The notes beneath the pieces were generated by a model. The model worked only from the letters and a program-made list of their open reading frames with translations. It did no database searches and was not told the origin of the DNA. Position numbers and translations under genes: made by a program. From Anaerolineae bacterium (lineage in GTDB: Bacteria; Chloroflexota; Anaerolineae; S140-20): a stretch of DNA of 50,791 nucleotides. Shown one piece after another: positions 1-50,791 of this stretch; position 1 is the first letter of the stretch, and the number at the start of each line of letters is the position of its first letter. The stretch spans positions 1 to 50,791 of the forward strand of contig JALUTT010000050.1 of assembly GCA_027021705.1 (NCBI GenBank), given 5' to 3'.

Positions 1-2
1 AC

Positions 3-2177
3 CTCGACCTCGCCCGCGACCTCGACCTCGACCGCGCCCGCGCCCACGACCTCGCCCTCGCCCGCGCCCTCGACCTCGCTCCCGACCTCGACCGCGCCCG
101 CGCCCGCGCCCTCGACCGCGCCCGCGACCTCGACCTCGACCTCGCCCGTGTCCGTGAGCTCCTCGGCGAGCTCCGGCAGGCTCGGGAACGGGCGGCGAGG
201 GAGGCGGCCCCGGCGGGGGTGCAGCAGGCCCTGGCCGAGGCGATGGCGAAAGCCCGCCTCTTGGAAACAATTTTGTTGGAGAAGGGGCTGTGGCGGTTCT
301 GGAGCGCCCTGGGCGAGGCCCTGGACGCCGCCCCCTCGCCGGAGGGGTGGGCCGAACAGCCCCGCCCCCGCCTCACCTTGGAGCGGCTGGAAGGCCTGGC
401 CGCCCCCCAGACCTCGGAGGTCCGGGCCGACCTGTTGCCCCGCCTGGACCCCGCGCCGTTGGTGGAACTGGAGGGGGCAGAACAAGAGCGGGCCCTCGGC
501 CTCCTCACCGCCTGGGTGCAGGGGGATGCTCCCCTCTTGGCCCGTCACGGCGCGTTGCTGCTGGCCGAGATGGGCCACCTCACCCCGGCGACGATCCCCC
601 TCCTCCGCGCCTGCCTGGCCGACCCCACCGACCTGACCCGCTACCGGGCCCGGCTGGCCCTGGACCGGGGGCGGCCCGCCTCCGCCCTGGGCCGGGCGAC
701 CGTCGAGCAGATGGCCCGCTGCTACCGCTGCCCCGCCGACGACGCTGCCCGCGCCCGTTGCCCCATCCCCTGCCCCCTCACCGGCCCGGAAGGGCCGGCG
801 TCGTGGCACGACCCCACCGCCGCCGATACCTACTTGGACTGGTCTCTCAAGGAGGTCCTCCACGACCGGCCCGACTGGCTCCGGGCCTGGGCCGAGGCGG
901 GGGAGACGGCCATCCTGGGCCGCGTCTACCGCCTGGACGAAGCGGCCTGGCCCACCTTCCTGGAGCTCCTGGCCTCCGCTGCCCCGCCGGTGCAGGAGCA
1001 CCTGCTGGCCTCCGCCTCCTGGTTACTGCGCCTGGGCCGTGTCCCCCAAGAACACCACGAGGCGCTGAGGGAGAGGGTGTTGGCCCTGCTGGAAAGCGAG
1101 CACGAGAGTGTCCGCGCAGCGGCGGTCAACGCCCTGGGCCACCTGCGGGAATCCGCTGCCGCCGTGGTGGAGCGGCTGCTCCCCCTTCTCCCCCCGCGCG
1201 CGGGGGGAGAAGGGGGCCGGGGGGATGAGGGGGGTCTCCCCACCGCCCTGGCCCGGCTGGCGGCGCGGATGGCGGCGGACGATCCCCGGTCGGCCCGCGT
1301 CGAGGCGGCGCTGCGGCCCGATGAGGGGGCGCCCCCGGCCCATCCCGCCGCCTGGGTGCGCCTCCGGGTGGCCCGCGCCGGGGAGGAGTTCGATCCCCCG
1401 GCCTTCCTCCTCCGCCTGACCGAGGCGATCCCCGCGCCGGAAGCGCTGCTGGAGGCCCTCCTGGAGGTGGGGACGGACGATGACCTGTGGGACGACTACC
1501 ACGAGTGGATCGTGGCCCTGGTCCGCGCCCTGGTGGAGCGGAACGGCGACCTGCTGGACCCCCTGCTGGCGGCGCTGGAGGCGGCGCTGGCGGGCGGCGA
1601 TTGGCCCGCCAAGCGGATCCGGTTGGCCGCCGTCGCCGCCTGCGCCGGGGCGATGCCCGACGCCCTCAACCTGGCCCGTTCCCCCGACGAACTGGAGGAA
1701 CTGTTGGTGGCGGGAGCCCGGGAGGCGGATAGCCACACGGCCCGACGCCAGGCCATCACCGCCCTGAGCCACCTGCGGGTGGCCACGCCGGCCGCCGTCG
1801 AGGCGCTGCTGGCGGCCGGCCGGGACGTCGCCCTGGTGCAGCGGGACGCCGTCGCCGCCGCAGGGCGCTTCCGCCACCTGGCGCGGGAGGCCTTCGCGCG
1901 AGAGGAGGCTCTGGAGGCCCTGGCCGTGGCCCTCACCGGCGAGAGCGCGGCGACGGCCTACGTCGCCGCCCGGCTCCTGGCCGCCCTCGGCGCCTCCCCC
2001 GCCGCCCTGGAGGTGCCCGGCCTGCGGGAGCGGATCGCCCGCCACCTGAGCGAGGCCCTCCACCACCCCGACGCCGGGCGGGAGGTCTACCTGTTCGAGG
2101 AAGGCGATATTGAGTCCAAAGGCCCCCTCTCGCAGACGCTCTTCGAGGCGCTGGTGGAGGTGTGGGGGTTGCCGTAG
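3..2177 (+). CDS. 5'-truncated large helical/HEAT-repeat-like protein with low-complexity L/D/A/R repeats (possibly the C-terminal part of a NACHT-type protein)
   Basis: The frame of ORF 219..2177 is open back to base 3 (LDLARDLDLDRARAHDLALARALD...). HEAT-like segments include ESVRAAAVNALGHL and ARRQAITALSHL. The start lies outside the window. Confidence 0.7.
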   Translation, partial: LDLARDLDLDRARAHDLALARALDLAPDLDRARARALDRARDLDLDLARVRELLGELRQARERAAREAAPAGVQQALAEAMAKARLLETILLEKGLWRFWSALGEALDAAPSPEGWAEQPRPRLTLERLEGLAAPQTSEVRADLLPRLDPAPLVELEGAEQERALGLLTAWVQGDAPLLARHGALLLAEMGHLTPATIPLLRACLADPTDLTRYRARLALDRGRPASALGRATVEQMARCYRCPADDAARARCPIPCPLTGPEGPASWHDPTAADTYLDWSLKEVLHDRPDWLRAWAEAGETAILGRVYRLDEAAWPTFLELLASAAPPVQEHLLASASWLLRLGRVPQEHHEALRERVLALLESEHESVRAAAVNALGHLRESAAAVVERLLPLLPPRAGGEGGRGDEGGLPTALARLAARMAADDPRSARVEAALRPDEGAPPAHPAAWVRLRVARAGEEFDPPAFLLRLTEAIPAPEALLEALLEVGTDDDLWDDYHEWIVALVRALVERNGDLLDPLLAALEAALAGGDWPAKRIRLAAVAACAGAMPDALNLARSPDELEELLVAGAREADSHTARRQAITALSHLRVATPAAVEALLAAGRDVALVQRDAVAAAGRFRHLAREAFAREEALEALAVALTGESAATAYVAARLLAALGASPAALEVPGLRERIARHLSEALHHPDAGREVYLFEEGDIESKGPLSQTLFEALVEVWGLP
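1181..1216. repeat. Perfect 36-bp palindrome (REP-like) inside the first CDS
   Basis: cccccttctcccccc-gcgcgc-ggggggagaaggggg, followed by ccggggggatgaggg. Confidence 0.8.
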
Positions 2178-2182
2178 CTGAA

Positions 2183-2276
2183 CCCTCCCGCAGGCCCGGC
2201 GGGCGTCGGCGGCGGGCGCAAGGAGGGAGATAGGGCGATGAAGGGGAAGGCCAACGGCGAGGGGCCTGCGGGAGGG
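2183..2276. repeat. Solo inverted doublet CCCTCCCGCAGG...CCTGCGGGAGGG (94 bp) between convergent genes
   Basis: Arms at 2183-2194 and 2265-2276 are identical to those in the tandem array and the MITEs. Confidence 0.8.
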
Positions 2277-2325
2277 GGGTGGGGCGGAAGAACGCACCGG
2301 CCTGGAGAGCCGGTGCGGGAGGGTC

Positions 2326-4713
2326 TCACCGGAGGATCCAAAGGCGGAGGCGGAGCGCCCGCCAGGCAGCCCACGCTTCCTCGCGCCGGAGCGTGCCGGG
2401 CGCCGGACCGGCGTAGCGCACGCGGACGTAGAGCTCCGTCAGCCGCCGGAGGGCGGCCGTGGCCTCGGCCGCCTGCTCTTGCCACCAGGCCCGGCGCCAC
2501 CGCCGGCGGGCTGCCCCCTGCTGGAGCCGATGGGCCAGGCGGGCGGCGTATTCGGCCGGCGTCATCCCCGCCTGGGGGGGCACCCCCAGCCGCGCCCCCT
2601 GTCGCTGGAGCTGACCGTAGAGGCGGACGACCAGGTCCGGGGCGGGGAGGGCCAGGAGCCGCCGTTGACGCCGCCGCCACCAGAGCCCACCCAGCCCCCC
2701 CAGCGCCAGCAGCCCGCCCAGCCAGAGCCCATAGCGAAGCGGGGAGGCGGCCGCCCTCGGACGGGGGCGGGGGGGCAGGGGCAGGTCCGGCATCCCCTCC
2801 TCCTCCCGCTCCGGCGGGGTCGTGTCGGCTGCCGGCTCGCCCGATGGGCGCTCCAGCGGGGGGCGGCCGGCCGTGGGCTCGAAGATGACCCAGCCCAGGC
2901 CGGGGAAGTAGACCTCGGGCCAGGAGTGGGCCTCCGCCTCGGTCACCAGCCACCGGCCGGTCTCCGGGTCGTAGCGGCCCGGCGCGTACCCCACCCCCAG
3001 ACGGGCCGGCAGCCCCACCGCCCGGGCCATCACCACGAAGGCGGTGGCGTAGTAGTCGCAGTAGCCGGCCTCCGCCTCGAAGAGGAAGTAGTCGGCCACA
3101 TCCCGGCCCGGCGGGGGCGGCGGGATGTCGAGGGAGTAGGGGTAGGTGCGCAGGAACCGCTCCAGCCGCCGGGCCCGGTCGTAGGGGGTCGTCGCCCCCT
3201 CCACCACCTGCCGGGCCAGGGCAACGACCCGGTCGGGGAGGCCCTTTGGCAACTGCCGGTAGCGCTCCAGCCCCTCCTCGGGCGCGGCGGGGGCCCGCCG
3301 CAGCGCGGCCACCGTGACCGTCGGAACCCACGAGGTGACGGTGTACTGCGTCGTCGGCTCCAAGGCCCACATCTGGGCCGGGTCCTGGGAGGTGTAGCGC
3401 CGAAGCCGCACGGGCCGGTCCACCCGGATCGGCCGGGGGGCGGCGTAGAGGAGGTCGGTGGGCGGACCCAGCCGGGTCACCCGCTGGACCAGGAGCGGCG
3501 GACGGGCGGAGGGCGGGGTGGGCAGCAGGGGCTCGTCGGCCGCCAGCACCACCTCGTCGGCGGCCGTCTGCTCCCAGCCCAATCCCGTGTAGCGGTCGTA
3601 GACGGTGCCCCGCCAGTAGTGGGGGGTTGGGTCGTCGGTCTGCACCTCCATCACCCGCCGGCGGCTCAGCTCCGGCCCGCTGCCCAGCAGGTGGATGCGG
3701 GGCAGGACGCCGGCCCCGCTGACCGGTCGGCCCGGCCCCTGACCGGCGCCGGTCCCGGCTCTACCTCCGCCGCTCACGCCGGCGAAAGCCCGGTCCAGTG
3801 TCTCCCCCAGGCGGCGCACCGGGCCGGCGGCCACGTCCTGGGCCCAGCGCCCCACGGTGGGCGAGGTCAGCAGGGCGACCAGGACGGCGACCACCAGCGA
3901 GGCCCCCGCGACGGCGGCGGCGTTGATCCCCACCTCAAAGCCGATCTCCGTGGAGTAGTCCACCCCCCGCCGCGCCCAGTCCTCCTCCTGGCGGACCGTC
4001 GTCCCCCGGGCCAGGAGGAGGGGGAAGAGGGCCAGGTAGAGGAGGAGGTAGAGGAGCCCCTTCTCCCCCGCCAGGTAGGTGTGGAGCGTCAGGGCCAGGC
4101 CGATGGGGAAGAGGGTGGCGAAGTCCTGGCCCCAGGGGGGAGCCGGCCCGTCGCCGCCGGGAGAGGTGATCCGGCGCTCCTCCCGCCCGGTGTAGAAGAA
4201 GGCCCGGGCGGTGTAGGCGGCGAGGGTCCAGGTGAGCAGCGAGAGCCAGAAGATGAAGACCTGGTTGTCTCGGCTCTGCCCGCCGGCCAGGATGACGGTC
4301 TCGAACCAGGCGACCAGCCGCTGCCCGAAGAAGAGGGAGCGGAGCAGGAGGTCGGTGAGTAGTTCGGTGGGGGGGAGGCGACCCTGAAGGGCCTCGCCCA
4401 GGGCGGCCCAGCCGGGGAGGAGCTGCCCGCCGCTGTTGGCGCTCACGCCGATCCCCAGGGGGAGGAGCAGCGGCCAGGCCCGGCGGCTCCGCCAGCCGGC
4501 CCGCCCCACCCAGCGCCCCACCAGGAAGGCGAGCAGGGCGGTGGGGAGCAGGCCGCCGTCGCCCCGGCGCACCCAGTGGGCCTCGACAACGGCGGCGGGG
4601 AAGCAGAGGACCAGGGCGATCAGCAGCCCGAAGGTGGCCCATCCTTCGGCGGGCTGCCACCGGCGGAGCAAGCGCCAGAGCGGGCTTTCGGGAGGTTGGG
4701 GAGGGTAGACCAT
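2326..4713 (-). CDS. Membrane transglutaminase-like protein (TgpA/DUF3488 + transglutaminase + DUF4129-like)
   Basis: Multiple TM helices; motifs YWRGTVYDRYTG, GYCDYYATAFVVMARAVGLPARLGVGY and AHSWPEVYFPGLGWVIFEPT. Confidence 0.9.
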   Translation of the reverse strand: MVYPPQPPESPLWRLLRRWQPAEGWATFGLLIALVLCFPAAVVEAHWVRRGDGGLLPTALLAFLVGRWVGRAGWRSRRAWPLLLPLGIGVSANSGGQLLPGWAALGEALQGRLPPTELLTDLLLRSLFFGQRLVAWFETVILAGGQSRDNQVFIFWLSLLTWTLAAYTARAFFYTGREERRITSPGGDGPAPPWGQDFATLFPIGLALTLHTYLAGEKGLLYLLLYLALFPLLLARGTTVRQEEDWARRGVDYSTEIGFEVGINAAAVAGASLVVAVLVALLTSPTVGRWAQDVAAGPVRRLGETLDRAFAGVSGGGRAGTGAGQGPGRPVSGAGVLPRIHLLGSGPELSRRRVMEVQTDDPTPHYWRGTVYDRYTGLGWEQTAADEVVLAADEPLLPTPPSARPPLLVQRVTRLGPPTDLLYAAPRPIRVDRPVRLRRYTSQDPAQMWALEPTTQYTVTSWVPTVTVAALRRAPAAPEEGLERYRQLPKGLPDRVVALARQVVEGATTPYDRARRLERFLRTYPYSLDIPPPPPGRDVADYFLFEAEAGYCDYYATAFVVMARAVGLPARLGVGYAPGRYDPETGRWLVTEAEAHSWPEVYFPGLGWVIFEPTAGRPPLERPSGEPAADTTPPEREEEGMPDLPLPPRPRPRAAASPLRYGLWLGGLLALGGLGGLWWRRRQRRLLALPAPDLVVRLYGQLQRQGARLGVPPQAGMTPAEYAARLAHRLQQGAARRRWRRAWWQEQAAEATAALRRLTELYVRVRYAGPAPGTLRREEAWAAWRALRLRLWILR

Positions 4714-4742
4714 GTCACGTTACCATCGGCAGGCGCTTAGGA

Positions 4743-4890
4743 ATGAGGCACCGAGGGATGAGGCGCTGGGAACTGCCGACCGCCGACCGCCGACGGCCGA
4801 CCGCCGACCGCGGACTGAGGACTGAGGACTACGGACGGCGGACCGCCGACCGCGGACTGAGGACTACGGACCGAGGACTGCGGACTGCGC
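4743..4890 (-). repeat. Composite short tandem repeats (CCGCCGA, GGACTGA, GGATGAGG units) in an intergenic space
   Basis: Runs such as ccgaccgccgaccgccga and ggactgaggactgaggac. Confidence 0.85.
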
Positions 4891-4899
4891 ACCACGTGA

Positions 4900-6252
4900 C
4901 TACTCCCCCACCATCGCCGGCCGGCGCAGTGTGATCACCCGGCCCGTGCCCAGCACCTTGAAGGCCCATCGCCGCCGGGGGCCAAGCACGGGGCGCGGTT
5001 CGGCCAAATCCCCCCGGCGGATGACCTGACTGACGATCCCCTGGTCGGCCAGGAGGCCCCGCAGGGGCTCCGCCTCCCCATCCCCGCCGAAGGAGGCCGG
5101 GTCCAGCAGCCAGGCCGCTGCCCCCATCCCGCGCCGCCTCAGGCGGGCCAGGGGGAGGAGCCAATCCCCTCCCACGTCGGGCGTGACGATGAGGGCGGTC
5201 ATCCCGCTCGGTCGCCCCCGCCCCACCTCGTCCAGCAGGGCGGCGAGGGGGACGGGGGAGAGGTCGAGGGGGGCCAGGGCGGCCAGGATGGCCCAGAGGT
5301 GGCCCCGCCCCCGGGCCGGCCGGACCACCCGGCGGTGGGGGCCGTAGGTCCAGAGCCCCACGGCCCGCCCCTGGTCCAGCAGGTGGGCGGCCAGGGAGGC
5401 GACCAGGATGATGGCGTATTCAGCCGTCGCCTCTTCGTCGTGGCCGGCCTGCACCGCCCGGTGGAGGTCCAGCAGGAGCCAGACGTCGCCCGTCGTCTCC
5501 TGGTCGAACTCCCGCACCAGCAGGTCGCCCCGGTGGGCGGTCTGGGGCCAGTGGATGTGGCGCATCGGGTCGCCGGGGGTGTAGGGGCGGACGGAGCGGG
5601 CGTTGACCGTCGGCTCCCAGGCCCGGCGGCTGGTGTGGGCCTGACCGACCGTCCCACCTCGGGGCAGGACGACGGGGGGGAGGGAGGTGATGGGCGGGTA
5701 GACGAGGAGGGTGAGGGCCTGGTCATAGACCTGACGGACGGTGAAGAGGCCGAAGGGGTCTCCCGTCCAGAGCTCCCAGGGGCCCAGGGTGAACTCACCC
5801 CGCCGGCGGCAGACCCCCTCGCTGCGCCAGCGGGTGACCACCCCGGCGTCGGCGGCGCGGGCCGAGCTGATGGTGTAGCCGGGCAGCGTGGAGAAATCCC
5901 GCACCTCGACCCAGAGGGCGGGGAAGGAGGTGGTGTTGACCAGGGCCAGCCGTTCTTCCAGCGCGTCCCCCACCTGGACCCAGGTGGAGCGGAGGTGGCG
6001 CTCCATCCAGAGCCCCCGGCTCAGGGCCAGGCTCCAGCGGTAGGCGAGGAGAAGCAGCAGGGCGAGGGTGACCAGCACCACCAGCCAGACGCGGGAGGGG
6101 AGCAGGCCCATCAGCAGGACCAGCCCTCCCAGCGCGAGGGGGGGGAGGCGTCGGTTGAGGAAGAGGGTGACCCGGCGGCGGGGGCTGCCGGGGGAGGCGT
6201 CGTGCACCTCCTGCCGGAGCACCCAAGGGCCGGACCAGCGTGGAATGGGCAT
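4900..6252 (-). CDS. DUF58 domain protein
   Basis: Motifs RRGEFTLGP, DPFGLF, VRPYTPGDPMRHIHW and LLVREFD; AGGAGA RBS before the ATG. Confidence 0.9.
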   Translation of the reverse strand: MPIPRWSGPWVLRQEVHDASPGSPRRRVTLFLNRRLPPLALGGLVLLMGLLPSRVWLVVLVTLALLLLLAYRWSLALSRGLWMERHLRSTWVQVGDALEERLALVNTTSFPALWVEVRDFSTLPGYTISSARAADAGVVTRWRSEGVCRRRGEFTLGPWELWTGDPFGLFTVRQVYDQALTLLVYPPITSLPPVVLPRGGTVGQAHTSRRAWEPTVNARSVRPYTPGDPMRHIHWPQTAHRGDLLVREFDQETTGDVWLLLDLHRAVQAGHDEEATAEYAIILVASLAAHLLDQGRAVGLWTYGPHRRVVRPARGRGHLWAILAALAPLDLSPVPLAALLDEVGRGRPSGMTALIVTPDVGGDWLLPLARLRRRGMGAAAWLLDPASFGGDGEAEPLRGLLADQGIVSQVIRRGDLAEPRPVLGPRRRWAFKVLGTGRVITLRRPAMVGE

Positions 6253-6339
6253 ACCGCTTCTCCTAGGGCGGGGGATGATCGCCTTCGTGGCCTTGCGTCT
6301 CTGCCGTGGCCCCTGTCGGGGGCGTCCTCCGCCCGAAGA

Positions 6340-6368
6340 ATTCTAGCACAGTTCCCCTTATGCGTCAC
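6340..6368 (-). promoter_or_regulatory. Putative sigma70 promoter for the DUF58-transglutaminase operon
   Basis: GTGACG-17bp-TAGAAT with extended TG; the -35 lies in the first partial array unit. Confidence 0.4.
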
Positions 6369-7952
6369 CCTCCCGCCGGGCACAAGGTGCCCGGCGATGG
6401 CAACGGCTTCCCGGCTAACCCCCTCCCGCCGGGCACAAGGTGCTCGGTGATGGCAACGGCTTACCGGCATCGGCCTACGACGCGCTTTAGGCCGTGGGAA
6501 GGACCTGCGGGAGGGTTCCCCCTAATCCCCCTCCCGCAGGTCCCAAGGTGCCCGGCGACGGCAGCGGTCTACCGGCATCGGCCTACGACGCGCTTTGGGC
6601 CGTGGGAAGGACCTGCGGGAGGGTTCCCCCCCTGCATCCCCCTCCCGCAGGTCCCAAGGTGCCCGACGATAGCAACGGCTTATCGGCAGCGGCCTACAAC
6701 GCACTTTAGGCCGTGGGAAGGACCTGCGGGAGGGTTCCCCCTGCATCCCCCTCCCGCAGGTCCCAAGGTGCTCGGCGATGGCAACGGCTTATCGGCAGCG
6801 GCCTACGACGCGCTTGAGGCCGTGGGAAGGACCTGCGGGAGGGTTCCCCCTGCATCCCCCTCCCGCAGGTCCCAAGGTACTCGGCAATGGCAACGGTTTA
6901 TCGGCAGCGGCCTACAACGCGCTTTAGGCCGTGGGAAGGACCTGCGGGAGGGTTCCCCCCCGGTGATGGCAACGACTTCCCGGCATCGGCCTACGACGCG
7001 CTTGAGGCCGTGGGAAGGACCTGCGGGAGGGTTCCCCCTCTGCATCACCCTCCCGCCGGGCACCTTGTGCCCGGCGATGACGACGGCTTCCCGGCAGCGA
7101 CCTACGACACGCTTGAGGCCGTGGGAAGGACCTGCGGGAGGGTTCCCCCTAGTCACCCTCCCGCAGGTCCCAAGGTGCCCGGTGATGGCAACGGCTCACC
7201 GGCAGCGACCCACAATGCGCTTTAGGCCGTGGGAAGGACTTGCGGGAGGGTTCCCCCTGCATCACCCTCCCGCCGGGCACAAGGTGCCCGGCGATGGCAG
7301 CGGCTTCCCGGCAGCGACCCACAACGCGCTTTAGGCCGTGGATAGGACCTGCGGGAGGGTTCCCTCCGCGATGGCAACGGCTTCCCGGCAGCGGCCTACA
7401 ACGCGCTTTAGGCCGTGGGAGGGACCTGCGGGAGGGTTCCCCCTGCATCCCCCTCCCGCAGGTCCCAAGGTGCCCGCCGATGGCAACAGCTTCCCGGCAG
7501 CGGCCTACGACGCGCTTGAGGCCGTGGGAAGGACCTGCGGGAGGGTTCCCCCTGATCACTGACCCTCCCGCAGGTCCCAAGGTACTCGGCAATGGCAACG
7601 GTTTATCGGCGGCGGCCTACAACGCGCTTTAGGCCGTGGGCAGGACCTGCGGGAGGGTTCCCCCCGCGATGGCAACGGCTTATCGGCAGCGGCCTACGAC
7701 GCGCTTGAGGCCGTGGGAAGGACCTGCGGGAGGGTTCCCCCTGCATCACCCTCCCGCCGGGCACAAGGTGCCCGGCGATGGCAGCGGCTTCCCGGCAGCG
7801 ACCCACAACGCGCTTTAGGCCGTGGATAGGACCTGCGGGAGGGTTCCCCCTGCATCCCCCTCCCGCAGGTCCCAAGGTGCCCGGCGATGGCAACGGCTTA
7901 TCGGCAGCGGCCTACGACGCGCTTGAGGCCGTGGGAAGGACCTGCGGGAGGG
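6363..7952. repeat. Tandem array of 15 palindromic units (about 109 bp full, 77-79 bp short) plus a partial first unit
   Basis: Right arm (g)acctgcgggaggg ends near 6515, 6623, 6734, 6843, 6952, 7031, 7142, 7250, 7359, 7436, 7545, 7657, 7734, 7843 and 7952; no unique spacers. Confidence 0.95.
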
Positions 7953-7968
7953 AGAAGGCATAGGTCCC

Positions 7969-7997
7969 TTGACATTTTCGGCCATCTCCTGCAAAAT
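7969..7997 (+). promoter_or_regulatory. sigma70-type promoter of the glycosyltransferase
   Basis: TTGACA-17bp-CAAAAT immediately after the array. Confidence 0.6.
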
Positions 7998-8085
7998 GGG
8001 AAGTCAGAGGCAACGACGTTGGAGTGATGGGGGCGGCGGAAGAGGCCCCCTGATCCTATCGGTTCACGCACAGGAGAGGGCAACG

Positions 8086-9432
8086 ATGCGAGTGGCGCTG
8101 GTTTCACTGCAGTACCGGGAGACGACGACGGGCGGCGGCGGCGTCCACGTGGGCAAGGTGGCGGAGAACCTGGTCGCCCTGGGGCACAGGGTGACGGTTC
8201 TGTCCATCCACACCACGGGAACGCTGGCGGCGGCCGGCACCCTACAGGACGGGGACCATCCCTTCAGCGTGGAGGAGCGGGAGGGGGTGACCTTGGTCCG
8301 CTTCCTGATCGAGGAGGGGATCCAAGGGCCTTACGAGGGGACCAAGCACGAAGAGCTGGAGCGGATCCACCAGTTCTGCCGGGTGGTGCGGGACTGGCTG
8401 GTCCGGCGGCAAGGGGATTTCGACGTGGTGCACCTGCACGGCCACCACCTGATCCCCGGCTGGCTGGCCCGGGAGCTTCAGCCCTACCCCTTCGTCGTCG
8501 TCTCCACCGTCCACTACCTGGAGTCCACGCTGGTCCGGGCGACGCGGGAGGGGCTGATCCACTACCACATCTCCAACGCCGACCTGGTGCGGATGAAGCA
8601 GTGGGAGGCGATGTCCCGCTACGCCGACGGCCTGGTGCTGATCAGCCCGGGGATGGTGCAGGACTTCATCGAGCTGTTGCTGGAGCTGCGTTTGGACCCG
8701 GCGACGGTGATGCCCCCCTACCGGATCATCTCCAGCGGCATTGACGGTGACAGCATCCTGCCGGCCGAGGCGGTCCAGGCCCGTCTTGCCTCCCCGCCGG
8801 ACCGGGTCGAGGTGGTGACCTTCGCCCGGCTGGACCCCAGCAAGGGGATCGAGTACGCCATCCGGGCGGCGGCGGTGGCTGCCCAGGAGACGAGTCGCCC
8901 CTTCCGCCTGACGGTGGCCGGCATCCCCCTGCCGGAGTACATGCCCATCCTGGAGGCCGAGGCGGCGAAGGCCCGCGCCCACGTGCCGGTGGAGCTCATC
9001 GCTTTTCAGCGCATCTTCTCCCCCCAGGAGCGGGATCAGTTCCTGGCCCGCTTTCAGCTCTACCTCTTCCCCTCCCTGCGCGAGCCCTTCGGCATCACCA
9101 TCGTCGAGGCGGGGGCCCGGGGGCTGATGGTGGTCAGCACCGATGCGGTGGGACCCCGCTACATCCTGGGCGAGGACGGGGGGAAGACGACCGACTGGGG
9201 GATCATCGCCCCTCGGGGGGTGATGGGCAAGCGGACCCAGGACCCCGGGGCGCATCTGGCCCACAACCTGGGGAGGGCCCTGGCCTACGCCCTGGAGGAC
9301 TGGGAGGGAGGGCTTCGCCGGGCGATGGCGCTGCGGGACCACGTAGAGGCTACCTACACCTGGCGCAAGGTGACCGAAGCCTACCTGGACCTCTACCGGC
9401 AGGGGAAGCGGACCGTCCACGAGCCCCTGTGA
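8086..9432 (+). CDS. Glycosyltransferase family 4 (GT-B)
   Basis: MRVALVS...GGGGVHV, FDVVHLHG, FARLDPSKG, FPSLREPFGITIVEAGARG; RBS GGAGAGG before the ATG at 8086. Confidence 0.9.
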   Translation: MRVALVSLQYRETTTGGGGVHVGKVAENLVALGHRVTVLSIHTTGTLAAAGTLQDGDHPFSVEEREGVTLVRFLIEEGIQGPYEGTKHEELERIHQFCRVVRDWLVRRQGDFDVVHLHGHHLIPGWLARELQPYPFVVVSTVHYLESTLVRATREGLIHYHISNADLVRMKQWEAMSRYADGLVLISPGMVQDFIELLLELRLDPATVMPPYRIISSGIDGDSILPAEAVQARLASPPDRVEVVTFARLDPSKGIEYAIRAAAVAAQETSRPFRLTVAGIPLPEYMPILEAEAAKARAHVPVELIAFQRIFSPQERDQFLARFQLYLFPSLREPFGITIVEAGARGLMVVSTDAVGPRYILGEDGGKTTDWGIIAPRGVMGKRTQDPGAHLAHNLGRALAYALEDWEGGLRRAMALRDHVEATYTWRKVTEAYLDLYRQGKRTVHEPL

Positions 9433-9433
9433 G

Positions 9434-9462
9434 TTGCACGAACAGGGCGATTCGGGTATAAT
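9434..9462 (+). promoter_or_regulatory. sigma70 promoter
   Basis: TTGCAC-17bp-TATAAT. Confidence 0.7.
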
Positions 9463-9499
9463 CCGGCCCGCAGAACTCACCGCTACACGTTGGGCAAGG

Positions 9500-9621
9500 G
9501 TAACTGTTCACCCTCCCGCAGGTTAGGCGCGTTTCCGACGCGAAACCGTGCTTCAAACAGCCCATCGGGGCCGAAAGCGCCCTCGACCGGTGACCTGCGG
9601 GAGGGTAGGCTGAATAGATAC
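9500..9621 (+). mobile_element. MITE copy 1 (IS66-like ends, 8-bp TSD)
   Basis: Ends GTAACTGTTCA...TGAATAGATAC, flanked by the direct repeat GGGCAAGG (9492-9499 and 9622-9629). Confidence 0.85.
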
Positions 9622-9642
9622 GGGCAAGGAGCGGACCTCTCT

Positions 9643-10269
9643 ATGGCCGATCTGATACAAACGATCAGCAACATCATCCTCATCTTCCTCGCCTTCTTGG
9701 GGGCTTTCCTGGCCGCCCTCTGGCTGGGCCTGGTGATCTGGACCTTTCGAGACATTCGCTCTCGCTCGCGGGACTTCTTTGCCTGGATCCTGGCCTCGTT
9801 GCTGGTGGCCATCCTGAACCTGCCTGGGCTGCTCATCTACCTGATGCTCCGTCCCCAGGAGACGCTGGCCGAGGCCTACGAGCGGTCCCTGGAGGAGGAG
9901 GCGCTGCTCCAGGAGATCGAGGAGCAGGAGCTCTGTCCCGGCTGCGGCCAGCGGGTGGAGTCCGAGTGGATCATCTGCCCCTACTGTCGCACCAGCCTGA
10001 AGAAGACTTGCCTCCACTGCGGTCGTCCCTTGCAACTCAACTGGACCATCTGCCCCTACTGTGGGACGGTGGACCGGCCGGCGATGGGCGTGGCGGCGAC
10101 GGTCTCCGCCAAGGCGGCCACGGTGGGGGAGGGCGACGAGCGGAAGGTCGCCGCTCCGGTGGCCGGCGCACCGACCGAGGAGGAGCCGGAGCCCGACGAG
10201 CGGGGACCGGCCTCCGAACCCCCTCCGCCCCGCACCGTTCCAACGGTCTACGACGCTTCCGTGGAGTAG
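9643..10269 (+). CDS. Membrane-anchored double zinc ribbon protein
   Basis: N-terminal TM helices, then CPGC, CPYC, CLHC and CPYC; the ORF extension to 9490 is MITE sequence. Confidence 0.85.
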   Translation: MADLIQTISNIILIFLAFLGAFLAALWLGLVIWTFRDIRSRSRDFFAWILASLLVAILNLPGLLIYLMLRPQETLAEAYERSLEEEALLQEIEEQELCPGCGQRVESEWIICPYCRTSLKKTCLHCGRPLQLNWTICPYCGTVDRPAMGVAATVSAKAATVGEGDERKVAAPVAGAPTEEEPEPDERGPASEPPPPRTVPTVYDASVE

Positions 10270-10273
10270 TTCG

Positions 10274-10303
10274 AAGCCCGGCCCCATCAGGAGCCGGGCT
10301 TTT
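10274..10303 (+). terminator. Rho-independent terminator
   Basis: aagcccggc...gccgggctt stem followed by a T-run. Confidence 0.65.
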
Positions 10304-10305
10304 CA

Positions 10306-10410
10306 CCTCCCTCCTCATCCCCTCATTCCCTTGGTGCCTCATCCCTTCATTCCCTCATCCCCTCATCCCTCCACAGACTGAGGACCGAGGACTACGGACC
10401 GCGGACCGAC
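10306..10410. repeat. Short tandem repeats (CCTCATCC octamers, GGACYGA heptamers) between convergent genes
   Basis: cctcatcccctcattccc...; gactgaggaccgaggactacggaccgcggaccga. Confidence 0.8.
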
Positions 10411-11456
10411 CTCCCCCGACGCACGGCGACGATCTCGGCGATGATGGCGACGGCGATCTCCTCCGGCCCCTGAGCGCCCAGGTCCAGTCCGATGGGAGCG
10501 TGGATGCGGGCGATGGCCTCCTCGCTCACCCCCATCTGCCGGAGGGCTTCGACGCGGCGGGCGTGGGTCTTGCGGGAGCCCAGGGCCCCTACGTAGCGGG
10601 CCGGGCTCTCCAGGGCCAGCTTCAGGGCGGGGTTGTCCAGCTTCTCATCGTGGCTGAGCACCACCACGTAGGTCGCCTCGTCCAAGCCGATCTCCGCCAG
10701 GGCCTCCGTCGGCCACTTGACGATCAGGGCATCGGCGTGGGGGAAACGCTCACGGGTGGCGAAGGCGGCGCGGGCGTCCACGACGAAGGTGCGGAAGCCC
10801 AGGGCCTTGGCGAAGGTGACCAGGGGGATGGCGATCTGCACCGCGCCCACAACGACCAGCTTGGGCGGCGGGGGGTAGATGTCCAGGAAGAGCTCGACGG
10901 TCTCGTCGCCCACGGGGAAGGTGACCCGCTCCGGGCGCTGGGCGGCCAGGAGGGCGCGGGCGTGGTGCAAGACCCGGGCCTCCAGGTCGGGGGGAGGCAG
11001 CGCCCCTTGCTTTCTGCCGTCGGGCCAGATCAGCAGCCGCCGTCCCAGGCCCGGCCCGGCGATCACCGTGGCCAGGGCGACCAGTTCCTCCCGCTCCAGG
11101 GCCTCCCGGAGGGCGTCGTAGAGGGCCTCGCCCGGCTCCCCCGGCCCGACCAGGGGCTCTACAAAGACCTCGATGGTGCCCCCGCAGGCCAGCCCGACCT
11201 CCCAGGCCCGCTCGTCGGGGATGCCGAAGGTGAGCCGCCTAGGCCGGCCCGTTCGGAGCACCTCCAGCGCTTCCTCGAGGACGGCCCCCTCGACGCAGCC
11301 GCCGCTGACGGAGCCGATCATCTCGCCGGCCGAGGAGACGGCCATCTTCGCCCCCAGGGGCTGGGGGGCGGAGCCGTAGACCCGGATCAGCGTCGCCAGG
11401 GCGACCCGTTTCCCTTCTCTCCGCCAGTGCTCTATCGTTGCCAGGAGCTGTCGCAT
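10392..11456 (-). CDS. xdhC: XdhC/CoxI family molybdenum hydroxylase accessory protein
   Basis: GSAPQPLGAKM, GSVSGGCVE, GLACGGTIEVFVEP, YVGALGSRK, IHAPIGLDLGA. Confidence 0.9.
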   Translation of the reverse strand: MRQLLATIEHWRREGKRVALATLIRVYGSAPQPLGAKMAVSSAGEMIGSVSGGCVEGAVLEEALEVLRTGRPRRLTFGIPDERAWEVGLACGGTIEVFVEPLVGPGEPGEALYDALREALEREELVALATVIAGPGLGRRLLIWPDGRKQGALPPPDLEARVLHHARALLAAQRPERVTFPVGDETVELFLDIYPPPPKLVVVGAVQIAIPLVTFAKALGFRTFVVDARAAFATRERFPHADALIVKWPTEALAEIGLDEATYVVVLSHDEKLDNPALKLALESPARYVGALGSRKTHARRVEALRQMGVSEEAIARIHAPIGLDLGAQGPEEIAVAIIAEIVAVRRGRSVRGP

Positions 11457-11517
11457 AGTCCTTTTGGCGGTTGGCCGCCGGCGGCTGACCGCCGACCGCC
11501 GAGGGGGAGCGGTTTCG

Positions 11518-12108
11518 TCAGGGGGCGAGCCGCTGGAACAGGTACCAGTAAGAGGGGTGCCCTCGTTCCTCGCCGGCCCGGATCCAGAGGGGGTGGAACG
11601 CCTCGCCCAGCAGCTCCTGCATCGCCTCCGGCGTCAGCCCCATCGGACGGCCGCGCATCGTCCTCGGTCCCCAGGCGTAGAGCAGGTAGAAGCCCCCCAT
11701 CCGCAGCACCCGGCGCAGCATCGCCACGTAGGCGGGCCGGTCCGAGGGCTCCAGGCCGTGGAAGCAGCCGATGTCCAGGGCCAGGTCGAACGGGCCGCCG
11801 ATGGGCGGCCCCTGGGGCGTCCCCAGCTTCAGGATGTCCCCCCGGTGGAAGGAGACGGCCACGCCCGCCCGGCGGGCTTTGCGCCGGGCTCGGCGGATGG
11901 CCAGCCGGGCCACGTCCACGCCCACCACCTGGAAGCCGTGCCGGGCCAGGTAGATGGCGTTCGTCCCCGTCCCACAGCCGATGTCCAAGGCCCGGCCTGG
12001 GGGGACCTGGCCGCTCTCGACCACCTCAACGACCTCCGGCGGTGTGATGCCGGTGTCCCAGGGGGGTGTGCCTAGCAGGTAGAGGAGTTCCCAGAGGATT
12101 GGATGCAT
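11518..12108 (-). CDS. Class I SAM-dependent methyltransferase (TPMT-like)
   Basis: PPWDTG, RALDIGCGTG, FDLALDIGCFH; RBS AGGAGG. Confidence 0.9.
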   Translation of the reverse strand: MHPILWELLYLLGTPPWDTGITPPEVVEVVESGQVPPGRALDIGCGTGTNAIYLARHGFQVVGVDVARLAIRRARRKARRAGVAVSFHRGDILKLGTPQGPPIGGPFDLALDIGCFHGLEPSDRPAYVAMLRRVLRMGGFYLLYAWGPRTMRGRPMGLTPEAMQELLGEAFHPLWIRAGEERGHPSYWYLFQRLAP

Positions 12109-12119
12109 CGTGCCTCCTG

Positions 12120-12213
12120 ACGACCGACCGCCGGCAGCGGACCGCCGGCAGTGGACCGCCGACCACCGACAGCGGACCGCCGATCACGGACTGAGGACTG
12201 AGGACCGAGGACT
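12120..12213 (-). repeat. Composite heptamer repeats (CCGCCGA, GGACTGA) in an intergenic space
   Basis: Same units as 4743-4890; a shorter run also lies at about 11470-11502. Confidence 0.8.
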
Positions 12214-12216
12214 TCA

Positions 12217-13377
12217 TCATACGACGTTGTACTCGACGATCTTCTCTCCCCGGCGGAAGCGGTCAATGCGCAGGGGGGTGATGTCAACGGTGTGGGCAGC
12301 GCCGTCCAGGATCTCCTCGGCCAGGAGGAGGCCGGCGATGGGGCCGTGCATGAAGCCGTGGCCGCTGAAGCCGTTGATGCAGTAGAAGCCCTCGACCTCG
12401 GGAACCCGGCCCAGGATGGGATGGGCGTCGGGGGAGACCTCGTAGAGACCGGCCCAGTGGCTGAGGATGCCCGCCTTCTCCAGCAGCGGGAGCCGCTTCA
12501 TCGCCGCCTCCAGGTGGACCAGCTCCCACGCCTCGTCCACGCTCTGGTCGAAGCCGGGGGGCTCGTTGGGATTGGACATGCCGGTGAGCAGTCCCTCCCC
12601 CTCTCGGTGAAAGTAGAGGGCTTGGGCGAAGTCTATGACGAAGGGGAAGTCGGGGGGGATCTCGGGGAGGGGGGTGGTGACGACGATCTGACGGCGGACG
12701 GGCTCGACGGGAACCTCGACGCCGGCCATCGCACCGACCACCTTGGCCCAGGGGCCGGCGGCGTTGACCACGTTGGGGGTGGCGATCTCCCCCCGGTCGG
12801 TGACGACGCCCCGCACGCGCCCCCCTTCGACGCGGATGTCGGTGACGGTCACGTCGGTGAAGAGCTTTGCGCCCAACCGCCGGGCCTGGGTGACGTAGCC
12901 CTGGACGACGCCGTTGGGGTCGGCGAGCCCGTCTTTGGCGTGGAAGGTGGCGGCCAGGAGGTCGTCGAGGCGCATCATCGGCAGACGGCGGCGCACCTCA
13001 TCGGCCTCCAGCCACTCGGTCATCACGCCCATCCGGTGCTGGAGGGCCACGTTGCGCCGGAACTGGGCCACGTCTTCCTCACGGGTGAGCAGGAAGAGGT
13101 AGCCGCAGAAGCGCAGGTCAATGGGCTGCCCCATCTCCTCCTCGAAGCGCTCCAGCATCGGGAGGCTGTGCAGGGAGAGGCGGATGTTGATCTCGGTGGC
13201 GAACTGGTAGCGGATGCCGCCGGCGCACTTGCCGGTGGCCTGGGTGCCGAAGAAGGGCTCTCGTTCCAGCAGGACCACGTCGGGGCATCCCTTGGCGGCC
13301 AGGTGGTAGGCGGTGCTCACCCCCATCACCCCACCTCCCACGATGACGACCTCTGCAGTGGCCGGTAGCGTGCTCAT
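12217..13377 (-). CDS. FAD-dependent oxidoreductase, DAO/sarcosine oxidase beta family
   Basis: VVIVGGGVMG, VVNAAGPW, WAGLYEVSPDAHPILG, GFSGHGFMHGP. Confidence 0.9.
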   Translation of the reverse strand: MSTLPATAEVVIVGGGVMGVSTAYHLAAKGCPDVVLLEREPFFGTQATGKCAGGIRYQFATEINIRLSLHSLPMLERFEEEMGQPIDLRFCGYLFLLTREEDVAQFRRNVALQHRMGVMTEWLEADEVRRRLPMMRLDDLLAATFHAKDGLADPNGVVQGYVTQARRLGAKLFTDVTVTDIRVEGGRVRGVVTDRGEIATPNVVNAAGPWAKVVGAMAGVEVPVEPVRRQIVVTTPLPEIPPDFPFVIDFAQALYFHREGEGLLTGMSNPNEPPGFDQSVDEAWELVHLEAAMKRLPLLEKAGILSHWAGLYEVSPDAHPILGRVPEVEGFYCINGFSGHGFMHGPIAGLLLAEEILDGAAHTVDITPLRIDRFRRGEKIVEYNVV

Positions 13378-13405
13378 GGGTGGGTTCCTCCCATCTCTCC
13401 GTTTG

Positions 13406-13487
13406 TCACAAGAATTCCACGTGATTTCGCATATCCTTGGGCTCCAGTACTTGATGGATCAGCGTAAAATTTAATCTTCCCGGCCAC
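13406..13487 (-). pseudogene. DUF5615-like PIN toxin remnant with a large internal deletion
   Basis: GTG-AGKIKFYAD overlaps the DUF433 3' end and is joined out of frame at GCTGAT to LIHQVLEPKDMRNHVEFL-stop; these resemble the two ends of that family. Confidence 0.7.
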
Positions 13488-13785
13488 GCAATTTCTCCAT
13501 CAGTTTGGAAGGAGTCACCCTGCGCAGTTCTTCTACGAAGGATTGGTCTGCTCGAATAGATTCGTCAATCTCGGCACGGTGATCGTAGTAGTAAGCCAGC
13601 GCAGCGTACACGTCCGCCAACGTGATGTCATGTTCTGCGGCGATCTCATCGGCGCTGAGCCCCATGAACTCGTGCCAGATGACGATGTTTTGCACAGTAA
13701 TACGGTGGCCGGCGATGCGTGGCTTGCCGCCAGCCACGCCCGGGCTTACCACGATGTGGCGATCCAACACGGTCTCGGCTGTCAT
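13471..13785 (-). CDS. DUF433 domain putative antitoxin
   Basis: PGVAGGKPRIAGHRITV, ADVYAALAYYYDH; RBS AAGGAGG. Confidence 0.9.
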   Translation of the reverse strand: MTAETVLDRHIVVSPGVAGGKPRIAGHRITVQNIVIWHEFMGLSADEIAAEHDITLADVYAALAYYYDHRAEIDESIRADQSFVEELRRVTPSKLMEKLRGRED

Positions 13786-13836
13786 TCGATCCTCCTTGGC
13801 GTTGCCCCATATGTTCCACACAGACGGAACGGCGGC

Positions 13837-14154
13837 TCACTGCAACTTTTTCCCCCTCGTTTTGATCTCCCACGCCAGCGGATGTTCGTCGCAAAATTCC
13901 TCCGGTCGGAAGCGCACGACTTCAATCCGCGGATCACTGTTCAGTAGCGCAGTCACGAGCTTTTGATGGTCCTCTAGCCAGTTGCCGGTGAAATCCTTCG
14001 AGATCAGAGCCACGTCAATGTCGCTGTCAGGCCGGGCCGTCCCTTCCGCGTGGGAACCGTACAGATAGGCCGAGGTTAGACGCACACCAGAGCTTTCGAC
14101 TTGCTTTAGGAAATAGTTGACCGCCCTTAGGATGTCACCATCTTCTCGACCCAT
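13837..14154 (-). CDS. Minimal nucleotidyltransferase (MNT antitoxin-like)
   Basis: YLYGSHAEGTARPDSDIDVALIS; about 105 aa from the ATG at 14154. Confidence 0.85.
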   Translation of the reverse strand: MGREDGDILRAVNYFLKQVESSGVRLTSAYLYGSHAEGTARPDSDIDVALISKDFTGNWLEDHQKLVTALLNSDPRIEVVRFRPEEFCDEHPLAWEIKTRGKKLQ

Positions 14155-14219
14155 TTTCCAAACTCCTTGATCGCTTTCAGTTCTGATGCACAGAACTGCC
14201 GGGTGCACTGGCGTTTGAA
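14127..14219 (-). pseudogene. C-terminal remnant of a probable HEPN partner gene
   Basis: FKRQCTRQFCASELKAIKEFGKWVEKMVTS-stop overlaps the MNT start, as in HEPN-MNT pairs; the upstream sequence is unrelated. Confidence 0.5.
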
Positions 14220-14287
14220 CGGTGAATCGCCCTGGAACAGCCTGCCTCGGTAGGCTTCCCTGGCCCAGCCTAGTTGCCGAGAGTGGC

Positions 14288-15058
14288 TCACACCCCATCG
14301 GTGCTGATCTGCCAGCCGGCCAGGTTGACCACCTGCCAGAGGGCCAGGGCGAGCAGCCAGTCGCGCTCTTCGGGGGTGAGGTCCGGGACGATGACCTCCA
14401 CCGCCGGAGGGAGCGGCTGCCGGCGGAAGCGGAAGAGACCGCCGTGGCGGAAGTTTCTGAGCCGGGCGACGACGCGCCCATACAACGTGACCGGATAGGT
14501 AGCCTCATCCTTGGCAGGATGCGGAGGGAAATGGCCCACGGGCTGCCCCGAGGGGTCGAGCAGGGTCCCCTCGGGGTGGATGCTCCCCAGCGGCTTGCGA
14601 TCCACCTGGATGGAGACCTGGTCGGTGGGCTGGACCTCGAAATCGAAGGACTGCGCCGTCGTGCGAACGTGGGCCCGCCCCTCGAAGCTGACCGGACGAC
14701 CATAGACGCGGCGACCGCGCAGGGCGAAGGCTGCCCAAGTGCGCTCGGCATCGGACCGGGAGGCGGCGATCAACCCCCGGGCGCGGGCCTTGCGCCCAAA
14801 GGCCATCCAGCGGATCCCCCGGATGGTCTGTAGGTCGGCCAGGGCCTCGCGTCGCCAGGGGCGCACTTTGGGCATCAGGGCGCTCACCTCAGCTTGCATC
14901 TTCTCCTCCTCGGCGGCCGACACGGGGGTCCTCTCGGCCTGTCGCATGCGCCTGAAGAGCCAGACCAGGAACACGCCAAAGGCCCCAAGCCCCAGCAGGC
15001 TCAGGCACCAGGGGAGCAGGCAGAGTATGGACGTCAACAAGCTGAGGGAGTCCTCCAT
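14288..15058 (-). CDS. Hypothetical membrane-anchored protein
   Basis: 256-aa ORF with an N-terminal hydrophobic segment, starting 1 bp after the upstream stop. Confidence 0.7.
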   Translation of the reverse strand: MEDSLSLLTSILCLLPWCLSLLGLGAFGVFLVWLFRRMRQAERTPVSAAEEEKMQAEVSALMPKVRPWRREALADLQTIRGIRWMAFGRKARARGLIAASRSDAERTWAAFALRGRRVYGRPVSFEGRAHVRTTAQSFDFEVQPTDQVSIQVDRKPLGSIHPEGTLLDPSGQPVGHFPPHPAKDEATYPVTLYGRVVARLRNFRHGGLFRFRRQPLPPAVEVIVPDLTPEERDWLLALALWQVVNLAGWQISTDGV

Positions 15059-15059
15059 T

Positions 15060-16553
15060 TCATTCTCCCATCACTTCCTCCGTGGCGACCGTTGCCAATC
15101 CCACGAAGAGCCAGAAGAAGGCGACCGAGTGCTGGAAGTTCAGATTGAAGAAGTAGTGGTCGAAGATGCCGCCCACCAACGCCCCGACGATGGCGGCGTG
15201 GAACCCCCACCAGAGGGGCTCCAGGAGCGTCTCCCGGGGCAGCCGGTGCCAGGCCTGCCAGGCCCGGTAGAAGAGAACGGCCATCACGACCAGGAAGGCG
15301 GTCAGCCCCACCACCCCCATCTCCACCGCCATCAGCAGGTAGACGCTGGCCACGCTGACGTAGGTGTCAATGTCGGGCGAGCCGGCGAAGCCGACGCCGA
15401 AGATGGGGTAACGCCCGATGAGGGTCAAGGCGTCCCGGTACTCGCCGAAGCGCATCTGGGTGGCCAGGTCCTCCCCCCGCAGCCCCTGGATGAAGTGCTG
15501 GACGTAGGTCTGGGTGACGGGGAGCAAGCCGATGAGGAGCAGGGCCAGGAGCAGGAGCAACCCCAGCCGGCGGTAGCGGAGCAGGGCCAGGACCACCAGG
15601 GCTACCCCCAGCCCGATGAAGGAGCCCCGCGAGAAGGTGAGCACCAGGCAGATGCCGACGGTGGCGAGGATGAGGGCGGTCCAGCGGCGGGGGAAGATGG
15701 GACGGCGGGCGAAGAGCTGGGGAGCGCCCAGGGCCCCCACCATGATGAGCAGCCCGCCCAGGACGTTGGGGTCCACCGAGGTGCTGGTGGCTCGCTGGGG
15801 CAGCGAGGGGTCGTCGCGGATGTAGCGCAGCACCCCCGGCCCGACGGGGTAGTCGAAGCGGCCCAGCATCGAGAGCAGGTCTATGGCCACGCTGTCGGGG
15901 AGGAGGTAGAGGACGATGCCCAGCAGCGCGGTGGCGAAGCCGGCCAGCAGGATGACGCGGGTCAGCCGGGCCAGTTGCTCCGGTCGGTGCAGACTGTTGA
16001 CGACGACGAAGAAGAGCAGGATGTTCAGCAGCACCTCGACAAAGTGGCGGGCGACCGACGGGGTGAGGGGGGCGTGGCCCAGGCCGGCGACGAAGGTCAT
16101 CACCGCCAGGAGCAGGAAGACGAGGATGGGCAGGCCCAGGGGCGTCGTAACGAAAGGGCGGTCCGGCTGCGTCACCAGGCCGGTCAGCCAGACGAAGAAG
16201 AGCAGGCCGATGGCAACGTCGAGGAAGCTGGGCTTGAGGCCGATCTCCACGGGCAGCTTGCCGAAGGGGAGCAGGCAGATGACGGCGACCAGCCCCCAGT
16301 AGCCGACCTCGATGTTGCGCAGCACCCAGAGCCCACCGGCGACGGCGACGACGAGGGCGGCGGTGACGATGGGGCCGGCGACGGCCACCAGCCAGCCCCC
16401 GCCGATGCCGACCAGGGCGCTCAGGACCAAGGTCGAGAGGAAGCCCAGCAGCCGGTAGCGGAGGAAGAGGAGGTTCAACCAGTCTACTCGCCGCAGCCGT
16501 CGCCAGGCCCACCGCCACGGCCTTCTTTGGGGAAGTTGCCTTGTACGAATCAT
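15060..16553 (-). CDS. O-antigen ligase/Wzy_C-like membrane protein
   Basis: Multi-TM; RATSTSVDPNVLGG, LTFSRGSFIG, YPIFGVG, AVEMGVVG; start estimated at ATG 16553. Confidence 0.85.
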   Translation of the reverse strand: MIRTRQLPQRRPWRWAWRRLRRVDWLNLLFLRYRLLGFLSTLVLSALVGIGGGWLVAVAGPIVTAALVVAVAGGLWVLRNIEVGYWGLVAVICLLPFGKLPVEIGLKPSFLDVAIGLLFFVWLTGLVTQPDRPFVTTPLGLPILVFLLLAVMTFVAGLGHAPLTPSVARHFVEVLLNILLFFVVVNSLHRPEQLARLTRVILLAGFATALLGIVLYLLPDSVAIDLLSMLGRFDYPVGPGVLRYIRDDPSLPQRATSTSVDPNVLGGLLIMVGALGAPQLFARRPIFPRRWTALILATVGICLVLTFSRGSFIGLGVALVVLALLRYRRLGLLLLLALLLIGLLPVTQTYVQHFIQGLRGEDLATQMRFGEYRDALTLIGRYPIFGVGFAGSPDIDTYVSVASVYLLMAVEMGVVGLTAFLVVMAVLFYRAWQAWHRLPRETLLEPLWWGFHAAIVGALVGGIFDHYFFNLNFQHSVAFFWLFVGLATVATEEVMGE

Positions 16554-16569
16554 CGGATGCCTTGGGAGA

Positions 16570-17669
<1,100 letters not shown>

Positions 17670-17673
<4 letters not shown>

Positions 17674-20600
17674 CGCCTCACCCTCTCGCTGCCGCGTTCT
17701 CGCGTGGCCCCATCGCCCTCGACCTCTGCCGCCTCTTCCTCCTCCAGCGCGGCCAGCTCCTCGGCCGTGGGCAGAGGGACCTCAAAGTAGAAGGTACTCC
17801 CCACGTCCAACTGGCTTTCCACCCAGACCCGTCCCCCGTGGCGCTCGGCGATGGATTTGACGATGGCCAGGCCGAGGCCGGACCCCTTGATGTTCAGGGT
17901 GTCCCGCCGCTTGATGCGGTAGAACTTCTCGAAGAGGCGGACTTGGTCGGCGGGGGCGATGCCGATCCCGGTGTCGGCCACCGAGACGACGGCCCGGTCA
18001 CCCCGCACGGTCACCCCCACGGTGACCGAGCCGGAAGGGGTGTACTTGATGGCGTTCTCGACCAGGTTGGCGATGGCGTGGCGGAGCAGCGCTTGGTCAC
18101 CGATCACCTGGATTTCGCGCACTGGCGGCTCCAGGCTCAGGGAGAGCCCCTTGGCGACGGCCTGGACCCGGTGGTCCTCTACGACGGCGGCGGCGATCTC
18201 GCCCAGGTCGCAGCGTTCTCGCATCAGCCCCACGCCGGCCTCGATGCGCCCCAGGTCGAGCAGGTCGTCAATGAGTTCTGTCATTTGCTCGATGCCGGCG
18301 ATGATCTTCTCCACATAGGTCTGCTGCTTGGGCGTCACCTGGCCTACCATCGGGATCATCGTCGCGTAGCCCCGCATAAAGGTCAGCGGGGCCCGCAGGT
18401 CGTGGGAGACGGTGGCGACAAACTCCGACTTCATCTCGTCCAGTTCCTTCAGGTAGGTGATGTCCCGCATCAGCACCACCCGCCCGATGGTCTGGCCGTC
18501 GCCGCTGACGATGGTGGAGCAACTGGCGTAGAAGGTGCGCCCGTCGGGCATCGGAACCTCATCGGTGAGGGCGGAGCGGCCGTCCATTGGCTCTGTCAGC
18601 AGGCGGACCACGGCCTCGTGGTCAATCACCTCCTGCACGGGCCGCAGGTGGACCTCTTCGCCGCTGATGCCGAAGAGCTCTTCGGCGGCCGGGTTGATGA
18701 GGAGCAGGCGGTCCAGTTGGTCGGTGACGATGATGGCGTCAGAGGTGCTGGCCAGGATCGCCTCCAGCCGGCGCCGTCCGCCCTCGGCGGCCTGGAAGAG
18801 CCGGGCGTTCTCGATGGCGACCGCGCCTTGGCTGGCCAAGGTGGAGAGGAAATCCACCTCGCTGGCGGAGAAGCGGTGGATGTGATCGTAGGCCAGCCAA
18901 AGCACCCCCACGGTTCGCTCCTGGATGCGCATAGGGAGCACGATGGCGGCCCGCACCTGGGGCGGAATGGAGACGCCCTGCAGGAAGCGGGCGATGCGAG
19001 GGTTCTCCGGCGGTCGGGTCAGGTTCTCCAGGAGCACCGGCCCGTCGGCCTGGAGGGCCAGCCGAGCGACCATCCGGTCCAGCCCCGTCAGCCGTCCGCC
19101 TCCCTCCCCTCGGGCCATCACCCACTGGGGTTCTCCCTCCTGCGAGAGGAAGATGAGGCGGGCCTGACGGGCTTGGGTGACCTGGAGGGATCCTTGGAGG
19201 ATTGGGGGCAGCGCTTCCCGCAGGTCCAAAGTGGCCGAGACGGCCTGGGAGACCCGCAGCAGCAGGTTCAGGTCCTCCATCCGCCGCTTCAGCCGGATGC
19301 GCATCCGCTCGAAGGCTTTGCCCAACTGCCCAACCTCGTCCTCGCCCTCCAGTTGGACCCGGGCGGAGAGCTCCCCTTCGGCGATTCGGGCAGCAGCCTG
19401 GGAGAGGGCGGTCAGCGGTTGGGTGAGCCGTTGGGTGACGACAGGGATGGTCACCACCAGAATCACGCCCAGGGCCAGCAGTAGGGCCAACAAGGGCTTC
19501 GAGGTCTGGGTCGCTGCATCGAGCACGACCTCGTAGGGGAGGGTGATCACGACCTGCCAGTCAGACCCCTCGACCGGGAGGACGTAGACCAGCCGGCGCG
19601 TGCCGTTGTAGTCCAGGTCTTGGTAGGCCTGCCCGACAGGGACTTGGGTGATCTCCCGCCGCTGGACGCTTTGTTGCCAAACGGTGAGCACCTGGCCGGA
19701 ATCGGGGTGGATGACGATCCGCCTTCGATCGTCCATAAGGAAGCCGCTTCCCCGCCCCATCGTCCACTGGAGGCTCCGCATCACCGGGACCAGGACGGGG
19801 TTGATCTCCGGGCGGGTTCGCCCCAGCAGCACCCGGTAGGGCGGCCCCTCGCCCTCCAGCGGAGCGAGGAAGGAGATCACGGCGTCCCCTTCGGGAGAGC
19901 GGTGGACGGCGCTGATCTGGGGTGCGCCCGTGCGGATCACCCGTTCTAGCAGCGTCTCTTCTTCCAAAGAGAGGGGAAGGTGCTCTTCTTCAGAGCTGGG
20001 ATAGCGGGCGATCTCCGTCCCGGTAGAATCGAAGAGCACCAGTTGGTGGAAGAAGGCCACCGTGCGTAGGTCCTGGGCGAGCCACTGCTGGAGGATGGCC
20101 GGATCTTCCTCCTGAAGCCGCTCGTCGGAGGCGAAGGTGACCATCAGCCCCTGTCCCATCTGGAAGAAGAAGGGGATGCCGACGGAAGCGTTGGTCGCAT
20201 CCCGAGACATCTGAGCGATGGCCTGGGTGGTTGCCACCCGGATGGCGGTGGTCGTCACCGCCGAAAAGAGGATCACCACCATCACCATTGTGAGAGGGAC
20301 GAAGACGATGAGGAGCCGCCGGCTCATGCTCCGGGCGTGGGGAGGGGCTTCCTGCCCCCAGCGGCGGGGCTTCCAGGTGGGGATAAGGGCGTAGAGGAAC
20401 TGGACGATGAGCCCGCTGAAGAGACCCTGGAGCATCAGCGGAGGCAGGTAGGCCCGCTGCAGGCTCCAGGCGTAGTCCAGGGCGCTGAGGCTGGAACCTC
20501 CTGTGGAGACGTAGGTATTGGGGAGTTGCAGGGTCCAGACGAGGGCGGCGGCTGCTAGGCCGGTCAGGATGGGCTGACGCACCGCTCGGAAGAGCCAGCC

Positions 20601-21065
20601 CCGGTAGTCCTGACAAAGGAGGAAGCCGGCCGTCAGCCCTAGCAGCCCTCCTTCAAAGGGCTGAAAGATGCGCGAGCTGTCCAGCCCTCCCTGCACCAGC
20701 CCGCTGAGCACACCCAACACCATAGCGGGGCCGGCCCCTAGCCGGACGCCGGCGAGCATCAGCAGAGGACCGATCAGGAGGGGGATCCCGATGGGGCGGG
20801 GGATGATGGGCAGGTCGGGAGGCGTGAGGCCGTCGGGGATGGGAAAGCGCAACCAGAAGAGGTTGCTCAGGAGAACGGTTGCTCCCAGAAAGAAAGCCCC
20901 CTCGACCCAGTGTTGGCGGTTCAGGGAACGGAAATCCCGCCGGCGGAGGTAGAAGGAGATGAACAGAGCAACCAGGTAGACGGATAGCAGCAGGTAGCCT
21001 TCTGGTCGTAGTACCGTGAGGTCGAAGTAGGGAACGCCCCAGCGTCCTGACCAATCAAACCCCAT
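17670..21065 (-). CDS. Membrane sensor histidine kinase (multi-TM, Cache-like, HAMP, GAF, PAS, HisKA, HATPase)
   Basis: DEVGQLGKAF, AVAIENARLF, KSEFVATVSHDLRAPLT, NLVENAIKYT, DTGIGI, GSGLGLAIVK. Confidence 0.95.
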
Positions 21066-21118
21066 ACACGGTTGCTCCCCTGGTCACGTCCCGCGCCAGA
21101 CATTCGGAAGAAACGGAT

Positions 21119-21233
21119 TTCAGCCTACCCTCCCGCAGGTCACCGGTCGAGGGCGCTTTCAACCCCGATGGGCTATTTGAAGCACGGTTTCGCGTTGGAA
21201 ACGCACCTAACCTGCGGGAGGGTGAAGAGTTAT
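21119..21233 (-). mobile_element. MITE copy 2 (degenerate ends, no clear TSD)
   Basis: Reverse complement of copy 1 with a near-identical 95-bp core. Confidence 0.8.
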
Positions 21234-21237
21234 TTTC

Positions 21238-21266
21238 ATTATAGCATTGAACGAGGACCGAGGCAA
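21238..21266 (-). promoter_or_regulatory. sigma70 promoter of the kinase-ychF operon
   Basis: TTGCCT-17bp-TATAAT with extended TG on the minus strand. Confidence 0.7.
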
Positions 21267-21283
21267 TAAGGCTGCCGTGGCCC

Positions 21284-21312
21284 TTGTCAATCGTTGACGA
21301 ATCCGGTATAAT
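21284..21312 (+). promoter_or_regulatory. sigma70 promoter of tRNA-Pro
   Basis: TTGTCA-17bp-TATAAT ending 12 bp upstream of the tRNA. Confidence 0.75.
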
Positions 21313-21324
21313 ACCTCCGACTGT

Positions 21325-21402
21325 CGGGGCGTGGCGCAGCTCGGTCAGCGCGCACGGTTCGGGTCCGTGAGGTCGGCGGTTCAAATCCGCCCGCCCCGAC
21401 CA
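21325..21402 (+). tRNA. tRNA-Pro (anticodon CGG)
   Basis: CGGGGCG/CGCCCCG acceptor stem, CACGG-TTCGGGT-CCGTG anticodon arm, GGTTCAAATCC T-arm, encoded CCA. Confidence 0.97.
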
Positions 21403-21409
21403 AACTCCG

Positions 21410-21462
21410 ACCGCAGACATCCGGGTGAGGGATCACCCGCCAGATGTCTGCGGTTTCGTTTT
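21410..21462 (+). terminator. Terminator hairpin after the tRNA
   Basis: accgcagacatc...gatgtctgcggt stem with inner cgggtga/tcacccg, followed by ttcgtttt. Confidence 0.7.
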
Positions 21463-21496
21463 GGGAAGCCAGGACCTCTAGGGCAGGGGATCGCGC

Positions 21497-22159
21497 TCAC
21501 GGGTTGATCTGGAGGTAGCTGGCTGCCACCCATCCCTCTCGACCGTCCTCGGTGCGCACCTGCTGCCAGAGGGTGCCATCCACTTCCTGCTGTCCCTCCA
21601 GGAGTTGCACCACAGTGCCCTCGGGAAGCACGATGAGGGTCTCGCCGCTGAAGCCAGGGGCAGCCCGCAGCCACAGGCCACCGCCGGCCGTCCCCGTCAC
21701 GACTCCGGTGGGCACCCGGGTCGGCGTGGGGGAGACGGGGGGGGGAGGGCCGGCCGTTGGGGTAGGCTGAGGGGCCACGGGGGTGACTTCCGGCGTCGAA
21801 GGGGCTGCCGGCGTGTTGGTGGCTTCGATGACGACGGGGGGCGGCAGGGTCGCGGTCCCCTGCTGAACCGGTGCGCCGGACGTCGGCGCGGGGGGCTGGG
21901 CCTGGCCTTCCCCTGCGGCCTCTCCCCCTCCCAGGCTGGAGAGGCCGAAGACGAGGAGAGCCAGCAGCGCCAGGCCAAAGAGCCGATACAGGTAGCCAAT
22001 GATCTCCACCCGCGCCATGTCCCGCTCGACACCGAAGAAGGCCTTCCGAGACGTCCGCCAGGATTGGTAGGCTTGCCAGCCGAAGTAGAGTCCACCTACC
22101 AGGCAGGCGGCGTAGACGTAGAGGGCAAAGCGCGAGACAAAATCTGAGATCGCCGACAT
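21497..22159 (-). CDS. Membrane protein with Pro/Thr-rich linker and C-terminal bacterial SH3 domain
   Basis: Two TM helices, a PT-rich linker, and LWLRAAPG...WQQVRTEDGREGWVAASYL. Confidence 0.85.
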   Translation of the reverse strand: MSAISDFVSRFALYVYAACLVGGLYFGWQAYQSWRTSRKAFFGVERDMARVEIIGYLYRLFGLALLALLVFGLSSLGGGEAAGEGQAQPPAPTSGAPVQQGTATLPPPVVIEATNTPAAPSTPEVTPVAPQPTPTAGPPPPVSPTPTRVPTGVVTGTAGGGLWLRAAPGFSGETLIVLPEGTVVQLLEGQQEVDGTLWQQVRTEDGREGWVAASYLQINP

Positions 22160-22160
22160 G

Positions 22161-23627
22161 TTATTGCTCCGCCTCCGCTCTTCCATCTGCTTGCTTGGCC
22201 TGCTGCCAAAGCGCTTCCAGTTCGTCCAGGTCCATCGCTTTCATATCTAGACCCAGCTCTCGGACCCGCGCCTCCATCCAGCGGAAGCGCCGGGCAAACC
22301 GGGCGTTCGCCTCCCGCAGCGCAGCCTCCGGGTCCACGTCCAGCCAGCGGGCCCAGTTGACGACGGCGAAGAGGAGGTCGCCCAGCTCCCTGGCCCGGCT
22401 CTCCGGGTCGGAGGCGGTTGCCACCTCCTCGATTTCCTCGCGAATCTTGTCCACCACGCCGTCCACCTGCGTCCAGTCGAAGCCCACCCGTGCCGCCCGC
22501 CGCCCGTAGGTGTAGGCCATCGTGAGGGCGGGCAGGGCCTTGGGCACGCCGTCCAGCACCGATGCGGGACGCCCTTCGTTAGCCTTCTCCGCCTGCTTCA
22601 GCGCCTCCCAGTTCCGCAACACCTCTTCGACGCCGGAGACGGCTCGCTCTCCCCAGACGTGGGGATGTCGCCGCTTGATCTTGGCGTCCACCCCGGCGAT
22701 GACCTCGGCCATAGTGAACTCCCCGGCTTCGACGGCGATCTGGCTGTGCATCACCACCTGGAGCAGCAGGTCGCCCAGCTCCTCGCGCAGGGCGGCCACG
22801 TCGTCCCGATCCAAGGCGTCCACCACCTCGTAGACCTCCTCCAGCAGCCCGCTGCGCAGGCTCTGGTGGGTCTGCTCCCGATCCCAGGGGCAGCCGTCGG
22901 GAGCCCGCAGGTGGGCCACGGTATCCTGGAACCCCTCGAAGCTGCTGGTCGCCGGCAGCGGGGGCACGTAGAGGGTTGTCAGGTGGTCTATCTCCTCCCG
23001 CCGGTCCAGTTCGTAGAGGGGGCAGGAGATCAGGCGCTCCTGGGGGGTGCCGGCGGCCAGCACCAACGTCACCGGATGATCGGCCGGGTACTGGTTCATC
23101 AGGGTGAGCTTGACGTCGGCGGCCAGGTGGCGGTCGTAGAGCTGGGCCACCAGCGCCGGAACGTCCGGGTTCAGCGGTGGATGGTAGCGGGCTGCCAGTT
23201 CGACGGCGTCGCAAAGCTGCAGCCCCTCCAGGGGGTCCAGCCGCAGGGCCGTCAGGACGGGCTCCAGGAAGCTGAGGCCGGCCACGATGCGCACGGAGAG
23301 GTGGGCTTCGGCAGCGCCGGTCAGGATGCGGCTGACGGAGGCCTCGCCCACCAGCGGGTGGCCTGGCACGGCGTAGATGATCCCCTCGGGACGCCGTCCC
23401 AGGGCCAGCACTTCGGCGGCGATGGTGGTGTAGAGTTCGCCGAAGTCCTCGGCCTCCTCGTAGAGGTGATCGAAGCTGTGCAAGACCAGGTGGTCGGGGA
23501 GGTGAGGTACCGTGGGATGGCGGCGCGTGCGCAGGTAGACTTCCTGGGCGGCCTCCAACACCTCCCACGCTTCGCGAGTCAACTGTGTCGGGTCCCCTGG
23601 TCCGAGACCGACGATGGTGATGCTCAT
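22161..23627 (-). CDS. mazG: YabN-type tetrapyrrole-methylase-like/MazG nucleoside triphosphate pyrophosphohydrolase
   Basis: ITIVGLGPG, YAVPGHP, GCPWDREQTH, EELGDLLLQ, RRHPHV, ELGDLLF. Confidence 0.93.
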   Translation of the reverse strand: MSITIVGLGPGDPTQLTREAWEVLEAAQEVYLRTRRHPTVPHLPDHLVLHSFDHLYEEAEDFGELYTTIAAEVLALGRRPEGIIYAVPGHPLVGEASVSRILTGAAEAHLSVRIVAGLSFLEPVLTALRLDPLEGLQLCDAVELAARYHPPLNPDVPALVAQLYDRHLAADVKLTLMNQYPADHPVTLVLAAGTPQERLISCPLYELDRREEIDHLTTLYVPPLPATSSFEGFQDTVAHLRAPDGCPWDREQTHQSLRSGLLEEVYEVVDALDRDDVAALREELGDLLLQVVMHSQIAVEAGEFTMAEVIAGVDAKIKRRHPHVWGERAVSGVEEVLRNWEALKQAEKANEGRPASVLDGVPKALPALTMAYTYGRRAARVGFDWTQVDGVVDKIREEIEEVATASDPESRARELGDLLFAVVNWARWLDVDPEAALREANARFARRFRWMEARVRELGLDMKAMDLDELEALWQQAKQADGRAEAEQ

Positions 23628-23671
23628 CGTCTGTCCAGCCCCCTCCCTCGGCGTGTTGGCGAGCGTTCCGC

Positions 23672-23790
23672 GTACCGTTCACCCTCCCGCAGGTTAGGCG
23701 CGTTTCCGACGCGAAACCGTGCTTCAAATAGCCCAGGGACTGAAGGTGCCCTCGACCGGTGACCTGCGAGAGGGTAGGCTGAATAGATAC
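23672..23790 (+). mobile_element. MITE copy 3 (8-bp TSD)
   Basis: GTACCGTTCA...TGAATAGATAC flanked by CGTTCCGC (23664-23671 and 23791-23798). Confidence 0.85.
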
Positions 23791-23881
23791 CGTTCCGCCT
23801 TGACTTTGCCTGGAGGTGCCCGGCGCCGTTCGCGGTCTGGAGTGCCGGGCCCTCGAAGTGGTCGTCGCCCTGACCGTCAGA

Positions 23882-23910
23882 ATTGTACTCCAGGATGCCA
23901 GAACACGCAA
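23882..23910 (-). promoter_or_regulatory. sigma70 promoter for mazG
   Basis: TTGCGT-17bp-TACAAT on the minus strand. Confidence 0.55.
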
Positions 23911-23992
23911 GGTGCAGGTGGACGTGGGGCTGGAAGAGCAAGGCGTATCCTTTCCCCTGGTCGGGTGTTGTATAGACCATCAGAAGGGCCTG

Positions 23993-24021
23993 TTGCGTGC
24001 CCTCCGATGTTGCCGTATAAT
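23993..24021 (+). promoter_or_regulatory. sigma70 promoter for fabF-fabH
   Basis: TTGCGT-17bp-TATAAT. Confidence 0.7.
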
Positions 24022-24069
24022 TCCCGGCAATGGGGACGCGCGTCCCCTTGTCCGAAGAGAGAAGCCTTC

Positions 24070-24177
24070 GTAGCTGTTCACCCTCCCGCAGGTTAGGCGC
24101 GTTTTCGACGCGAAACCGTGTCGGGGATGAGAGCGCCCTCGACCGGTGACCTGCGGGAGGGTGGGCTGAATAGATAC
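24070..24177 (+). mobile_element. MITE copy 4 (internal deletion of about 14 bp; TSD 7/8 match)
   Basis: GTAGCTGTTCA...TGAATAGATAC flanked by AAGCCTTC and AAGCTTTC. Confidence 0.85.
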
Positions 24178-24206
24178 AAGCTTTCTACGTGGGAGGAGAT
24201 CTGACT

Positions 24207-25448
24207 GTGGGCAGGATACGCGTTGTGGTCACCGGATTGGGAACCATCAATCCGCTGGGACACGATGTGGCGACCACCTGGGAGGCCCTGGTGGCCGGCC
24301 GCTCGGGGGTAGACTACATCACCCTCTTCGACCCCAGCCCCTACCAGACCCGCTTCGCGGGGGAGGTGAAGGGGTTCGACGCTCAAGCACTTCTGGGGCG
24401 CAAGGAGGCCCGACGGCTGGACCGCTTCGCCCAGTTTGCGATGGTGGCGGCCCGCCAGGCCGTCGCCGATGCCGGCCTGATCGAGGACGGCGTCCCGCCG
24501 GAGCGGATCGGCGTTGTCTTCGGCTCCGGGGTGGGGGGGATCGGCACGATTATGGACCAACACCAGGTGCTGTTGAAGCGGGGACCCCGTCGCATCAGCC
24601 CCTTCTTCATCCCGATGATGCTGGCGGACACCGCGCCGGCCCAGATTGCCATCACCTACGGCTTCCGAGGTCCCAATATGGTGGTCGCCACTGCCTGTGC
24701 CAGCGGGACCAATGCGGTGGGCGAGGCGATGGAGTTGATCCGCCGGGGGGTGGCCGACGTGGTGGTTGCCGGCGGGGCCGAGGCGGCCATCGTCCCCATC
24801 GCCCTGGCCGGCTTCAACGTGATGGGAGCCCTCTCGACCCACAATGAGGACCCCGCCGGGGCTTGTCGCCCCTTCGACGCCGAGCGGGATGGCTTCGTGA
24901 TGGGCGAGGGCGCGGCGGTGCTGGTGCTGGAGCGGCTGGAGCACGCCCAGGCCCGAGGGGCGACCATCTATGCCGAGGTGCTGGGCTACGGCGCCTCGGC
25001 CGACGCCTACCATCTGGCTGCTCCAGAGGAGACAGGGGGCGGCGCAGCGCTGGCGATGCAGGCGGCGCTGGAGAGCGCCGGCATCCCACCTACCGCTGTG
25101 GACTATGTCAACGCCCACGGCACCGGGACGGTGCTCAACGACAAGAGCGAGACGCGGGCTATCAAGGCCGTCTTCGGTGACCACGCTTATCGGCTGGCGA
25201 TCAGTGCGACCAAGTCTATGACCGGTCACCTGCTGGGGGCGGCCGGGGCCCTGGAGGCGCTCATCTGCGTGAAGACCCTCCAGGAGGGCATCATCCCGCC
25301 CACCATCAACTACCGGACCCCGGACCCTGAGTGCGACCTGGATTACGTTCCCAACGAGGCCCGTCCGGCCCCGGTGGAGATTGCTCTCTCCAACTCCTTC
25401 GGCTTCGGCGGTCACAATGCTTCGCTGATCCTGGCGCGTTGGGAGTGA
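24207..25448 (+). CDS. fabF: Beta-ketoacyl-ACP synthase II
   Basis: RVVVTGLG, TACASG, NAHGTGT, KSMTGHLLGAAG, SNSFGFGGHN; RBS GGAGGAG before the GTG. Confidence 0.95.
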   Translation: MGRIRVVVTGLGTINPLGHDVATTWEALVAGRSGVDYITLFDPSPYQTRFAGEVKGFDAQALLGRKEARRLDRFAQFAMVAARQAVADAGLIEDGVPPERIGVVFGSGVGGIGTIMDQHQVLLKRGPRRISPFFIPMMLADTAPAQIAITYGFRGPNMVVATACASGTNAVGEAMELIRRGVADVVVAGGAEAAIVPIALAGFNVMGALSTHNEDPAGACRPFDAERDGFVMGEGAAVLVLERLEHAQARGATIYAEVLGYGASADAYHLAAPEETGGGAALAMQAALESAGIPPTAVDYVNAHGTGTVLNDKSETRAIKAVFGDHAYRLAISATKSMTGHLLGAAGALEALICVKTLQEGIIPPTINYRTPDPECDLDYVPNEARPAPVEIALSNSFGFGGHNASLILARWE

Positions 25449-25452
25449 GACG

Positions 25453-26598
25453 ATGGCGGCGAATCAGCGTTACGTCCATATCGTGGGCTGGGGGATGGAA
25501 GTTCCTGAGCGCCGGTTGACCAACGCCGACCTGGAGCGGATGGTGGAGACGTCGGACGAGTGGATCACGACGCGGACGGGGATCAAGGAGCGGCGCATCG
25601 CCAGGGAGGGGGAGACGACGGCGACCTTGGCCCTGGGCGCGGCTCGCAAGGCCCTCCAGAAGGCGGGGGTCTCCCCGGCCGACCTGGACCTGATTATCGT
25701 CGCCTCGGCGACACCGGAACACGCTTTCCCGGCCACCGCCTGCCTGGTGCAGGATGCCCTGGGGGCCGACCGAGCCGGGGCCTTCGACCTGAGCGCCGCC
25801 TGCTCCGGCTTCCTCTACGGCCTCTGCCTGGCCAGCCAGGCTATCCGCACCGGGGCCATCGAGACGGCGCTGGTCATCGGCTCGGAGACCCTCTCGCGCA
25901 TTGTGGATTGGAAGGACCGCAACACCTGTGTCCTCTTCGGCGATGGCGCGGGGGCGGTGGTGCTGACCGCCCGTCCGGAGCCCGGCGGCGTCCTCGCCTG
26001 TACAATGCGGGCCGATGGTTCCGGCGGCCCCCTTCTGGAGTTACCGGCCGGGGGAAGCCGCTATCCCACCAGCCTGGAGACGCTGGCTCACAACATGCAC
26101 ACCATCAAGATGAAGGGGCGGGAGATCTTCCGCTTCGCCGTGCGGGTGATGGCCGACGCCGCCCGCCACGTCGTCGAGGAGGCCGGGCTGACGATGGACG
26201 AGGTGGCCCTGCTGATCCCCCATCAGGCCAACCGGCGGATCATCGAGGCGGCGGCGAACCGGTTGAAGCTTCCTATGGAGCGGGTTTACCTGAACCTGGA
26301 CCGGTATGGGAACACCAGCAGCGCGTCCATCCCCATCGCGCTGACGGAGGCGGTGGAAGAAGGACGGCTGCGGCCTGGCGATCACGTGGTGATGGTGGCC
26401 TTCGGGGCGGGCCTGACCTGGGCGGGTGTCCTGGTTCAGTGGGCCGAGCTGCTGCCCGTGGCACCGCCCACACCTCGCCGCCGGCTGCGGGAGCGCACCC
26501 AGAGCCTGGTCGCCCGCATCCGCTCCTCCTGGCGCCGAACCCGTCGCTACGTCTGGGGGCTCGTCCGCCGTCTGCGGGGCGAGCCGCCGCTCTCGTAG
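25453..26598 (+). CDS. fabH: Beta-ketoacyl-ACP synthase III
   Basis: WITTRTGIKERR, AACSGF, LFGDGAGA, PHQANRRII, GNTSSASIP, FGAGLTW. Confidence 0.95.
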   Translation: MAANQRYVHIVGWGMEVPERRLTNADLERMVETSDEWITTRTGIKERRIAREGETTATLALGAARKALQKAGVSPADLDLIIVASATPEHAFPATACLVQDALGADRAGAFDLSAACSGFLYGLCLASQAIRTGAIETALVIGSETLSRIVDWKDRNTCVLFGDGAGAVVLTARPEPGGVLACTMRADGSGGPLLELPAGGSRYPTSLETLAHNMHTIKMKGREIFRFAVRVMADAARHVVEEAGLTMDEVALLIPHQANRRIIEAAANRLKLPMERVYLNLDRYGNTSSASIPIALTEAVEEGRLRPGDHVVMVAFGAGLTWAGVLVQWAELLPVAPPTPRRRLRERTQSLVARIRSSWRRTRRYVWGLVRRLRGEPPLS

Positions 26599-26973
26599 CC
26601 GGCGCCGGGGCCGGTGCGGTGATGGGGGGGATGGGACACAGATGCCCACGGATGCGACGGATGAACGCGGATTCTGTGGGAATATCTGTGCAAGCCTGTC
26701 GGGTCTGGGTTCATCTCTCGTGGTCAGCGCCGGGGCCGGTGTGGTGATGGGGGTGGATGGGACACAGATGCCCACGGATGCGACGGATGAACGCGGATTC
26801 TGTGGGAATATCTGTGCAAGCCCGTTGGGTCTGGGTTCATCTCTCGTGGTCAGCGCCGGGGCCGGTGCGGTGATGGGGGGGATGGGACACAGATGCCCAC
26901 GGGTGCGACGGATGAACGCGGATTCTGTGGGAATATCTGTGCAAGCCCGTCGGGTCTGGGTTCATCTGTGTCC
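26591..26973. repeat. Three tandem units of about 125-126 bp downstream of fabH
   Basis: gcgccggggccggtg recurs at 26602, 26727 and 26853; the last unit closes an inverted repeat ggacacagatg/catctgtgtcc. Confidence 0.9.
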
Positions 26974-27049
26974 TATCTTCGCCCTCGTGTCTAGGGGGGC
27001 AAACGGGTTCTATGAACGGATCACAGAACACGATGATGAAGAGGCAAAG

Positions 27050-28093
27050 ATGAATGAGTCAGTTCTCCGTTGGAAGGGACGCATTGGTGGTATGAAGAGG
27101 GTCGCGGGCCTAGTTCTGGTCTTCGCCCTCTCCTTGCTGGCCGTCGTCCTCGCCAACCTGTCTGTGGCGATGCGGAACCAAGACGGGCCAATGGAGGTGG
27201 AGATCGGGCAACTGGTAGGCGGTGAGATCGGGAACAACCGTTACGTCACTGTGTCGGGGATCGCCCTGTATCCGGCTGTCTATTACAGGACGGAGGATGG
27301 CCGGACGACGGCCGAGTACTTCTTCCTGGCCGACGCCCGGTCAGGCGATATGGTGCTGGTCCAGAGCTCTCGGCGGGTGCCTTCCGAGGAGCGGGCGGAA
27401 CTGGCGATCATCACAGGACTTACCCGCAGCACGAGCACGGACCTGCGCGAGCTCGTCGCTTCAGACCTGCCTGATCTCCGGAGCGCCGGTCTGAACACGA
27501 CGTCCGATCTCTACATCGGGATGGACCAGAGACCACCCGGTGTCGGGGTGAACCTAGCGCTTGCTGCGGGGCTGGCGCTGATCAGCCTGGCGAGTGTGGC
27601 TGCTTTCTTCTTCCCCAACGCGGTCTTCGCCCCGAAGCCCATTGACCCGGCGGCGGTGGCCGCGTCCCTGGGCAAAGCGGACGTCAGGGCGACGGGGCGC
27701 TTTCAGCGGCTCTCCAACGTCTCCCCGATCGTTGAGGTGGGCAAGGGCAGCCGTAAGTTCAAGAACGCTGCGGCCAACATCGTGTCGCTGGAAGGTCGGC
27801 GGTTGATGGTTTACATCCACCACATCCTGACGGTTCGGGTCTACGGCATTCCCTTGCGTCGGGTGGAGTCGGATTGGGGGGTGATCCTGGAGCCGCTCAA
27901 CGTGACGGCGGTCGAGACGGGCGTGCTGTACGGCTGGAGGGATCGTCCGGCGGTGCGGTTGCGCCACAAGGACGCGCAGGGGAAGCTTCAGACCCTCTTC
28001 GTCAGCTTCGACCACGCCGCTGCCCAGGAGGAGTTCGTCAACCTGCTGAAGGGGAAGGGGTTCCCGATCGGCAGCGGTTACGCCGCGCTCTGA
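27050..28093 (+). CDS. Hypothetical membrane protein
   Basis: Open frame with two hydrophobic segments and natural composition; start at 27050 or 27092. Confidence 0.7.
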   Translation: MNESVLRWKGRIGGMKRVAGLVLVFALSLLAVVLANLSVAMRNQDGPMEVEIGQLVGGEIGNNRYVTVSGIALYPAVYYRTEDGRTTAEYFFLADARSGDMVLVQSSRRVPSEERAELAIITGLTRSTSTDLRELVASDLPDLRSAGLNTTSDLYIGMDQRPPGVGVNLALAAGLALISLASVAAFFFPNAVFAPKPIDPAAVAASLGKADVRATGRFQRLSNVSPIVEVGKGSRKFKNAAANIVSLEGRRLMVYIHHILTVRVYGIPLRRVESDWGVILEPLNVTAVETGVLYGWRDRPAVRLRHKDAQGKLQTLFVSFDHAAAQEEFVNLLKGKGFPIGSGYAAL

Positions 28094-28113
28094 TCCGGCC
28101 GGGAGAGGCCACT

Positions 28114-30507
28114 CTACGAGTGCAGGACTTCGACGACACCCCGGCTCCCGTCCACGCGGAGGCGCTGGCCGGTGCGGAGGCGACGGGTGGCCTGGGGGAC
28201 GTTGAGGACGGCGGGCCGGCCGTATTCGCGGGCTAGGATCGCGCCGTGGGAGAGGATCCCTCCTCGTTCGGTGACCAGCCCCCCGGCGGTGAGGAGCAGC
28301 GGCGACCATCCCGGCGTGATGGCCGGGGCGACCAGGACCTCTCCGGGGCGGAGGGTTCGGGCTTCGTCCAGGTTGTGCACAACCCGGGCCGGTCCGACGA
28401 CCTGACCGGGACTGGCCGCCACCCCCTGCATCATCCGTCGGACCGCGATCTCCCAAGAAGTCGCCTCTTCACGAGCCTCCAGAGAGCCGTCGGGCCGCTG
28501 GCGCAGGACCGAAGGAGAGGGGAGGCCTCGGGCCTTGCGCCACTCCTCCAGGCGGTGGGCGATCCGTGCCCCCGCCTCGGCCGGCGGCAGGTTCCCCGCG
28601 ATTAGGGCCTCCACCTCTGCCTCGGTCAGGAAGAAGATCCCTCGGACCTCGGTCAGTCGCCCCACGGCGATCAACTGGCGGGCCTGGGCCAGGTAGTGGT
28701 CGCGTAGGTAGCTATAGGCCATCACGAAGTGGTACTTGAGGTTCTCCCGCAGTTGGGCGAAGCGGCGGGCGGTGGCAAGCAGGCGGCGGAAGAGCCAACG
28801 TTTCCCCAGGCCCAACTGGGCTTCCACCCGGGCGATGGCCGCTTCGACGGGGGAGGGGGGGGCGATGGTGGAGGGCTGTTCGCCCTCGGCGACCTGAGCC
28901 CGGAGCGCGGCCAGCACCGGCGTGGGATCGTCGCGCCAGCGGGGGGCGGCCAGCTCGAACTCCTGGGCGGCGCTGTGGCCGTGCTCTTCCAGGAAGCGCT
29001 GGAACTGCTCCCAGAAAGGCTGGGTGTGGGCGGTCGTCGTCAAGCGGTGGGATAGCTGGTCCACCGGAGTCTTGAGGATGATCTGGCGGAGGCGCGGGTC
29101 GTTCCGCGCCCGTCGGGCCAGGGTGGCCAGGGCGTGGCCGGCCTCGGCGCTGCGCACGCCCCTCAGCCCCGCCGTCAGGGCGGCAGCCGGGATCTCGCCG
29201 TCGGTCCAGCGGGCCAGCACCTTCTCCAGGGCCATGTGGAGCAGCTCTGCCATCACCGTCACCCCCAGGTGGGTGGCCATCGTCTGCTCGATGAGGCGGC
29301 GCCAGGTGGCGATCTCACAGCCTTGAGTACGGTAGGTTCGGATGGTCCGTATCTCCCGCCTGGCCTCGCTGGGCAGCCGGTAGAGCAGCCAGAGGGCCCG
29401 CAGGCCGGTGAGCATCAGGCGGGGCGCCGACCGCCAGGGGGTCTCGGAGACGTAGAAGCGACGGAGCATTGCCTGGAAGAGGGTCTGGTTGAAGTAGACC
29501 CGTCCGTAGAAGCGTCCGAAGAGGCCGGCTTGGGGGTAGTCGCCGATGCCCAGCCGGTGCAACAGGTGGGCGAAGGCCCGGTTGGTCAGGGGATCGAGGA
29601 CGGACCAGCTCAGGGGGGTCACCGGATCGGGCACGACCTCCCCCACGTTGTCGCGGGTCCAGAGGATGGACTCGGCCTCCTCGCTGCCGAGGACGGTGAT
29701 GGGGCGGGCCTGGAGCAGGTGGAGGCGGCCCTCCTCGTCCAGGGCCCACTCGATGTCCTGGGGGCTGTTGGCCCAACGGGCGACCCGCCAGGCCAGCTCG
29801 GCGACGGCCCGGATCTCGTCCGGCAGGTCTGGGTCGGGACGTGGCCCCTCGGGGCCCACCGGGACGGTGTAGCGGTCGGGTGTGGCCTGCCCTTGGACCA
29901 GGGCTTCGCCGCTCCCCTCGACGACCTCGATGGTGAGGCGGTCCTGCCGACCGGTGACGGGATCGGCGGTGAAGGCGACGCCGGCCCAGACGGCTCGGAC
30001 CATTGGCTGGAGGATGATGGCCATCGCCGGGGAGGTCACTTCCTCGTTCCGGTGCAGCCGGTAGTGCACCGCCTCTTTGTTCCAGAGGGAGGCCCAGCAT
30101 CCCCGTATCGCCGTCAGCAGCGCGTGGAAGTCGCCCACATCCAGGAAGGTATCGTGCTGACCGGCGAAGGAGGCCCGGTCGCTGTCCTCGCCTAGGGCGG
30201 AGGAACGGACGGCGATGGGGTGGGGGAGTTCGTCCCACGCCTGTCGAAGGGCCTGCACCAGCGCCGGTGGGACCTCGGCCGTGAGGATGGCCTGCCAGAG
30301 GGCGTAGGTGGTGGTTTGGGGGTGGGTGAGCAGGCTCTCGAGGCCGCAGGCGTCCAGGAAGTCCTGATAGGCGCTGGCGGGGATGATCAGGCCGGGGGGG
30401 ACGGGAAAGCCGGCCTGGTAGAGGCGGGCCAGGGTGTACCCTTTGCTTCCCACCTCAGCCCGATGGGCCTCGGTGATCTCCTCAAAGCGGAGCCGGTACT
30501 GTGGCAT
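28114..30507 (-). CDS. PEP-utilising enzyme (ATP-grasp PEP/pyruvate-binding domain plus C-terminal mobile His domain; RPH/PigC-like architecture)
   Basis: AVRSSALGED...SFAGQHDT, DIEWA, LQARPIT, GGILSHGAILAREYGRPAV; alternative start at 30552. Confidence 0.9.
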   Translation of the reverse strand: MPQYRLRFEEITEAHRAEVGSKGYTLARLYQAGFPVPPGLIIPASAYQDFLDACGLESLLTHPQTTTYALWQAILTAEVPPALVQALRQAWDELPHPIAVRSSALGEDSDRASFAGQHDTFLDVGDFHALLTAIRGCWASLWNKEAVHYRLHRNEEVTSPAMAIILQPMVRAVWAGVAFTADPVTGRQDRLTIEVVEGSGEALVQGQATPDRYTVPVGPEGPRPDPDLPDEIRAVAELAWRVARWANSPQDIEWALDEEGRLHLLQARPITVLGSEEAESILWTRDNVGEVVPDPVTPLSWSVLDPLTNRAFAHLLHRLGIGDYPQAGLFGRFYGRVYFNQTLFQAMLRRFYVSETPWRSAPRLMLTGLRALWLLYRLPSEARREIRTIRTYRTQGCEIATWRRLIEQTMATHLGVTVMAELLHMALEKVLARWTDGEIPAAALTAGLRGVRSAEAGHALATLARRARNDPRLRQIILKTPVDQLSHRLTTTAHTQPFWEQFQRFLEEHGHSAAQEFELAAPRWRDDPTPVLAALRAQVAEGEQPSTIAPPSPVEAAIARVEAQLGLGKRWLFRRLLATARRFAQLRENLKYHFVMAYSYLRDHYLAQARQLIAVGRLTEVRGIFFLTEAEVEALIAGNLPPAEAGARIAHRLEEWRKARGLPSPSVLRQRPDGSLEAREEATSWEIAVRRMMQGVAASPGQVVGPARVVHNLDEARTLRPGEVLVAPAITPGWSPLLLTAGGLVTERGGILSHGAILAREYGRPAVLNVPQATRRLRTGQRLRVDGSRGVVEVLHS

Positions 30508-30529
30508 CCTCTTCCACTCCTCCTCCCCT

Positions 30530-31618
30530 TCACCGGTGGGCGTGGGGCTCATCGCGATCTCCGGTCAGGAGCCGGAAGGGCCAGACGGCCAGCCAGCGGT
30601 GCGGGTCGTAGAGCCGGTAGAGCAGGGCCATCCAGAGCACGAAGATGACGTTGGGCCAGTAGGCGACGGTCAGCCAGGAGGCCAGGTAGAGGGGCAGCCC
30701 CACAGCGGGGAAAGCCTGGTGCATCAGGTGAAACAGGTCGCGCCGGGGGCCGGCTGCTGACTCGTCGTAGGGGTCTACCCAGGTGCCGGCGCTGAGCGCC
30801 CGCCAGGCCCGCCCCAGGGTGAAGGGCAGCAGCGCCAGATAGCCGAGGAGGGGCGGCCAGGCGATGGCGAAGGCGTAACCGTCTAGGTAGACGGGGGGCA
30901 GGTCCACCAGGAGCAGGAGGAGAACTGCCCCCAGTCCCAACGTTTCCAATTCCAGGGCCAAGCCGTAGAGGCGGGCGATGGTCGTCCGACTCCGGCGGGC
31001 GGCGAAGGTGGTCGCCCCGGCCGCCACATCCCGGGCCCGGTCGCGCATCTGGTGGCCCACGTCGGAGCAGGTCCCCCGTAGGGCGATGTAGGCGATGAAG
31101 AGGAGCGCCCCCCAGCTCTGCAGGTGGCCGAGGGCGGCGAAGCCCATCGCCGCCGGCAAGGGTTGTTGGGCCAGGATGGTAGCGGTCAGGCCGATGGCCC
31201 CCCGTTCCTTCAGGCGCAGCGGGGGCAGCGAGTAGAAGGTCGCGGCCAGCATCCACAGGAGCCAGAGGGGGAGAAAGGCGGGACGACGGAGGAAGGGGAG
31301 GCCACCCAGCAGCATCAGCCCAAAGGCGAGGGCGATGACGCCGGCGGCCCACCGCCGGGAGGTGCCGTGGAAGACGTTGGGCTTTCCCGCCCGGCGGTCC
31401 AACTCTACGTCGGCGAAGTCGTTGACCAGGTAGCCGTAGGCGGTCCCGGCCAGGCTGAAGAGCAGGAAGAGCACCAGGTCGGTCACGTACCCCAAGTCCG
31501 TCCGGTCCTGAGCCAGGCCGACGTAGAAAAAGGCGGCCACGTTCTGCCAGACCGCGTTGTAGCGGATCAGGCCACCGTCGCGCCAGGTGAGCAGGGTTGT
31601 CCACCGCGTAGCGTGCAT
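30530..31618 (-). CDS. UbiA prenyltransferase family protein
   Basis: NDFADVELDR, YSLPPLRLKER, HQMRDRARD; multi-TM. Confidence 0.85.
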   Translation of the reverse strand: MHATRWTTLLTWRDGGLIRYNAVWQNVAAFFYVGLAQDRTDLGYVTDLVLFLLFSLAGTAYGYLVNDFADVELDRRAGKPNVFHGTSRRWAAGVIALAFGLMLLGGLPFLRRPAFLPLWLLWMLAATFYSLPPLRLKERGAIGLTATILAQQPLPAAMGFAALGHLQSWGALLFIAYIALRGTCSDVGHQMRDRARDVAAGATTFAARRSRTTIARLYGLALELETLGLGAVLLLLLVDLPPVYLDGYAFAIAWPPLLGYLALLPFTLGRAWRALSAGTWVDPYDESAAGPRRDLFHLMHQAFPAVGLPLYLASWLTVAYWPNVIFVLWMALLYRLYDPHRWLAVWPFRLLTGDRDEPHAHR

Positions 31619-31719
31619 TGGGGAGGACCTGGGAGGGCTTCCGGAGCTCGTGGGAACCATAGGAACGCGCAAGAACCGCAGGACGTGGGTGTGTATCCTC
31701 TCCCATCATGACACACGTT

Positions 31720-31841
31720 TGTTAACAGGGCGTCAGAGAAGTGTTAGGGTTTCGTTCGAATGAGGGTGGAAAGGGGGGCTTGGACGGGCTTGGTGGTTGT
31801 CTCTAAGGCCGTTCTGAGGTATCCTTAAGGGGTGTCTAAGG
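31720..31841. promoter_or_regulatory. Two sets of four 11-bp-phased direct repeats in a divergent intergenic region
   Basis: tgttaa, cgtcag, tgttag, cgttcg at 31720, 31731, 31742, 31753; tctaagg, tctgagg, cttaagg, tctaagg at 31802, 31813, 31824, 31835. Confidence 0.55.
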
Positions 31842-31883
31842 GAGGGTGTCCGCGGGGAGGCGTTTTCCTGAAGGGAGCAGGCG

Positions 31884-32540
31884 ATGCGGGAGCTTTTGAA
31901 GCAGTTGGCAACGAAGAAGGCCGAGTTGATCGCCCTGGGTGACGTGTTGCGGGATACAGAGGCTCAGTACGAGCGGGGCCTCCTGGACATAGGTCGTTAC
32001 ACCCAACTCCAGCAGCACTACCGCGCCCGGCGGTATGCTCTGATCGAGCAGGTGGGAACGTTGCTCACCGACGCCGGACTGGGAGCGTTGGCGGAGGTTC
32101 TGGAGAGCGTCGGCGAGCGGTCGTCGGAGGAGGTGGGGGCAGCCCTACAGACGTGGGCCGGCCGGGAGGCCCAGGCCGATCGCCTCTTGGAGCGGATTGC
32201 TGGAGATTGGGATGACCCGGCGGTCTTAATCATCTCTCTCGCCATCACGGTGCTGCGGGAGCAGGCCCAACCCTCTCCTCCGACCCAGGGCGAACCTCAG
32301 ATAGATCCCGGGGCGGAGCTGGAGGCGCAGATCCGTCAGGCCTATCAGATCGTTCGGGAGTACGAGCGGGAACTGAGCCTGACCTCGGATCCCCAGACGA
32401 AGGCTCGCTATCGCCGACGGATCGAGAAGCAGTGGGCGCTGGTGGACGACTGGTTGGATCAGTACAGGCGTCTGTGCGAGCGGTTGGGACGGCCTCCTGC
32501 TGAGGATATTCAGCAGATCATTGAGCTGCGGTGCCGGTGA
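31884..32540 (+). CDS. Hypothetical all-helical protein heading the signalling operon
   Basis: 218-aa ORF, RBS GGGAG, stop overlaps the next ATG (TGATG). Confidence 0.75.
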   Translation: MRELLKQLATKKAELIALGDVLRDTEAQYERGLLDIGRYTQLQQHYRARRYALIEQVGTLLTDAGLGALAEVLESVGERSSEEVGAALQTWAGREAQADRLLERIAGDWDDPAVLIISLAITVLREQAQPSPPTQGEPQIDPGAELEAQIRQAYQIVREYERELSLTSDPQTKARYRRRIEKQWALVDDWLDQYRRLCERLGRPPAEDIQQIIELRCR

Positions 32541-34429
32541 TGGCGATGGACCATTCATCCCCACGTCCCAAGGTGCTGTGCATTGACGATACGCCGGAGG
32601 TCTGCCTGCTGGTGCGGCGGCTGCTCTCCAGCCACTTTCAGGTGCTGGAAGCCCACGATGGTCTGGAGGGGATCGAGGTGGCCCAGGAGGCTCAACCGGA
32701 TCTGGTGCTGGTGGACTTGCACATGCCCCACCTCACCGGCTACGAGGTGGCCACTCGCCTCAAGTCTCTGATGCCCCACGTCCCCATCGTGGCCCTGACC
32801 GCTGATACGACCCCTAACGTGCGCGAGCGGGCCTTGGCCTCAGGCTGTGACGGCTACCTGGCCAAGCCCATTGACCCGGACCGGTTCCTGGATCAGGTGC
32901 GCACCTACCTGGCCGGTGAACGGGAGGAGTTGGAGGACGAGAGCTACCGCCAGGCTTACCTGGAGACGCTGGTGGCCCGGCTGGAGGAGAAGGTCCGCGA
33001 ACTGACGCAGACCTTGGAGCAGAACGCCGAACTGAACGAGCAGAACCTCCGGCTGCTGAAGCAGACCCGTCGCTACGCCCGGCTGCTGGAGGCCGGTGCC
33101 CGGGTGAGCCGCACCATCACGGCCATCCTGGACCTGGAGGCGCTGCTTCAGGCCACCGTGGAGGCCGTGGGCCGGGAGTTCGGTTTCCCCCTGGTGGGCA
33201 TCTTCCTCCTGGATGAGACGGGAGAGTGGGCGGTGTTACGGGCGGGCCGCGGGGGGAGCGGGGTGCTTGGTGGCGACGGGGGAGAGAGGGTCGGGGTGGA
33301 TGGGACCACGATGGTTGGCATGGCCATCCTGCAGCGCCGTCCGATCACGCCGGCGGATGTGGAGCCGGAGGCCTCCCTCCGAGGTAGGCCCCAGGCTGGG
33401 ATGGCCCTGCCGTTGATCGTGGGGGACAGGGTGATTGGGGCTCTGACGGTGCAGAGGGTGGGGCCGGCAGCCTTTGGCAACGAGGACGTGGCTGCTCTTC
33501 AGATCGTGGCCGACCAATTGGCCGTCTCTATCGGCAACGCGCGGCTGCTCAAGGACCTGGAGCGGGCTCACCAGGAGCTGATGCGGGCCAGAACCTACGA
33601 GGCCATCGCCACGGCCACCGGCGAGGCGATCCACTGGGTGGGCAACAAGGCGGCGCCCATCCCCGGCAGCGTGGCCCGCATCGGCGAGGACCTGGCCCGC
33701 TATCTGCACCTGGCGGGTGCGCTGCTGGAAGTGGTCCCCCCCATGCTGCGGGAGCATCCTTTCGCTCAACTGTTGGCGGAGGCGGTCGAGGAGCTGGAGG
33801 CCTTGGGCTTCCACCGGGAAGCGGTCTTGGAAGGGCTGGAAGGCCGCTCCCTGGCCCGGCTGCGCAGGATGTTGAGCGTTTCGTCCATCTTCGAGGACCT
33901 GGAGATCATCGAAAAGAGTGCTCAGGCGATCCTGAACATCAAAGAGGATCTCATCGGGCCGGCCCGTCGGCGCAAACCCGAGCCCCTCTCCCTGCCCGAC
34001 CTGCTGCGGGAGACGGTGGCCTCGATGGGCATCCCCGATGAGATTGTGCAGACCCGCTTCGCCGATGATCTGCCTTTGGTACAGGGGGATCGGATCCAAC
34101 TGAGCCGAGTCTTCGTCAACCTGATCAAGAATGCCATGGAGGCGATGGAGGGGCGGGAGGAGAAGCGGCTTCTCCTCTGGGCGCGGCCGGCGGAGGAGCC
34201 GGGCTTCGTGGTGGTGGACGTGGTGGACAGCGGTGTCGGTATCCCCGCCGAGCAACTGGACAAGATCTGGATGGCCTTCTACACAACCAAGGGGGACCGG
34301 GGTGGGACCGGGTTGGGGCTTCCTGCCTGTGCCCAAATCGTCAACCAGATGGGCGGGCGGATCACCGTCCAGAGCGAGGTCGGCGTGGGCACCACCTTCA
34401 GCGTCTTCCTGCCTGTCGCGACGTCGTAG
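32540..34429 (+). CDS. Hybrid kinase REC-GAF-HisK-HATPase
   Basis: LCIDD, LVDLHMP, YLAKP; GAF; AIHWVGNK; NLIKNAMEAM, DSGVGI, FYTTKG, GTGLGL. Confidence 0.92.
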   Translation: MAMDHSSPRPKVLCIDDTPEVCLLVRRLLSSHFQVLEAHDGLEGIEVAQEAQPDLVLVDLHMPHLTGYEVATRLKSLMPHVPIVALTADTTPNVRERALASGCDGYLAKPIDPDRFLDQVRTYLAGEREELEDESYRQAYLETLVARLEEKVRELTQTLEQNAELNEQNLRLLKQTRRYARLLEAGARVSRTITAILDLEALLQATVEAVGREFGFPLVGIFLLDETGEWAVLRAGRGGSGVLGGDGGERVGVDGTTMVGMAILQRRPITPADVEPEASLRGRPQAGMALPLIVGDRVIGALTVQRVGPAAFGNEDVAALQIVADQLAVSIGNARLLKDLERAHQELMRARTYEAIATATGEAIHWVGNKAAPIPGSVARIGEDLARYLHLAGALLEVVPPMLREHPFAQLLAEAVEELEALGFHREAVLEGLEGRSLARLRRMLSVSSIFEDLEIIEKSAQAILNIKEDLIGPARRRKPEPLSLPDLLRETVASMGIPDEIVQTRFADDLPLVQGDRIQLSRVFVNLIKNAMEAMEGREEKRLLLWARPAEEPGFVVVDVVDSGVGIPAEQLDKIWMAFYTTKGDRGGTGLGLPACAQIVNQMGGRITVQSEVGVGTTFSVFLPVATS

Positions 34430-34510
34430 ACGGGCGGTTTTTCAGGCGGATTGAGCAGATCGGCAACACGCTCTCCTGAGCGACAACCTTGCTATGGAAA
34501 GGACCTGCCT

Positions 34511-34912
34511 ATGAACGACGAAGTCCGAATCTTGCTGGTAGACGACGAGCCGTTGGTCCTGCGCAGTATGGAGAAGACCTTGCTACGGGCTGGCTTCGAT
34601 GTGGAGACGGCGGACAGCGCCGGCGCTGGCCTGGCGGCTTTCGAGGCCGCCCGGGATGCCGGAGAGCCGTTCCACCTGGCCATCCTGGACCTGCATATGC
34701 CGGACCTAGAGGGCCAAGATTCCCCTGATGCGGGCCTGGAGCTGCTGCGGGTGTTGCTCCAAGCCGACACCGATCTCCCCATCATCGTCCTCACCGCCTA
34801 CGACGAGGTCGGACGGGCCAAGGAAGCCATCAGGCTGGGAGCCAGGGCCTACCTGGTCAAGGGGCGCGAGGCAGAATTGCTTGAGCTGGTCAACGAAGTC
34901 ATCAATCCCTGA
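34511..34912 (+). CDS. Single-domain response regulator
   Basis: ILLVDDE, ILDLHMP, IIVLTAY, YLVKG. Confidence 0.92.
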   Translation: MNDEVRILLVDDEPLVLRSMEKTLLRAGFDVETADSAGAGLAAFEAARDAGEPFHLAILDLHMPDLEGQDSPDAGLELLRVLLQADTDLPIIVLTAYDEVGRAKEAIRLGARAYLVKGREAELLELVNEVINP

Positions 34913-34934
34913 ACCCTGGATGAAGGAGTGGGCG

Positions 34935-37067
34935 ATGTCCAACAATGTATCGCTGGCAGAACGTCGTGCTATGTTGCTCCAGGCGGGAGCCGAGGTAAGC
35001 CGCAAGGTTGCCTCTATCCTGGACCCCGATCGGCTTTTGAACGAGGTGGTAGACATCATCTGTGATGAGTTCGGCTTCTACTACGCCGGAGTTTTCCTGT
35101 TGGACGAGGCGGGGGAGTGGGCCGTGCTGCGGGCCGGTCGTGGTGAGGCGGGGGCGGCGATGATTGCCGAGGGGCACAAGCTGAAGGTGGGAGGCCACTC
35201 GATGATCGGGACGGCCATTGCGGAGCGGAAGGCGCGGATCGCGTTGGATGTGGGGGAGGAGCCGGTACACTTCAAGAACCCCCATCTGCCCGACACCCGA
35301 TCGGAGATGGCGCTGCCTCTGATGGTGGGGGAGGAGGTGCTGGGGGCGCTGACGGTGCAGAGCACCGAGGAGGCGGCCTTCAGCGATGAGGACATCACCA
35401 GCCTCCAGGCAATGGCCGACCAACTGGCCATCGCACTGCGCAATGCCCAACTCTACGCCCAGAACCAGCGGCTCCTGGCCCAGACTGAGCGACGAGCCCG
35501 CCTGCTGGCAGCCGCGGCCCAGGTGGGCCGGGATGTGACCTCGATCCTGGACCTGGACGAACTGCTCAACCGGGCGGTAGACATCATCTGCGATGCCTAC
35601 GGCTTCTACTATGCCGGAGTTTTCCTGTTGGACGAGGCGGGGGAGTGGGCTGTACTACGGGCCGGTCGTGGTGAGGCGGGGGCGGCGATGATTGCCGAGG
35701 GGCACAAGCTGAAGGTGGGAGGCCACTCGATGATCGGGACGGCCATTGCGGAGCGGAAGGCGCGGATCGCGTTGGATGTGGGGGAGGAGCCGGTACACTT
35801 CAAGAACCCCCATCTGCCCGACACCCGATCGGAGATGGCGCTGCCCCTGATGGTGGGGGAGGAGGTGCTGGGGGCGCTGACGGTGCAGAGCACCGAGGAG
35901 GCGGCCTTCAGCGATGAGGACATCACCAGCCTCCAGGCAATGGCCGACCAACTGGCCGTGGCCATCAACAACGCCCGGCTGCTCAAGGAGCTGGAAGCGG
36001 CCCACGCCGAACTGGTGCGCACCCGGACCTTCGAGGCGATCGCGATGGTGACCACCGAGGCGATCCACTGGGTGGGCAACAAGGCGTCGCCCATCCTGGT
36101 CAGCGTCGAGCGGCTGCGGGAGGACCTAGAGCGCCTTCCCCAGGCCGACCGGGACCTCCTGGACTCGATGCGCGAGGACCTGGCGCTGATCGAAGAGAGC
36201 GCTCGGCTGATCTTCTCCGTCCAGGAGCATCTGATCGGGCCGGTGCGCGAGGAGAAGCCCCGCCCGGCGATGGTGGAGGATGTGGTCCGGGACGCGGCGG
36301 TGGCGCTGGGCATCCCGGAGTCGGTGGTCCGCTATCGGATCGCCCCGCTCCTGCCTTTGGGCCGGGCCGATACGACCCAACTGCGCCGGGCCTTCGGCTA
36401 CGTGTTGATCAACGCCCTGGAGGCGATGGCGGGGCAAGAAACGCAGGAGATCTTCATCGAGGTTGCCCCGACCGACGATGGTCGCTTCGTTACCGTCCGC
36501 ATTGCCGATTCCGGCCCCGGCATTCCCGAGGAGGCGATGGACAAGATCTGGACCGCCTTCTACACCACCAAGGAGCCGAAGCACGCCGGCCTGGGGCTTT
36601 CGGCTTGTCTGCAGATCCTCAAGCAGATTGACGGGCGGGTTTCGGCGGCCAACCGTCCTGAGGGCGGGGCGGTCATCGAGATCCAAGTCCCCGTCTTCGA
36701 TGGAGACCTTCCCAAGGCCGAACTCCCGACGGGCAAGTCGGTGCTGCTGGTGGACGACGCTGATCCCTGGAGCCGCTTCGTCGAGAGGACCCTGACCGCT
36801 GCCGGCAATCGGGTGGTCCGCTCCACCGACGTCGTGGAAGACCCTGGTCGCTTTGACCTGATCTTGGTGGACGACGTGCTGGAGGGGGGGGACAGTCTGG
36901 CCGTGCTCCAGAAGCTGCGGGAAGCAGGGGTGGGGGACAGGACCATCGTGGTCTCCTCCGGCCTGCGGGTGGAGCGGACGACGACGCTGTTGCAGCAGGG
37001 TGTGCGGGACGTCCTCCTCAAGCCCTACACGCCGGACGGGCTGGCGGCCCTGCTGACCAATCCGTAG
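34935..37067 (+). CDS. Hybrid kinase GAF-GAF-HisK-HATPase-REC
   Basis: Two nearly identical GAF domains; AIHWVGNK; DSGPGI, FYTTK, AGLGL; C-terminal LLVDD...LLKPY; RBS AAGGAG. Confidence 0.92.
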   Translation: MSNNVSLAERRAMLLQAGAEVSRKVASILDPDRLLNEVVDIICDEFGFYYAGVFLLDEAGEWAVLRAGRGEAGAAMIAEGHKLKVGGHSMIGTAIAERKARIALDVGEEPVHFKNPHLPDTRSEMALPLMVGEEVLGALTVQSTEEAAFSDEDITSLQAMADQLAIALRNAQLYAQNQRLLAQTERRARLLAAAAQVGRDVTSILDLDELLNRAVDIICDAYGFYYAGVFLLDEAGEWAVLRAGRGEAGAAMIAEGHKLKVGGHSMIGTAIAERKARIALDVGEEPVHFKNPHLPDTRSEMALPLMVGEEVLGALTVQSTEEAAFSDEDITSLQAMADQLAVAINNARLLKELEAAHAELVRTRTFEAIAMVTTEAIHWVGNKASPILVSVERLREDLERLPQADRDLLDSMREDLALIEESARLIFSVQEHLIGPVREEKPRPAMVEDVVRDAAVALGIPESVVRYRIAPLLPLGRADTTQLRRAFGYVLINALEAMAGQETQEIFIEVAPTDDGRFVTVRIADSGPGIPEEAMDKIWTAFYTTKEPKHAGLGLSACLQILKQIDGRVSAANRPEGGAVIEIQVPVFDGDLPKAELPTGKSVLLVDDADPWSRFVERTLTAAGNRVVRSTDVVEDPGRFDLILVDDVLEGGDSLAVLQKLREAGVGDRTIVVSSGLRVERTTTLLQQGVRDVLLKPYTPDGLAALLTNP
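35050..35957 (+). repeat. Intragenic direct duplication of the GAF coding region, offset 528 bp
   Basis: 35130-35429 matches 35658-35957 with one mismatch seen by eye. Confidence 0.9.
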
Positions 37068-37100
37068 CGTCGGGTTAGGAGCGTTCAGGACGGGGGAGCG

Positions 37101-40100
37101 TTGGGGGGAAGAGACCTTCCTAAGGGGCTGGAGAGGCTGGTGCTGGCAGGGCTGGTGCTCGCCTTGTTGGCACCGGTTCTGGTCCGGCCCAATGGCTATC
37201 TCTACATCCCCCAAGCTCCCTACTCAGACCTGACGGTCACCCACTGGCCCAACGCGCTCTTCTTGCGGCGAGCGCTGGTTGAGGCCGGTCAGCTCCCCTT
37301 CTGGCGGCCCACGGTGATGGGGGGGACGCCCTTCCTGGCCAATCCGGTGAGCGGGCTTTTCTACCCGCCTCTGTGGCTGCCGGTGTTGCTTCCCCCCGCC
37401 CTGGGCTTCAACCTGCTGGCCCTGGGCCACCTGCTTCTGGCTGGTCTGGCCGCTTACGCGCTCCTGCGCCGGGGGTGGCGCCTGGGGCGGATGGGGGCGC
37501 TGGTGGGGGGGCTCGTCTACGGGGCCTCCCCCAAGCTGCTGGCCCATCTGGGCGCCGGTCACGTCGGCTGGGTCGGGGCCTGGGCCTGGGCTCCCCTCGT
37601 CCTGTTGGCCGTCATCCGGGCTGCGGCCTCGCACCGCCGGACGGCGGCGGTGCGGGCGGGAGCGCTGCTGGGCCTCGTCTTCCTGGCCGATCTTCGCCTC
37701 ACCGTCTACCTGACCATCGCTGCCCTGACCCTATGGGTCGCTGAGGCGGTGAGGCGGCGGGCCGACGGCTCCTCGCGCCGGTGGGCCCACGGCCTGGGGA
37801 TTGCCCTTTTCCTCCTCACGGCGGCCCTCCTCACGGCGGTCCAGTGGCTCCCGCTTCTGGCCGTCCTGGGGGAGACGACCCGCAGCGGGCTGACGCCAGC
37901 CGAAGCAGCCCGTTTCTCCCTTCCTCCGGCTCGTCTCCTCGGCCTCCTGGTGGCCGGCTCCGGGGGAAACCACGAGTGGGTCATCTACCTGGGGCTCCCC
38001 ACGCTTCCTTTGGCCGCTCTGGGGCTCTGGGCAGGCCGCCGGCGGGGCGAGAAAGCCCGCTGGGATTGGGCAGTGGGGATGGCCGCGGTCGGGGGACTCC
38101 TCGCCCTGGGCAGCTACACCCCTCTCTTCCCCCTGCTGCTCCGGTTGGTGCCGGGCTTTTCCCTGCTGCGGGTGCCGGCCCGGGGGTGGTTCCTCGTCGT
38201 CCTGGGCGTGGCCCTGCTGGCGGGTTGGGGAGCCGATGCTCTGGCCTCGGGCGAGGCGGCCCGGCTTCCCCGACGAATCCGCTCCGGGCTCAACCTGGCG
38301 ATGGTTGGCTTCGGCGGCCTGACCCTCTTCCTGGCGGTGGGAGCCGGGTTGGTGAGCGGAGCGCTTCCGACCAACCTGTTGGCCCTCGCCTTCCTGGGAC
38401 CGCTGACGGCTGGCTTGCTGATAGTCGCTTGGCGACCGGAGACCCGTTTCCCCGCCACACCCCTCCTGATTCTCCTCCTGGTCGTTGACCTCTGGATCAT
38501 GGGCCACCGCCTCGTCGAGGTCCGTTCGGAGGCTCAGGTCTTCGCCGCTGGTGCGCAGGCGGCCGACTGGCTGGCCGCCCAGCCCGGCCCCTTCCGCGTC
38601 TACTCCCCCAGCTACAGCCTGCCCCAGCACGTGGTCGTCCGGGCTGGCCTTTCGCTGGCCGATGGGGTAGACCCCTTCCAGTTGACCCGCTACGTCCGCC
38701 TGATGGAGCGGGCCGGCGGGTACGGTCCCTCTGGCTACAGCGTCACCATCCCCCCCTTTCCCGAAGGGACCGAGGTGACGACAGCTCACCGAGAGACGGT
38801 ACCCGACGCCCGGCTGCTGGGTGTGCTCAACGTCCGCTACCTGGCTGCTGCCTTTCCCATCCGAGGGGAGGGGCTGCGGGCGGTCGGCCCGCCGTTGGAT
38901 GGTGTCTACCTCTACGAGAACGTGTGGGCGCTCCCCCGGGCCTTCGTCGTCGGGCGGGTGACGTCGGTGGACTCCCTAGAGGAGGCGCTGGCCTGGCTGG
39001 ACGATCACGATCCAGCTCGGGAAGCGGTTGTGGAGGGCGGACCGGCACGGGAAGGGCCGCCGGGAGTGCGGGCGGCCACACTCTTGCGCTTCACCCCCAA
39101 CCGGGTCGTCGTCGAGGCCGTCGGCCCCGGCCTCCTGGTCCTGGCCGATCCCTGGTCGGCCGGCTGGCGAGCGACGGTAGGTGGCGAGCCGGTTCCTGTC
39201 TACCCCACCGATGCGGCCTTGCGGGGGGTCTACCTGCCGCCTGGTTCACATCGGGTGGTCTTCACCTACAGGCCCCCCGGCCTCTTCCCCGGCTTGGCGC
39301 TTTCCCTCCTGGCCCTTCTTTTGGTCGCGTGGTCAGGTGGTCGGGTGGTCGGGTGGTCGGGTGGTCACGTGGTCGCTTGGTCAGGTGGTCGTTTGGTCGC
39401 TTGGTCCTTGTTCCTTGCCCCTTGCCCCTTGCCCCTTGCCTCTCGGTCCTCAGTCCTCAGTCCGTGGTCGGCGGTCGGTGGTCGGCGGTCGGCCACCCCC
39501 TCGGTGCCTCATCCCTCAGTGCCTCATCCCTCCGCGTCTCCCCCCCCAGCGCCCCATCCCTCCGAACAACGCTGGCTTGCCCTCTGGATCATTGTGGCCC
39601 TGCTCCTTACCAGCCTCCCTTACCTGCTGGGCTGGGCCCTTAGCGGGCCGGATATGGTCTTCGACGGCTTCGTCTTCAACATCGAGGATATGCACGCCTA
39701 CCTCTCCCGAATGGGGCAGGGGGCACGGGGGGCTTGGCTTGTCCGGATCGCCTACACGCCGGAGCCCCATCAGGGGGTGCTTCTCTTCCTGTTCTACGTG
39801 CTCCTGGGGAAGGTGGCTGCCGGGACAGGGCTTTCCTTGGTTGCGGTCTTTCACCTGGCCCGGCTGATCTGCGGGGCGTTGATGCTGGGAGTGACCTATC
39901 GTTTCCTGGCCGCGCTGACCGGGTCCATCGCGGTGCGTCGTCTGGCGTTTTTGCTGATCACCTTCGGCGGAGGGCTGGGCTGGCTGCTGATCCTGGCGGG
40001 GCGGGGGGAGTGGCTGGGCAGCCTGCCCCTAGACATGCTGCTGCCAGAGGGGTTTGCTTTCCTCACCCTCTACGCGCTACCTCACCTGGCGATGGCGCGG

Positions 40101-41315
40101 GCGTTGTTGTTGCTGGGGTGGATGGGGTTGCTGCGGGCCTGGGAGGAGAAGGGGACAACGGCGCGGCGTTGGGCTCTGGGAGCCGGGCTGGCCTGGATGG
40201 CGATGGCCTGGATCGTCCCCTTCTACTTGCTCGTCGTCGCCTCTGTGGTGGGAACATTGCTGCTTCTGGCATGGGTGCGTGACCGGTGGGGGCGGGGGAC
40301 GTCCCAGGAGCGCCCCCCTCTTCTCCGCTGGGCGGGGCTGGCCTTCTTGGCCGGACTGGCTGCCTCTCCACCGATTCTCTACGCCCTCTGGGTCTTCACC
40401 ACCAACCCGGTCTTTCGGGCTTGGTCACGGCAGAACCTGGTTCTCTCCCCTCACCCGGCCCACTACCTGGCGGCCTACGGACCGGCGGTCCTCTTGGCGT
40501 TGGCCGGAGTGGGCCATGCTTGGCGGCGGGGGGATCCGCGCCGGCTGCTCCCCTTGGCCTGGCTGGTCGTCACGCCTATCCTGGTCTACTTGCCCTTCAA
40601 CAACCAGCGGCGGCTGGTGGAGGGGTTCCCGGTGGTCCTGGCCCTGCTGGCCGGCTGGGGGATGGCGCGGCGGGTCCTCCCGGCCTGGCGGCGCTCCCGA
40701 TTGGTTCGCCAGCTCAGCCGCTGGCCCCGTTATACACCTCGCAAACTCCGGCGGTGGGGAGCGGCCTTCCTGCTCCTGGCGATGACTCCTACCTACGGGC
40801 TGTTGCTGGTCGCCAACAGCCTGGAGGTGGCGGCCCGCCGTCCGCCCATCTTCCGCCCGGCCGACGAGATGGCGGCGGTGGCCTGGCTGGCCCGCCACGT
40901 CGAGCCGGACGCCCTCGTCCTGGCGGCCTACGAGACGGGCGACCTGCTCCCCAGTCGCATCCCGGTCCGCGTCTTCATCGGGCATCGGCCGGAGACGGTG
41001 GACGCCGAGGAGAAGGAGGCGTTGGTGGCTCGTTTCTTTCAGGCCGAGACCCCCGATGGCTGGCGGCGGGACTTCCTGGCTCGGTGGGGGATCGCCTACG
41101 TCTTCTACGGGCCGGCGGAGCAGGCGCTGGGCGGCTTCGACCCGGAAGGGGCGGACTATTTGGCCCTCTGCTTCCGGCAGGGGGCCTACCGCATCTACCG
41201 CGTCCGGCCGTCGGCCGTCGGCCGTCGGCGGTCGGCCGTCGCCTCCCCTAACCCCCGCTTGACTTCCTCCTGGTCCACAGGCAGCCGGCGGATGCGCACG
41301 CCGGTGGCGTGGTAG
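37101..41315 (+). CDS. YfhO-like GT-C membrane protein fused to a second multi-TM GT-C-like protein through a repeat-derived linker
   Basis: GQLPFWRPTVMGGTPFLANP...FYPP, LLRVPAR, ALPRAF, GWRATV...RGVYLPPGSHRVVFTYRP; second half begins LTSLPYLLG...FNIEDMHAYLSRMGQG. Confidence 0.8.
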   Translation: MGGRDLPKGLERLVLAGLVLALLAPVLVRPNGYLYIPQAPYSDLTVTHWPNALFLRRALVEAGQLPFWRPTVMGGTPFLANPVSGLFYPPLWLPVLLPPALGFNLLALGHLLLAGLAAYALLRRGWRLGRMGALVGGLVYGASPKLLAHLGAGHVGWVGAWAWAPLVLLAVIRAAASHRRTAAVRAGALLGLVFLADLRLTVYLTIAALTLWVAEAVRRRADGSSRRWAHGLGIALFLLTAALLTAVQWLPLLAVLGETTRSGLTPAEAARFSLPPARLLGLLVAGSGGNHEWVIYLGLPTLPLAALGLWAGRRRGEKARWDWAVGMAAVGGLLALGSYTPLFPLLLRLVPGFSLLRVPARGWFLVVLGVALLAGWGADALASGEAARLPRRIRSGLNLAMVGFGGLTLFLAVGAGLVSGALPTNLLALAFLGPLTAGLLIVAWRPETRFPATPLLILLLVVDLWIMGHRLVEVRSEAQVFAAGAQAADWLAAQPGPFRVYSPSYSLPQHVVVRAGLSLADGVDPFQLTRYVRLMERAGGYGPSGYSVTIPPFPEGTEVTTAHRETVPDARLLGVLNVRYLAAAFPIRGEGLRAVGPPLDGVYLYENVWALPRAFVVGRVTSVDSLEEALAWLDDHDPAREAVVEGGPAREGPPGVRAATLLRFTPNRVVVEAVGPGLLVLADPWSAGWRATVGGEPVPVYPTDAALRGVYLPPGSHRVVFTYRPPGLFPGLALSLLALLLVAWSGGRVVGWSGGHVVAWSGGRLVAWSLFLAPCPLPLASRSSVLSPWSAVGGRRSATPSVPHPSVPHPSASPPPAPHPSEQRWLALWIIVALLLTSLPYLLGWALSGPDMVFDGFVFNIEDMHAYLSRMGQGARGAWLVRIAYTPEPHQGVLLFLFYVLLGKVAAGTGLSLVAVFHLARLICGALMLGVTYRFLAALTGSIAVRRLAFLLITFGGGLGWLLILAGRGEWLGSLPLDMLLPEGFAFLTLYALPHLAMARALLLLGWMGLLRAWEEKGTTARRWALGAGLAWMAMAWIVPFYLLVVASVVGTLLLLAWVRDRWGRGTSQERPPLLRWAGLAFLAGLAASPPILYALWVFTTNPVFRAWSRQNLVLSPHPAHYLAAYGPAVLLALAGVGHAWRRGDPRRLLPLAWLVVTPILVYLPFNNQRRLVEGFPVVLALLAGWGMARRVLPAWRRSRLVRQLSRWPRYTPRKLRRWGAAFLLLAMTPTYGLLLVANSLEVAARRPPIFRPADEMAAVAWLARHVEPDALVLAAYETGDLLPSRIPVRVFIGHRPETVDAEEKEALVARFFQAETPDGWRRDFLARWGIAYVFYGPAEQALGGFDPEGADYLALCFRQGAYRIYRVRPSAVGRRRSAVASPNPRLTSSWSTGSRRMRTPVAW
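39322..39562 (+). repeat. Composite short tandem repeats read in frame inside the YfhO-like ORF
   Basis: GGTCGGGT octamers, CCCCTTG, CAGTCCT and CGGTCGG heptamers, CCTCATCC octamers. Confidence 0.9.
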
Positions 41316-43996
41316 ATGGCATTGACGATGGCCGCCGGCGTCGGGATGCTGGGCAGCTCGCCCACCCCCTTGGCCCCGTAAGGCCCCTCCGCCGTGGGGT
41401 CCTCCACGATGAGGGAGATGATCTCGGGGGCCTGCTGGATGTTGGGGATCCTGTAGCGGGCGAACCATTGGGTGTAGGGCACGCCCTCTTCAAGGATGTA
41501 CACTTCGGTGAGAGCGTGGCCCAGCCCCATCACGATCCCGCCCTCGATCTGGCCCTCCAAGGCCAGGGGGTTGATGGCCCGGCCCACGTCGTGGGCGGCG
41601 ATGACCTTGAGGACCCGCACTTCGCCCGTCTCGGTGTCCACTTCGACGAGGGCGGCCTGGGCCGCGAAGCTGAAGGCGAAGTGCATATCGCCCCCTTCGC
41701 CCAGGGGCCGGGTGGGAGGAGCATGGTACTCGTGACGCAGGCAGGGCTCCCGCCCTTCCTCCCGCGCCCAGCGCACCACCTCGCCCAAAGGGACCACCTG
41801 TCCGTTGGCCTGTAGTCGTCCATCCCTGAAGCGAAGTTCCTCCGGCGGCACGTCCAGCCGTTCGCTGGCGACCTGGGCCAACAGGTCCCGCAGCCGGCGG
41901 GCGGCGTGGCGGGTGGCGTTGCCGGAGACGTAGGTCTGGCGGGAGGCCGTCGTCGGGCCGCCGTCCGGGGTCCGGTCCGTGTCCGAGAGGAGGACGGTGA
42001 CCCGCTCGAAGGGGAGCCCCAGCTCTTCGGCGGCGATGGCGGCCAGGACGACCGGCAGCCCCTGGCCCATCTCGGCGGAACTGATGCGCACCTCGGCGTG
42101 ACCGTCCTCGTAGGCTTCCACCTCGGCCGTTGCCCGGTCGGGGGCCCCGCCGCCCAGGCCGGTGTTCTTGTAGGCCAGGGCCAGCCCCCAGCCGTAGGCT
42201 TTGGCCCCCTCTCGCCATCCCCAGCGGATGGGTTCGCCTTCGTCCAGTCCCTGCTCCTGGCGCAGTGTTTGGACCACGGCGTCCAGGCAAGCTTCCAGGC
42301 CGACGCTCTCCCGCAGCACCTGACCGGTGCAGGTGGTGGAGCCGACGCGCAGCAGGTTCTTGCGTCGCAGGAGGATGGGGTCCATCCCCAGCGCTTCGGC
42401 CAGTTCGTCCATCGCGCTCTCGATGGCGAAGCAGGACTGGGTGACGCCGAAGCCCCGGAAGGCGCCGGCCGGCGGGTTGTTGGTGTACATCGCGTAGCAG
42501 TCGGCCCGGACGTGGGGGATGTCGTAGGGGCCGCTGGCGTGGGTGGTGGCGCGGGTCATCACCTTGTCGCCCAGGCTGGCGTAAGCGCCGGTGTCGCCCA
42601 CCAGCTCCACGTCTACTGCCGTGATCTGGCCGTCGCGCCGGGCCCCCAGGCGCACCCGCAGGGTGGTGGCGTGGCGCTTGGGGTGGACGAGGAGGGATTC
42701 GTGACGGGAGTAGAGGATTTTGACGGGGCGACCGGTGGCGCGGGCCAGGAGGGCGGCGTGGATCTGGCCGGCGATGTCCTCTTTGCCGCCAAAGCCCCCA
42801 CCGATGAGGGTGCCCACCACCCGCACCTGCTCCTCGGGCACGCCCAGGGCGGCGGCGATCTGACGGCGGTCGGCGTAGGGGATCTGGGAGCCGACGTAGA
42901 CCTCGACGCGCCCATCGTCGGTGAGGCGGGCGATGGCGCACTCCGGTTCCATGAAGGCGTGGTCGGTGGTCTGGGAGTCGTAGTGGCGCTCGATGACGAT
43001 GTCGGCCTGGGCGAAGCCGGTCTCCACCTCCCCCTTGCGCACCCGGATGTGCTTGAGGAGGTTGCCGGTGGGCCAGGTTTCGTGGACGAGGGGGGCGTCG
43101 GGCTGACGGGCCTGCTGGGCGTCGGCGACGACGGGCAAAGGCTCGTATTCGACTTGGATCCGTTCCAGGGCCTGGCGGGCGATCTCCGGGGTCTCGGCGG
43201 CGACGATGGCCACGGCATCTCCCACGTAGCGCACCTTGTCGTCGCAGAGGACGGGCCAGTCCTCGTAGATGAGGCCGTGGCGGTTCCGGCCGGGGACGTC
43301 TTTGGCGGTGAGGACGGCGTGGACGCCGGGGAGGGTCCGGGCGGCGTCGGTGACGATGCGCCGGATGCGGGCGTGGGGGATGCCGGCCCGCAGGGTCGCG
43401 CCGTAGAGCATGCCGGGGAAGGTGTAGTCGTCGGTGAAGCGAGCGGCGCCGGTCACCTTGGCCACGGCGTCGGGGCGGGGCAGGGGACGTCCGATGACGT
43501 GGAGGGGCGGGCGGGTCTCCGGCACCAGCGGGGCGACGGGCCGGCCAGCGGCGGCCAGGATGGCGCGGATGACGCTGGCGTAGCCGGTGCAGCGGCAGTA
43601 GGTGTCCTTCAGAGCCCGGCGGATGGCGGCTTCGTCGGGGTGGGGGTTGGTGTCCAGGAGGGCCTTGGCGGTCATAATGAGGCCGGGGGTGCAGAAGCCG
43701 CACTGGACCGCGCCGTGCTCGATGAAGGCCCACTGCAGGGGGTGTAGGGTGCCGTTCTGGGCCAGCCCTTCGATGGTCAGCACCTCGGCCCCCTGGGCTT
43801 TCAGGGCCGGGTAGACGCAGGAGAGGATGGGGTCGCCGTTGACCAGGACGGTGCAGAGGCCGCATTCGGCCTCGTTGCAGCCGATCTTCGTCCCGGTCAG
43901 GCCCAGGTCATAGCGCAGCACCTGGGCCAGAGAGCGATGGGCCGGGACCTCCAGAGAGACGGGTTCCCCGTTGACGGTCATCTGCAGATTGGGCAT
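41195..43996 (-). CDS. Molybdenum hydroxylase (xanthine dehydrogenase/aldehyde oxidoreductase family), fused 2Fe-2S and Mo-binding subunit
   Basis: GCNEAECGLCTV, QCGFCTPG, CRCTGY, GGGFGGKEDI, AFRGFG, GQIEGG, AKGVGE; RBS GAGGAG. Confidence 0.93.
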   Translation of the reverse strand: MPNLQMTVNGEPVSLEVPAHRSLAQVLRYDLGLTGTKIGCNEAECGLCTVLVNGDPILSCVYPALKAQGAEVLTIEGLAQNGTLHPLQWAFIEHGAVQCGFCTPGLIMTAKALLDTNPHPDEAAIRRALKDTYCRCTGYASVIRAILAAAGRPVAPLVPETRPPLHVIGRPLPRPDAVAKVTGAARFTDDYTFPGMLYGATLRAGIPHARIRRIVTDAARTLPGVHAVLTAKDVPGRNRHGLIYEDWPVLCDDKVRYVGDAVAIVAAETPEIARQALERIQVEYEPLPVVADAQQARQPDAPLVHETWPTGNLLKHIRVRKGEVETGFAQADIVIERHYDSQTTDHAFMEPECAIARLTDDGRVEVYVGSQIPYADRRQIAAALGVPEEQVRVVGTLIGGGFGGKEDIAGQIHAALLARATGRPVKILYSRHESLLVHPKRHATTLRVRLGARRDGQITAVDVELVGDTGAYASLGDKVMTRATTHASGPYDIPHVRADCYAMYTNNPPAGAFRGFGVTQSCFAIESAMDELAEALGMDPILLRRKNLLRVGSTTCTGQVLRESVGLEACLDAVVQTLRQEQGLDEGEPIRWGWREGAKAYGWGLALAYKNTGLGGGAPDRATAEVEAYEDGHAEVRISSAEMGQGLPVVLAAIAAEELGLPFERVTVLLSDTDRTPDGGPTTASRQTYVSGNATRHAARRLRDLLAQVASERLDVPPEELRFRDGRLQANGQVVPLGEVVRWAREEGREPCLRHEYHAPPTRPLGEGGDMHFAFSFAAQAALVEVDTETGEVRVLKVIAAHDVGRAINPLALEGQIEGGIVMGLGHALTEVYILEEGVPYTQWFARYRIPNIQQAPEIISLIVEDPTAEGPYGAKGVGELPSIPTPAAIVNAIYHATGVRIRRLPVDQEEVKRGLGEATADRRRPTADGRTR

Positions 43997-44039
43997 AGGG
44001 GCTTTGCTCCTCAAGAGGGATGGGGGTTAGGTTGCATAG

Positions 44040-44837
44040 TCAGGGGGACGACTCGCGCAGGAACCGTTCCAGACGCGCCACAAGGCGATCTGCCTGTTCG
44101 ATGATGGGGCGGGTCTGCTCGGCGGTGAACTCGACATCGAAGGCGTAATCGGCCCTCTCGCGCCAGCGTCGGATGGTTGCATAGGCGTTGGCATATTCTG
44201 CCTCGATGCGTCCTGGCTTCACCAGATGCTCGTGGAAGGCCGACTCGACGCCTGAATGGCGGCGGCGGGTCACGTTTAGGCTGAGGAGGACAGCCGATGT
44301 GAGGTGGAAGACGGCATAGTAGGCGCGGTTTAGGGCCAACCGGTACTCCCCCCGCTCCAGAGCGCCCCACGCCCAGGCCATATCCTCGCGGCTGCGCTCC
44401 AGCCGATGTCGAAGGTAGTCCTGGAGGGTACCCGTGTCGTAGGGCTCCGGCGCTTCAGCCACGGGAAGGCATCCCCTTTCCCAGACCCATAGGTCGGTGC
44501 CTTCCTGGATGAGGTTGCGGTAGAAGAGCTCCTGACGGGCACGCATCTGGGCGAAGCGCCGCTGGCCGATGGTGTGGTCGCCCAGGAGGACGCCATACTC
44601 CAGGCTGAGGGTGAGGGCCAGGTGGCCAATGGCCTCTTCCAGGGGCTCGTTGCCGTCTTGCACCACGACGAGCAGGTCCAGGTCCGATTCTTCGTCGGCG
44701 TTGCCGCGTGCTTTGGAGCCGTAGAACCAGACGTGGAGAATCCGGTCGCCGAACTGCTGGCGTAGCCGGCGGAGGAAGGCCCTCACGGCCTCTCGTTCGT
44801 GGGGAGCCAGGATTTGGAGGGCAGGGGGTTCGGTCAC
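44040..44837 (-). CDS. Nucleotidyltransferase (MNT)-HEPN fusion protein
   Basis: YGSKARGNADEESDLDLLVVV, then NRAYYAVFH...RHSGVESAF...RERADY in one frame. Confidence 0.85.
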   Translation of the reverse strand: MTEPPALQILAPHEREAVRAFLRRLRQQFGDRILHVWFYGSKARGNADEESDLDLLVVVQDGNEPLEEAIGHLALTLSLEYGVLLGDHTIGQRRFAQMRARQELFYRNLIQEGTDLWVWERGCLPVAEAPEPYDTGTLQDYLRHRLERSREDMAWAWGALERGEYRLALNRAYYAVFHLTSAVLLSLNVTRRRHSGVESAFHEHLVKPGRIEAEYANAYATIRRWRERADYAFDVEFTAEQTRPIIEQADRLVARLERFLRESSP

Positions 44838-44915
44838 GGTGTGCCTACCTGTGCCCCAGGGGCTGGGCCCGACCGTGGGTCGTGGGCGTTCAGCCGTGCG
44901 TTCTTACGCCGGCTT

Positions 44916-44944
44916 ATTTTACCACGGCTGGGAGGGGTGGTCAA
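44916..44944 (-). promoter_or_regulatory. sigma70 promoter upstream of MNT-HEPN and the Mo-hydroxylase
   Basis: TTGACC-17bp-TAAAAT with extended TG. Confidence 0.65.
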
Positions 44945-45035
44945 CGAAAGAGGCTTGGTGATTCCCCGTAGGTGAGCGAGGGAATGGGCTGCGGTAGACC
45001 GTCCACGGATTTCTCACGAATACCCGGCCCAGCGC

Positions 45036-45488
45036 TCACCGGCCGTCGGGAAAGCGAACGACCAGATCGGCGACCAGCGTGCGCTGACCGCCTTCCTCGA
45101 AGTGGCCGAAGATGGCCACGATGTCGCCTCGGCGGAGGGCGTCTGGCTCGATGGGATTTCCCTGGGCATCCTCGAAGCGGGTGGTGGAGGTCAGACTCAC
45201 CGGGCGGGGTCCCTGGGGGGTGGCCAGTTCCAAGCCCTCGTCCAGGCGAAGCCGAATCCGGCCTACCAGCGTGGGCTGGCCGCCGGGTAGCGGCTGCCCC
45301 GGAGGCATCCCCGCGCCGCCCGGGGGGCCGGGCTGCCGATCTGGCTCCCCAGGACCGCCCAACGTCAACCCCTCCCGTGTCCAGCCGTGTTCCCCCACGT
45401 AGACCCCCAGGGCGAAGGCGGCGGTCACCAGCATCAACACGATCACTCCAGCCCCCACCCAGATCAGCACGCGATGGTTCTGGTTCAT
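45036..45488 (-). CDS. Hypothetical membrane-anchored protein with a C-terminal beta-rich (DUF5666-like) domain
   Basis: TM helix, G/P linker, V.LTSTTRF...LRRGDIVAIFG; RBS GGGAGAG. Confidence 0.7.
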   Translation of the reverse strand: MNQNHRVLIWVGAGVIVLMLVTAAFALGVYVGEHGWTREGLTLGGPGEPDRQPGPPGGAGMPPGQPLPGGQPTLVGRIRLRLDEGLELATPQGPRPVSLTSTTRFEDAQGNPIEPDALRRGDIVAIFGHFEEGGQRTLVADLVVRFPDGR

Positions 45489-45502
45489 GCTCTCCCTTCC
45501 TC

Positions 45503-47482
45503 TCATCTCACAGCGATTTCTTCCAGCACCACCCCTGTCTGGGACACCGCTCCCCACGGCGAGGCCAACCCCACCTGGAGCGGGATCGTCCCTCTCTCCA
45601 GCGTCGAGGGGATGACGATGGCGTAGGATTCCACCACCACCCCCTCCCGAGGTGGACGGCGCTCCCGGACGTAGCGTTGCAGGTTGCCGAACCCCAATTC
45701 GTGGGTCTCCAGTGTCCGGTCCCCCAGCGCGGTCACGATGAGGTAGCGCCCTGGCTCTTCCACGCGCCAGTAGAGGGTGAGGTGGAGGAGGCCGCCCGGC
45801 TCGACTGTTGACTCGGCCAGGTCGTATCCCACCAGCGTCAGCCCACCTAGGGAAGCGTCTACCCGCGTAGAGGGCTCCGCATCCGTGACGACCAGGTCCG
45901 GTGGCGTGCGGCTCACCTGGTAGAGGACCAGACCCTGGCCGGGCCTCTCCCTCGATCCCGCTCCGCCGCCTCCCACGAGGATGGGGATGTGCCAGGCATC
46001 AGGAGGAACCAGGTCTCGGGGCAGTGCCCACGGTCCCCGCCCGGCCTGGGGCATGTCCAGGCGCATCGTCGTGTAGATGGGACGGCCGGCCAGCGCCTGG
46101 GGGCGGGGCTCAGGCGTGGGCAGGTGGGGGAGCACCACGTCGGGACGGACGTTGTAGACGAGCCGCCAGTAGAACATGTCGTAGCCGAAGACGCCGCTGC
46201 GCCCCAGCAGCACGCTCTCCTCCGGCAGCACCTCCCAGACGTGGGCGTAGAAGTCGTTGATGGCGGTGTCCTCCGAGTGGTCGTTGGCCGCCCAGTTGGC
46301 CCGCACCTGGTGGACGACGGCCAAGCCCATCCCGGTGACCAGGACCCCGATCGAGGCCCAGCGCCAGCCTCCCCGCGCCGCCCATCGTCCCAGCCGGAGG
46401 AGCCCCCAGGCCGTCCCCACGCCGATGAAGAGGGCGTAGAGGAGATGAGCCGGGATGAAGAAGACATCCAGGTCGAAGACCCGGTACTGGATGAAGAACC
46501 AGACGTGGACCAGGTACATCCCGACGAGGAGGAAGAAGCGGCGGGGCCGGCGGAAGAGGAGCACCCACATCCCCAGGATGCCCAGCCCGATGCCCCAGAG
46601 GCTGTACTGCTGGGCCAGCAAGTCCAGGTAGATGACGATCCGGTCGGGGATGGCGGCCAGGGGGAAGGCGAACTTGAACTGGGGGAACGCGCCCAGGGTG
46701 TAGCGGTAGAAGCCTTCCAGGGTGTTGGGAGCGCTGCGTAGCATCATCCGGTCGGTGAGGGTGCTCGCCTTGTAAGGGAGCCAGAGGAACTGGGCGGCTC
46801 CCAGGAGGAAGCCCGACCCGGCTCCCAGCAGCCAACGACCGCTCAGCAGCCGCCGGCCGCCGACGAGGAGGACGAAGAGAGCGAAGGCCGGTGCGAAGCC
46901 CAGGTTGGACATATGGGTGCCCAGGCTCAGTCCGAAGACCAAGGCGAAGCAGAAGGGGGCGAGGAAGGAGCGCCCCCCCTGTTCCAGCTTCCTGCCCCAG
47001 CGCAGCAGCAGGCCCAGCGTCAACGTCATCATCAGGGCGTTGGGGGCGTAGACCTCGGCGATGGTCGTCTGGGACCAGAAGGTGCGGGAGAAGGCGACGA
47101 GAAGGGCGGTGAAGGCGGAAGCCAGGAGGGAGGCCCGCGTTGCCCAGGCTTCCCCCGGTCGGTCGGGCCGGGTGAGGTGGCGCAGGAGCAGGTAGAGCAC
47201 CGCCACGCTGCCGGCCCCCAGGACCGCCGACATCAGGTTGACGCGGTGGGCCACGTCGCCTATGGGCAGGAGGGTGAAGAGTTTGCCCAGCCAGGTGTAG
47301 AGGGGGTAGCCGGTAGAGTGGGCGAGTCCTAGCGTGTAAGCGACGGTGATCAGTTCGTTGCCGTCGGGGCTCTCGTAGGAGAGGCTGGGGGTCAAGGTAG
47401 CATTGTAGACCGCCAAGGCCGCGATGAAAAGGGCCAGGGCGATCCCGATGTCGAGCCGGCGTCGTCTCCACGGTTGTTCCAT
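45503..47482 (-). CDS. DUF2723/TMEM260-like GT-C membrane glycosyltransferase
   Basis: DGNELITVAYTLGLAHSTGYPLYTWLGKLF, RVNLMSA, FWSQTTIAEVY. Confidence 0.9.
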   Translation of the reverse strand: MEQPWRRRRLDIGIALALFIAALAVYNATLTPSLSYESPDGNELITVAYTLGLAHSTGYPLYTWLGKLFTLLPIGDVAHRVNLMSAVLGAGSVAVLYLLLRHLTRPDRPGEAWATRASLLASAFTALLVAFSRTFWSQTTIAEVYAPNALMMTLTLGLLLRWGRKLEQGGRSFLAPFCFALVFGLSLGTHMSNLGFAPAFALFVLLVGGRRLLSGRWLLGAGSGFLLGAAQFLWLPYKASTLTDRMMLRSAPNTLEGFYRYTLGAFPQFKFAFPLAAIPDRIVIYLDLLAQQYSLWGIGLGILGMWVLLFRRPRRFFLLVGMYLVHVWFFIQYRVFDLDVFFIPAHLLYALFIGVGTAWGLLRLGRWAARGGWRWASIGVLVTGMGLAVVHQVRANWAANDHSEDTAINDFYAHVWEVLPEESVLLGRSGVFGYDMFYWRLVYNVRPDVVLPHLPTPEPRPQALAGRPIYTTMRLDMPQAGRGPWALPRDLVPPDAWHIPILVGGGGAGSRERPGQGLVLYQVSRTPPDLVVTDAEPSTRVDASLGGLTLVGYDLAESTVEPGGLLHLTLYWRVEEPGRYLIVTALGDRTLETHELGFGNLQRYVRERRPPREGVVVESYAIVIPSTLERGTIPLQVGLASPWGAVSQTGVVLEEIAVR

Positions 47483-47527
47483 AGCGTTCTTCTCCACCCT
47501 CCCCCCGATCCCATTTTACCCACGGCT

Positions 47528-47566
47528 CTGTTGCCCTTGTGTTACCAGAGTGTAAAGTTTCTGTGA
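47528..47566. promoter_or_regulatory. Four 11-bp-phased TGT boxes (OmpR/PhoB-family-like site)
   Basis: ctgttg, gtgtta, gtgtaa, ctgtga at 47528, 47539, 47550, 47561. Confidence 0.6.
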
Positions 47567-47627
47567 AGGGTCCCGCCGGGAGCAGCCCTCTCCGTTCAAC
47601 CCGCTCCCCCCAATCCGTTTCGGAGCG

Positions 47628-47745
47628 GTATCTATTCAGCCTACCCTCCCGCAGGTCACCGGTCGAGGGCGCTTTCAGCCCCGATGGGCTCTTTGAAGCA
47701 CGGTTTCGCGTCGGAAACGCGCCTAACCTGCGGGAGGGTGGACAC
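47628..47745 (-). mobile_element. MITE copy 5 (8-bp TSD)
   Basis: Reverse-complement copy flanked by TCGGAGCG (47620-47627 and 47746-47753). Confidence 0.85.
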
Positions 47746-47817
47746 TCGGAGCGGATAGCGGTCAACGGATTTGAGAACGGATTGACCGGATGGGAAAGGC
47801 GCAAGGGCACTGAGCGG

Positions 47818-47846
47818 TTGAAAGGGATGCGGTTCTATGCTACAAT
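47818..47846 (+). promoter_or_regulatory. sigma70 promoter of the udk-containing operon
   Basis: TTGAAA-17bp-TACAAT with extended TG. Confidence 0.65.
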
Positions 47847-47863
47847 CCCTAGGACAGGAGGAG

Positions 47864-48481
47864 ATGATGCGGGCTCTGCGCCTTTTCTGGACCTCGGTGC
47901 GCCTCTTCTACGAAGAAGCCTTTTTGATGGGCTGGGTCAGCCTGCTCTGGCTGCTCCTCTCCCTGCCGGTGATCACCGCGCCGCTGGCGGCGGCCGGCCT
48001 CTTCCACGTGGCCTACTTCGTGGCCGATGATCGGGTGATCTCCTGGCGGGCTTTCTTCACCGGCGCTCGGCGGCTGGCCGGACCGGCCTATCTGCTGGCG
48101 CTGCTCAACGGGGCGGCCTACGGGCTGGGGATGGTCAACCTGAACTTCTACGGGGCCATTGACGCCGTCTGGGCGGCCGGGCTCCAGGGTTTCATCCTGG
48201 CCCTGTTGGTGCTTTGGACGCTGATCCAGGTCTACGTCTTTCCGATGCTGGTGGTGCAGGAGAGGGCAAACCTGCGCTTGGCGCTGCGTAACGCGGCCCT
48301 CTTCCTGGGAGCGCACCTGGGACTTACCTTGGGGCTGGTGATTCTGCTGGCCCTGCTGGCCCTGGTGACCCTCTACCTGGCGCTGCCCCTCCTGTTCCTG
48401 GTCGTGGGGCTGGGGGCGGTGGCCGCCAACCGGGCCGTGGTGGAGTTCCTGCGCAGCCGGTCCGACGCATCCGAGGAATGA
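47864..48481 (+). CDS. DUF624/YesL-like membrane protein
   Basis: [46 protein letters not shown]. Confidence 0.75.
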
Positions 48482-48504
48482 ACGCCCGAAGGACAGCGAA
48501 GGAG

Positions 48505-49167
48505 ATGGAGCAGAATCGCGTGATCATCATCGGCGTGGCCGGTGGGACCGGTTCGGGCAAGACGACGGTGGCCCAGGCGATCCTGCGTCGGGTGGGGGCG
48601 AAGCACATCGCTTACATCCCCCACGACGCCTACTACCGGGACCTCTCCCACCTGCCGCCTGAGGAGCGGAGCCGGGTCAACTTCGACCATCCCGACGCGC
48701 TGGAGACAGAGTTGCTCATCGAGCACCTCAAGGCGCTGCGGGCGGGCCGGCCGGTGGAGATCCCCGTTTACGATTTCACCACGCACACCCGAAAGAAGGA
48801 AACGCGGCGGGTGGAGCCTCAGCGGGTGATCTTGGTGGAGGGGATCCTGGTCTTCGCCGAGCCGGCCCTGCGGGAGCTCTTCGACGTCAAGATCTACGTG
48901 GACACCGACGCCGACATCCGCTTCATCCGGCGCCTGCGCCGGGACGTGGCGGAGCGGGGGCGGACGGTGGAGTCGGTGATCGAGCAGTACCTGCGCACGG
49001 TGCGCCCGATGCACCTGGAGTTCGTCGAGCCCAGCAAGCGGTACGCCGACGTCATCATCCCCGAGGGAGGCTTCAACGAGGTGGCCCTGGATATGGTGGT
49101 CGCCCGCATCGAGCGGCTCCTGTACGGGGCAGAGGGAGGGGAAGAGCGAAGTGGCCAGCCGGCATAA
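48505..49167 (+). CDS. udk: Uridine kinase
   Basis: [56 protein letters not shown]; alternative start at 48478. Confidence 0.95.
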
Positions 49168-49525
49168 ATCAGGTTCTGTGAGGACCTTCTGGCTGGACCG
49201 GTCGGCGGTGCTGGATGAGCTCACCCGTTTCGCCAGGAGCCTCGTGGAGCGGTTCGACGAGGTCGAGCGGGTGATCCTCTTCGGCTCTATGGCCCGGGGG
49301 GATGCGGTGCCCGGCAGCGACGCCGACCTGCTCCTGGTCCTGCGGGAGTCGGCCCTGCCCTTTCTGGAACGCACGGTGCGCTACCGGCTGGGAGGGCTGT
49401 CCATCGGCGTGGACCTCTTCCCCTACACCCGGCAGGAGATGGACCGGCTGCTGGACGAGGGGCATCCCTTGCTGCGACAGGCCCTGCGCGAGGGCGTTGA
49501 ACTGGCACGCCGGGGGGATGGGTAA
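49151..49525 (+). CDS. Orphan minimal nucleotidyltransferase (MNT)
   Basis: [30 protein letters not shown]. Confidence 0.85.
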
Positions 49526-50460
49526 TGCAGGCGTTGGTCACCGGTGGCGCCGGCTTCATCGGCTCTCACCTGGTCGAGGCGCTGGTGGCGCAGGGGGTCC
49601 GGGTCCGGGTGCTGGACAACTTCTCCACCGGACGGCGGGAGAACCTGGCCGGCGTCGCCCACCGGGTTGAGGTGATCGAAGGGGAGGTGACTGACCCCTC
49701 GGTCGTGGCACGGGCGGTGGCCGGCGTGGACCTCGTCTTCCACCTGGCGGCCATCGCCTCCGTGCAGGCCTCGGTGGAGGACCCCCTTCTCGTCCACCGG
49801 GTTAACGTGGAAGGGACGCTCTGCCTGCTGGAGGCGGCGCGACGGCACGGGGTGAAGCGCTTCGTCTTCCCCTCCTCGGCGGCGGTCTACGGGGATCACA
49901 CGGCGCTGCCCCTCTCCGAGGAATTGCCGCCCCGTGCCCTCTCCCCCTACGCCGCTAGCAAGGTGGCGGGCGAGGCCTACGGACGATCCTACCGGGCGAG
50001 CTACGGGGTGCCCGTCGTCATCCTGCGCTACTTCAACGTCTACGGGCCGCGTCAGGACCCGACGAGCCCCTACTCGGGGGTGATCAGCATCTTCGCCGAC
50101 CGGATGCGGCGGGGGATGCCGCCGGTGGTCTTCGGCGACGGCCGGCAGACGCGGGATTTCGTCTACGTGAAGGACGTGGTGCGGGCCACGTTGTTGGCGG
50201 GAGAGCGGGACGCGGCGGTGGGGGGGACCTTCAACGTGGCTGGCGGACGGGAGACCAGTGTGCTACAATTGGTGGAGACCTTCAACCGGGTGTTGGGCAC
50301 CCGGCTGAGCCCAACGTTCGCCCCGCCCCGGCCCGGAGAGGTGCGGCGCTCGCGGGCCGACGTGAGCCGGGCGCGGGCGGTGCTGGGGTGGGAGACTACC
50401 ACCCCGCTGATCGAAGGGCTGGCGATGCTGGTGGAGGAGATGGGAGACGATGGCGGGTAG
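49525..50460 (+). CDS. NAD-dependent nucleotide-sugar epimerase/dehydratase (GalE/WbpP-like SDR)
   Basis: LVTGGAGFIGSHL, SSAAVYG, YAASK, LRYFNVYGPRQDP, QTRDFVYV. Confidence 0.93.
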   Translation: MQALVTGGAGFIGSHLVEALVAQGVRVRVLDNFSTGRRENLAGVAHRVEVIEGEVTDPSVVARAVAGVDLVFHLAAIASVQASVEDPLLVHRVNVEGTLCLLEAARRHGVKRFVFPSSAAVYGDHTALPLSEELPPRALSPYAASKVAGEAYGRSYRASYGVPVVILRYFNVYGPRQDPTSPYSGVISIFADRMRRGMPPVVFGDGRQTRDFVYVKDVVRATLLAGERDAAVGGTFNVAGGRETSVLQLVETFNRVLGTRLSPTFAPPRPGEVRRSRADVSRARAVLGWETTTPLIEGLAMLVEEMGDDGG

Positions 50461-50761
50461 AGTGTACCTGGACGAGAGGTTGCCCCGGGGGGCGCACTGG
50501 CACGCGGATCTACTGGACCAGATGTCGGAGCCCGAAAGGGGGAGACGGCCGGCCGTCATTGACGAGGCCCTGCGGGTGCGTCTGGGGAGCTACCTGAGCT
50601 TTCGCCACTTCTTCCGCCACGCCTACGGCTACACGCTGGAGTGGCATCGGATGCGCTGGGAGGTCGAGCACCTGCGGGACACGCTGGAGATGCTGCGGGG
50701 ACAGTTGCACCGTTTCTTTGAGGACCTGGCTGCCCGGGAGGAGGAGGATGACCGCGACTGA
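50450..50761 (+). pseudogene. HepT-like (HEPN) RNase toxin, apparently N-terminally truncated
   Basis: LPRGAHWHADLLDQM...RPAVI...FRHFFRHAYG; begins abruptly at the end of the epimerase gene. Confidence 0.6.
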
Positions 50762-50791
50762 GGCAGCCTATCTGCGCACGGCTCGCCGCCG
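50748..50791 (+). CDS. Start of the next CDS (possibly a nucleotidyltransferase), cut by the window end
   Basis: Strong RBS GGAGGAGG, ATG at 50748, MTATEAAYLRTARR. Confidence 0.45.
   Translation, partial: MTATEAAYLRTARR

Follow-up and report, generated by a model that had tools for sequence, protein, structure and literature searches.

The stretch of DNA analysed here (the window) comprises 50,791 nucleotides of an Anaerolineae contig and carries repeated elements bounded by an inverted pair of conserved 12-nt arms. We counted 43 copies of the arm 12-mer (≤1 mismatch) in the window against 2.4 expected, and none of 100 shuffles reached 43. An earlier note on this DNA had described an inverted doublet of nearly constant span, about 95 bp, present as a solo copy, as the core of MITEs and in a tandem array, and the spans that it quoted were all correct.

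Elements in the window

The solo element is a 94-bp long-loop copy of family A (2183-2276), with exact arms at 2183 and 2265. It begins 6 bp past the stop codon of an open frame ending at 2177, and we saw neither outer inverted repeats nor a target duplication around it. It was a singleton when inner sequences were clustered, and by eye its interior resembles an array on contig C176 and copies on contig C34 of the same genome. The tandem array (6368-7952) consists of family-B long-loop units and contains 28 arms (≤1 mismatch). Its main period of 109 bp is made up of a 95-bp core, such as that at 6529-6623, and a linker of 13-14 nt (e.g. TTCCCCCTGCATCC/A); some units measure 77-79 bp and have no left arm. 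The array sits between a minus-strand frame (start 6252) and a plus-strand frame (start near 7969), with promoter-like boxes at each edge.

The other elements are family-C MITEs. The 122-bp copy at 9500-9621 (plus strand) consists of GTAACTGTTCA, a 95-bp core (9511-9605) and TAGGCTGAATAGATAC, and is flanked by the 8-bp duplication GGGCAAGG at 9492-9499 and 9622-9629. Loose ends were found at 9500 and 9621/9622 in sequencing runs X3, X4 and X5, and the contig tables suggest that this MITE is absent from X2 and X3 contigs (about 9491 joined to 9622) and present in X4. The copy at 21112-21233 (minus strand; 95-bp core at 21128-21222) has decayed outer ends and no recognisable duplication, and ends about 90 bp ahead of the tRNA gene at 21325-21399. 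At 23672-23790 (plus strand), the core is 93 bp long (23682-23774), the right arm, CCTGCGAGAGGG, has one mismatch, and the duplication CGTTCCGC stands on either side. The copy at 24070-24177 (plus strand) has a 14-bp internal deletion, which leaves an 81-bp core (24081-24161), and a duplication matching at 7/8 positions (AAGCCTTC / AAGCTTTC). Finally, the copy at 47628-47745 (minus strand; 95-bp core at 47644-47738) has a short outer end of only 7 nt and the duplication TCGGAGCG on either side.

Spans, inner families and MITE ends

The window's genome (G000; 5.19 Mb in 183 contigs) contains 337 forward and 337 reverse exact arms. Pairing each forward arm with the next reverse arm less than 400 bp away gave 250 pairs genome-wide, 234 of which span 81-96 bp. 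A span of exactly 95 bp was found in 179 pairs, followed by 94 bp (29), 93 bp (13), 92 bp (nine), 96 bp (three) and 81 bp (one), so that the peak near 95 bp expected in the earlier note is present across the genome. The dominant form is thus 92-96 bp long; short forms number only nine and are mostly deletion products. A 49-bp deletion form occurs at two loci (C18:40498 and C70:8782).

The 234 inner sequences clustered as 116 + 109 + 3, plus six singletons. With nhmmer profiles built from the interiors alone, the two large families did not cross-match (best E 0.26), and neither profile matched the 110 elements of other genomes (best E 0.043). The results showed three unalignable inner families, A, B and C, in agreement with the earlier description of three barely related interiors. 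Family A is small. Family B is older and occurs in about a dozen arrays, which repeat the core plus short flanks, and in chimeric MITEs with 9-bp duplications. Family C is a young 122-bp IS66-type MITE with 8-bp target duplications. Divergence in family B was 1.7% in the arms and 18.5% in the inner part, about tenfold less in the arms, and in family C it was 1.6% in the arm and 13-16% in the true termini, yet private variants were equally frequent in arms and interior. These findings indicate a constraint on what propagates rather than on resident copies.

The 12-mer lacks self-complementarity, and an arm by itself is no palindrome; the two arms together make one hairpin stem. The inverted REP doublet proposed earlier therefore did not hold. 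Folding of 23 elements against loop-shuffled controls revealed no consistent extra DNA structure (z-scores +0.6 to -3.8). We also considered the 95-bp form as a decayed pair of short hairpins and obtained no support for this: the best candidates for a second arm pair in the interior had 5.3 mismatches, against 5.2 in shuffles (102 elements).

IS66-family elements are characterised by ends starting with GTAA and by an 8-bp duplication. Of the 84 full copies of family C, 70 measure 122 bp and 60 have a target duplication (37 perfect and 23 at 7/8), compared with 0/84 in a control shifted 8 nt outward. Its termini, GTAACTGTTCA / GTATCTATTCAGCCTA, compare with the GTAACTrCTCAGsCw ends of autonomous IS66-family elements of 1.5-1.6 kb in relatives, which have 8-bp duplications and match NF033517 at 311 and 288 bits; these are of the single-ORF type, which we take to be the ISBst12 group. 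The IS66-type ends earlier ascribed to one subfamily are thus borne out. No autonomous IS66-family element with these termini was found in G000. The same core is also found in MITEs whose termini differ and whose duplications are 9 bp long, among them a second type of about 152 bp (family B1), and at least five further terminal types surround it in other Anaerolineae, each met once to three times.

Two other readings of the MITEs were rejected. An invertible segment was set aside because, in all 60 copies listed of 116 oriented, the interior points the same way with respect to the short and the long outer end. The core consensus of integron attC sites is GTTRRRY. By eye, GTTAGGC of family C fits it, but the other families do not, no cassettes are present and the whole 12-mer is conserved.

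RAYT genes and the arm hairpin in other Anaerolineae

Arm elements were present in 29 of the 401 genomes of a class-wide sample (Anaerolineae) and in 0/3 genomes of the same family as G000. Other genomes yielded 110 elements with exact arms, of which 99 are of the Chloroflexota type; the 11 Sphingomonadales matches are a different repeat, a local hairpin with a 9-bp stem (CCCTCCCGC-AG-GCGGGAGGG) that contains the 12-mer by chance. The span was 93-97 bp in 86 of the 110, in a scan that admitted 84-109 bp only, and for most interiors nhmmer gave no significant alignment with family B or C. In genome G077, 37 matches had 83-300 nt between the arms, and most of them (about 35) form one family spanning 110-127 bp.

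A REP-associated tyrosine transposase (RAYT) of 192 aa is encoded at locus L162 (G026:C235). The protein matched NCBIfam REP_Tyr_transpos (NF047646) over 5-146 of 146 positions at 79.5 bits (E 2e-22), 0.5 bit short of the cut-off of 80, and Pfam Y1_Tnp (PF01797) at 40.6 bits (cut-off 23). The gene has an arm core on each side, 9 nt ahead of the start and 4 nt beyond the stop. We surveyed 30 RAYT loci taken from the class sample. The results showed that the arm 12-mer (≤1 mismatch) forms a hairpin at a distance of 1-51 nt from either end of the gene at eight of the 30 (L162, L171-L176 and L183); with ≤2 mismatches L177 is added, giving nine. Thirteen loci reach 60% identity or more, and 12 of them have the arm or a co-varying derivative, and co-varying stems were found at four loci. 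The stems of L178 and L179 are the compensatory pair CCCTCCCGGAGG/CCTCCGGGAGGG, and derived stems occur at L180 (CGTCCCGAAGG..) and L181 (CCCTTCCGAAGG). At the remaining 17 loci (51-60% identity), the arm is not near the gene, and seven of the eight examined have their own, different perfect hairpins. An alignment of eight full-length RAYTs showed both the HUH motif (NHYHF) and the tyrosine region (RYIHLNPV) retained in most or all sequences, at a column identity of at least 70%; one protein has THYH and one YVH.

Because the hairpin flanks RAYT genes and compensatory stem changes track RAYT divergence, a protein that reads the arm sequence very likely exists, and it would be a RAYT, a transposase of the Y1/HUH type. 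On this point the comparison of relatives supports the earlier note, which had postulated a protein recognising the arm and had suggested looking for RAYT/HUH genes flanked by the motif. It had also named IS66 transposase genes; the arm (≤1 mismatch) was found at 0/31 IS66-family transposase loci in two protein searches.

The usual RAYT-flanking form is a short-loop hairpin of 31-32 nt with 7-8 nt between the 12-mers, and the long-loop form of 93-96 bp borders a RAYT in three genomes. Short hairpins of 29-33 nt are also dispersed in RAYT-bearing relatives, with exact copies numbering 33 in G062, 38 in G016, 19 in G038, nine in G267 and three in G391. TGAC, TTAGG or TTGTG stands next to the short RAYT-flanking hairpins, the GTAG tag, the hallmark of most described REPs, is missing there, and no conserved GTAG/CGTC tetranucleotide was found at the hairpin foot; GGGAGG-GTAG occurred only in the arrays of G026 and in IS66-type MITEs. 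One true pair of short hairpins was observed, at L028, spanning 91 bp.

The earlier note was right that the window encodes no cognate protein, and the whole genome holds a RAYT remnant only. The sole G000 homologue of the arm-clade RAYT (C34:9885-10043) has 62% identity over the last 53 aa and represents the C-terminal 53-59 codons; it is followed by a degenerate arm and then by a family-A core at 10107-10198. The DNA upstream of the remnant matched DDE_Tnp_1 faintly (16 bits; cut-off 23), too weakly to name a truncating agent. No intact arm-clade RAYT or matching IS66 transposase was found in the 94.9%-complete assembly, and current mobility in this genome would thus rest on donors not seen. 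Several candidates were rejected. The two Y1 genes of G000 (C14 and C49) have no arm (≤1 mismatch) within 3 kb and are flanked by other repeat arrays. The 1.4-kb contig C134 carries an IS66 DDE fragment that lacks arms and shows no resemblance by tblastn to the single-ORF transposase of Anaerolineae; contamination or another IS66 branch may account for it. Arm pairs 2498 and 2500 bp apart (C144 and C84) proved to be unrelated half-elements around ordinary genes and not an autonomous element. Contig ends were not enriched for arms (4/366, all chance or coding), and so gave no sign of an unassembled arm-ended element.

The genomes richest in the 95-bp form, G145, G077, G330 and G035, yielded no arm-clade RAYT. 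The best matches in G145, G077 and G330 were E 9e-11, 46% and 47% identity, and G035 had none at E ≤ 1e-10. High copy number therefore goes with DDE packaging and not with the RAYT.

Origin of the repeat and alternative readings

Taken together, the flanking hairpins and the co-varying stems make it probable that the arms are 12 bases of a REP hairpin stem of about 14 bp, laid out as (A)CCCTCCCGCAGGTT - loop - AACCTGCGGGAGGG(T), and that this is the cognate repeat of one RAYT clade (Y1/HUH) in the class Anaerolineae. Binding of a hairpin, with cutting and rejoining, has been demonstrated for the enzymes of E. coli, Stenotrophomonas and Marinomonas (PMC8266576). By analogy, the RAYT would bind the folded single-stranded hairpin by its stem sequence and would cut and rejoin beside it, so that copies could spread without target duplications and tandem copies could accumulate. 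In some lineages the loop would have lengthened to about 67 nt, giving the 92-96-bp form, which would next have been packaged within DDE transposon ends, those of the IS66 family in family C and those of the second MITE type in B1. The older, diverged families B and A and the arrays may be relics of RAYT-era spread and local tandem amplification, and the young family C is presumably still mobile through a DDE transposase acting in trans. It is possible, though we hold this tentatively, that the whole is a dual-mobility module, the hairpin of a domesticated HUH enzyme (the RAYT) repeatedly packaged in unrelated DDE ends and reaching hundreds of copies where the RAYT is dead, in which the stem and the loop of about 67 nt benefit the MITE, so that capture was selected and not accidental.

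The near-constant span had suggested in the earlier note that a protein recognises the distance as well as the arm sequence; about 95 bp would then be functionally required. Three unalignable inner families of 92-96 bp in one genome, inner parts without a consistent fold, and the 93-97-bp span of 86/110 elements elsewhere, their interiors mostly unmatched to B or C, are in keeping with this. However, other spans, about 31 bp and 110-127 bp, have multiplied too: the commonest RAYT-flanking form is the short hairpin, with 7-8 nt between the 12-mers and tens of dispersed copies, and about 35 copies in G077 make up the longer family. The 49-bp deletion form at two G000 loci and the limits of the 84-109-bp scan behind the 93-97-bp mode likewise weigh against recognition of distance, and we consider such a ruler unlikely.

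The arms might instead be the inner part of a long terminal inverted repeat of IS66-family MITEs, bound by the IS66 transposase, with their position beside RAYTs arising from repeat clustering. GTAACT-type ends on both sides of 36 of the 99 arm elements elsewhere, 26 of the 36 with duplications at 7-8/8, are consistent with this, as is the absence of the arm-clade RAYT from most of the genomes with the most 95-bp copies. The right end of the IS copies L113 and L143, ..GCAG[A/G]A[A/G]GG|TAGGTAGTTAC, resembles the arm plus outer end, but it is only about 8/11 alike, and the 0/31 transposase loci argue against the idea. So do the short arm hairpins, dispersed and beside RAYTs, without GTAAC ends, the stem co-variation, which follows the RAYT and not the IS ends, and the core in MITEs with other termini and 9-bp duplications. 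IS66-type MITEs also occur in 79/401 genomes with mostly unrelated interiors. We regard this reading as distinctly unlikely. The likeness between the right arm and the final codons of two IS66 transposase genes extends to 8/11 positions only, plus the common outer end.

Exapted host features (structured RNAs, mRNA stabilisers or nucleoid-protein sites, as reported for E. coli BIMEs) would fit the intergenic position of the elements, the window array between two divergent promoter-like boxes and the roles described in parts of the REP literature, but are very improbable given that only the tRNA reached the gathering score with Rfam 15 in the window (best sub-threshold E 0.32 in the 7.6 kb of 2100-9700), that the stem is strand-symmetric and the interior not conserved, that arms and interior do not differ in the frequency of private variants, and that the distribution is patchy (29/401 genomes, 0/3 of the same family).

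The system is thus a lineage of the known REP/RAYT kind, here with a long loop, DDE-type MITEs and arrays that outlive a broken RAYT gene. Of the undescribed REPIN-like family proposed earlier, the REP/REPIN-like nature stands, and an undescribed kind of system is not supported. The closest counterparts are REPtrons, RAYT (TnpA-REP) genes with flanking REPs, in particular those of group 3, of Stenotrophomonas maltophilia and of Marinomonas (REPtron Mb) (PMC8266576, PMC3333891). As REPtrons are described in PMC8266576, both systems have a Y1/HUH transposase gene with its own palindromic repeat at either end, perfect palindromes with 3-4-nt loops, copies dispersed between genes and multiplied near the gene, and a stem specificity that varies by RAYT lineage. 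The stem is about 14 bp here compared with 8-10 bp in group 3 (PMC8266576). Unlike in REPtrons, the GTAG tag is not evident by the short RAYT-flanking copies, a 92-96-bp long-loop derivative dominates some genomes, and the RAYT is only a remnant in G000; tag mutations are, however, reported as compatible with binding in REPtron Sm and with cleavage in REPtron Mb (PMC8266576).

With the REPINs of Pseudomonas fluorescens SBW25, as PMC3116915 presents them, the family shares a RAYT-linked hairpin unit, tandem clusters that repeat the element plus flanks, and a sharp next-neighbour distance peak (95 bp here, 71 and 110 bp there). Unlike in REPINs, which consist of two inverted REPs, each with its own palindrome (PMC3116915), the two arms here make one stem, and some members of the family travel as DDE-type MITEs and carry target duplications. 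The GTAG- and CGTC-tagged REP families are likewise stem-loops, with stems of 6-13 bp, that occur as dimers and groups, and their loop length can vary widely within a family, up to 27 bp (PMC3733652); the loop here reaches about 67 nt. Neither GTAG nor CGTC is a consistent tag here; GTAG repeats are known from the phylum Chloroflexi, and the arm REP may equal one of the families described there (PMC3733652). A literature search on the 12-mer motif returned no bacterial-repeat paper among the matches listed, judged by title, and none was found linking Anaerolineae with 'repetitive extragenic palindromic'. Family C and many arm elements elsewhere resemble single-ORF IS66 elements in their GTAAC...GTTAC-type inverted repeats and 8-bp duplications; unlike here, the ends of autonomous IS66 elements lack the conserved arms.

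One REP stem appears here in four settings: short hairpins beside intact RAYTs, a long-loop derivative, the core of IS66-type MITEs, and arrays in a genome with a decayed RAYT. REP/RAYT pairs are usually portrayed as closed, vertically inherited partnerships, and DDE-type MITEs as a separate world. The present case gives grounds for asking how REP populations persist once their enzyme is lost and whether transposition systems exchange hairpin repeats, and the graded RAYT series with compensatory stem changes provides a data set for mapping the stem-reading residues. For annotation, it accounts for several hundred intergenic repeats in G000.

The arm pair and its families in the assembly

The window contains 43 occurrences of the 12-nt arm CCCTCCCGCAGG at no more than one mismatch (2.4 expected), and the arm-to-arm spans reported for the window in the earlier note were all exact on recount. 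We scanned the whole assembly containing the window (G000; 5.19 Mb, 183 contigs, 66% G+C, completeness 94.9%) and found 337 exact arms per strand. Pairing forward arms with the next reverse arm less than 400 bp away gave 250 pairs, of which 234 spanned 81-96 bp and 179 exactly 95 bp, so that the genome-wide peak near 95 bp, set beforehand as a test, was present.

We clustered the 234 elements by inner sequence. The results showed two large families, C (n = 116) and B (n = 109), one trio and six singletons, including the solo copy in the window (2183-2276), which belongs to family A. The three families could not be aligned with one another, in agreement with the claim that the inner sequences are barely related. 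Profiles of the inner part alone recovered 179 near-full copies of C and 149 of B. Family C is a 122-bp MITE consisting of GTAACTGTTCA, a 95-bp core and TAGGCTGAATAGATAC; 70 of its 84 full copies have this length, and the flanks matched at 7-8 of 8 positions in 60 of the 84 copies versus none of the 84 in a control with shifted positions. Mean divergence of the inner part was 18.5% in family B versus 3.9% in family C, and family B is the older of the two. It occurs as solo copies, in arrays and inside a second MITE, of which it forms the core; this MITE measures about 152 bp, carries the ends AGGGCTTTTCA... and is bordered by 9-bp duplications. About 11 copies of it are intact, and these have their first 26 or so nucleotides in common with a core-less MITE family of the assembly; some B copies carry a further outer repeat, AGCTACCTGACC. 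Family A comprises one array (contig C176) plus solo copies. About a dozen arrays with at least five arms were found in the assembly, all of family B or A, with a unit made of the core plus a few flanking bases and a linker sequence that varies from array to array. The arms diverged by 1.6-1.7% in both large families, far less than the remainder of the element, and single-copy variants were equally frequent in arms and inner part; we therefore read the constraint as one on propagation and not on copies already in place.

We compared the contigs of four public sequencing runs (X2-X5) with window 7960-26500. Numerous different flanks stopped exactly at 9500 and 9621/9622, the ends of a family-C MITE. 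The MITE at 9500-9621 was present in the X4 contigs, and the X2 and X3 contigs appear to join about 9491 to 9622, lacking the MITE and one copy of the duplication. At window position 10381, the X2 and X3 contigs have 21 nt more, equal to three heptamer units, indicating that the heptamer copy number there varies between runs. The spacers at window 4772-4889, 10313-10370 and 39322-39562 are filled by tandem 7- and 8-nt repeats, and a 126-bp unit is present three times at 26590-26967 (95% identity).

RAYT genes and the arm hairpin

In the arrays of one sampled genome, G026, arms also occurred as 32-bp hairpins, that is, two arms with an 8-nt gap. Of 20 Y1-transposase loci taken from five arm-rich genomes, a single one, L162 of G026, was flanked by arm elements. 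Its 192-aa product matched the NCBIfam model of the REP-associated tyrosine transposase (RAYT) over its full length at 79.5 bits (cut-off 80), as well as Pfam Y1_Tnp. With this protein as query, homologues were found in 142 of the 401 genomes of the class sample (E <= 1e-10), and 30 loci were fetched. The results showed that the arm hairpin lay 1-51 nt from both gene ends at nine of the 30 loci, so that RAYT genes flanked by the motif, which the earlier note had proposed to look for, do exist in relatives. These nine loci encode the eight proteins nearest to the query (71-100% identity) and a ninth with 57% identity. At the loci with 66% and 64% identity, CCCTCCCGGAGG pairs with CCTCCGGGAGGG; the 63% locus carries CGTCCCGAAGG.. 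and the 60% locus CCCTTCCGAAGG, and more distant RAYTs have other perfect hairpins with stems of 13-17 bp. The presence of the arm at the closest proteins, of changed stems at 60-66% identity and of other hairpins farther off shows that the stem co-varies with the enzyme, a pattern that marks a REP with its cognate RAYT as described in PMC8266576. Eight full-length proteins were aligned, and most or all of them retained the HUH motif and the tyrosine region. The commonest RAYT-flanking form was a short-loop hairpin of 29-33 nt; five RAYT-bearing genomes contained between 3 and 38 dispersed exact copies of it each. A 93-96-bp long-loop form flanked the RAYT in G026, G037 and G079. Beside the G026 gene, two short frames of 85 aa and 73 aa overlap at L162 1091-1562 and, judged by eye, may encode a HicB/HicA-type toxin-antitoxin pair.

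A tblastn search of the assembly with the L162 protein gave a sole arm-clade match, C34:9885-10043, which covers the final 53 codons (62% identity) and is followed downstream by a degenerate arm and then a family-A core. Two further matches belong to a different, third RAYT-like gene split over contig ends (C175:1-130 and C105:1-280) and bordered by a hairpin of its own, GGTGCGACGCAC..GTGCGTCGCACC. At C14:14609-16070 (L001 1-1461), 13 tandem units with a period of 109 bp, built on a different hairpin (..GAAGCCCGCTTCGCGGGCTT..), immediately precede a Y1 transposase gene that scored as IS200-like (81 bits) and fell under the RAYT cut-off. The 109-bp period common to this array and the array in the window looks coincidental.

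IS66-type ends and other outer repeats

The suggestion that one subfamily has IS66-type ends was borne out: many relatives contain 1.5-1.6-kb elements with one IS66-family transposase gene, the same termini and 8-bp duplications. GTAACT-type ends stood on both sides of 36 of 99 Chloroflexota-type elements, mostly with 8-bp duplications. We also looked for the arm at IS66 transposase genes, as had been proposed, and found it at none of 31 IS66-family loci from two protein searches at up to one mismatch; G000 contained no assembled relative of the IS66-type transposase of Anaerolineae. IS66-type MITEs were present in 79 of the 401 genomes, many of their interiors being unrelated, and some arm elements were enclosed by quite different outer inverted repeats, each of these other types at just one to three loci. 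The absence of the arm from the 31 loci, the unrelated MITE interiors and the differing outer repeats indicate that the arm is not the transposase end but a module found in several types of MITE.

IS66-type MITEs of G074, G378, G162, G177, G086 and G157 have a further conserved hairpin in common near their termini, GTCATTGCGAG...GAAGCAATC; since it is common to several Anaerolineae genomes, the arm is not the sole module of its sort. The transposase genes of two IS66-family elements stop within the right terminal repeat (L113 2400-2448, ..GCAGAAAGGTAGGTAGTTAC; L143 2790-2828, ..GCAGGAGGGTAGGTAGTTAC), in a stretch similar to the MITE right arm and outer end, through homology or chance.

Distribution, span and classification

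A scan for exact doublets in one genome per species gave at least 108 loci and 110 elements; the cross-genome scans demanded exact arms, mostly in draft metagenome bins, where repeats and insertion sequences assemble poorly. Among the 110 elements listed, 99 came from Anaerolineae or other Chloroflexota assemblies, the span was 85-107 bp (93-97 bp in 86), and the interiors had no significant match to the family B and C profiles (best E 0.043). The remaining 11 were rejected as the same repeat and assigned to a separate Sphingomonadales repeat (L018, L039, L041, L047, L052, L058, L059, L065, L075, L086 and L102). There the 12-mer is included in a local hairpin, CCCTCCCGC-AG-GCGGGAGGG, with inverted pairs 96-107 bp apart, which looks like a separate REPIN-like family. 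In an even class sample, the doublet was found in 29 of 401 genomes and 25 of 216 genera. G000 had by far the highest count (233), and none of its three family relatives contained the doublet.

The earlier note had proposed that a protein recognises the arm spacing. As a general rule this was contradicted by the short RAYT-flanking hairpins, which are the commonest form, by G077, where the majority of 37 pairs with 83-300 nt between arms form one family spanning 110-127 bp, and by a 49-bp deletion form at two G000 loci; a distance of about 95 bp is therefore no general requirement. A span of 92-97 bp is nevertheless held by the three unalignable G000 families and by most lineages elsewhere. 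Neither a consistent fold of the interiors nor a relic of inner arms was found inside the elements. The stable span could possibly reflect shared descent with saturated substitutions or a mild length constraint.

We assign the system to the known REP/RAYT kind, with a mechanism inferred from sequence. The REPIN-like reading stood as to kind, but the element is no REPIN in the strict sense; a GTAG tag was not evident in the arm system. In the literature searched, including passages of PMC3733652 but not its listings of Chloroflexi REP families, we found no long-loop REP derivative, no packaging of such a form in DDE-type MITEs and no case of hundreds of copies persisting beside a dead RAYT. The tandem clusters resemble the REPIN clusters described in PMC3116915. 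At L070, a locus of a Chloroflexota MAG, about 35 bp of host sequence is directly duplicated around one arm core (201-294), which may be a first step toward a tandem array.

Follow-up and report, generated by a model that had tools for sequence, protein, structure and literature searches.

Extragenic palindromes of the REP/BIME type in enterobacteria, and the REPINs that accompany RAYT in Pseudomonas, form mosaics between genes and are abundant in one lineage; within BIMEs, the REPs alternate in orientation. The Correia elements of Neisseria are hairpin-forming MITEs of ~100–150 bp that occur in hundreds of copies, duplicate TA, and have ends that can donate promoter boxes. To our knowledge, they have no known partner element and do not form long tandem arrays. 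BrickBuilt of Porphyromonas gingivalis is reported to be a MITE containing a minisatellite, with a 23-nt unit inside a leader/tail frame (PMC4596501). ISDge4 of Deinococcus geothermalis, a member of the ISBst12 group, is reported to transpose actively and to have terminal inverted repeats GTGACTACTCAGCA / GTAACTGCTCAGCA as well as an 8-bp direct repeat (PMC12898284). IS66, Chloroflexi, and tandem forms did not come up in a term search of a 2024 review of prokaryotic MITEs, and a literature search by motif strings returned no relevant paper.

Here, we describe an array of hairpin units in a window of 50,791 nucleotides from contig JALUTT010000050.1 of an Anaerolineae bacterium (GCA_027021705.1). 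The repeat family behind it resembles Correia elements in size, the formation of hairpins, the hundreds of copies, and the possible donation of promoter boxes by its ends, but not in the TA duplication, the lack of a known partner, or the lack of long tandem arrays. With BrickBuilt, the family shares the character of a small, strictly intergenic, non-coding mobile element that is present in many copies, lies near promoters, and contains an internal tandem repeat. The BrickBuilt repeats, however, are 23 nt long, whereas here an entire 95-nt hairpin core with its linker is the unit; arrays of up to 25 units (2.2 kb) and perfect 15-bp palindromes are further differences from BrickBuilt (PMC4596501).

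Anatomy of the array and its promoters

The array (6363..7952, + strand) lies between a leftward gene for a DUF58-domain protein of 450 aa (4900..6252, − strand) and a rightward gene for a family-4 glycosyltransferase (8086..9432, + strand; 448 aa from the ATG at 8086, which is preceded by a GGAG-rich stretch). Cutting the array at each right arm yields 15 head-to-tail units as assembled, all in the same orientation and with a period of ~109 bp. Tandem Repeats Finder places it at 6368–7952 with a period of 109 (best score 1707) and reports higher-order periods of 186, 217, 298, and 407. Each unit consists of the 95-nt core of a MITE, referred to here as family 1, closed by CCCTCCCGCAGGTCC / GGACCTGCGGGAGGG, plus a ~14-nt linker, TTCCCCCTGCATC. 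The core is a long hairpin with a closing palindrome of 13–15 bp, CCCTCCCGCAGGT(CC) / (GG)ACCTGCGGGAGGG.

The left arm CCCTCCCGCAGGTCC is carried by units 2–5, 8, 11, 12, and 15; it pairs perfectly over at least 15 nt with the GGACCTGCGGGAGGG located 65 nt downstream in seven of these eight units, and with one mismatch in unit 8. Units 1, 7, 9, and 14 have the variant left arm CCCTCCCGCCGGGCA; in units 9 and 14 the variant arm, CCCTCCCGCCGGGCAC, can fold on itself as CCGGGCAC-AAG-GTGCCCGG. Unit 1 (6363–6515, + strand) is a composite of a 53-nt left half and one full unit. The left-half copy (6363..6415, + strand) comprises the variant left arm and the first interior hairpin, matches positions 1–54 of the unit query, and appears as a 53-nt period with 1.9 copies at 6368–6468 in Tandem Repeats Finder. 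Units 6 (6953..7031, 79 nt), 10 (7360..7436, 77 nt), and 13 (7658..7734, 77 nt), all on the + strand, are truncated and lack the left arm. The truncation type of unit 6 (query positions 29–109) recurs in arrays on contigs C71, C133, and C162.

Apart from units 9 (7251..7359) and 14 (7735..7843; both + strand), which are 100% identical, unit-to-unit identity is ~62–99%, with units 4 and 15 at 99%. The pairs 5/12, 6/13, and 7/14 are 94%, 91%, and 87% identical, which supports a block duplication, and the array matches itself at 6663–7250 versus 7366–7952 with 91% identity over 593 nt. The 65-nt stretches between the palindrome arms are versions of one sequence, leaving no unique spacers, and the period is not divisible by 3. 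In its organization, with units tens of bases long standing head to tail and blocks of higher order, the array has the form of a minisatellite or VNTR.

A promoter-like site is found at each edge of the array, two in total against 0.1 expected from shuffles. The leftward site, for the DUF58 gene (6340..6368, − strand), consists of GTGACG, a 17-nt spacer, and TAGAAT, with TG before the −10 hexamer. Its GTGACG (6368–6363, minus strand) overlaps the first bases of the array, and, judging from this overlap, the −35 hexamer may be supplied by the repeat end. The rightward site, for the glycosyltransferase gene (7969..7997, + strand), consists of TTGACA, 17 nt, and CAAAAT (10/12), with TTGACA at 7969–7974, 16 bp beyond the last unit. 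Both sites face away from the array and none is found inside it.

The anatomical details of the preliminary description were all borne out on re-examination: the 15 units of ~109 bp, the perfect 15-bp outer stem of full units (with the mismatch in unit 8), the armless units 6, 10, and 13, the identity of units 9 and 14, the block relating units 5-6-7 to 12-13-14, the absence of unique spacers and of a consistent reading frame, and the extent of the array from the leftward −35 to 16 bp before TTGACA. Its reading of the locus as a satellite structure is also right.

It is highly improbable that the array was created or enlarged by a short-read assembler out of reads from dispersed copies. The contigs of four public runs do leave room for such an artefact, as none spans the array and they stop at its edges (those of the best run end at 6394 and resume at 7941); word depth in the array, whose words are shared genome-wide, reaches ~40 times that of the flanks; and the identical units 9 and 14 also fit. 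However, junctions between repeat and unique sequence are present in independent runs, on the left in X1 and X2 and on the right in X1–X4 (three studies), nine other arrays with private linkers lie on other contigs, and the units, except for 9 and 14, differ enough for paired reads to order them. From these three observations we conclude that repeat DNA at the site is real, the number and order of units being given as assembled only. The flanking glycosyltransferase, used as a metagenome query, returned only the contig of the window itself, and its ortholog is absent in three genomes of the same family, so that these provide no empty site for comparison.

Relatives of the unit in the genome and across Anaerolineae

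The preliminary description treated the array as a one-off device tied to its two promoters, which does not hold, since the genome contains at least 10 arrays and ~100 single copies. A search for similar arrays, which that description had proposed, gave 196 blastn matches and 230 nhmmer hits to the family 1 unit (180 near full length). They correspond to 117 loci: 93 single copies, 14 double copies, and 10 arrays of 4–25 units, the largest spanning 2.2 kb. The stem 12-mer CCCTCCCGCAGG is the commonest 12-mer of the genome, with 674 copies versus 4.6 expected from base composition. A true CRISPR repeat (~245 copies), judged from 12-mer counts only, is present elsewhere in the genome.

Most family 1 loci (94/117) lie outside gene calls, rough ones from a filter on ORFs and GC3 (3357 calls covering 79% of the genome), and some arrays overlap such calls. 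In gaps between genes of the same direction, 30 loci are oriented with the genes and 34 against them, indicating no strand bias. The arrays occur in divergent, tandem, and convergent gene contexts, three of the ten between divergent genes, and the units within every large array point in one direction. Linkers are private to arrays: TTCCCCCTGCATC on the contig of the window (C50), TTCCCCCTCTTCA on C71 and C133, TTCGGCGGGGGGAGCCA on C96, and TTGGCTTACTCTTCCTGTGTCA on C68, the last of which resembles the right flank plus the left flank of its own locus. Arrays at different loci are only ~80–91% identical to each other.

Among 63 family 1 single copies, 13 are flanked by exact direct repeats of at least 8 nt, compared with a mean of 3.2 (range 0–6) in shuffled-partner controls, and the other 50 have no such exact duplication. 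These direct repeats enclose outer inverted repeats of type A or B, whose duplications are 9 bp long. Type A or B repeats are present in 30 of 77 single copies, and 43 of the 77 have none of the three outer end types scanned; an ISBst12-type end was found in one copy only (C27, 55682), on the right side only.

A sister family, family 2, has the same stems and the same 95-nt core length but an unrelated interior. It is present in ~180–205 genomic copies, nearly all single, including 56 complete elements of 120–129 bp. Its outer inverted repeats begin with GTAACTG (ends GTAACTGTTCA / TAGGCTGAATAGATAC), and in the copies listed, clean 8–9-bp direct repeats lie directly outside the ends. Within the window, single copies are located at 9501..9613 (+ strand, with outer ends GTAACTGTTCA / TAGGCTGAATAGATAC), 21120..21232 (− strand, ~90 bp from a tRNA gene at 21325–21399), 23679..23782 (+ strand, flanked by the 8-bp direct repeat CGTTCCGC), 24071..24169 (+ strand, diverged, 78% identical to the reference copy), and 47636..47740 (− strand).

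When relatives were searched, BLAST of the whole unit gave no match in any of 40 genomes, a misleading result because only the ends are common across genomes. The palindrome pair with a 60–76-nt gap was found in 29 of 401 genomes of the class Anaerolineae (25 of 216 genera) in a patchy distribution, with no occurrence of a reversed control pattern anywhere. In at least 25 Anaerolineae genera the palindrome is identical to the letter, whereas the enclosed 65 nt vary freely. The MITEs that contain it differ in their outer ends, of which there are at least three or four unrelated kinds, GTAACTGCTCAG; CTAGCTACCTGACC / CACTACCCGACA; CAGGGCTTTTCAACGCTC; and GGGTGCATTTCAAATGAGTTG. At public MAG loci, a GTAACTGCTCA-like end is present on at least one side of 48 of 90 cores and on both sides of 25, and 14 of these 25 have perfect 8-bp duplications and another 5 have duplications with one mismatch. 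GTAACTG(C/T)TCA... stands at both ends in family 2 and in the public copies. Head-to-tail core junctions number 52 in this genome and 4, 2, and 1 in three others, with none in 25 of the 29 core-bearing genomes; tandem core arrays are thus almost confined to this Anaerolineae genome.

Among the outer repeats, the most frequent, GTAACTGCTCAG..., also terminates single-gene insertion sequences of the IS66 family (ISBst12 group) in other Anaerolineae. Five such elements of ~1.5–1.6 kb (L124, L125, L126, L128, and L135) carry GTAACTGCTCAGG at both ends, exactly in L126 and L135 and as close variants in the others, and agree exactly or nearly with the first 12 nt of the MITE ends. Each contains one open frame of ~470–510 aa, DUF6444, zf-IS66, and DDE_Tnp_IS66 domains were detected in the three elements scanned, and three of the five are flanked by perfect 8-bp duplications. 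Family 2 and the public copies thus share the terminal repeat GTAACTGCTCAG... with the ISBst12 group, as modeled on ISDge4, and their duplications of 8–9 bp compare with the 8 bp of that element (PMC12898284); the single-gene DDE transposase with its three domains likewise fits an ISBst12-group partner. The array unit differs from ISBst12-group MITEs in consisting of the internal core only, without ends.

In this genome, a Pfam search and tblastn with three such transposases found no assembled autonomous ISBst12-like element, the sole PF03050 match being a fragment on a 1.4-kb contig without MITE ends. Pairs of palindrome arms 0.3–6 kb apart enclosed only ordinary genes, solo arms were mostly chance one-mismatch matches in genes or decayed copies, and unpaired outer ends belonged to MITEs with one mutated end. 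Across the class, IS66-family transposase genes are present in 14 of 29 core-positive and 93 of 372 core-negative genomes (odds ratio 2.8, p 0.015, the genomes being interrelated), a moderate co-occurrence only. The autonomous elements lack the core palindrome; therefore, the MITEs are not plain deletion derivatives of them.

With a core of 95 nt and whole elements of ~120–150 bp, these repeats are dispersed and lack coding capacity. Family members have terminal inverted repeats and target-site duplications, the array units keeping the inner palindrome only, and autonomous elements with the same ends exist in other Anaerolineae genomes, as expected for MITEs.

Structured RNA, REP-like, and DNA-binding readings

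The hairpins might suggest an RNA device, that is, an array transcribed and cut into structured RNAs of ~95–110 nt or serving as the structured leader of a flanking gene. The unit folds as RNA at −53.8 kcal/mol (z −3.5) and −55.2 kcal/mol (z −2.4) on the two strands, yet nothing else speaks for such a device, and the edge promoters would read into the array only if they were reversed: both point outward, none lies within, and the copies show no strand bias relative to genes. Over 65 single and 83 array copies, 85% of the stem cells are paired, and double-sided stem changes number 19 and 22, compared with 19–34 and 19–49 when partners are slid by 1–3 columns; the covariation check that had been proposed therefore reveals no excess of compensatory changes, and interior-stem variants mostly break pairs. 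(RNAalifold on the 148 copies gave a mis-registered consensus of near-zero energy, and the fold of the consensus sequence was used instead.) Rfam contains nothing at the gathering score, the best sub-threshold match reaching 23 bits against a cut-off of 80, and an E-value search returned only BjrC80 and mir-492, far below threshold. Thus, the compensatory changes, strand-specific placement, and curated-model match of a structured non-coding RNA family are all missing, and an RNA device is extremely unlikely. By the same tests of orientation, stem changes, and Rfam, neither the processed RNAs nor the multivalent protein landing pad envisaged in the preliminary description finds support. A CRISPR array was rejected, as its 'spacers' are conserved versions of one sequence; on the grounds of these 'spacers', of duplications and inverted ends being present, and of the missing strand bias, integron attC-like sites, IS200/IS605 ends, and Y RNA could be discarded as well.

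It is also very unlikely that the hairpins are REPs or REPINs moved as single-stranded DNA by a RAYT (Y1 HUH) transposase and gathered into a BIME-like cluster, even though the units are palindromic, extragenic, and clustered, forming mosaics between genes that are highly abundant in one lineage. Tandem repeat arrays, one of them likewise with a 109-bp period, adjoin both of the genome's Y1_Tnp (PF01797) genes, which are RAYT-like in size; but these repeats differ in sequence from the array unit, and only chance near-matches to the CCTGCGGGAGGG-type motif lie within 3 kb of either gene. Moreover, family members have terminal inverted repeats of the DDE type and 8–9-bp duplications, which HUH transposition does not make, and the units of large arrays stand head to tail in one direction, unlike the alternating REPs of BIMEs. 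The term BIME-like is apt for the appearance of the locus, a mosaic of palindromic intergenic units, and fails for its nature. Somewhat less remote, though still improbable, is an exapted DNA device, in which the palindromes would either offer multivalent binding to a nucleoid or regulatory protein or, as cruciforms, absorb the negative supercoils that the divergent promoters generate. Such a device would be consistent with the exact fit of the array between two promoter-like sites, the placement of 3 of 10 arrays between divergent genes, the perfect 15-bp stems of array units, longer than the 13 bp of most single copies, and the folding of three units as DNA at −94.2 kcal/mol (z = −5.7). The other arrays, however, are in tandem or convergent gaps or overlap gene calls, the array contains many broken units, and the other 28 core-bearing genomes have hardly any arrays. 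The conservation of the stem sequence, beyond pairing, across 25 genera and in MITEs with several end types would also fit a DNA device, but recent spread can also account for it. A further reading, which we regard as unlikely, treats the palindromic clamp CCCTCCCGCAGGT / ACCTGCGGGAGGG (13–15 bp) as a functional module that is portable, as opposed to mere filler. Its hairpin might promote transposition by uniting the two ends, or a conserved host protein might bind to it. A simple 'junk' reading does not explain stems that are conserved across genera and yet missing from the autonomous elements.

A MITE core probably amplified in place

Taken together, the data point to a MITE core that was probably amplified locally into a minisatellite with no dedicated function. 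We regard the array as most likely selfish or neutral repeats, as opposed to a dedicated RNA or protein-binding device. The terminal inverted repeats and 8–9-bp duplications of its family 1 and family 2 relatives are typical of DDE transposition, and we infer the same origin for the array, whose own ends show no outer repeat and no recognizable target-site duplication. Signs of growth in place are the linkers private to each array, the identical units 9 and 14, and the duplicated 593-nt block. We propose that a single copy landed between the DUF58 and glycosyltransferase genes and that a short tandem duplication then arose, taking in a few flanking bases. Driven by the perfect palindromes, replication slippage or template switching, together with unequal recombination, would have expanded the array, duplicated blocks of it, and deleted internal parts. 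As by-products, the two divergent promoters would have been pushed 1.6 kb apart, the leftward promoter may have received its −35 box from the array, and many sites able to form cruciforms or hairpins would be on offer.

The ISBst12-group MITE superfamily with its patchy distribution over the class Anaerolineae looks undescribed, as do the presence of one internal palindrome in MITEs with different ends and the growth of MITE cores, within one lineage, into arrays as long as 2.2 kb. These findings give no pointer to a new cellular mechanism. If the clamp is indeed a functional module, the arrays would be multivalent platforms with real effects on neighboring promoters. For annotation, a single explanation covers the two related MITE families (~400 copies), the 10 arrays, and the most frequent 12-mer of the genome, and other 'hairpin arrays' of this genome should be read likewise. 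Such arrays break short-read assemblies, and they could serve as strain markers.

Anatomy of the array and its flanks

A head-to-tail array occupies positions 6363–7952 of the window, for which Tandem Repeats Finder reports a period of 109 (best score 1707) and higher-order periods of 186, 217, 298 and 407. When cut at every right arm, the array as assembled comprises 15 units, a typical unit consisting of a 95-nt palindromic hairpin core, bounded by a left and a right arm, and a linker. In seven units CCCTCCCGCAGGTCC pairs perfectly with GGACCTGCGGGAGGG over at least 15 nt, with the arms 65 nt apart, and in one more the same arms pair with a single mismatch. Four units carry the variant left arm CCCTCCCGCCGGGCA, units 6, 10 and 13 are without a left arm, and unit 1 is a left half fused to a complete unit. 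Units 9 and 14 have the same sequence, the match between units 4 and 15 is 99%, and a 593-nt block occurs twice with a 91% match; the pairs 5/12, 6/13 and 7/14 are 94%, 91% and 87% alike. The preliminary description had reported the missing left arms, the identity of units 9 and 14 and the resemblance of units 5-6-7 to 12-13-14, and its anatomy was right in every detail that could be checked.

The array is real. Its left junction was seen in the contigs of two of four public runs (three studies) and its right junction in all four; none of these contigs crosses the whole array. No outer end or duplication belonging to the array itself is recognisable at its two edges. Two promoter-like sites point away from it, compared to 0.1 expected from shuffles: GTGACG-17-TAGAAT on the reverse strand (6368–6340), whose −35 element lies on the first bases of the array, and TTGACA-17-CAAAAT on the forward strand (7969–7997). 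The same scan found no terminator-like sites around the array. A DUF58 protein gene lies to the left (4900–6252, reverse strand) and a family-4 glycosyltransferase gene to the right (8086–9432, forward strand). An orthologous locus for empty-site comparison was not found in metagenomes searched by the glycosyltransferase or in three genomes of the same family.

Two MITE families in the genome

The preliminary description had treated the array as a single structure, but the same unit recurs at 117 loci across the draft genome to which the window belongs (G000; 5.19 Mb, 183 contigs, 66% G+C). A single unit gave 196 blastn matches; with a profile derived from 146 full copies there were 230 hits, of which 180 run to nearly full length. 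The loci of this family (family 1) comprise 93 single copies, 14 doubles and 10 arrays, so that similar arrays, for which a search had been proposed, do exist; they hold 4, 5, 6, 6, 7, 11, 11, 16, 18 and 25 units, the longest, on contig C71, spanning 2.2 kb. No 12-mer of the genome is commoner than the stem word CCCTCCCGCAGG with its complement (674 copies, compared to 4.6 predicted from base composition). In the same 12-mer table, about 245 copies of overlapping words tile one CRISPR-like repeat, reading ...GTTTCAATCCCTCGGTCGGGATTCTGTGGGGTGGGAC, a sign of putative large CRISPR arrays at other sites of the genome; about 280 copies of a distinct 14-mer, AATCCGTTGACAGC, are also present.

Relative to crude gene calls (3357 ORFs that passed a GC3 filter and cover 79% of the genome), 94 of the 117 loci are intergenic. 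By context, 64 of the 117 lie in tandem, 20 in divergent and 8 in convergent gaps, 23 overlap a call, and 2 are at contig edges. In tandem gaps, 30 are co-oriented with the genes and 34 are opposite. This placement and orientation fit mobile DNA, unlike a strand-specific RNA gene or a terminator.

Collecting arm pairs up to 230 nt apart yielded 318 pairs spaced 80–89 nt, with two unrelated interiors, both 95 nt long: family 1 (96 and 54 copies on the two strands) and a sister family with the same stems, family 2 (90 and 83). Family 2 is a textbook MITE. It numbers about 180–205 copies, nearly all single, and outside the palindrome it carries GTAACTGTTCA at the left and TAGGCTGAATAGATAC at the right, which form an inverted repeat that is imperfect, one side having 5 nt inserted. 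Clean 8–9-bp direct repeats lie directly outside these ends (for example ttatcagc, acgggctgg, ggtcacag and ccttgatg), and the 56 complete elements are 120–129 bp long. The window holds five single copies of family 2, with its ISBst12-type ends, at 9501–9613 (about 70 bp past the glycosyltransferase stop codon), 21120–21232 (some 90 bp away from the tRNA gene, 21325–21399), 23679–23782, 24071–24169 and 47636–47740.

The single copies of family 1 form a more mosaic group. Their ends were classified in 77 singles, which include three low-scoring members of family 2. A type A outer repeat (CTAGCTACCTGACCGTTGTCA ... TCCCTGGGAA..GGTCAGGTAGC) bounds 18 of them at one side or both, a type B repeat (CAGGGCTTTTCAACGCTCAAACGTTA ... 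TTCCCCCCAAGGGTTAGAGCGCTGAAAAGCCCTG) is found in 12, a single genuine family 1 copy ends at the right in the ISBst12 manner, and 43 match none of the three end types. Direct repeats that are exact and at least 8 nt long flank 13 of 63 singles, compared to a mean of 3.2 (range 0–6) when right flanks were exchanged between copies; in most cases they adjoin a type A or B end on its outer side, and several reach 9 bp (cggcgggat, cccctcact, gtgctacgg, gtgtgctgg). The type B end also bounds a separate, core-less MITE-like family that opens AGGGCTT(T/A)TCAACGCTTTAACCCTGGAGATTCCCGAGGTCTAGA, with members at C9:14410, C18:47158, C18:51058, C56:73250, C59:117015, C90:5116 and C137:14986; at least seven copies have the interior CCCTGGAGATTCCCGAGGTCTAGA, and on contig C27 a family 1 element is nested in such an element. 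The different ends and this nesting indicate that the core travels in several shells; in other genomes, further end types, CACTACCCGACA and GGGTGCATTTCAAATGAGTTG, surround the same core.

Distribution in Anaerolineae and ISBst12-type partners

An exact-pattern scan of species-representative genomes for both arms spaced 60–76 nt returned more than 100 stretches among the matches listed, nearly all from Anaerolineae or Chloroflexota MAGs; the few Sphingomonas matches listed are palindromes of different build. Across 401 genomes sampled evenly from the class, the pattern is present in 29, from 25 of 216 genera, and the reversed-pattern control in none. Its distribution is patchy, with 233 occurrences in G000, 81, 43, 35 and 21 in the next genomes and none in three genomes of its own family. 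As the gap range of the pattern fixes core length elsewhere, a constant length is shown for G000 only. Core interiors vary from genome to genome. A GTAACTGCTCA-like end lies within 24 nt of 48 of 90 public cores on at least one side and of 25 on both; in these 25, the 8-bp duplication is perfect in 14 and has one mismatch in 5. Another Anaerolineae genome has, at several loci, a pair of cores that differ in their interiors and lie 4 nt apart (linker TTCA; G114:C39:22-215, G114:C113:14255-14446 and L040:301-492), a unit that may be a dimeric MITE.

Among the loci retrieved from other Anaerolineae genomes after a Pfam search for the IS66 transposase domain, five elements of about 1.5–1.6 kb (L124, L125, L126, L128 and L135) are bounded by close variants of GTAACTGCTCAGG, exact in L126 and L135, and three have perfect 8-bp duplications (gattcccg, acggaaac, catcctag). 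Each contains one open frame of about 470–510 aa, and all three elements scanned have DUF6444, zf-IS66 and DDE_Tnp_IS66 domains. According to a 2026 report, ISDge4 of Deinococcus geothermalis, a single-gene element of the IS66 family's ISBst12 group, was seen in the act of transposing and carries GTGACTACTCAGCA / GTAACTGCTCAGCA as TIRs, with a direct repeat of 8 bp (PMC12898284). The likeness of both ends and duplication to those described there identifies the MITE ends as ISBst12-group ends. The CCCTCCCGCAGG palindrome is absent from the autonomous ISBst12-like elements examined, so the MITEs have only about 12–14 terminal bases in common with them.

No autonomous partner was found in the G000 assembly, where tblastn with three ISBst12-like transposases gave no match and the sole IS66-domain match is fragmentary, on a contig of 1.4 kb. 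All that this contig (G000:C134, 1419 bp, L119) contains is a classical IS66 transposase gene, truncated, and the tail of a reading frame upstream; its G+C seems, by eye, below that of the genome, and it may represent either a collapsed element of many copies or a stray from binning. A Pfam search found the IS66 transposase domain in 107 of the 401 genomes: 14 of the 29 with the core and 93 of the 372 that lack it (odds ratio 2.8, p 0.015, for genomes related to each other and in many cases incomplete).

Alternative readings and the origin of arrays

The array had also been considered as a source of structured RNAs. The unit folds well on either strand, at −53.8 kcal/mol (z −3.5) on one and −55.2 kcal/mol (z −2.4) on the other. 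Across 65 single copies and 83 from arrays, the pairing of the consensus structure holds in 85% of cells, compared to 40–45% with partners slid by 1–3 columns, which is expected of any palindrome. The same copies show no surplus of compensatory changes (19 and 22 double-sided changes, compared to 19–34 and 19–49 in slid controls); the outer 13 pairs are nearly invariant, and interior-stem variants mainly break pairs. At the gathering score, Rfam finds tRNA alone in the window and nothing in the array, whose best match in E-value mode scores 23 bits where the cut-off is 80. Of the proposed BIME-like or satellite character, the satellite structure stands. A tie to REP/RAYT systems is unlikely, as no copy of the palindrome lies within 3 kb of the two Y1 (RAYT-like) genes of G000. 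BIME/REP clusters and Correia elements resemble the array in looks only. Both Y1 genes are flanked by other long tandem arrays (L011, G000:C14:14609-17953, positions 1–1461; L012, G000:C49:16325-19669, positions 1897–3274), one of 13 copies of an unrelated 109-bp unit and the other of 43-nt and 46-nt units, which are probably true REP/RAYT systems.

The palindrome is kept letter for letter across genera and end classes, which a simple MITE reading fails to explain. On the strength of this conservation, the palindrome could be a portable functional module, although we consider this unlikely.

The linker between right and left arms is private to each array: TTCCCCCTGCATC in the window, TTCCCCCTCTTCA in C71 and C133, TTCCCCCTATGCATCC in C2, TTCGGCGGGGGGAGCCA in C96, TCCTCGCAGTCG in C20 and TTGGCTTACTCTTCCTGTGTCA in C68, the last closely resembling the right flank and then the left flank of its own locus. 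The type B right end still closes several arrays (C2, C22, C71). Arrays at separate loci match at only about 80–91%, with no long near-identical blocks. Private linkers, the flank-like C68 linker and the low match between arrays fit a scheme in which a resident copy and a few flanking bases would have been duplicated in tandem; expansion, block duplication and repeated internal deletions would have followed, growth being helped by the choice of a right arm between its own left arm and that of the next unit.

We found no published papers with the motif strings in a relevant context, and the terms IS66, Chloroflex, tandem and nested have no occurrence in the searchable text of a 2024 MITE review. 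The closest systems described are the ISBst12-group elements, as regards the ends and the duplication (PMC12898284), and BrickBuilt, a MITE with an internal minisatellite (PMC4596501).

The G000 lineage is also rich in other tandem repeats, to which it seems generally prone. Many short repeats with 6–8-nt units (ACCTCG, ACTGCGG, CCTCATCC, TGGTCGGG and others) occur in the window at 1–144, 4772–4889, 10313–10370, 12119–12198 and 39322–39562. A 126-bp unit is repeated three times in tandem at 26590–26967 (95% matches) and has only short partial matches of 27–53 nt elsewhere in the genome (C2, C162, C100, C47).

The array is thus quite probably an ordinary structure that arose by in-place amplification of a MITE core. 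Head-to-tail core junctions number 52 in G000, compared to 4, 2 and 1 in three other genomes and none in 25 of the 29 core-bearing genomes, which makes arraying a peculiarity of the G000 lineage.
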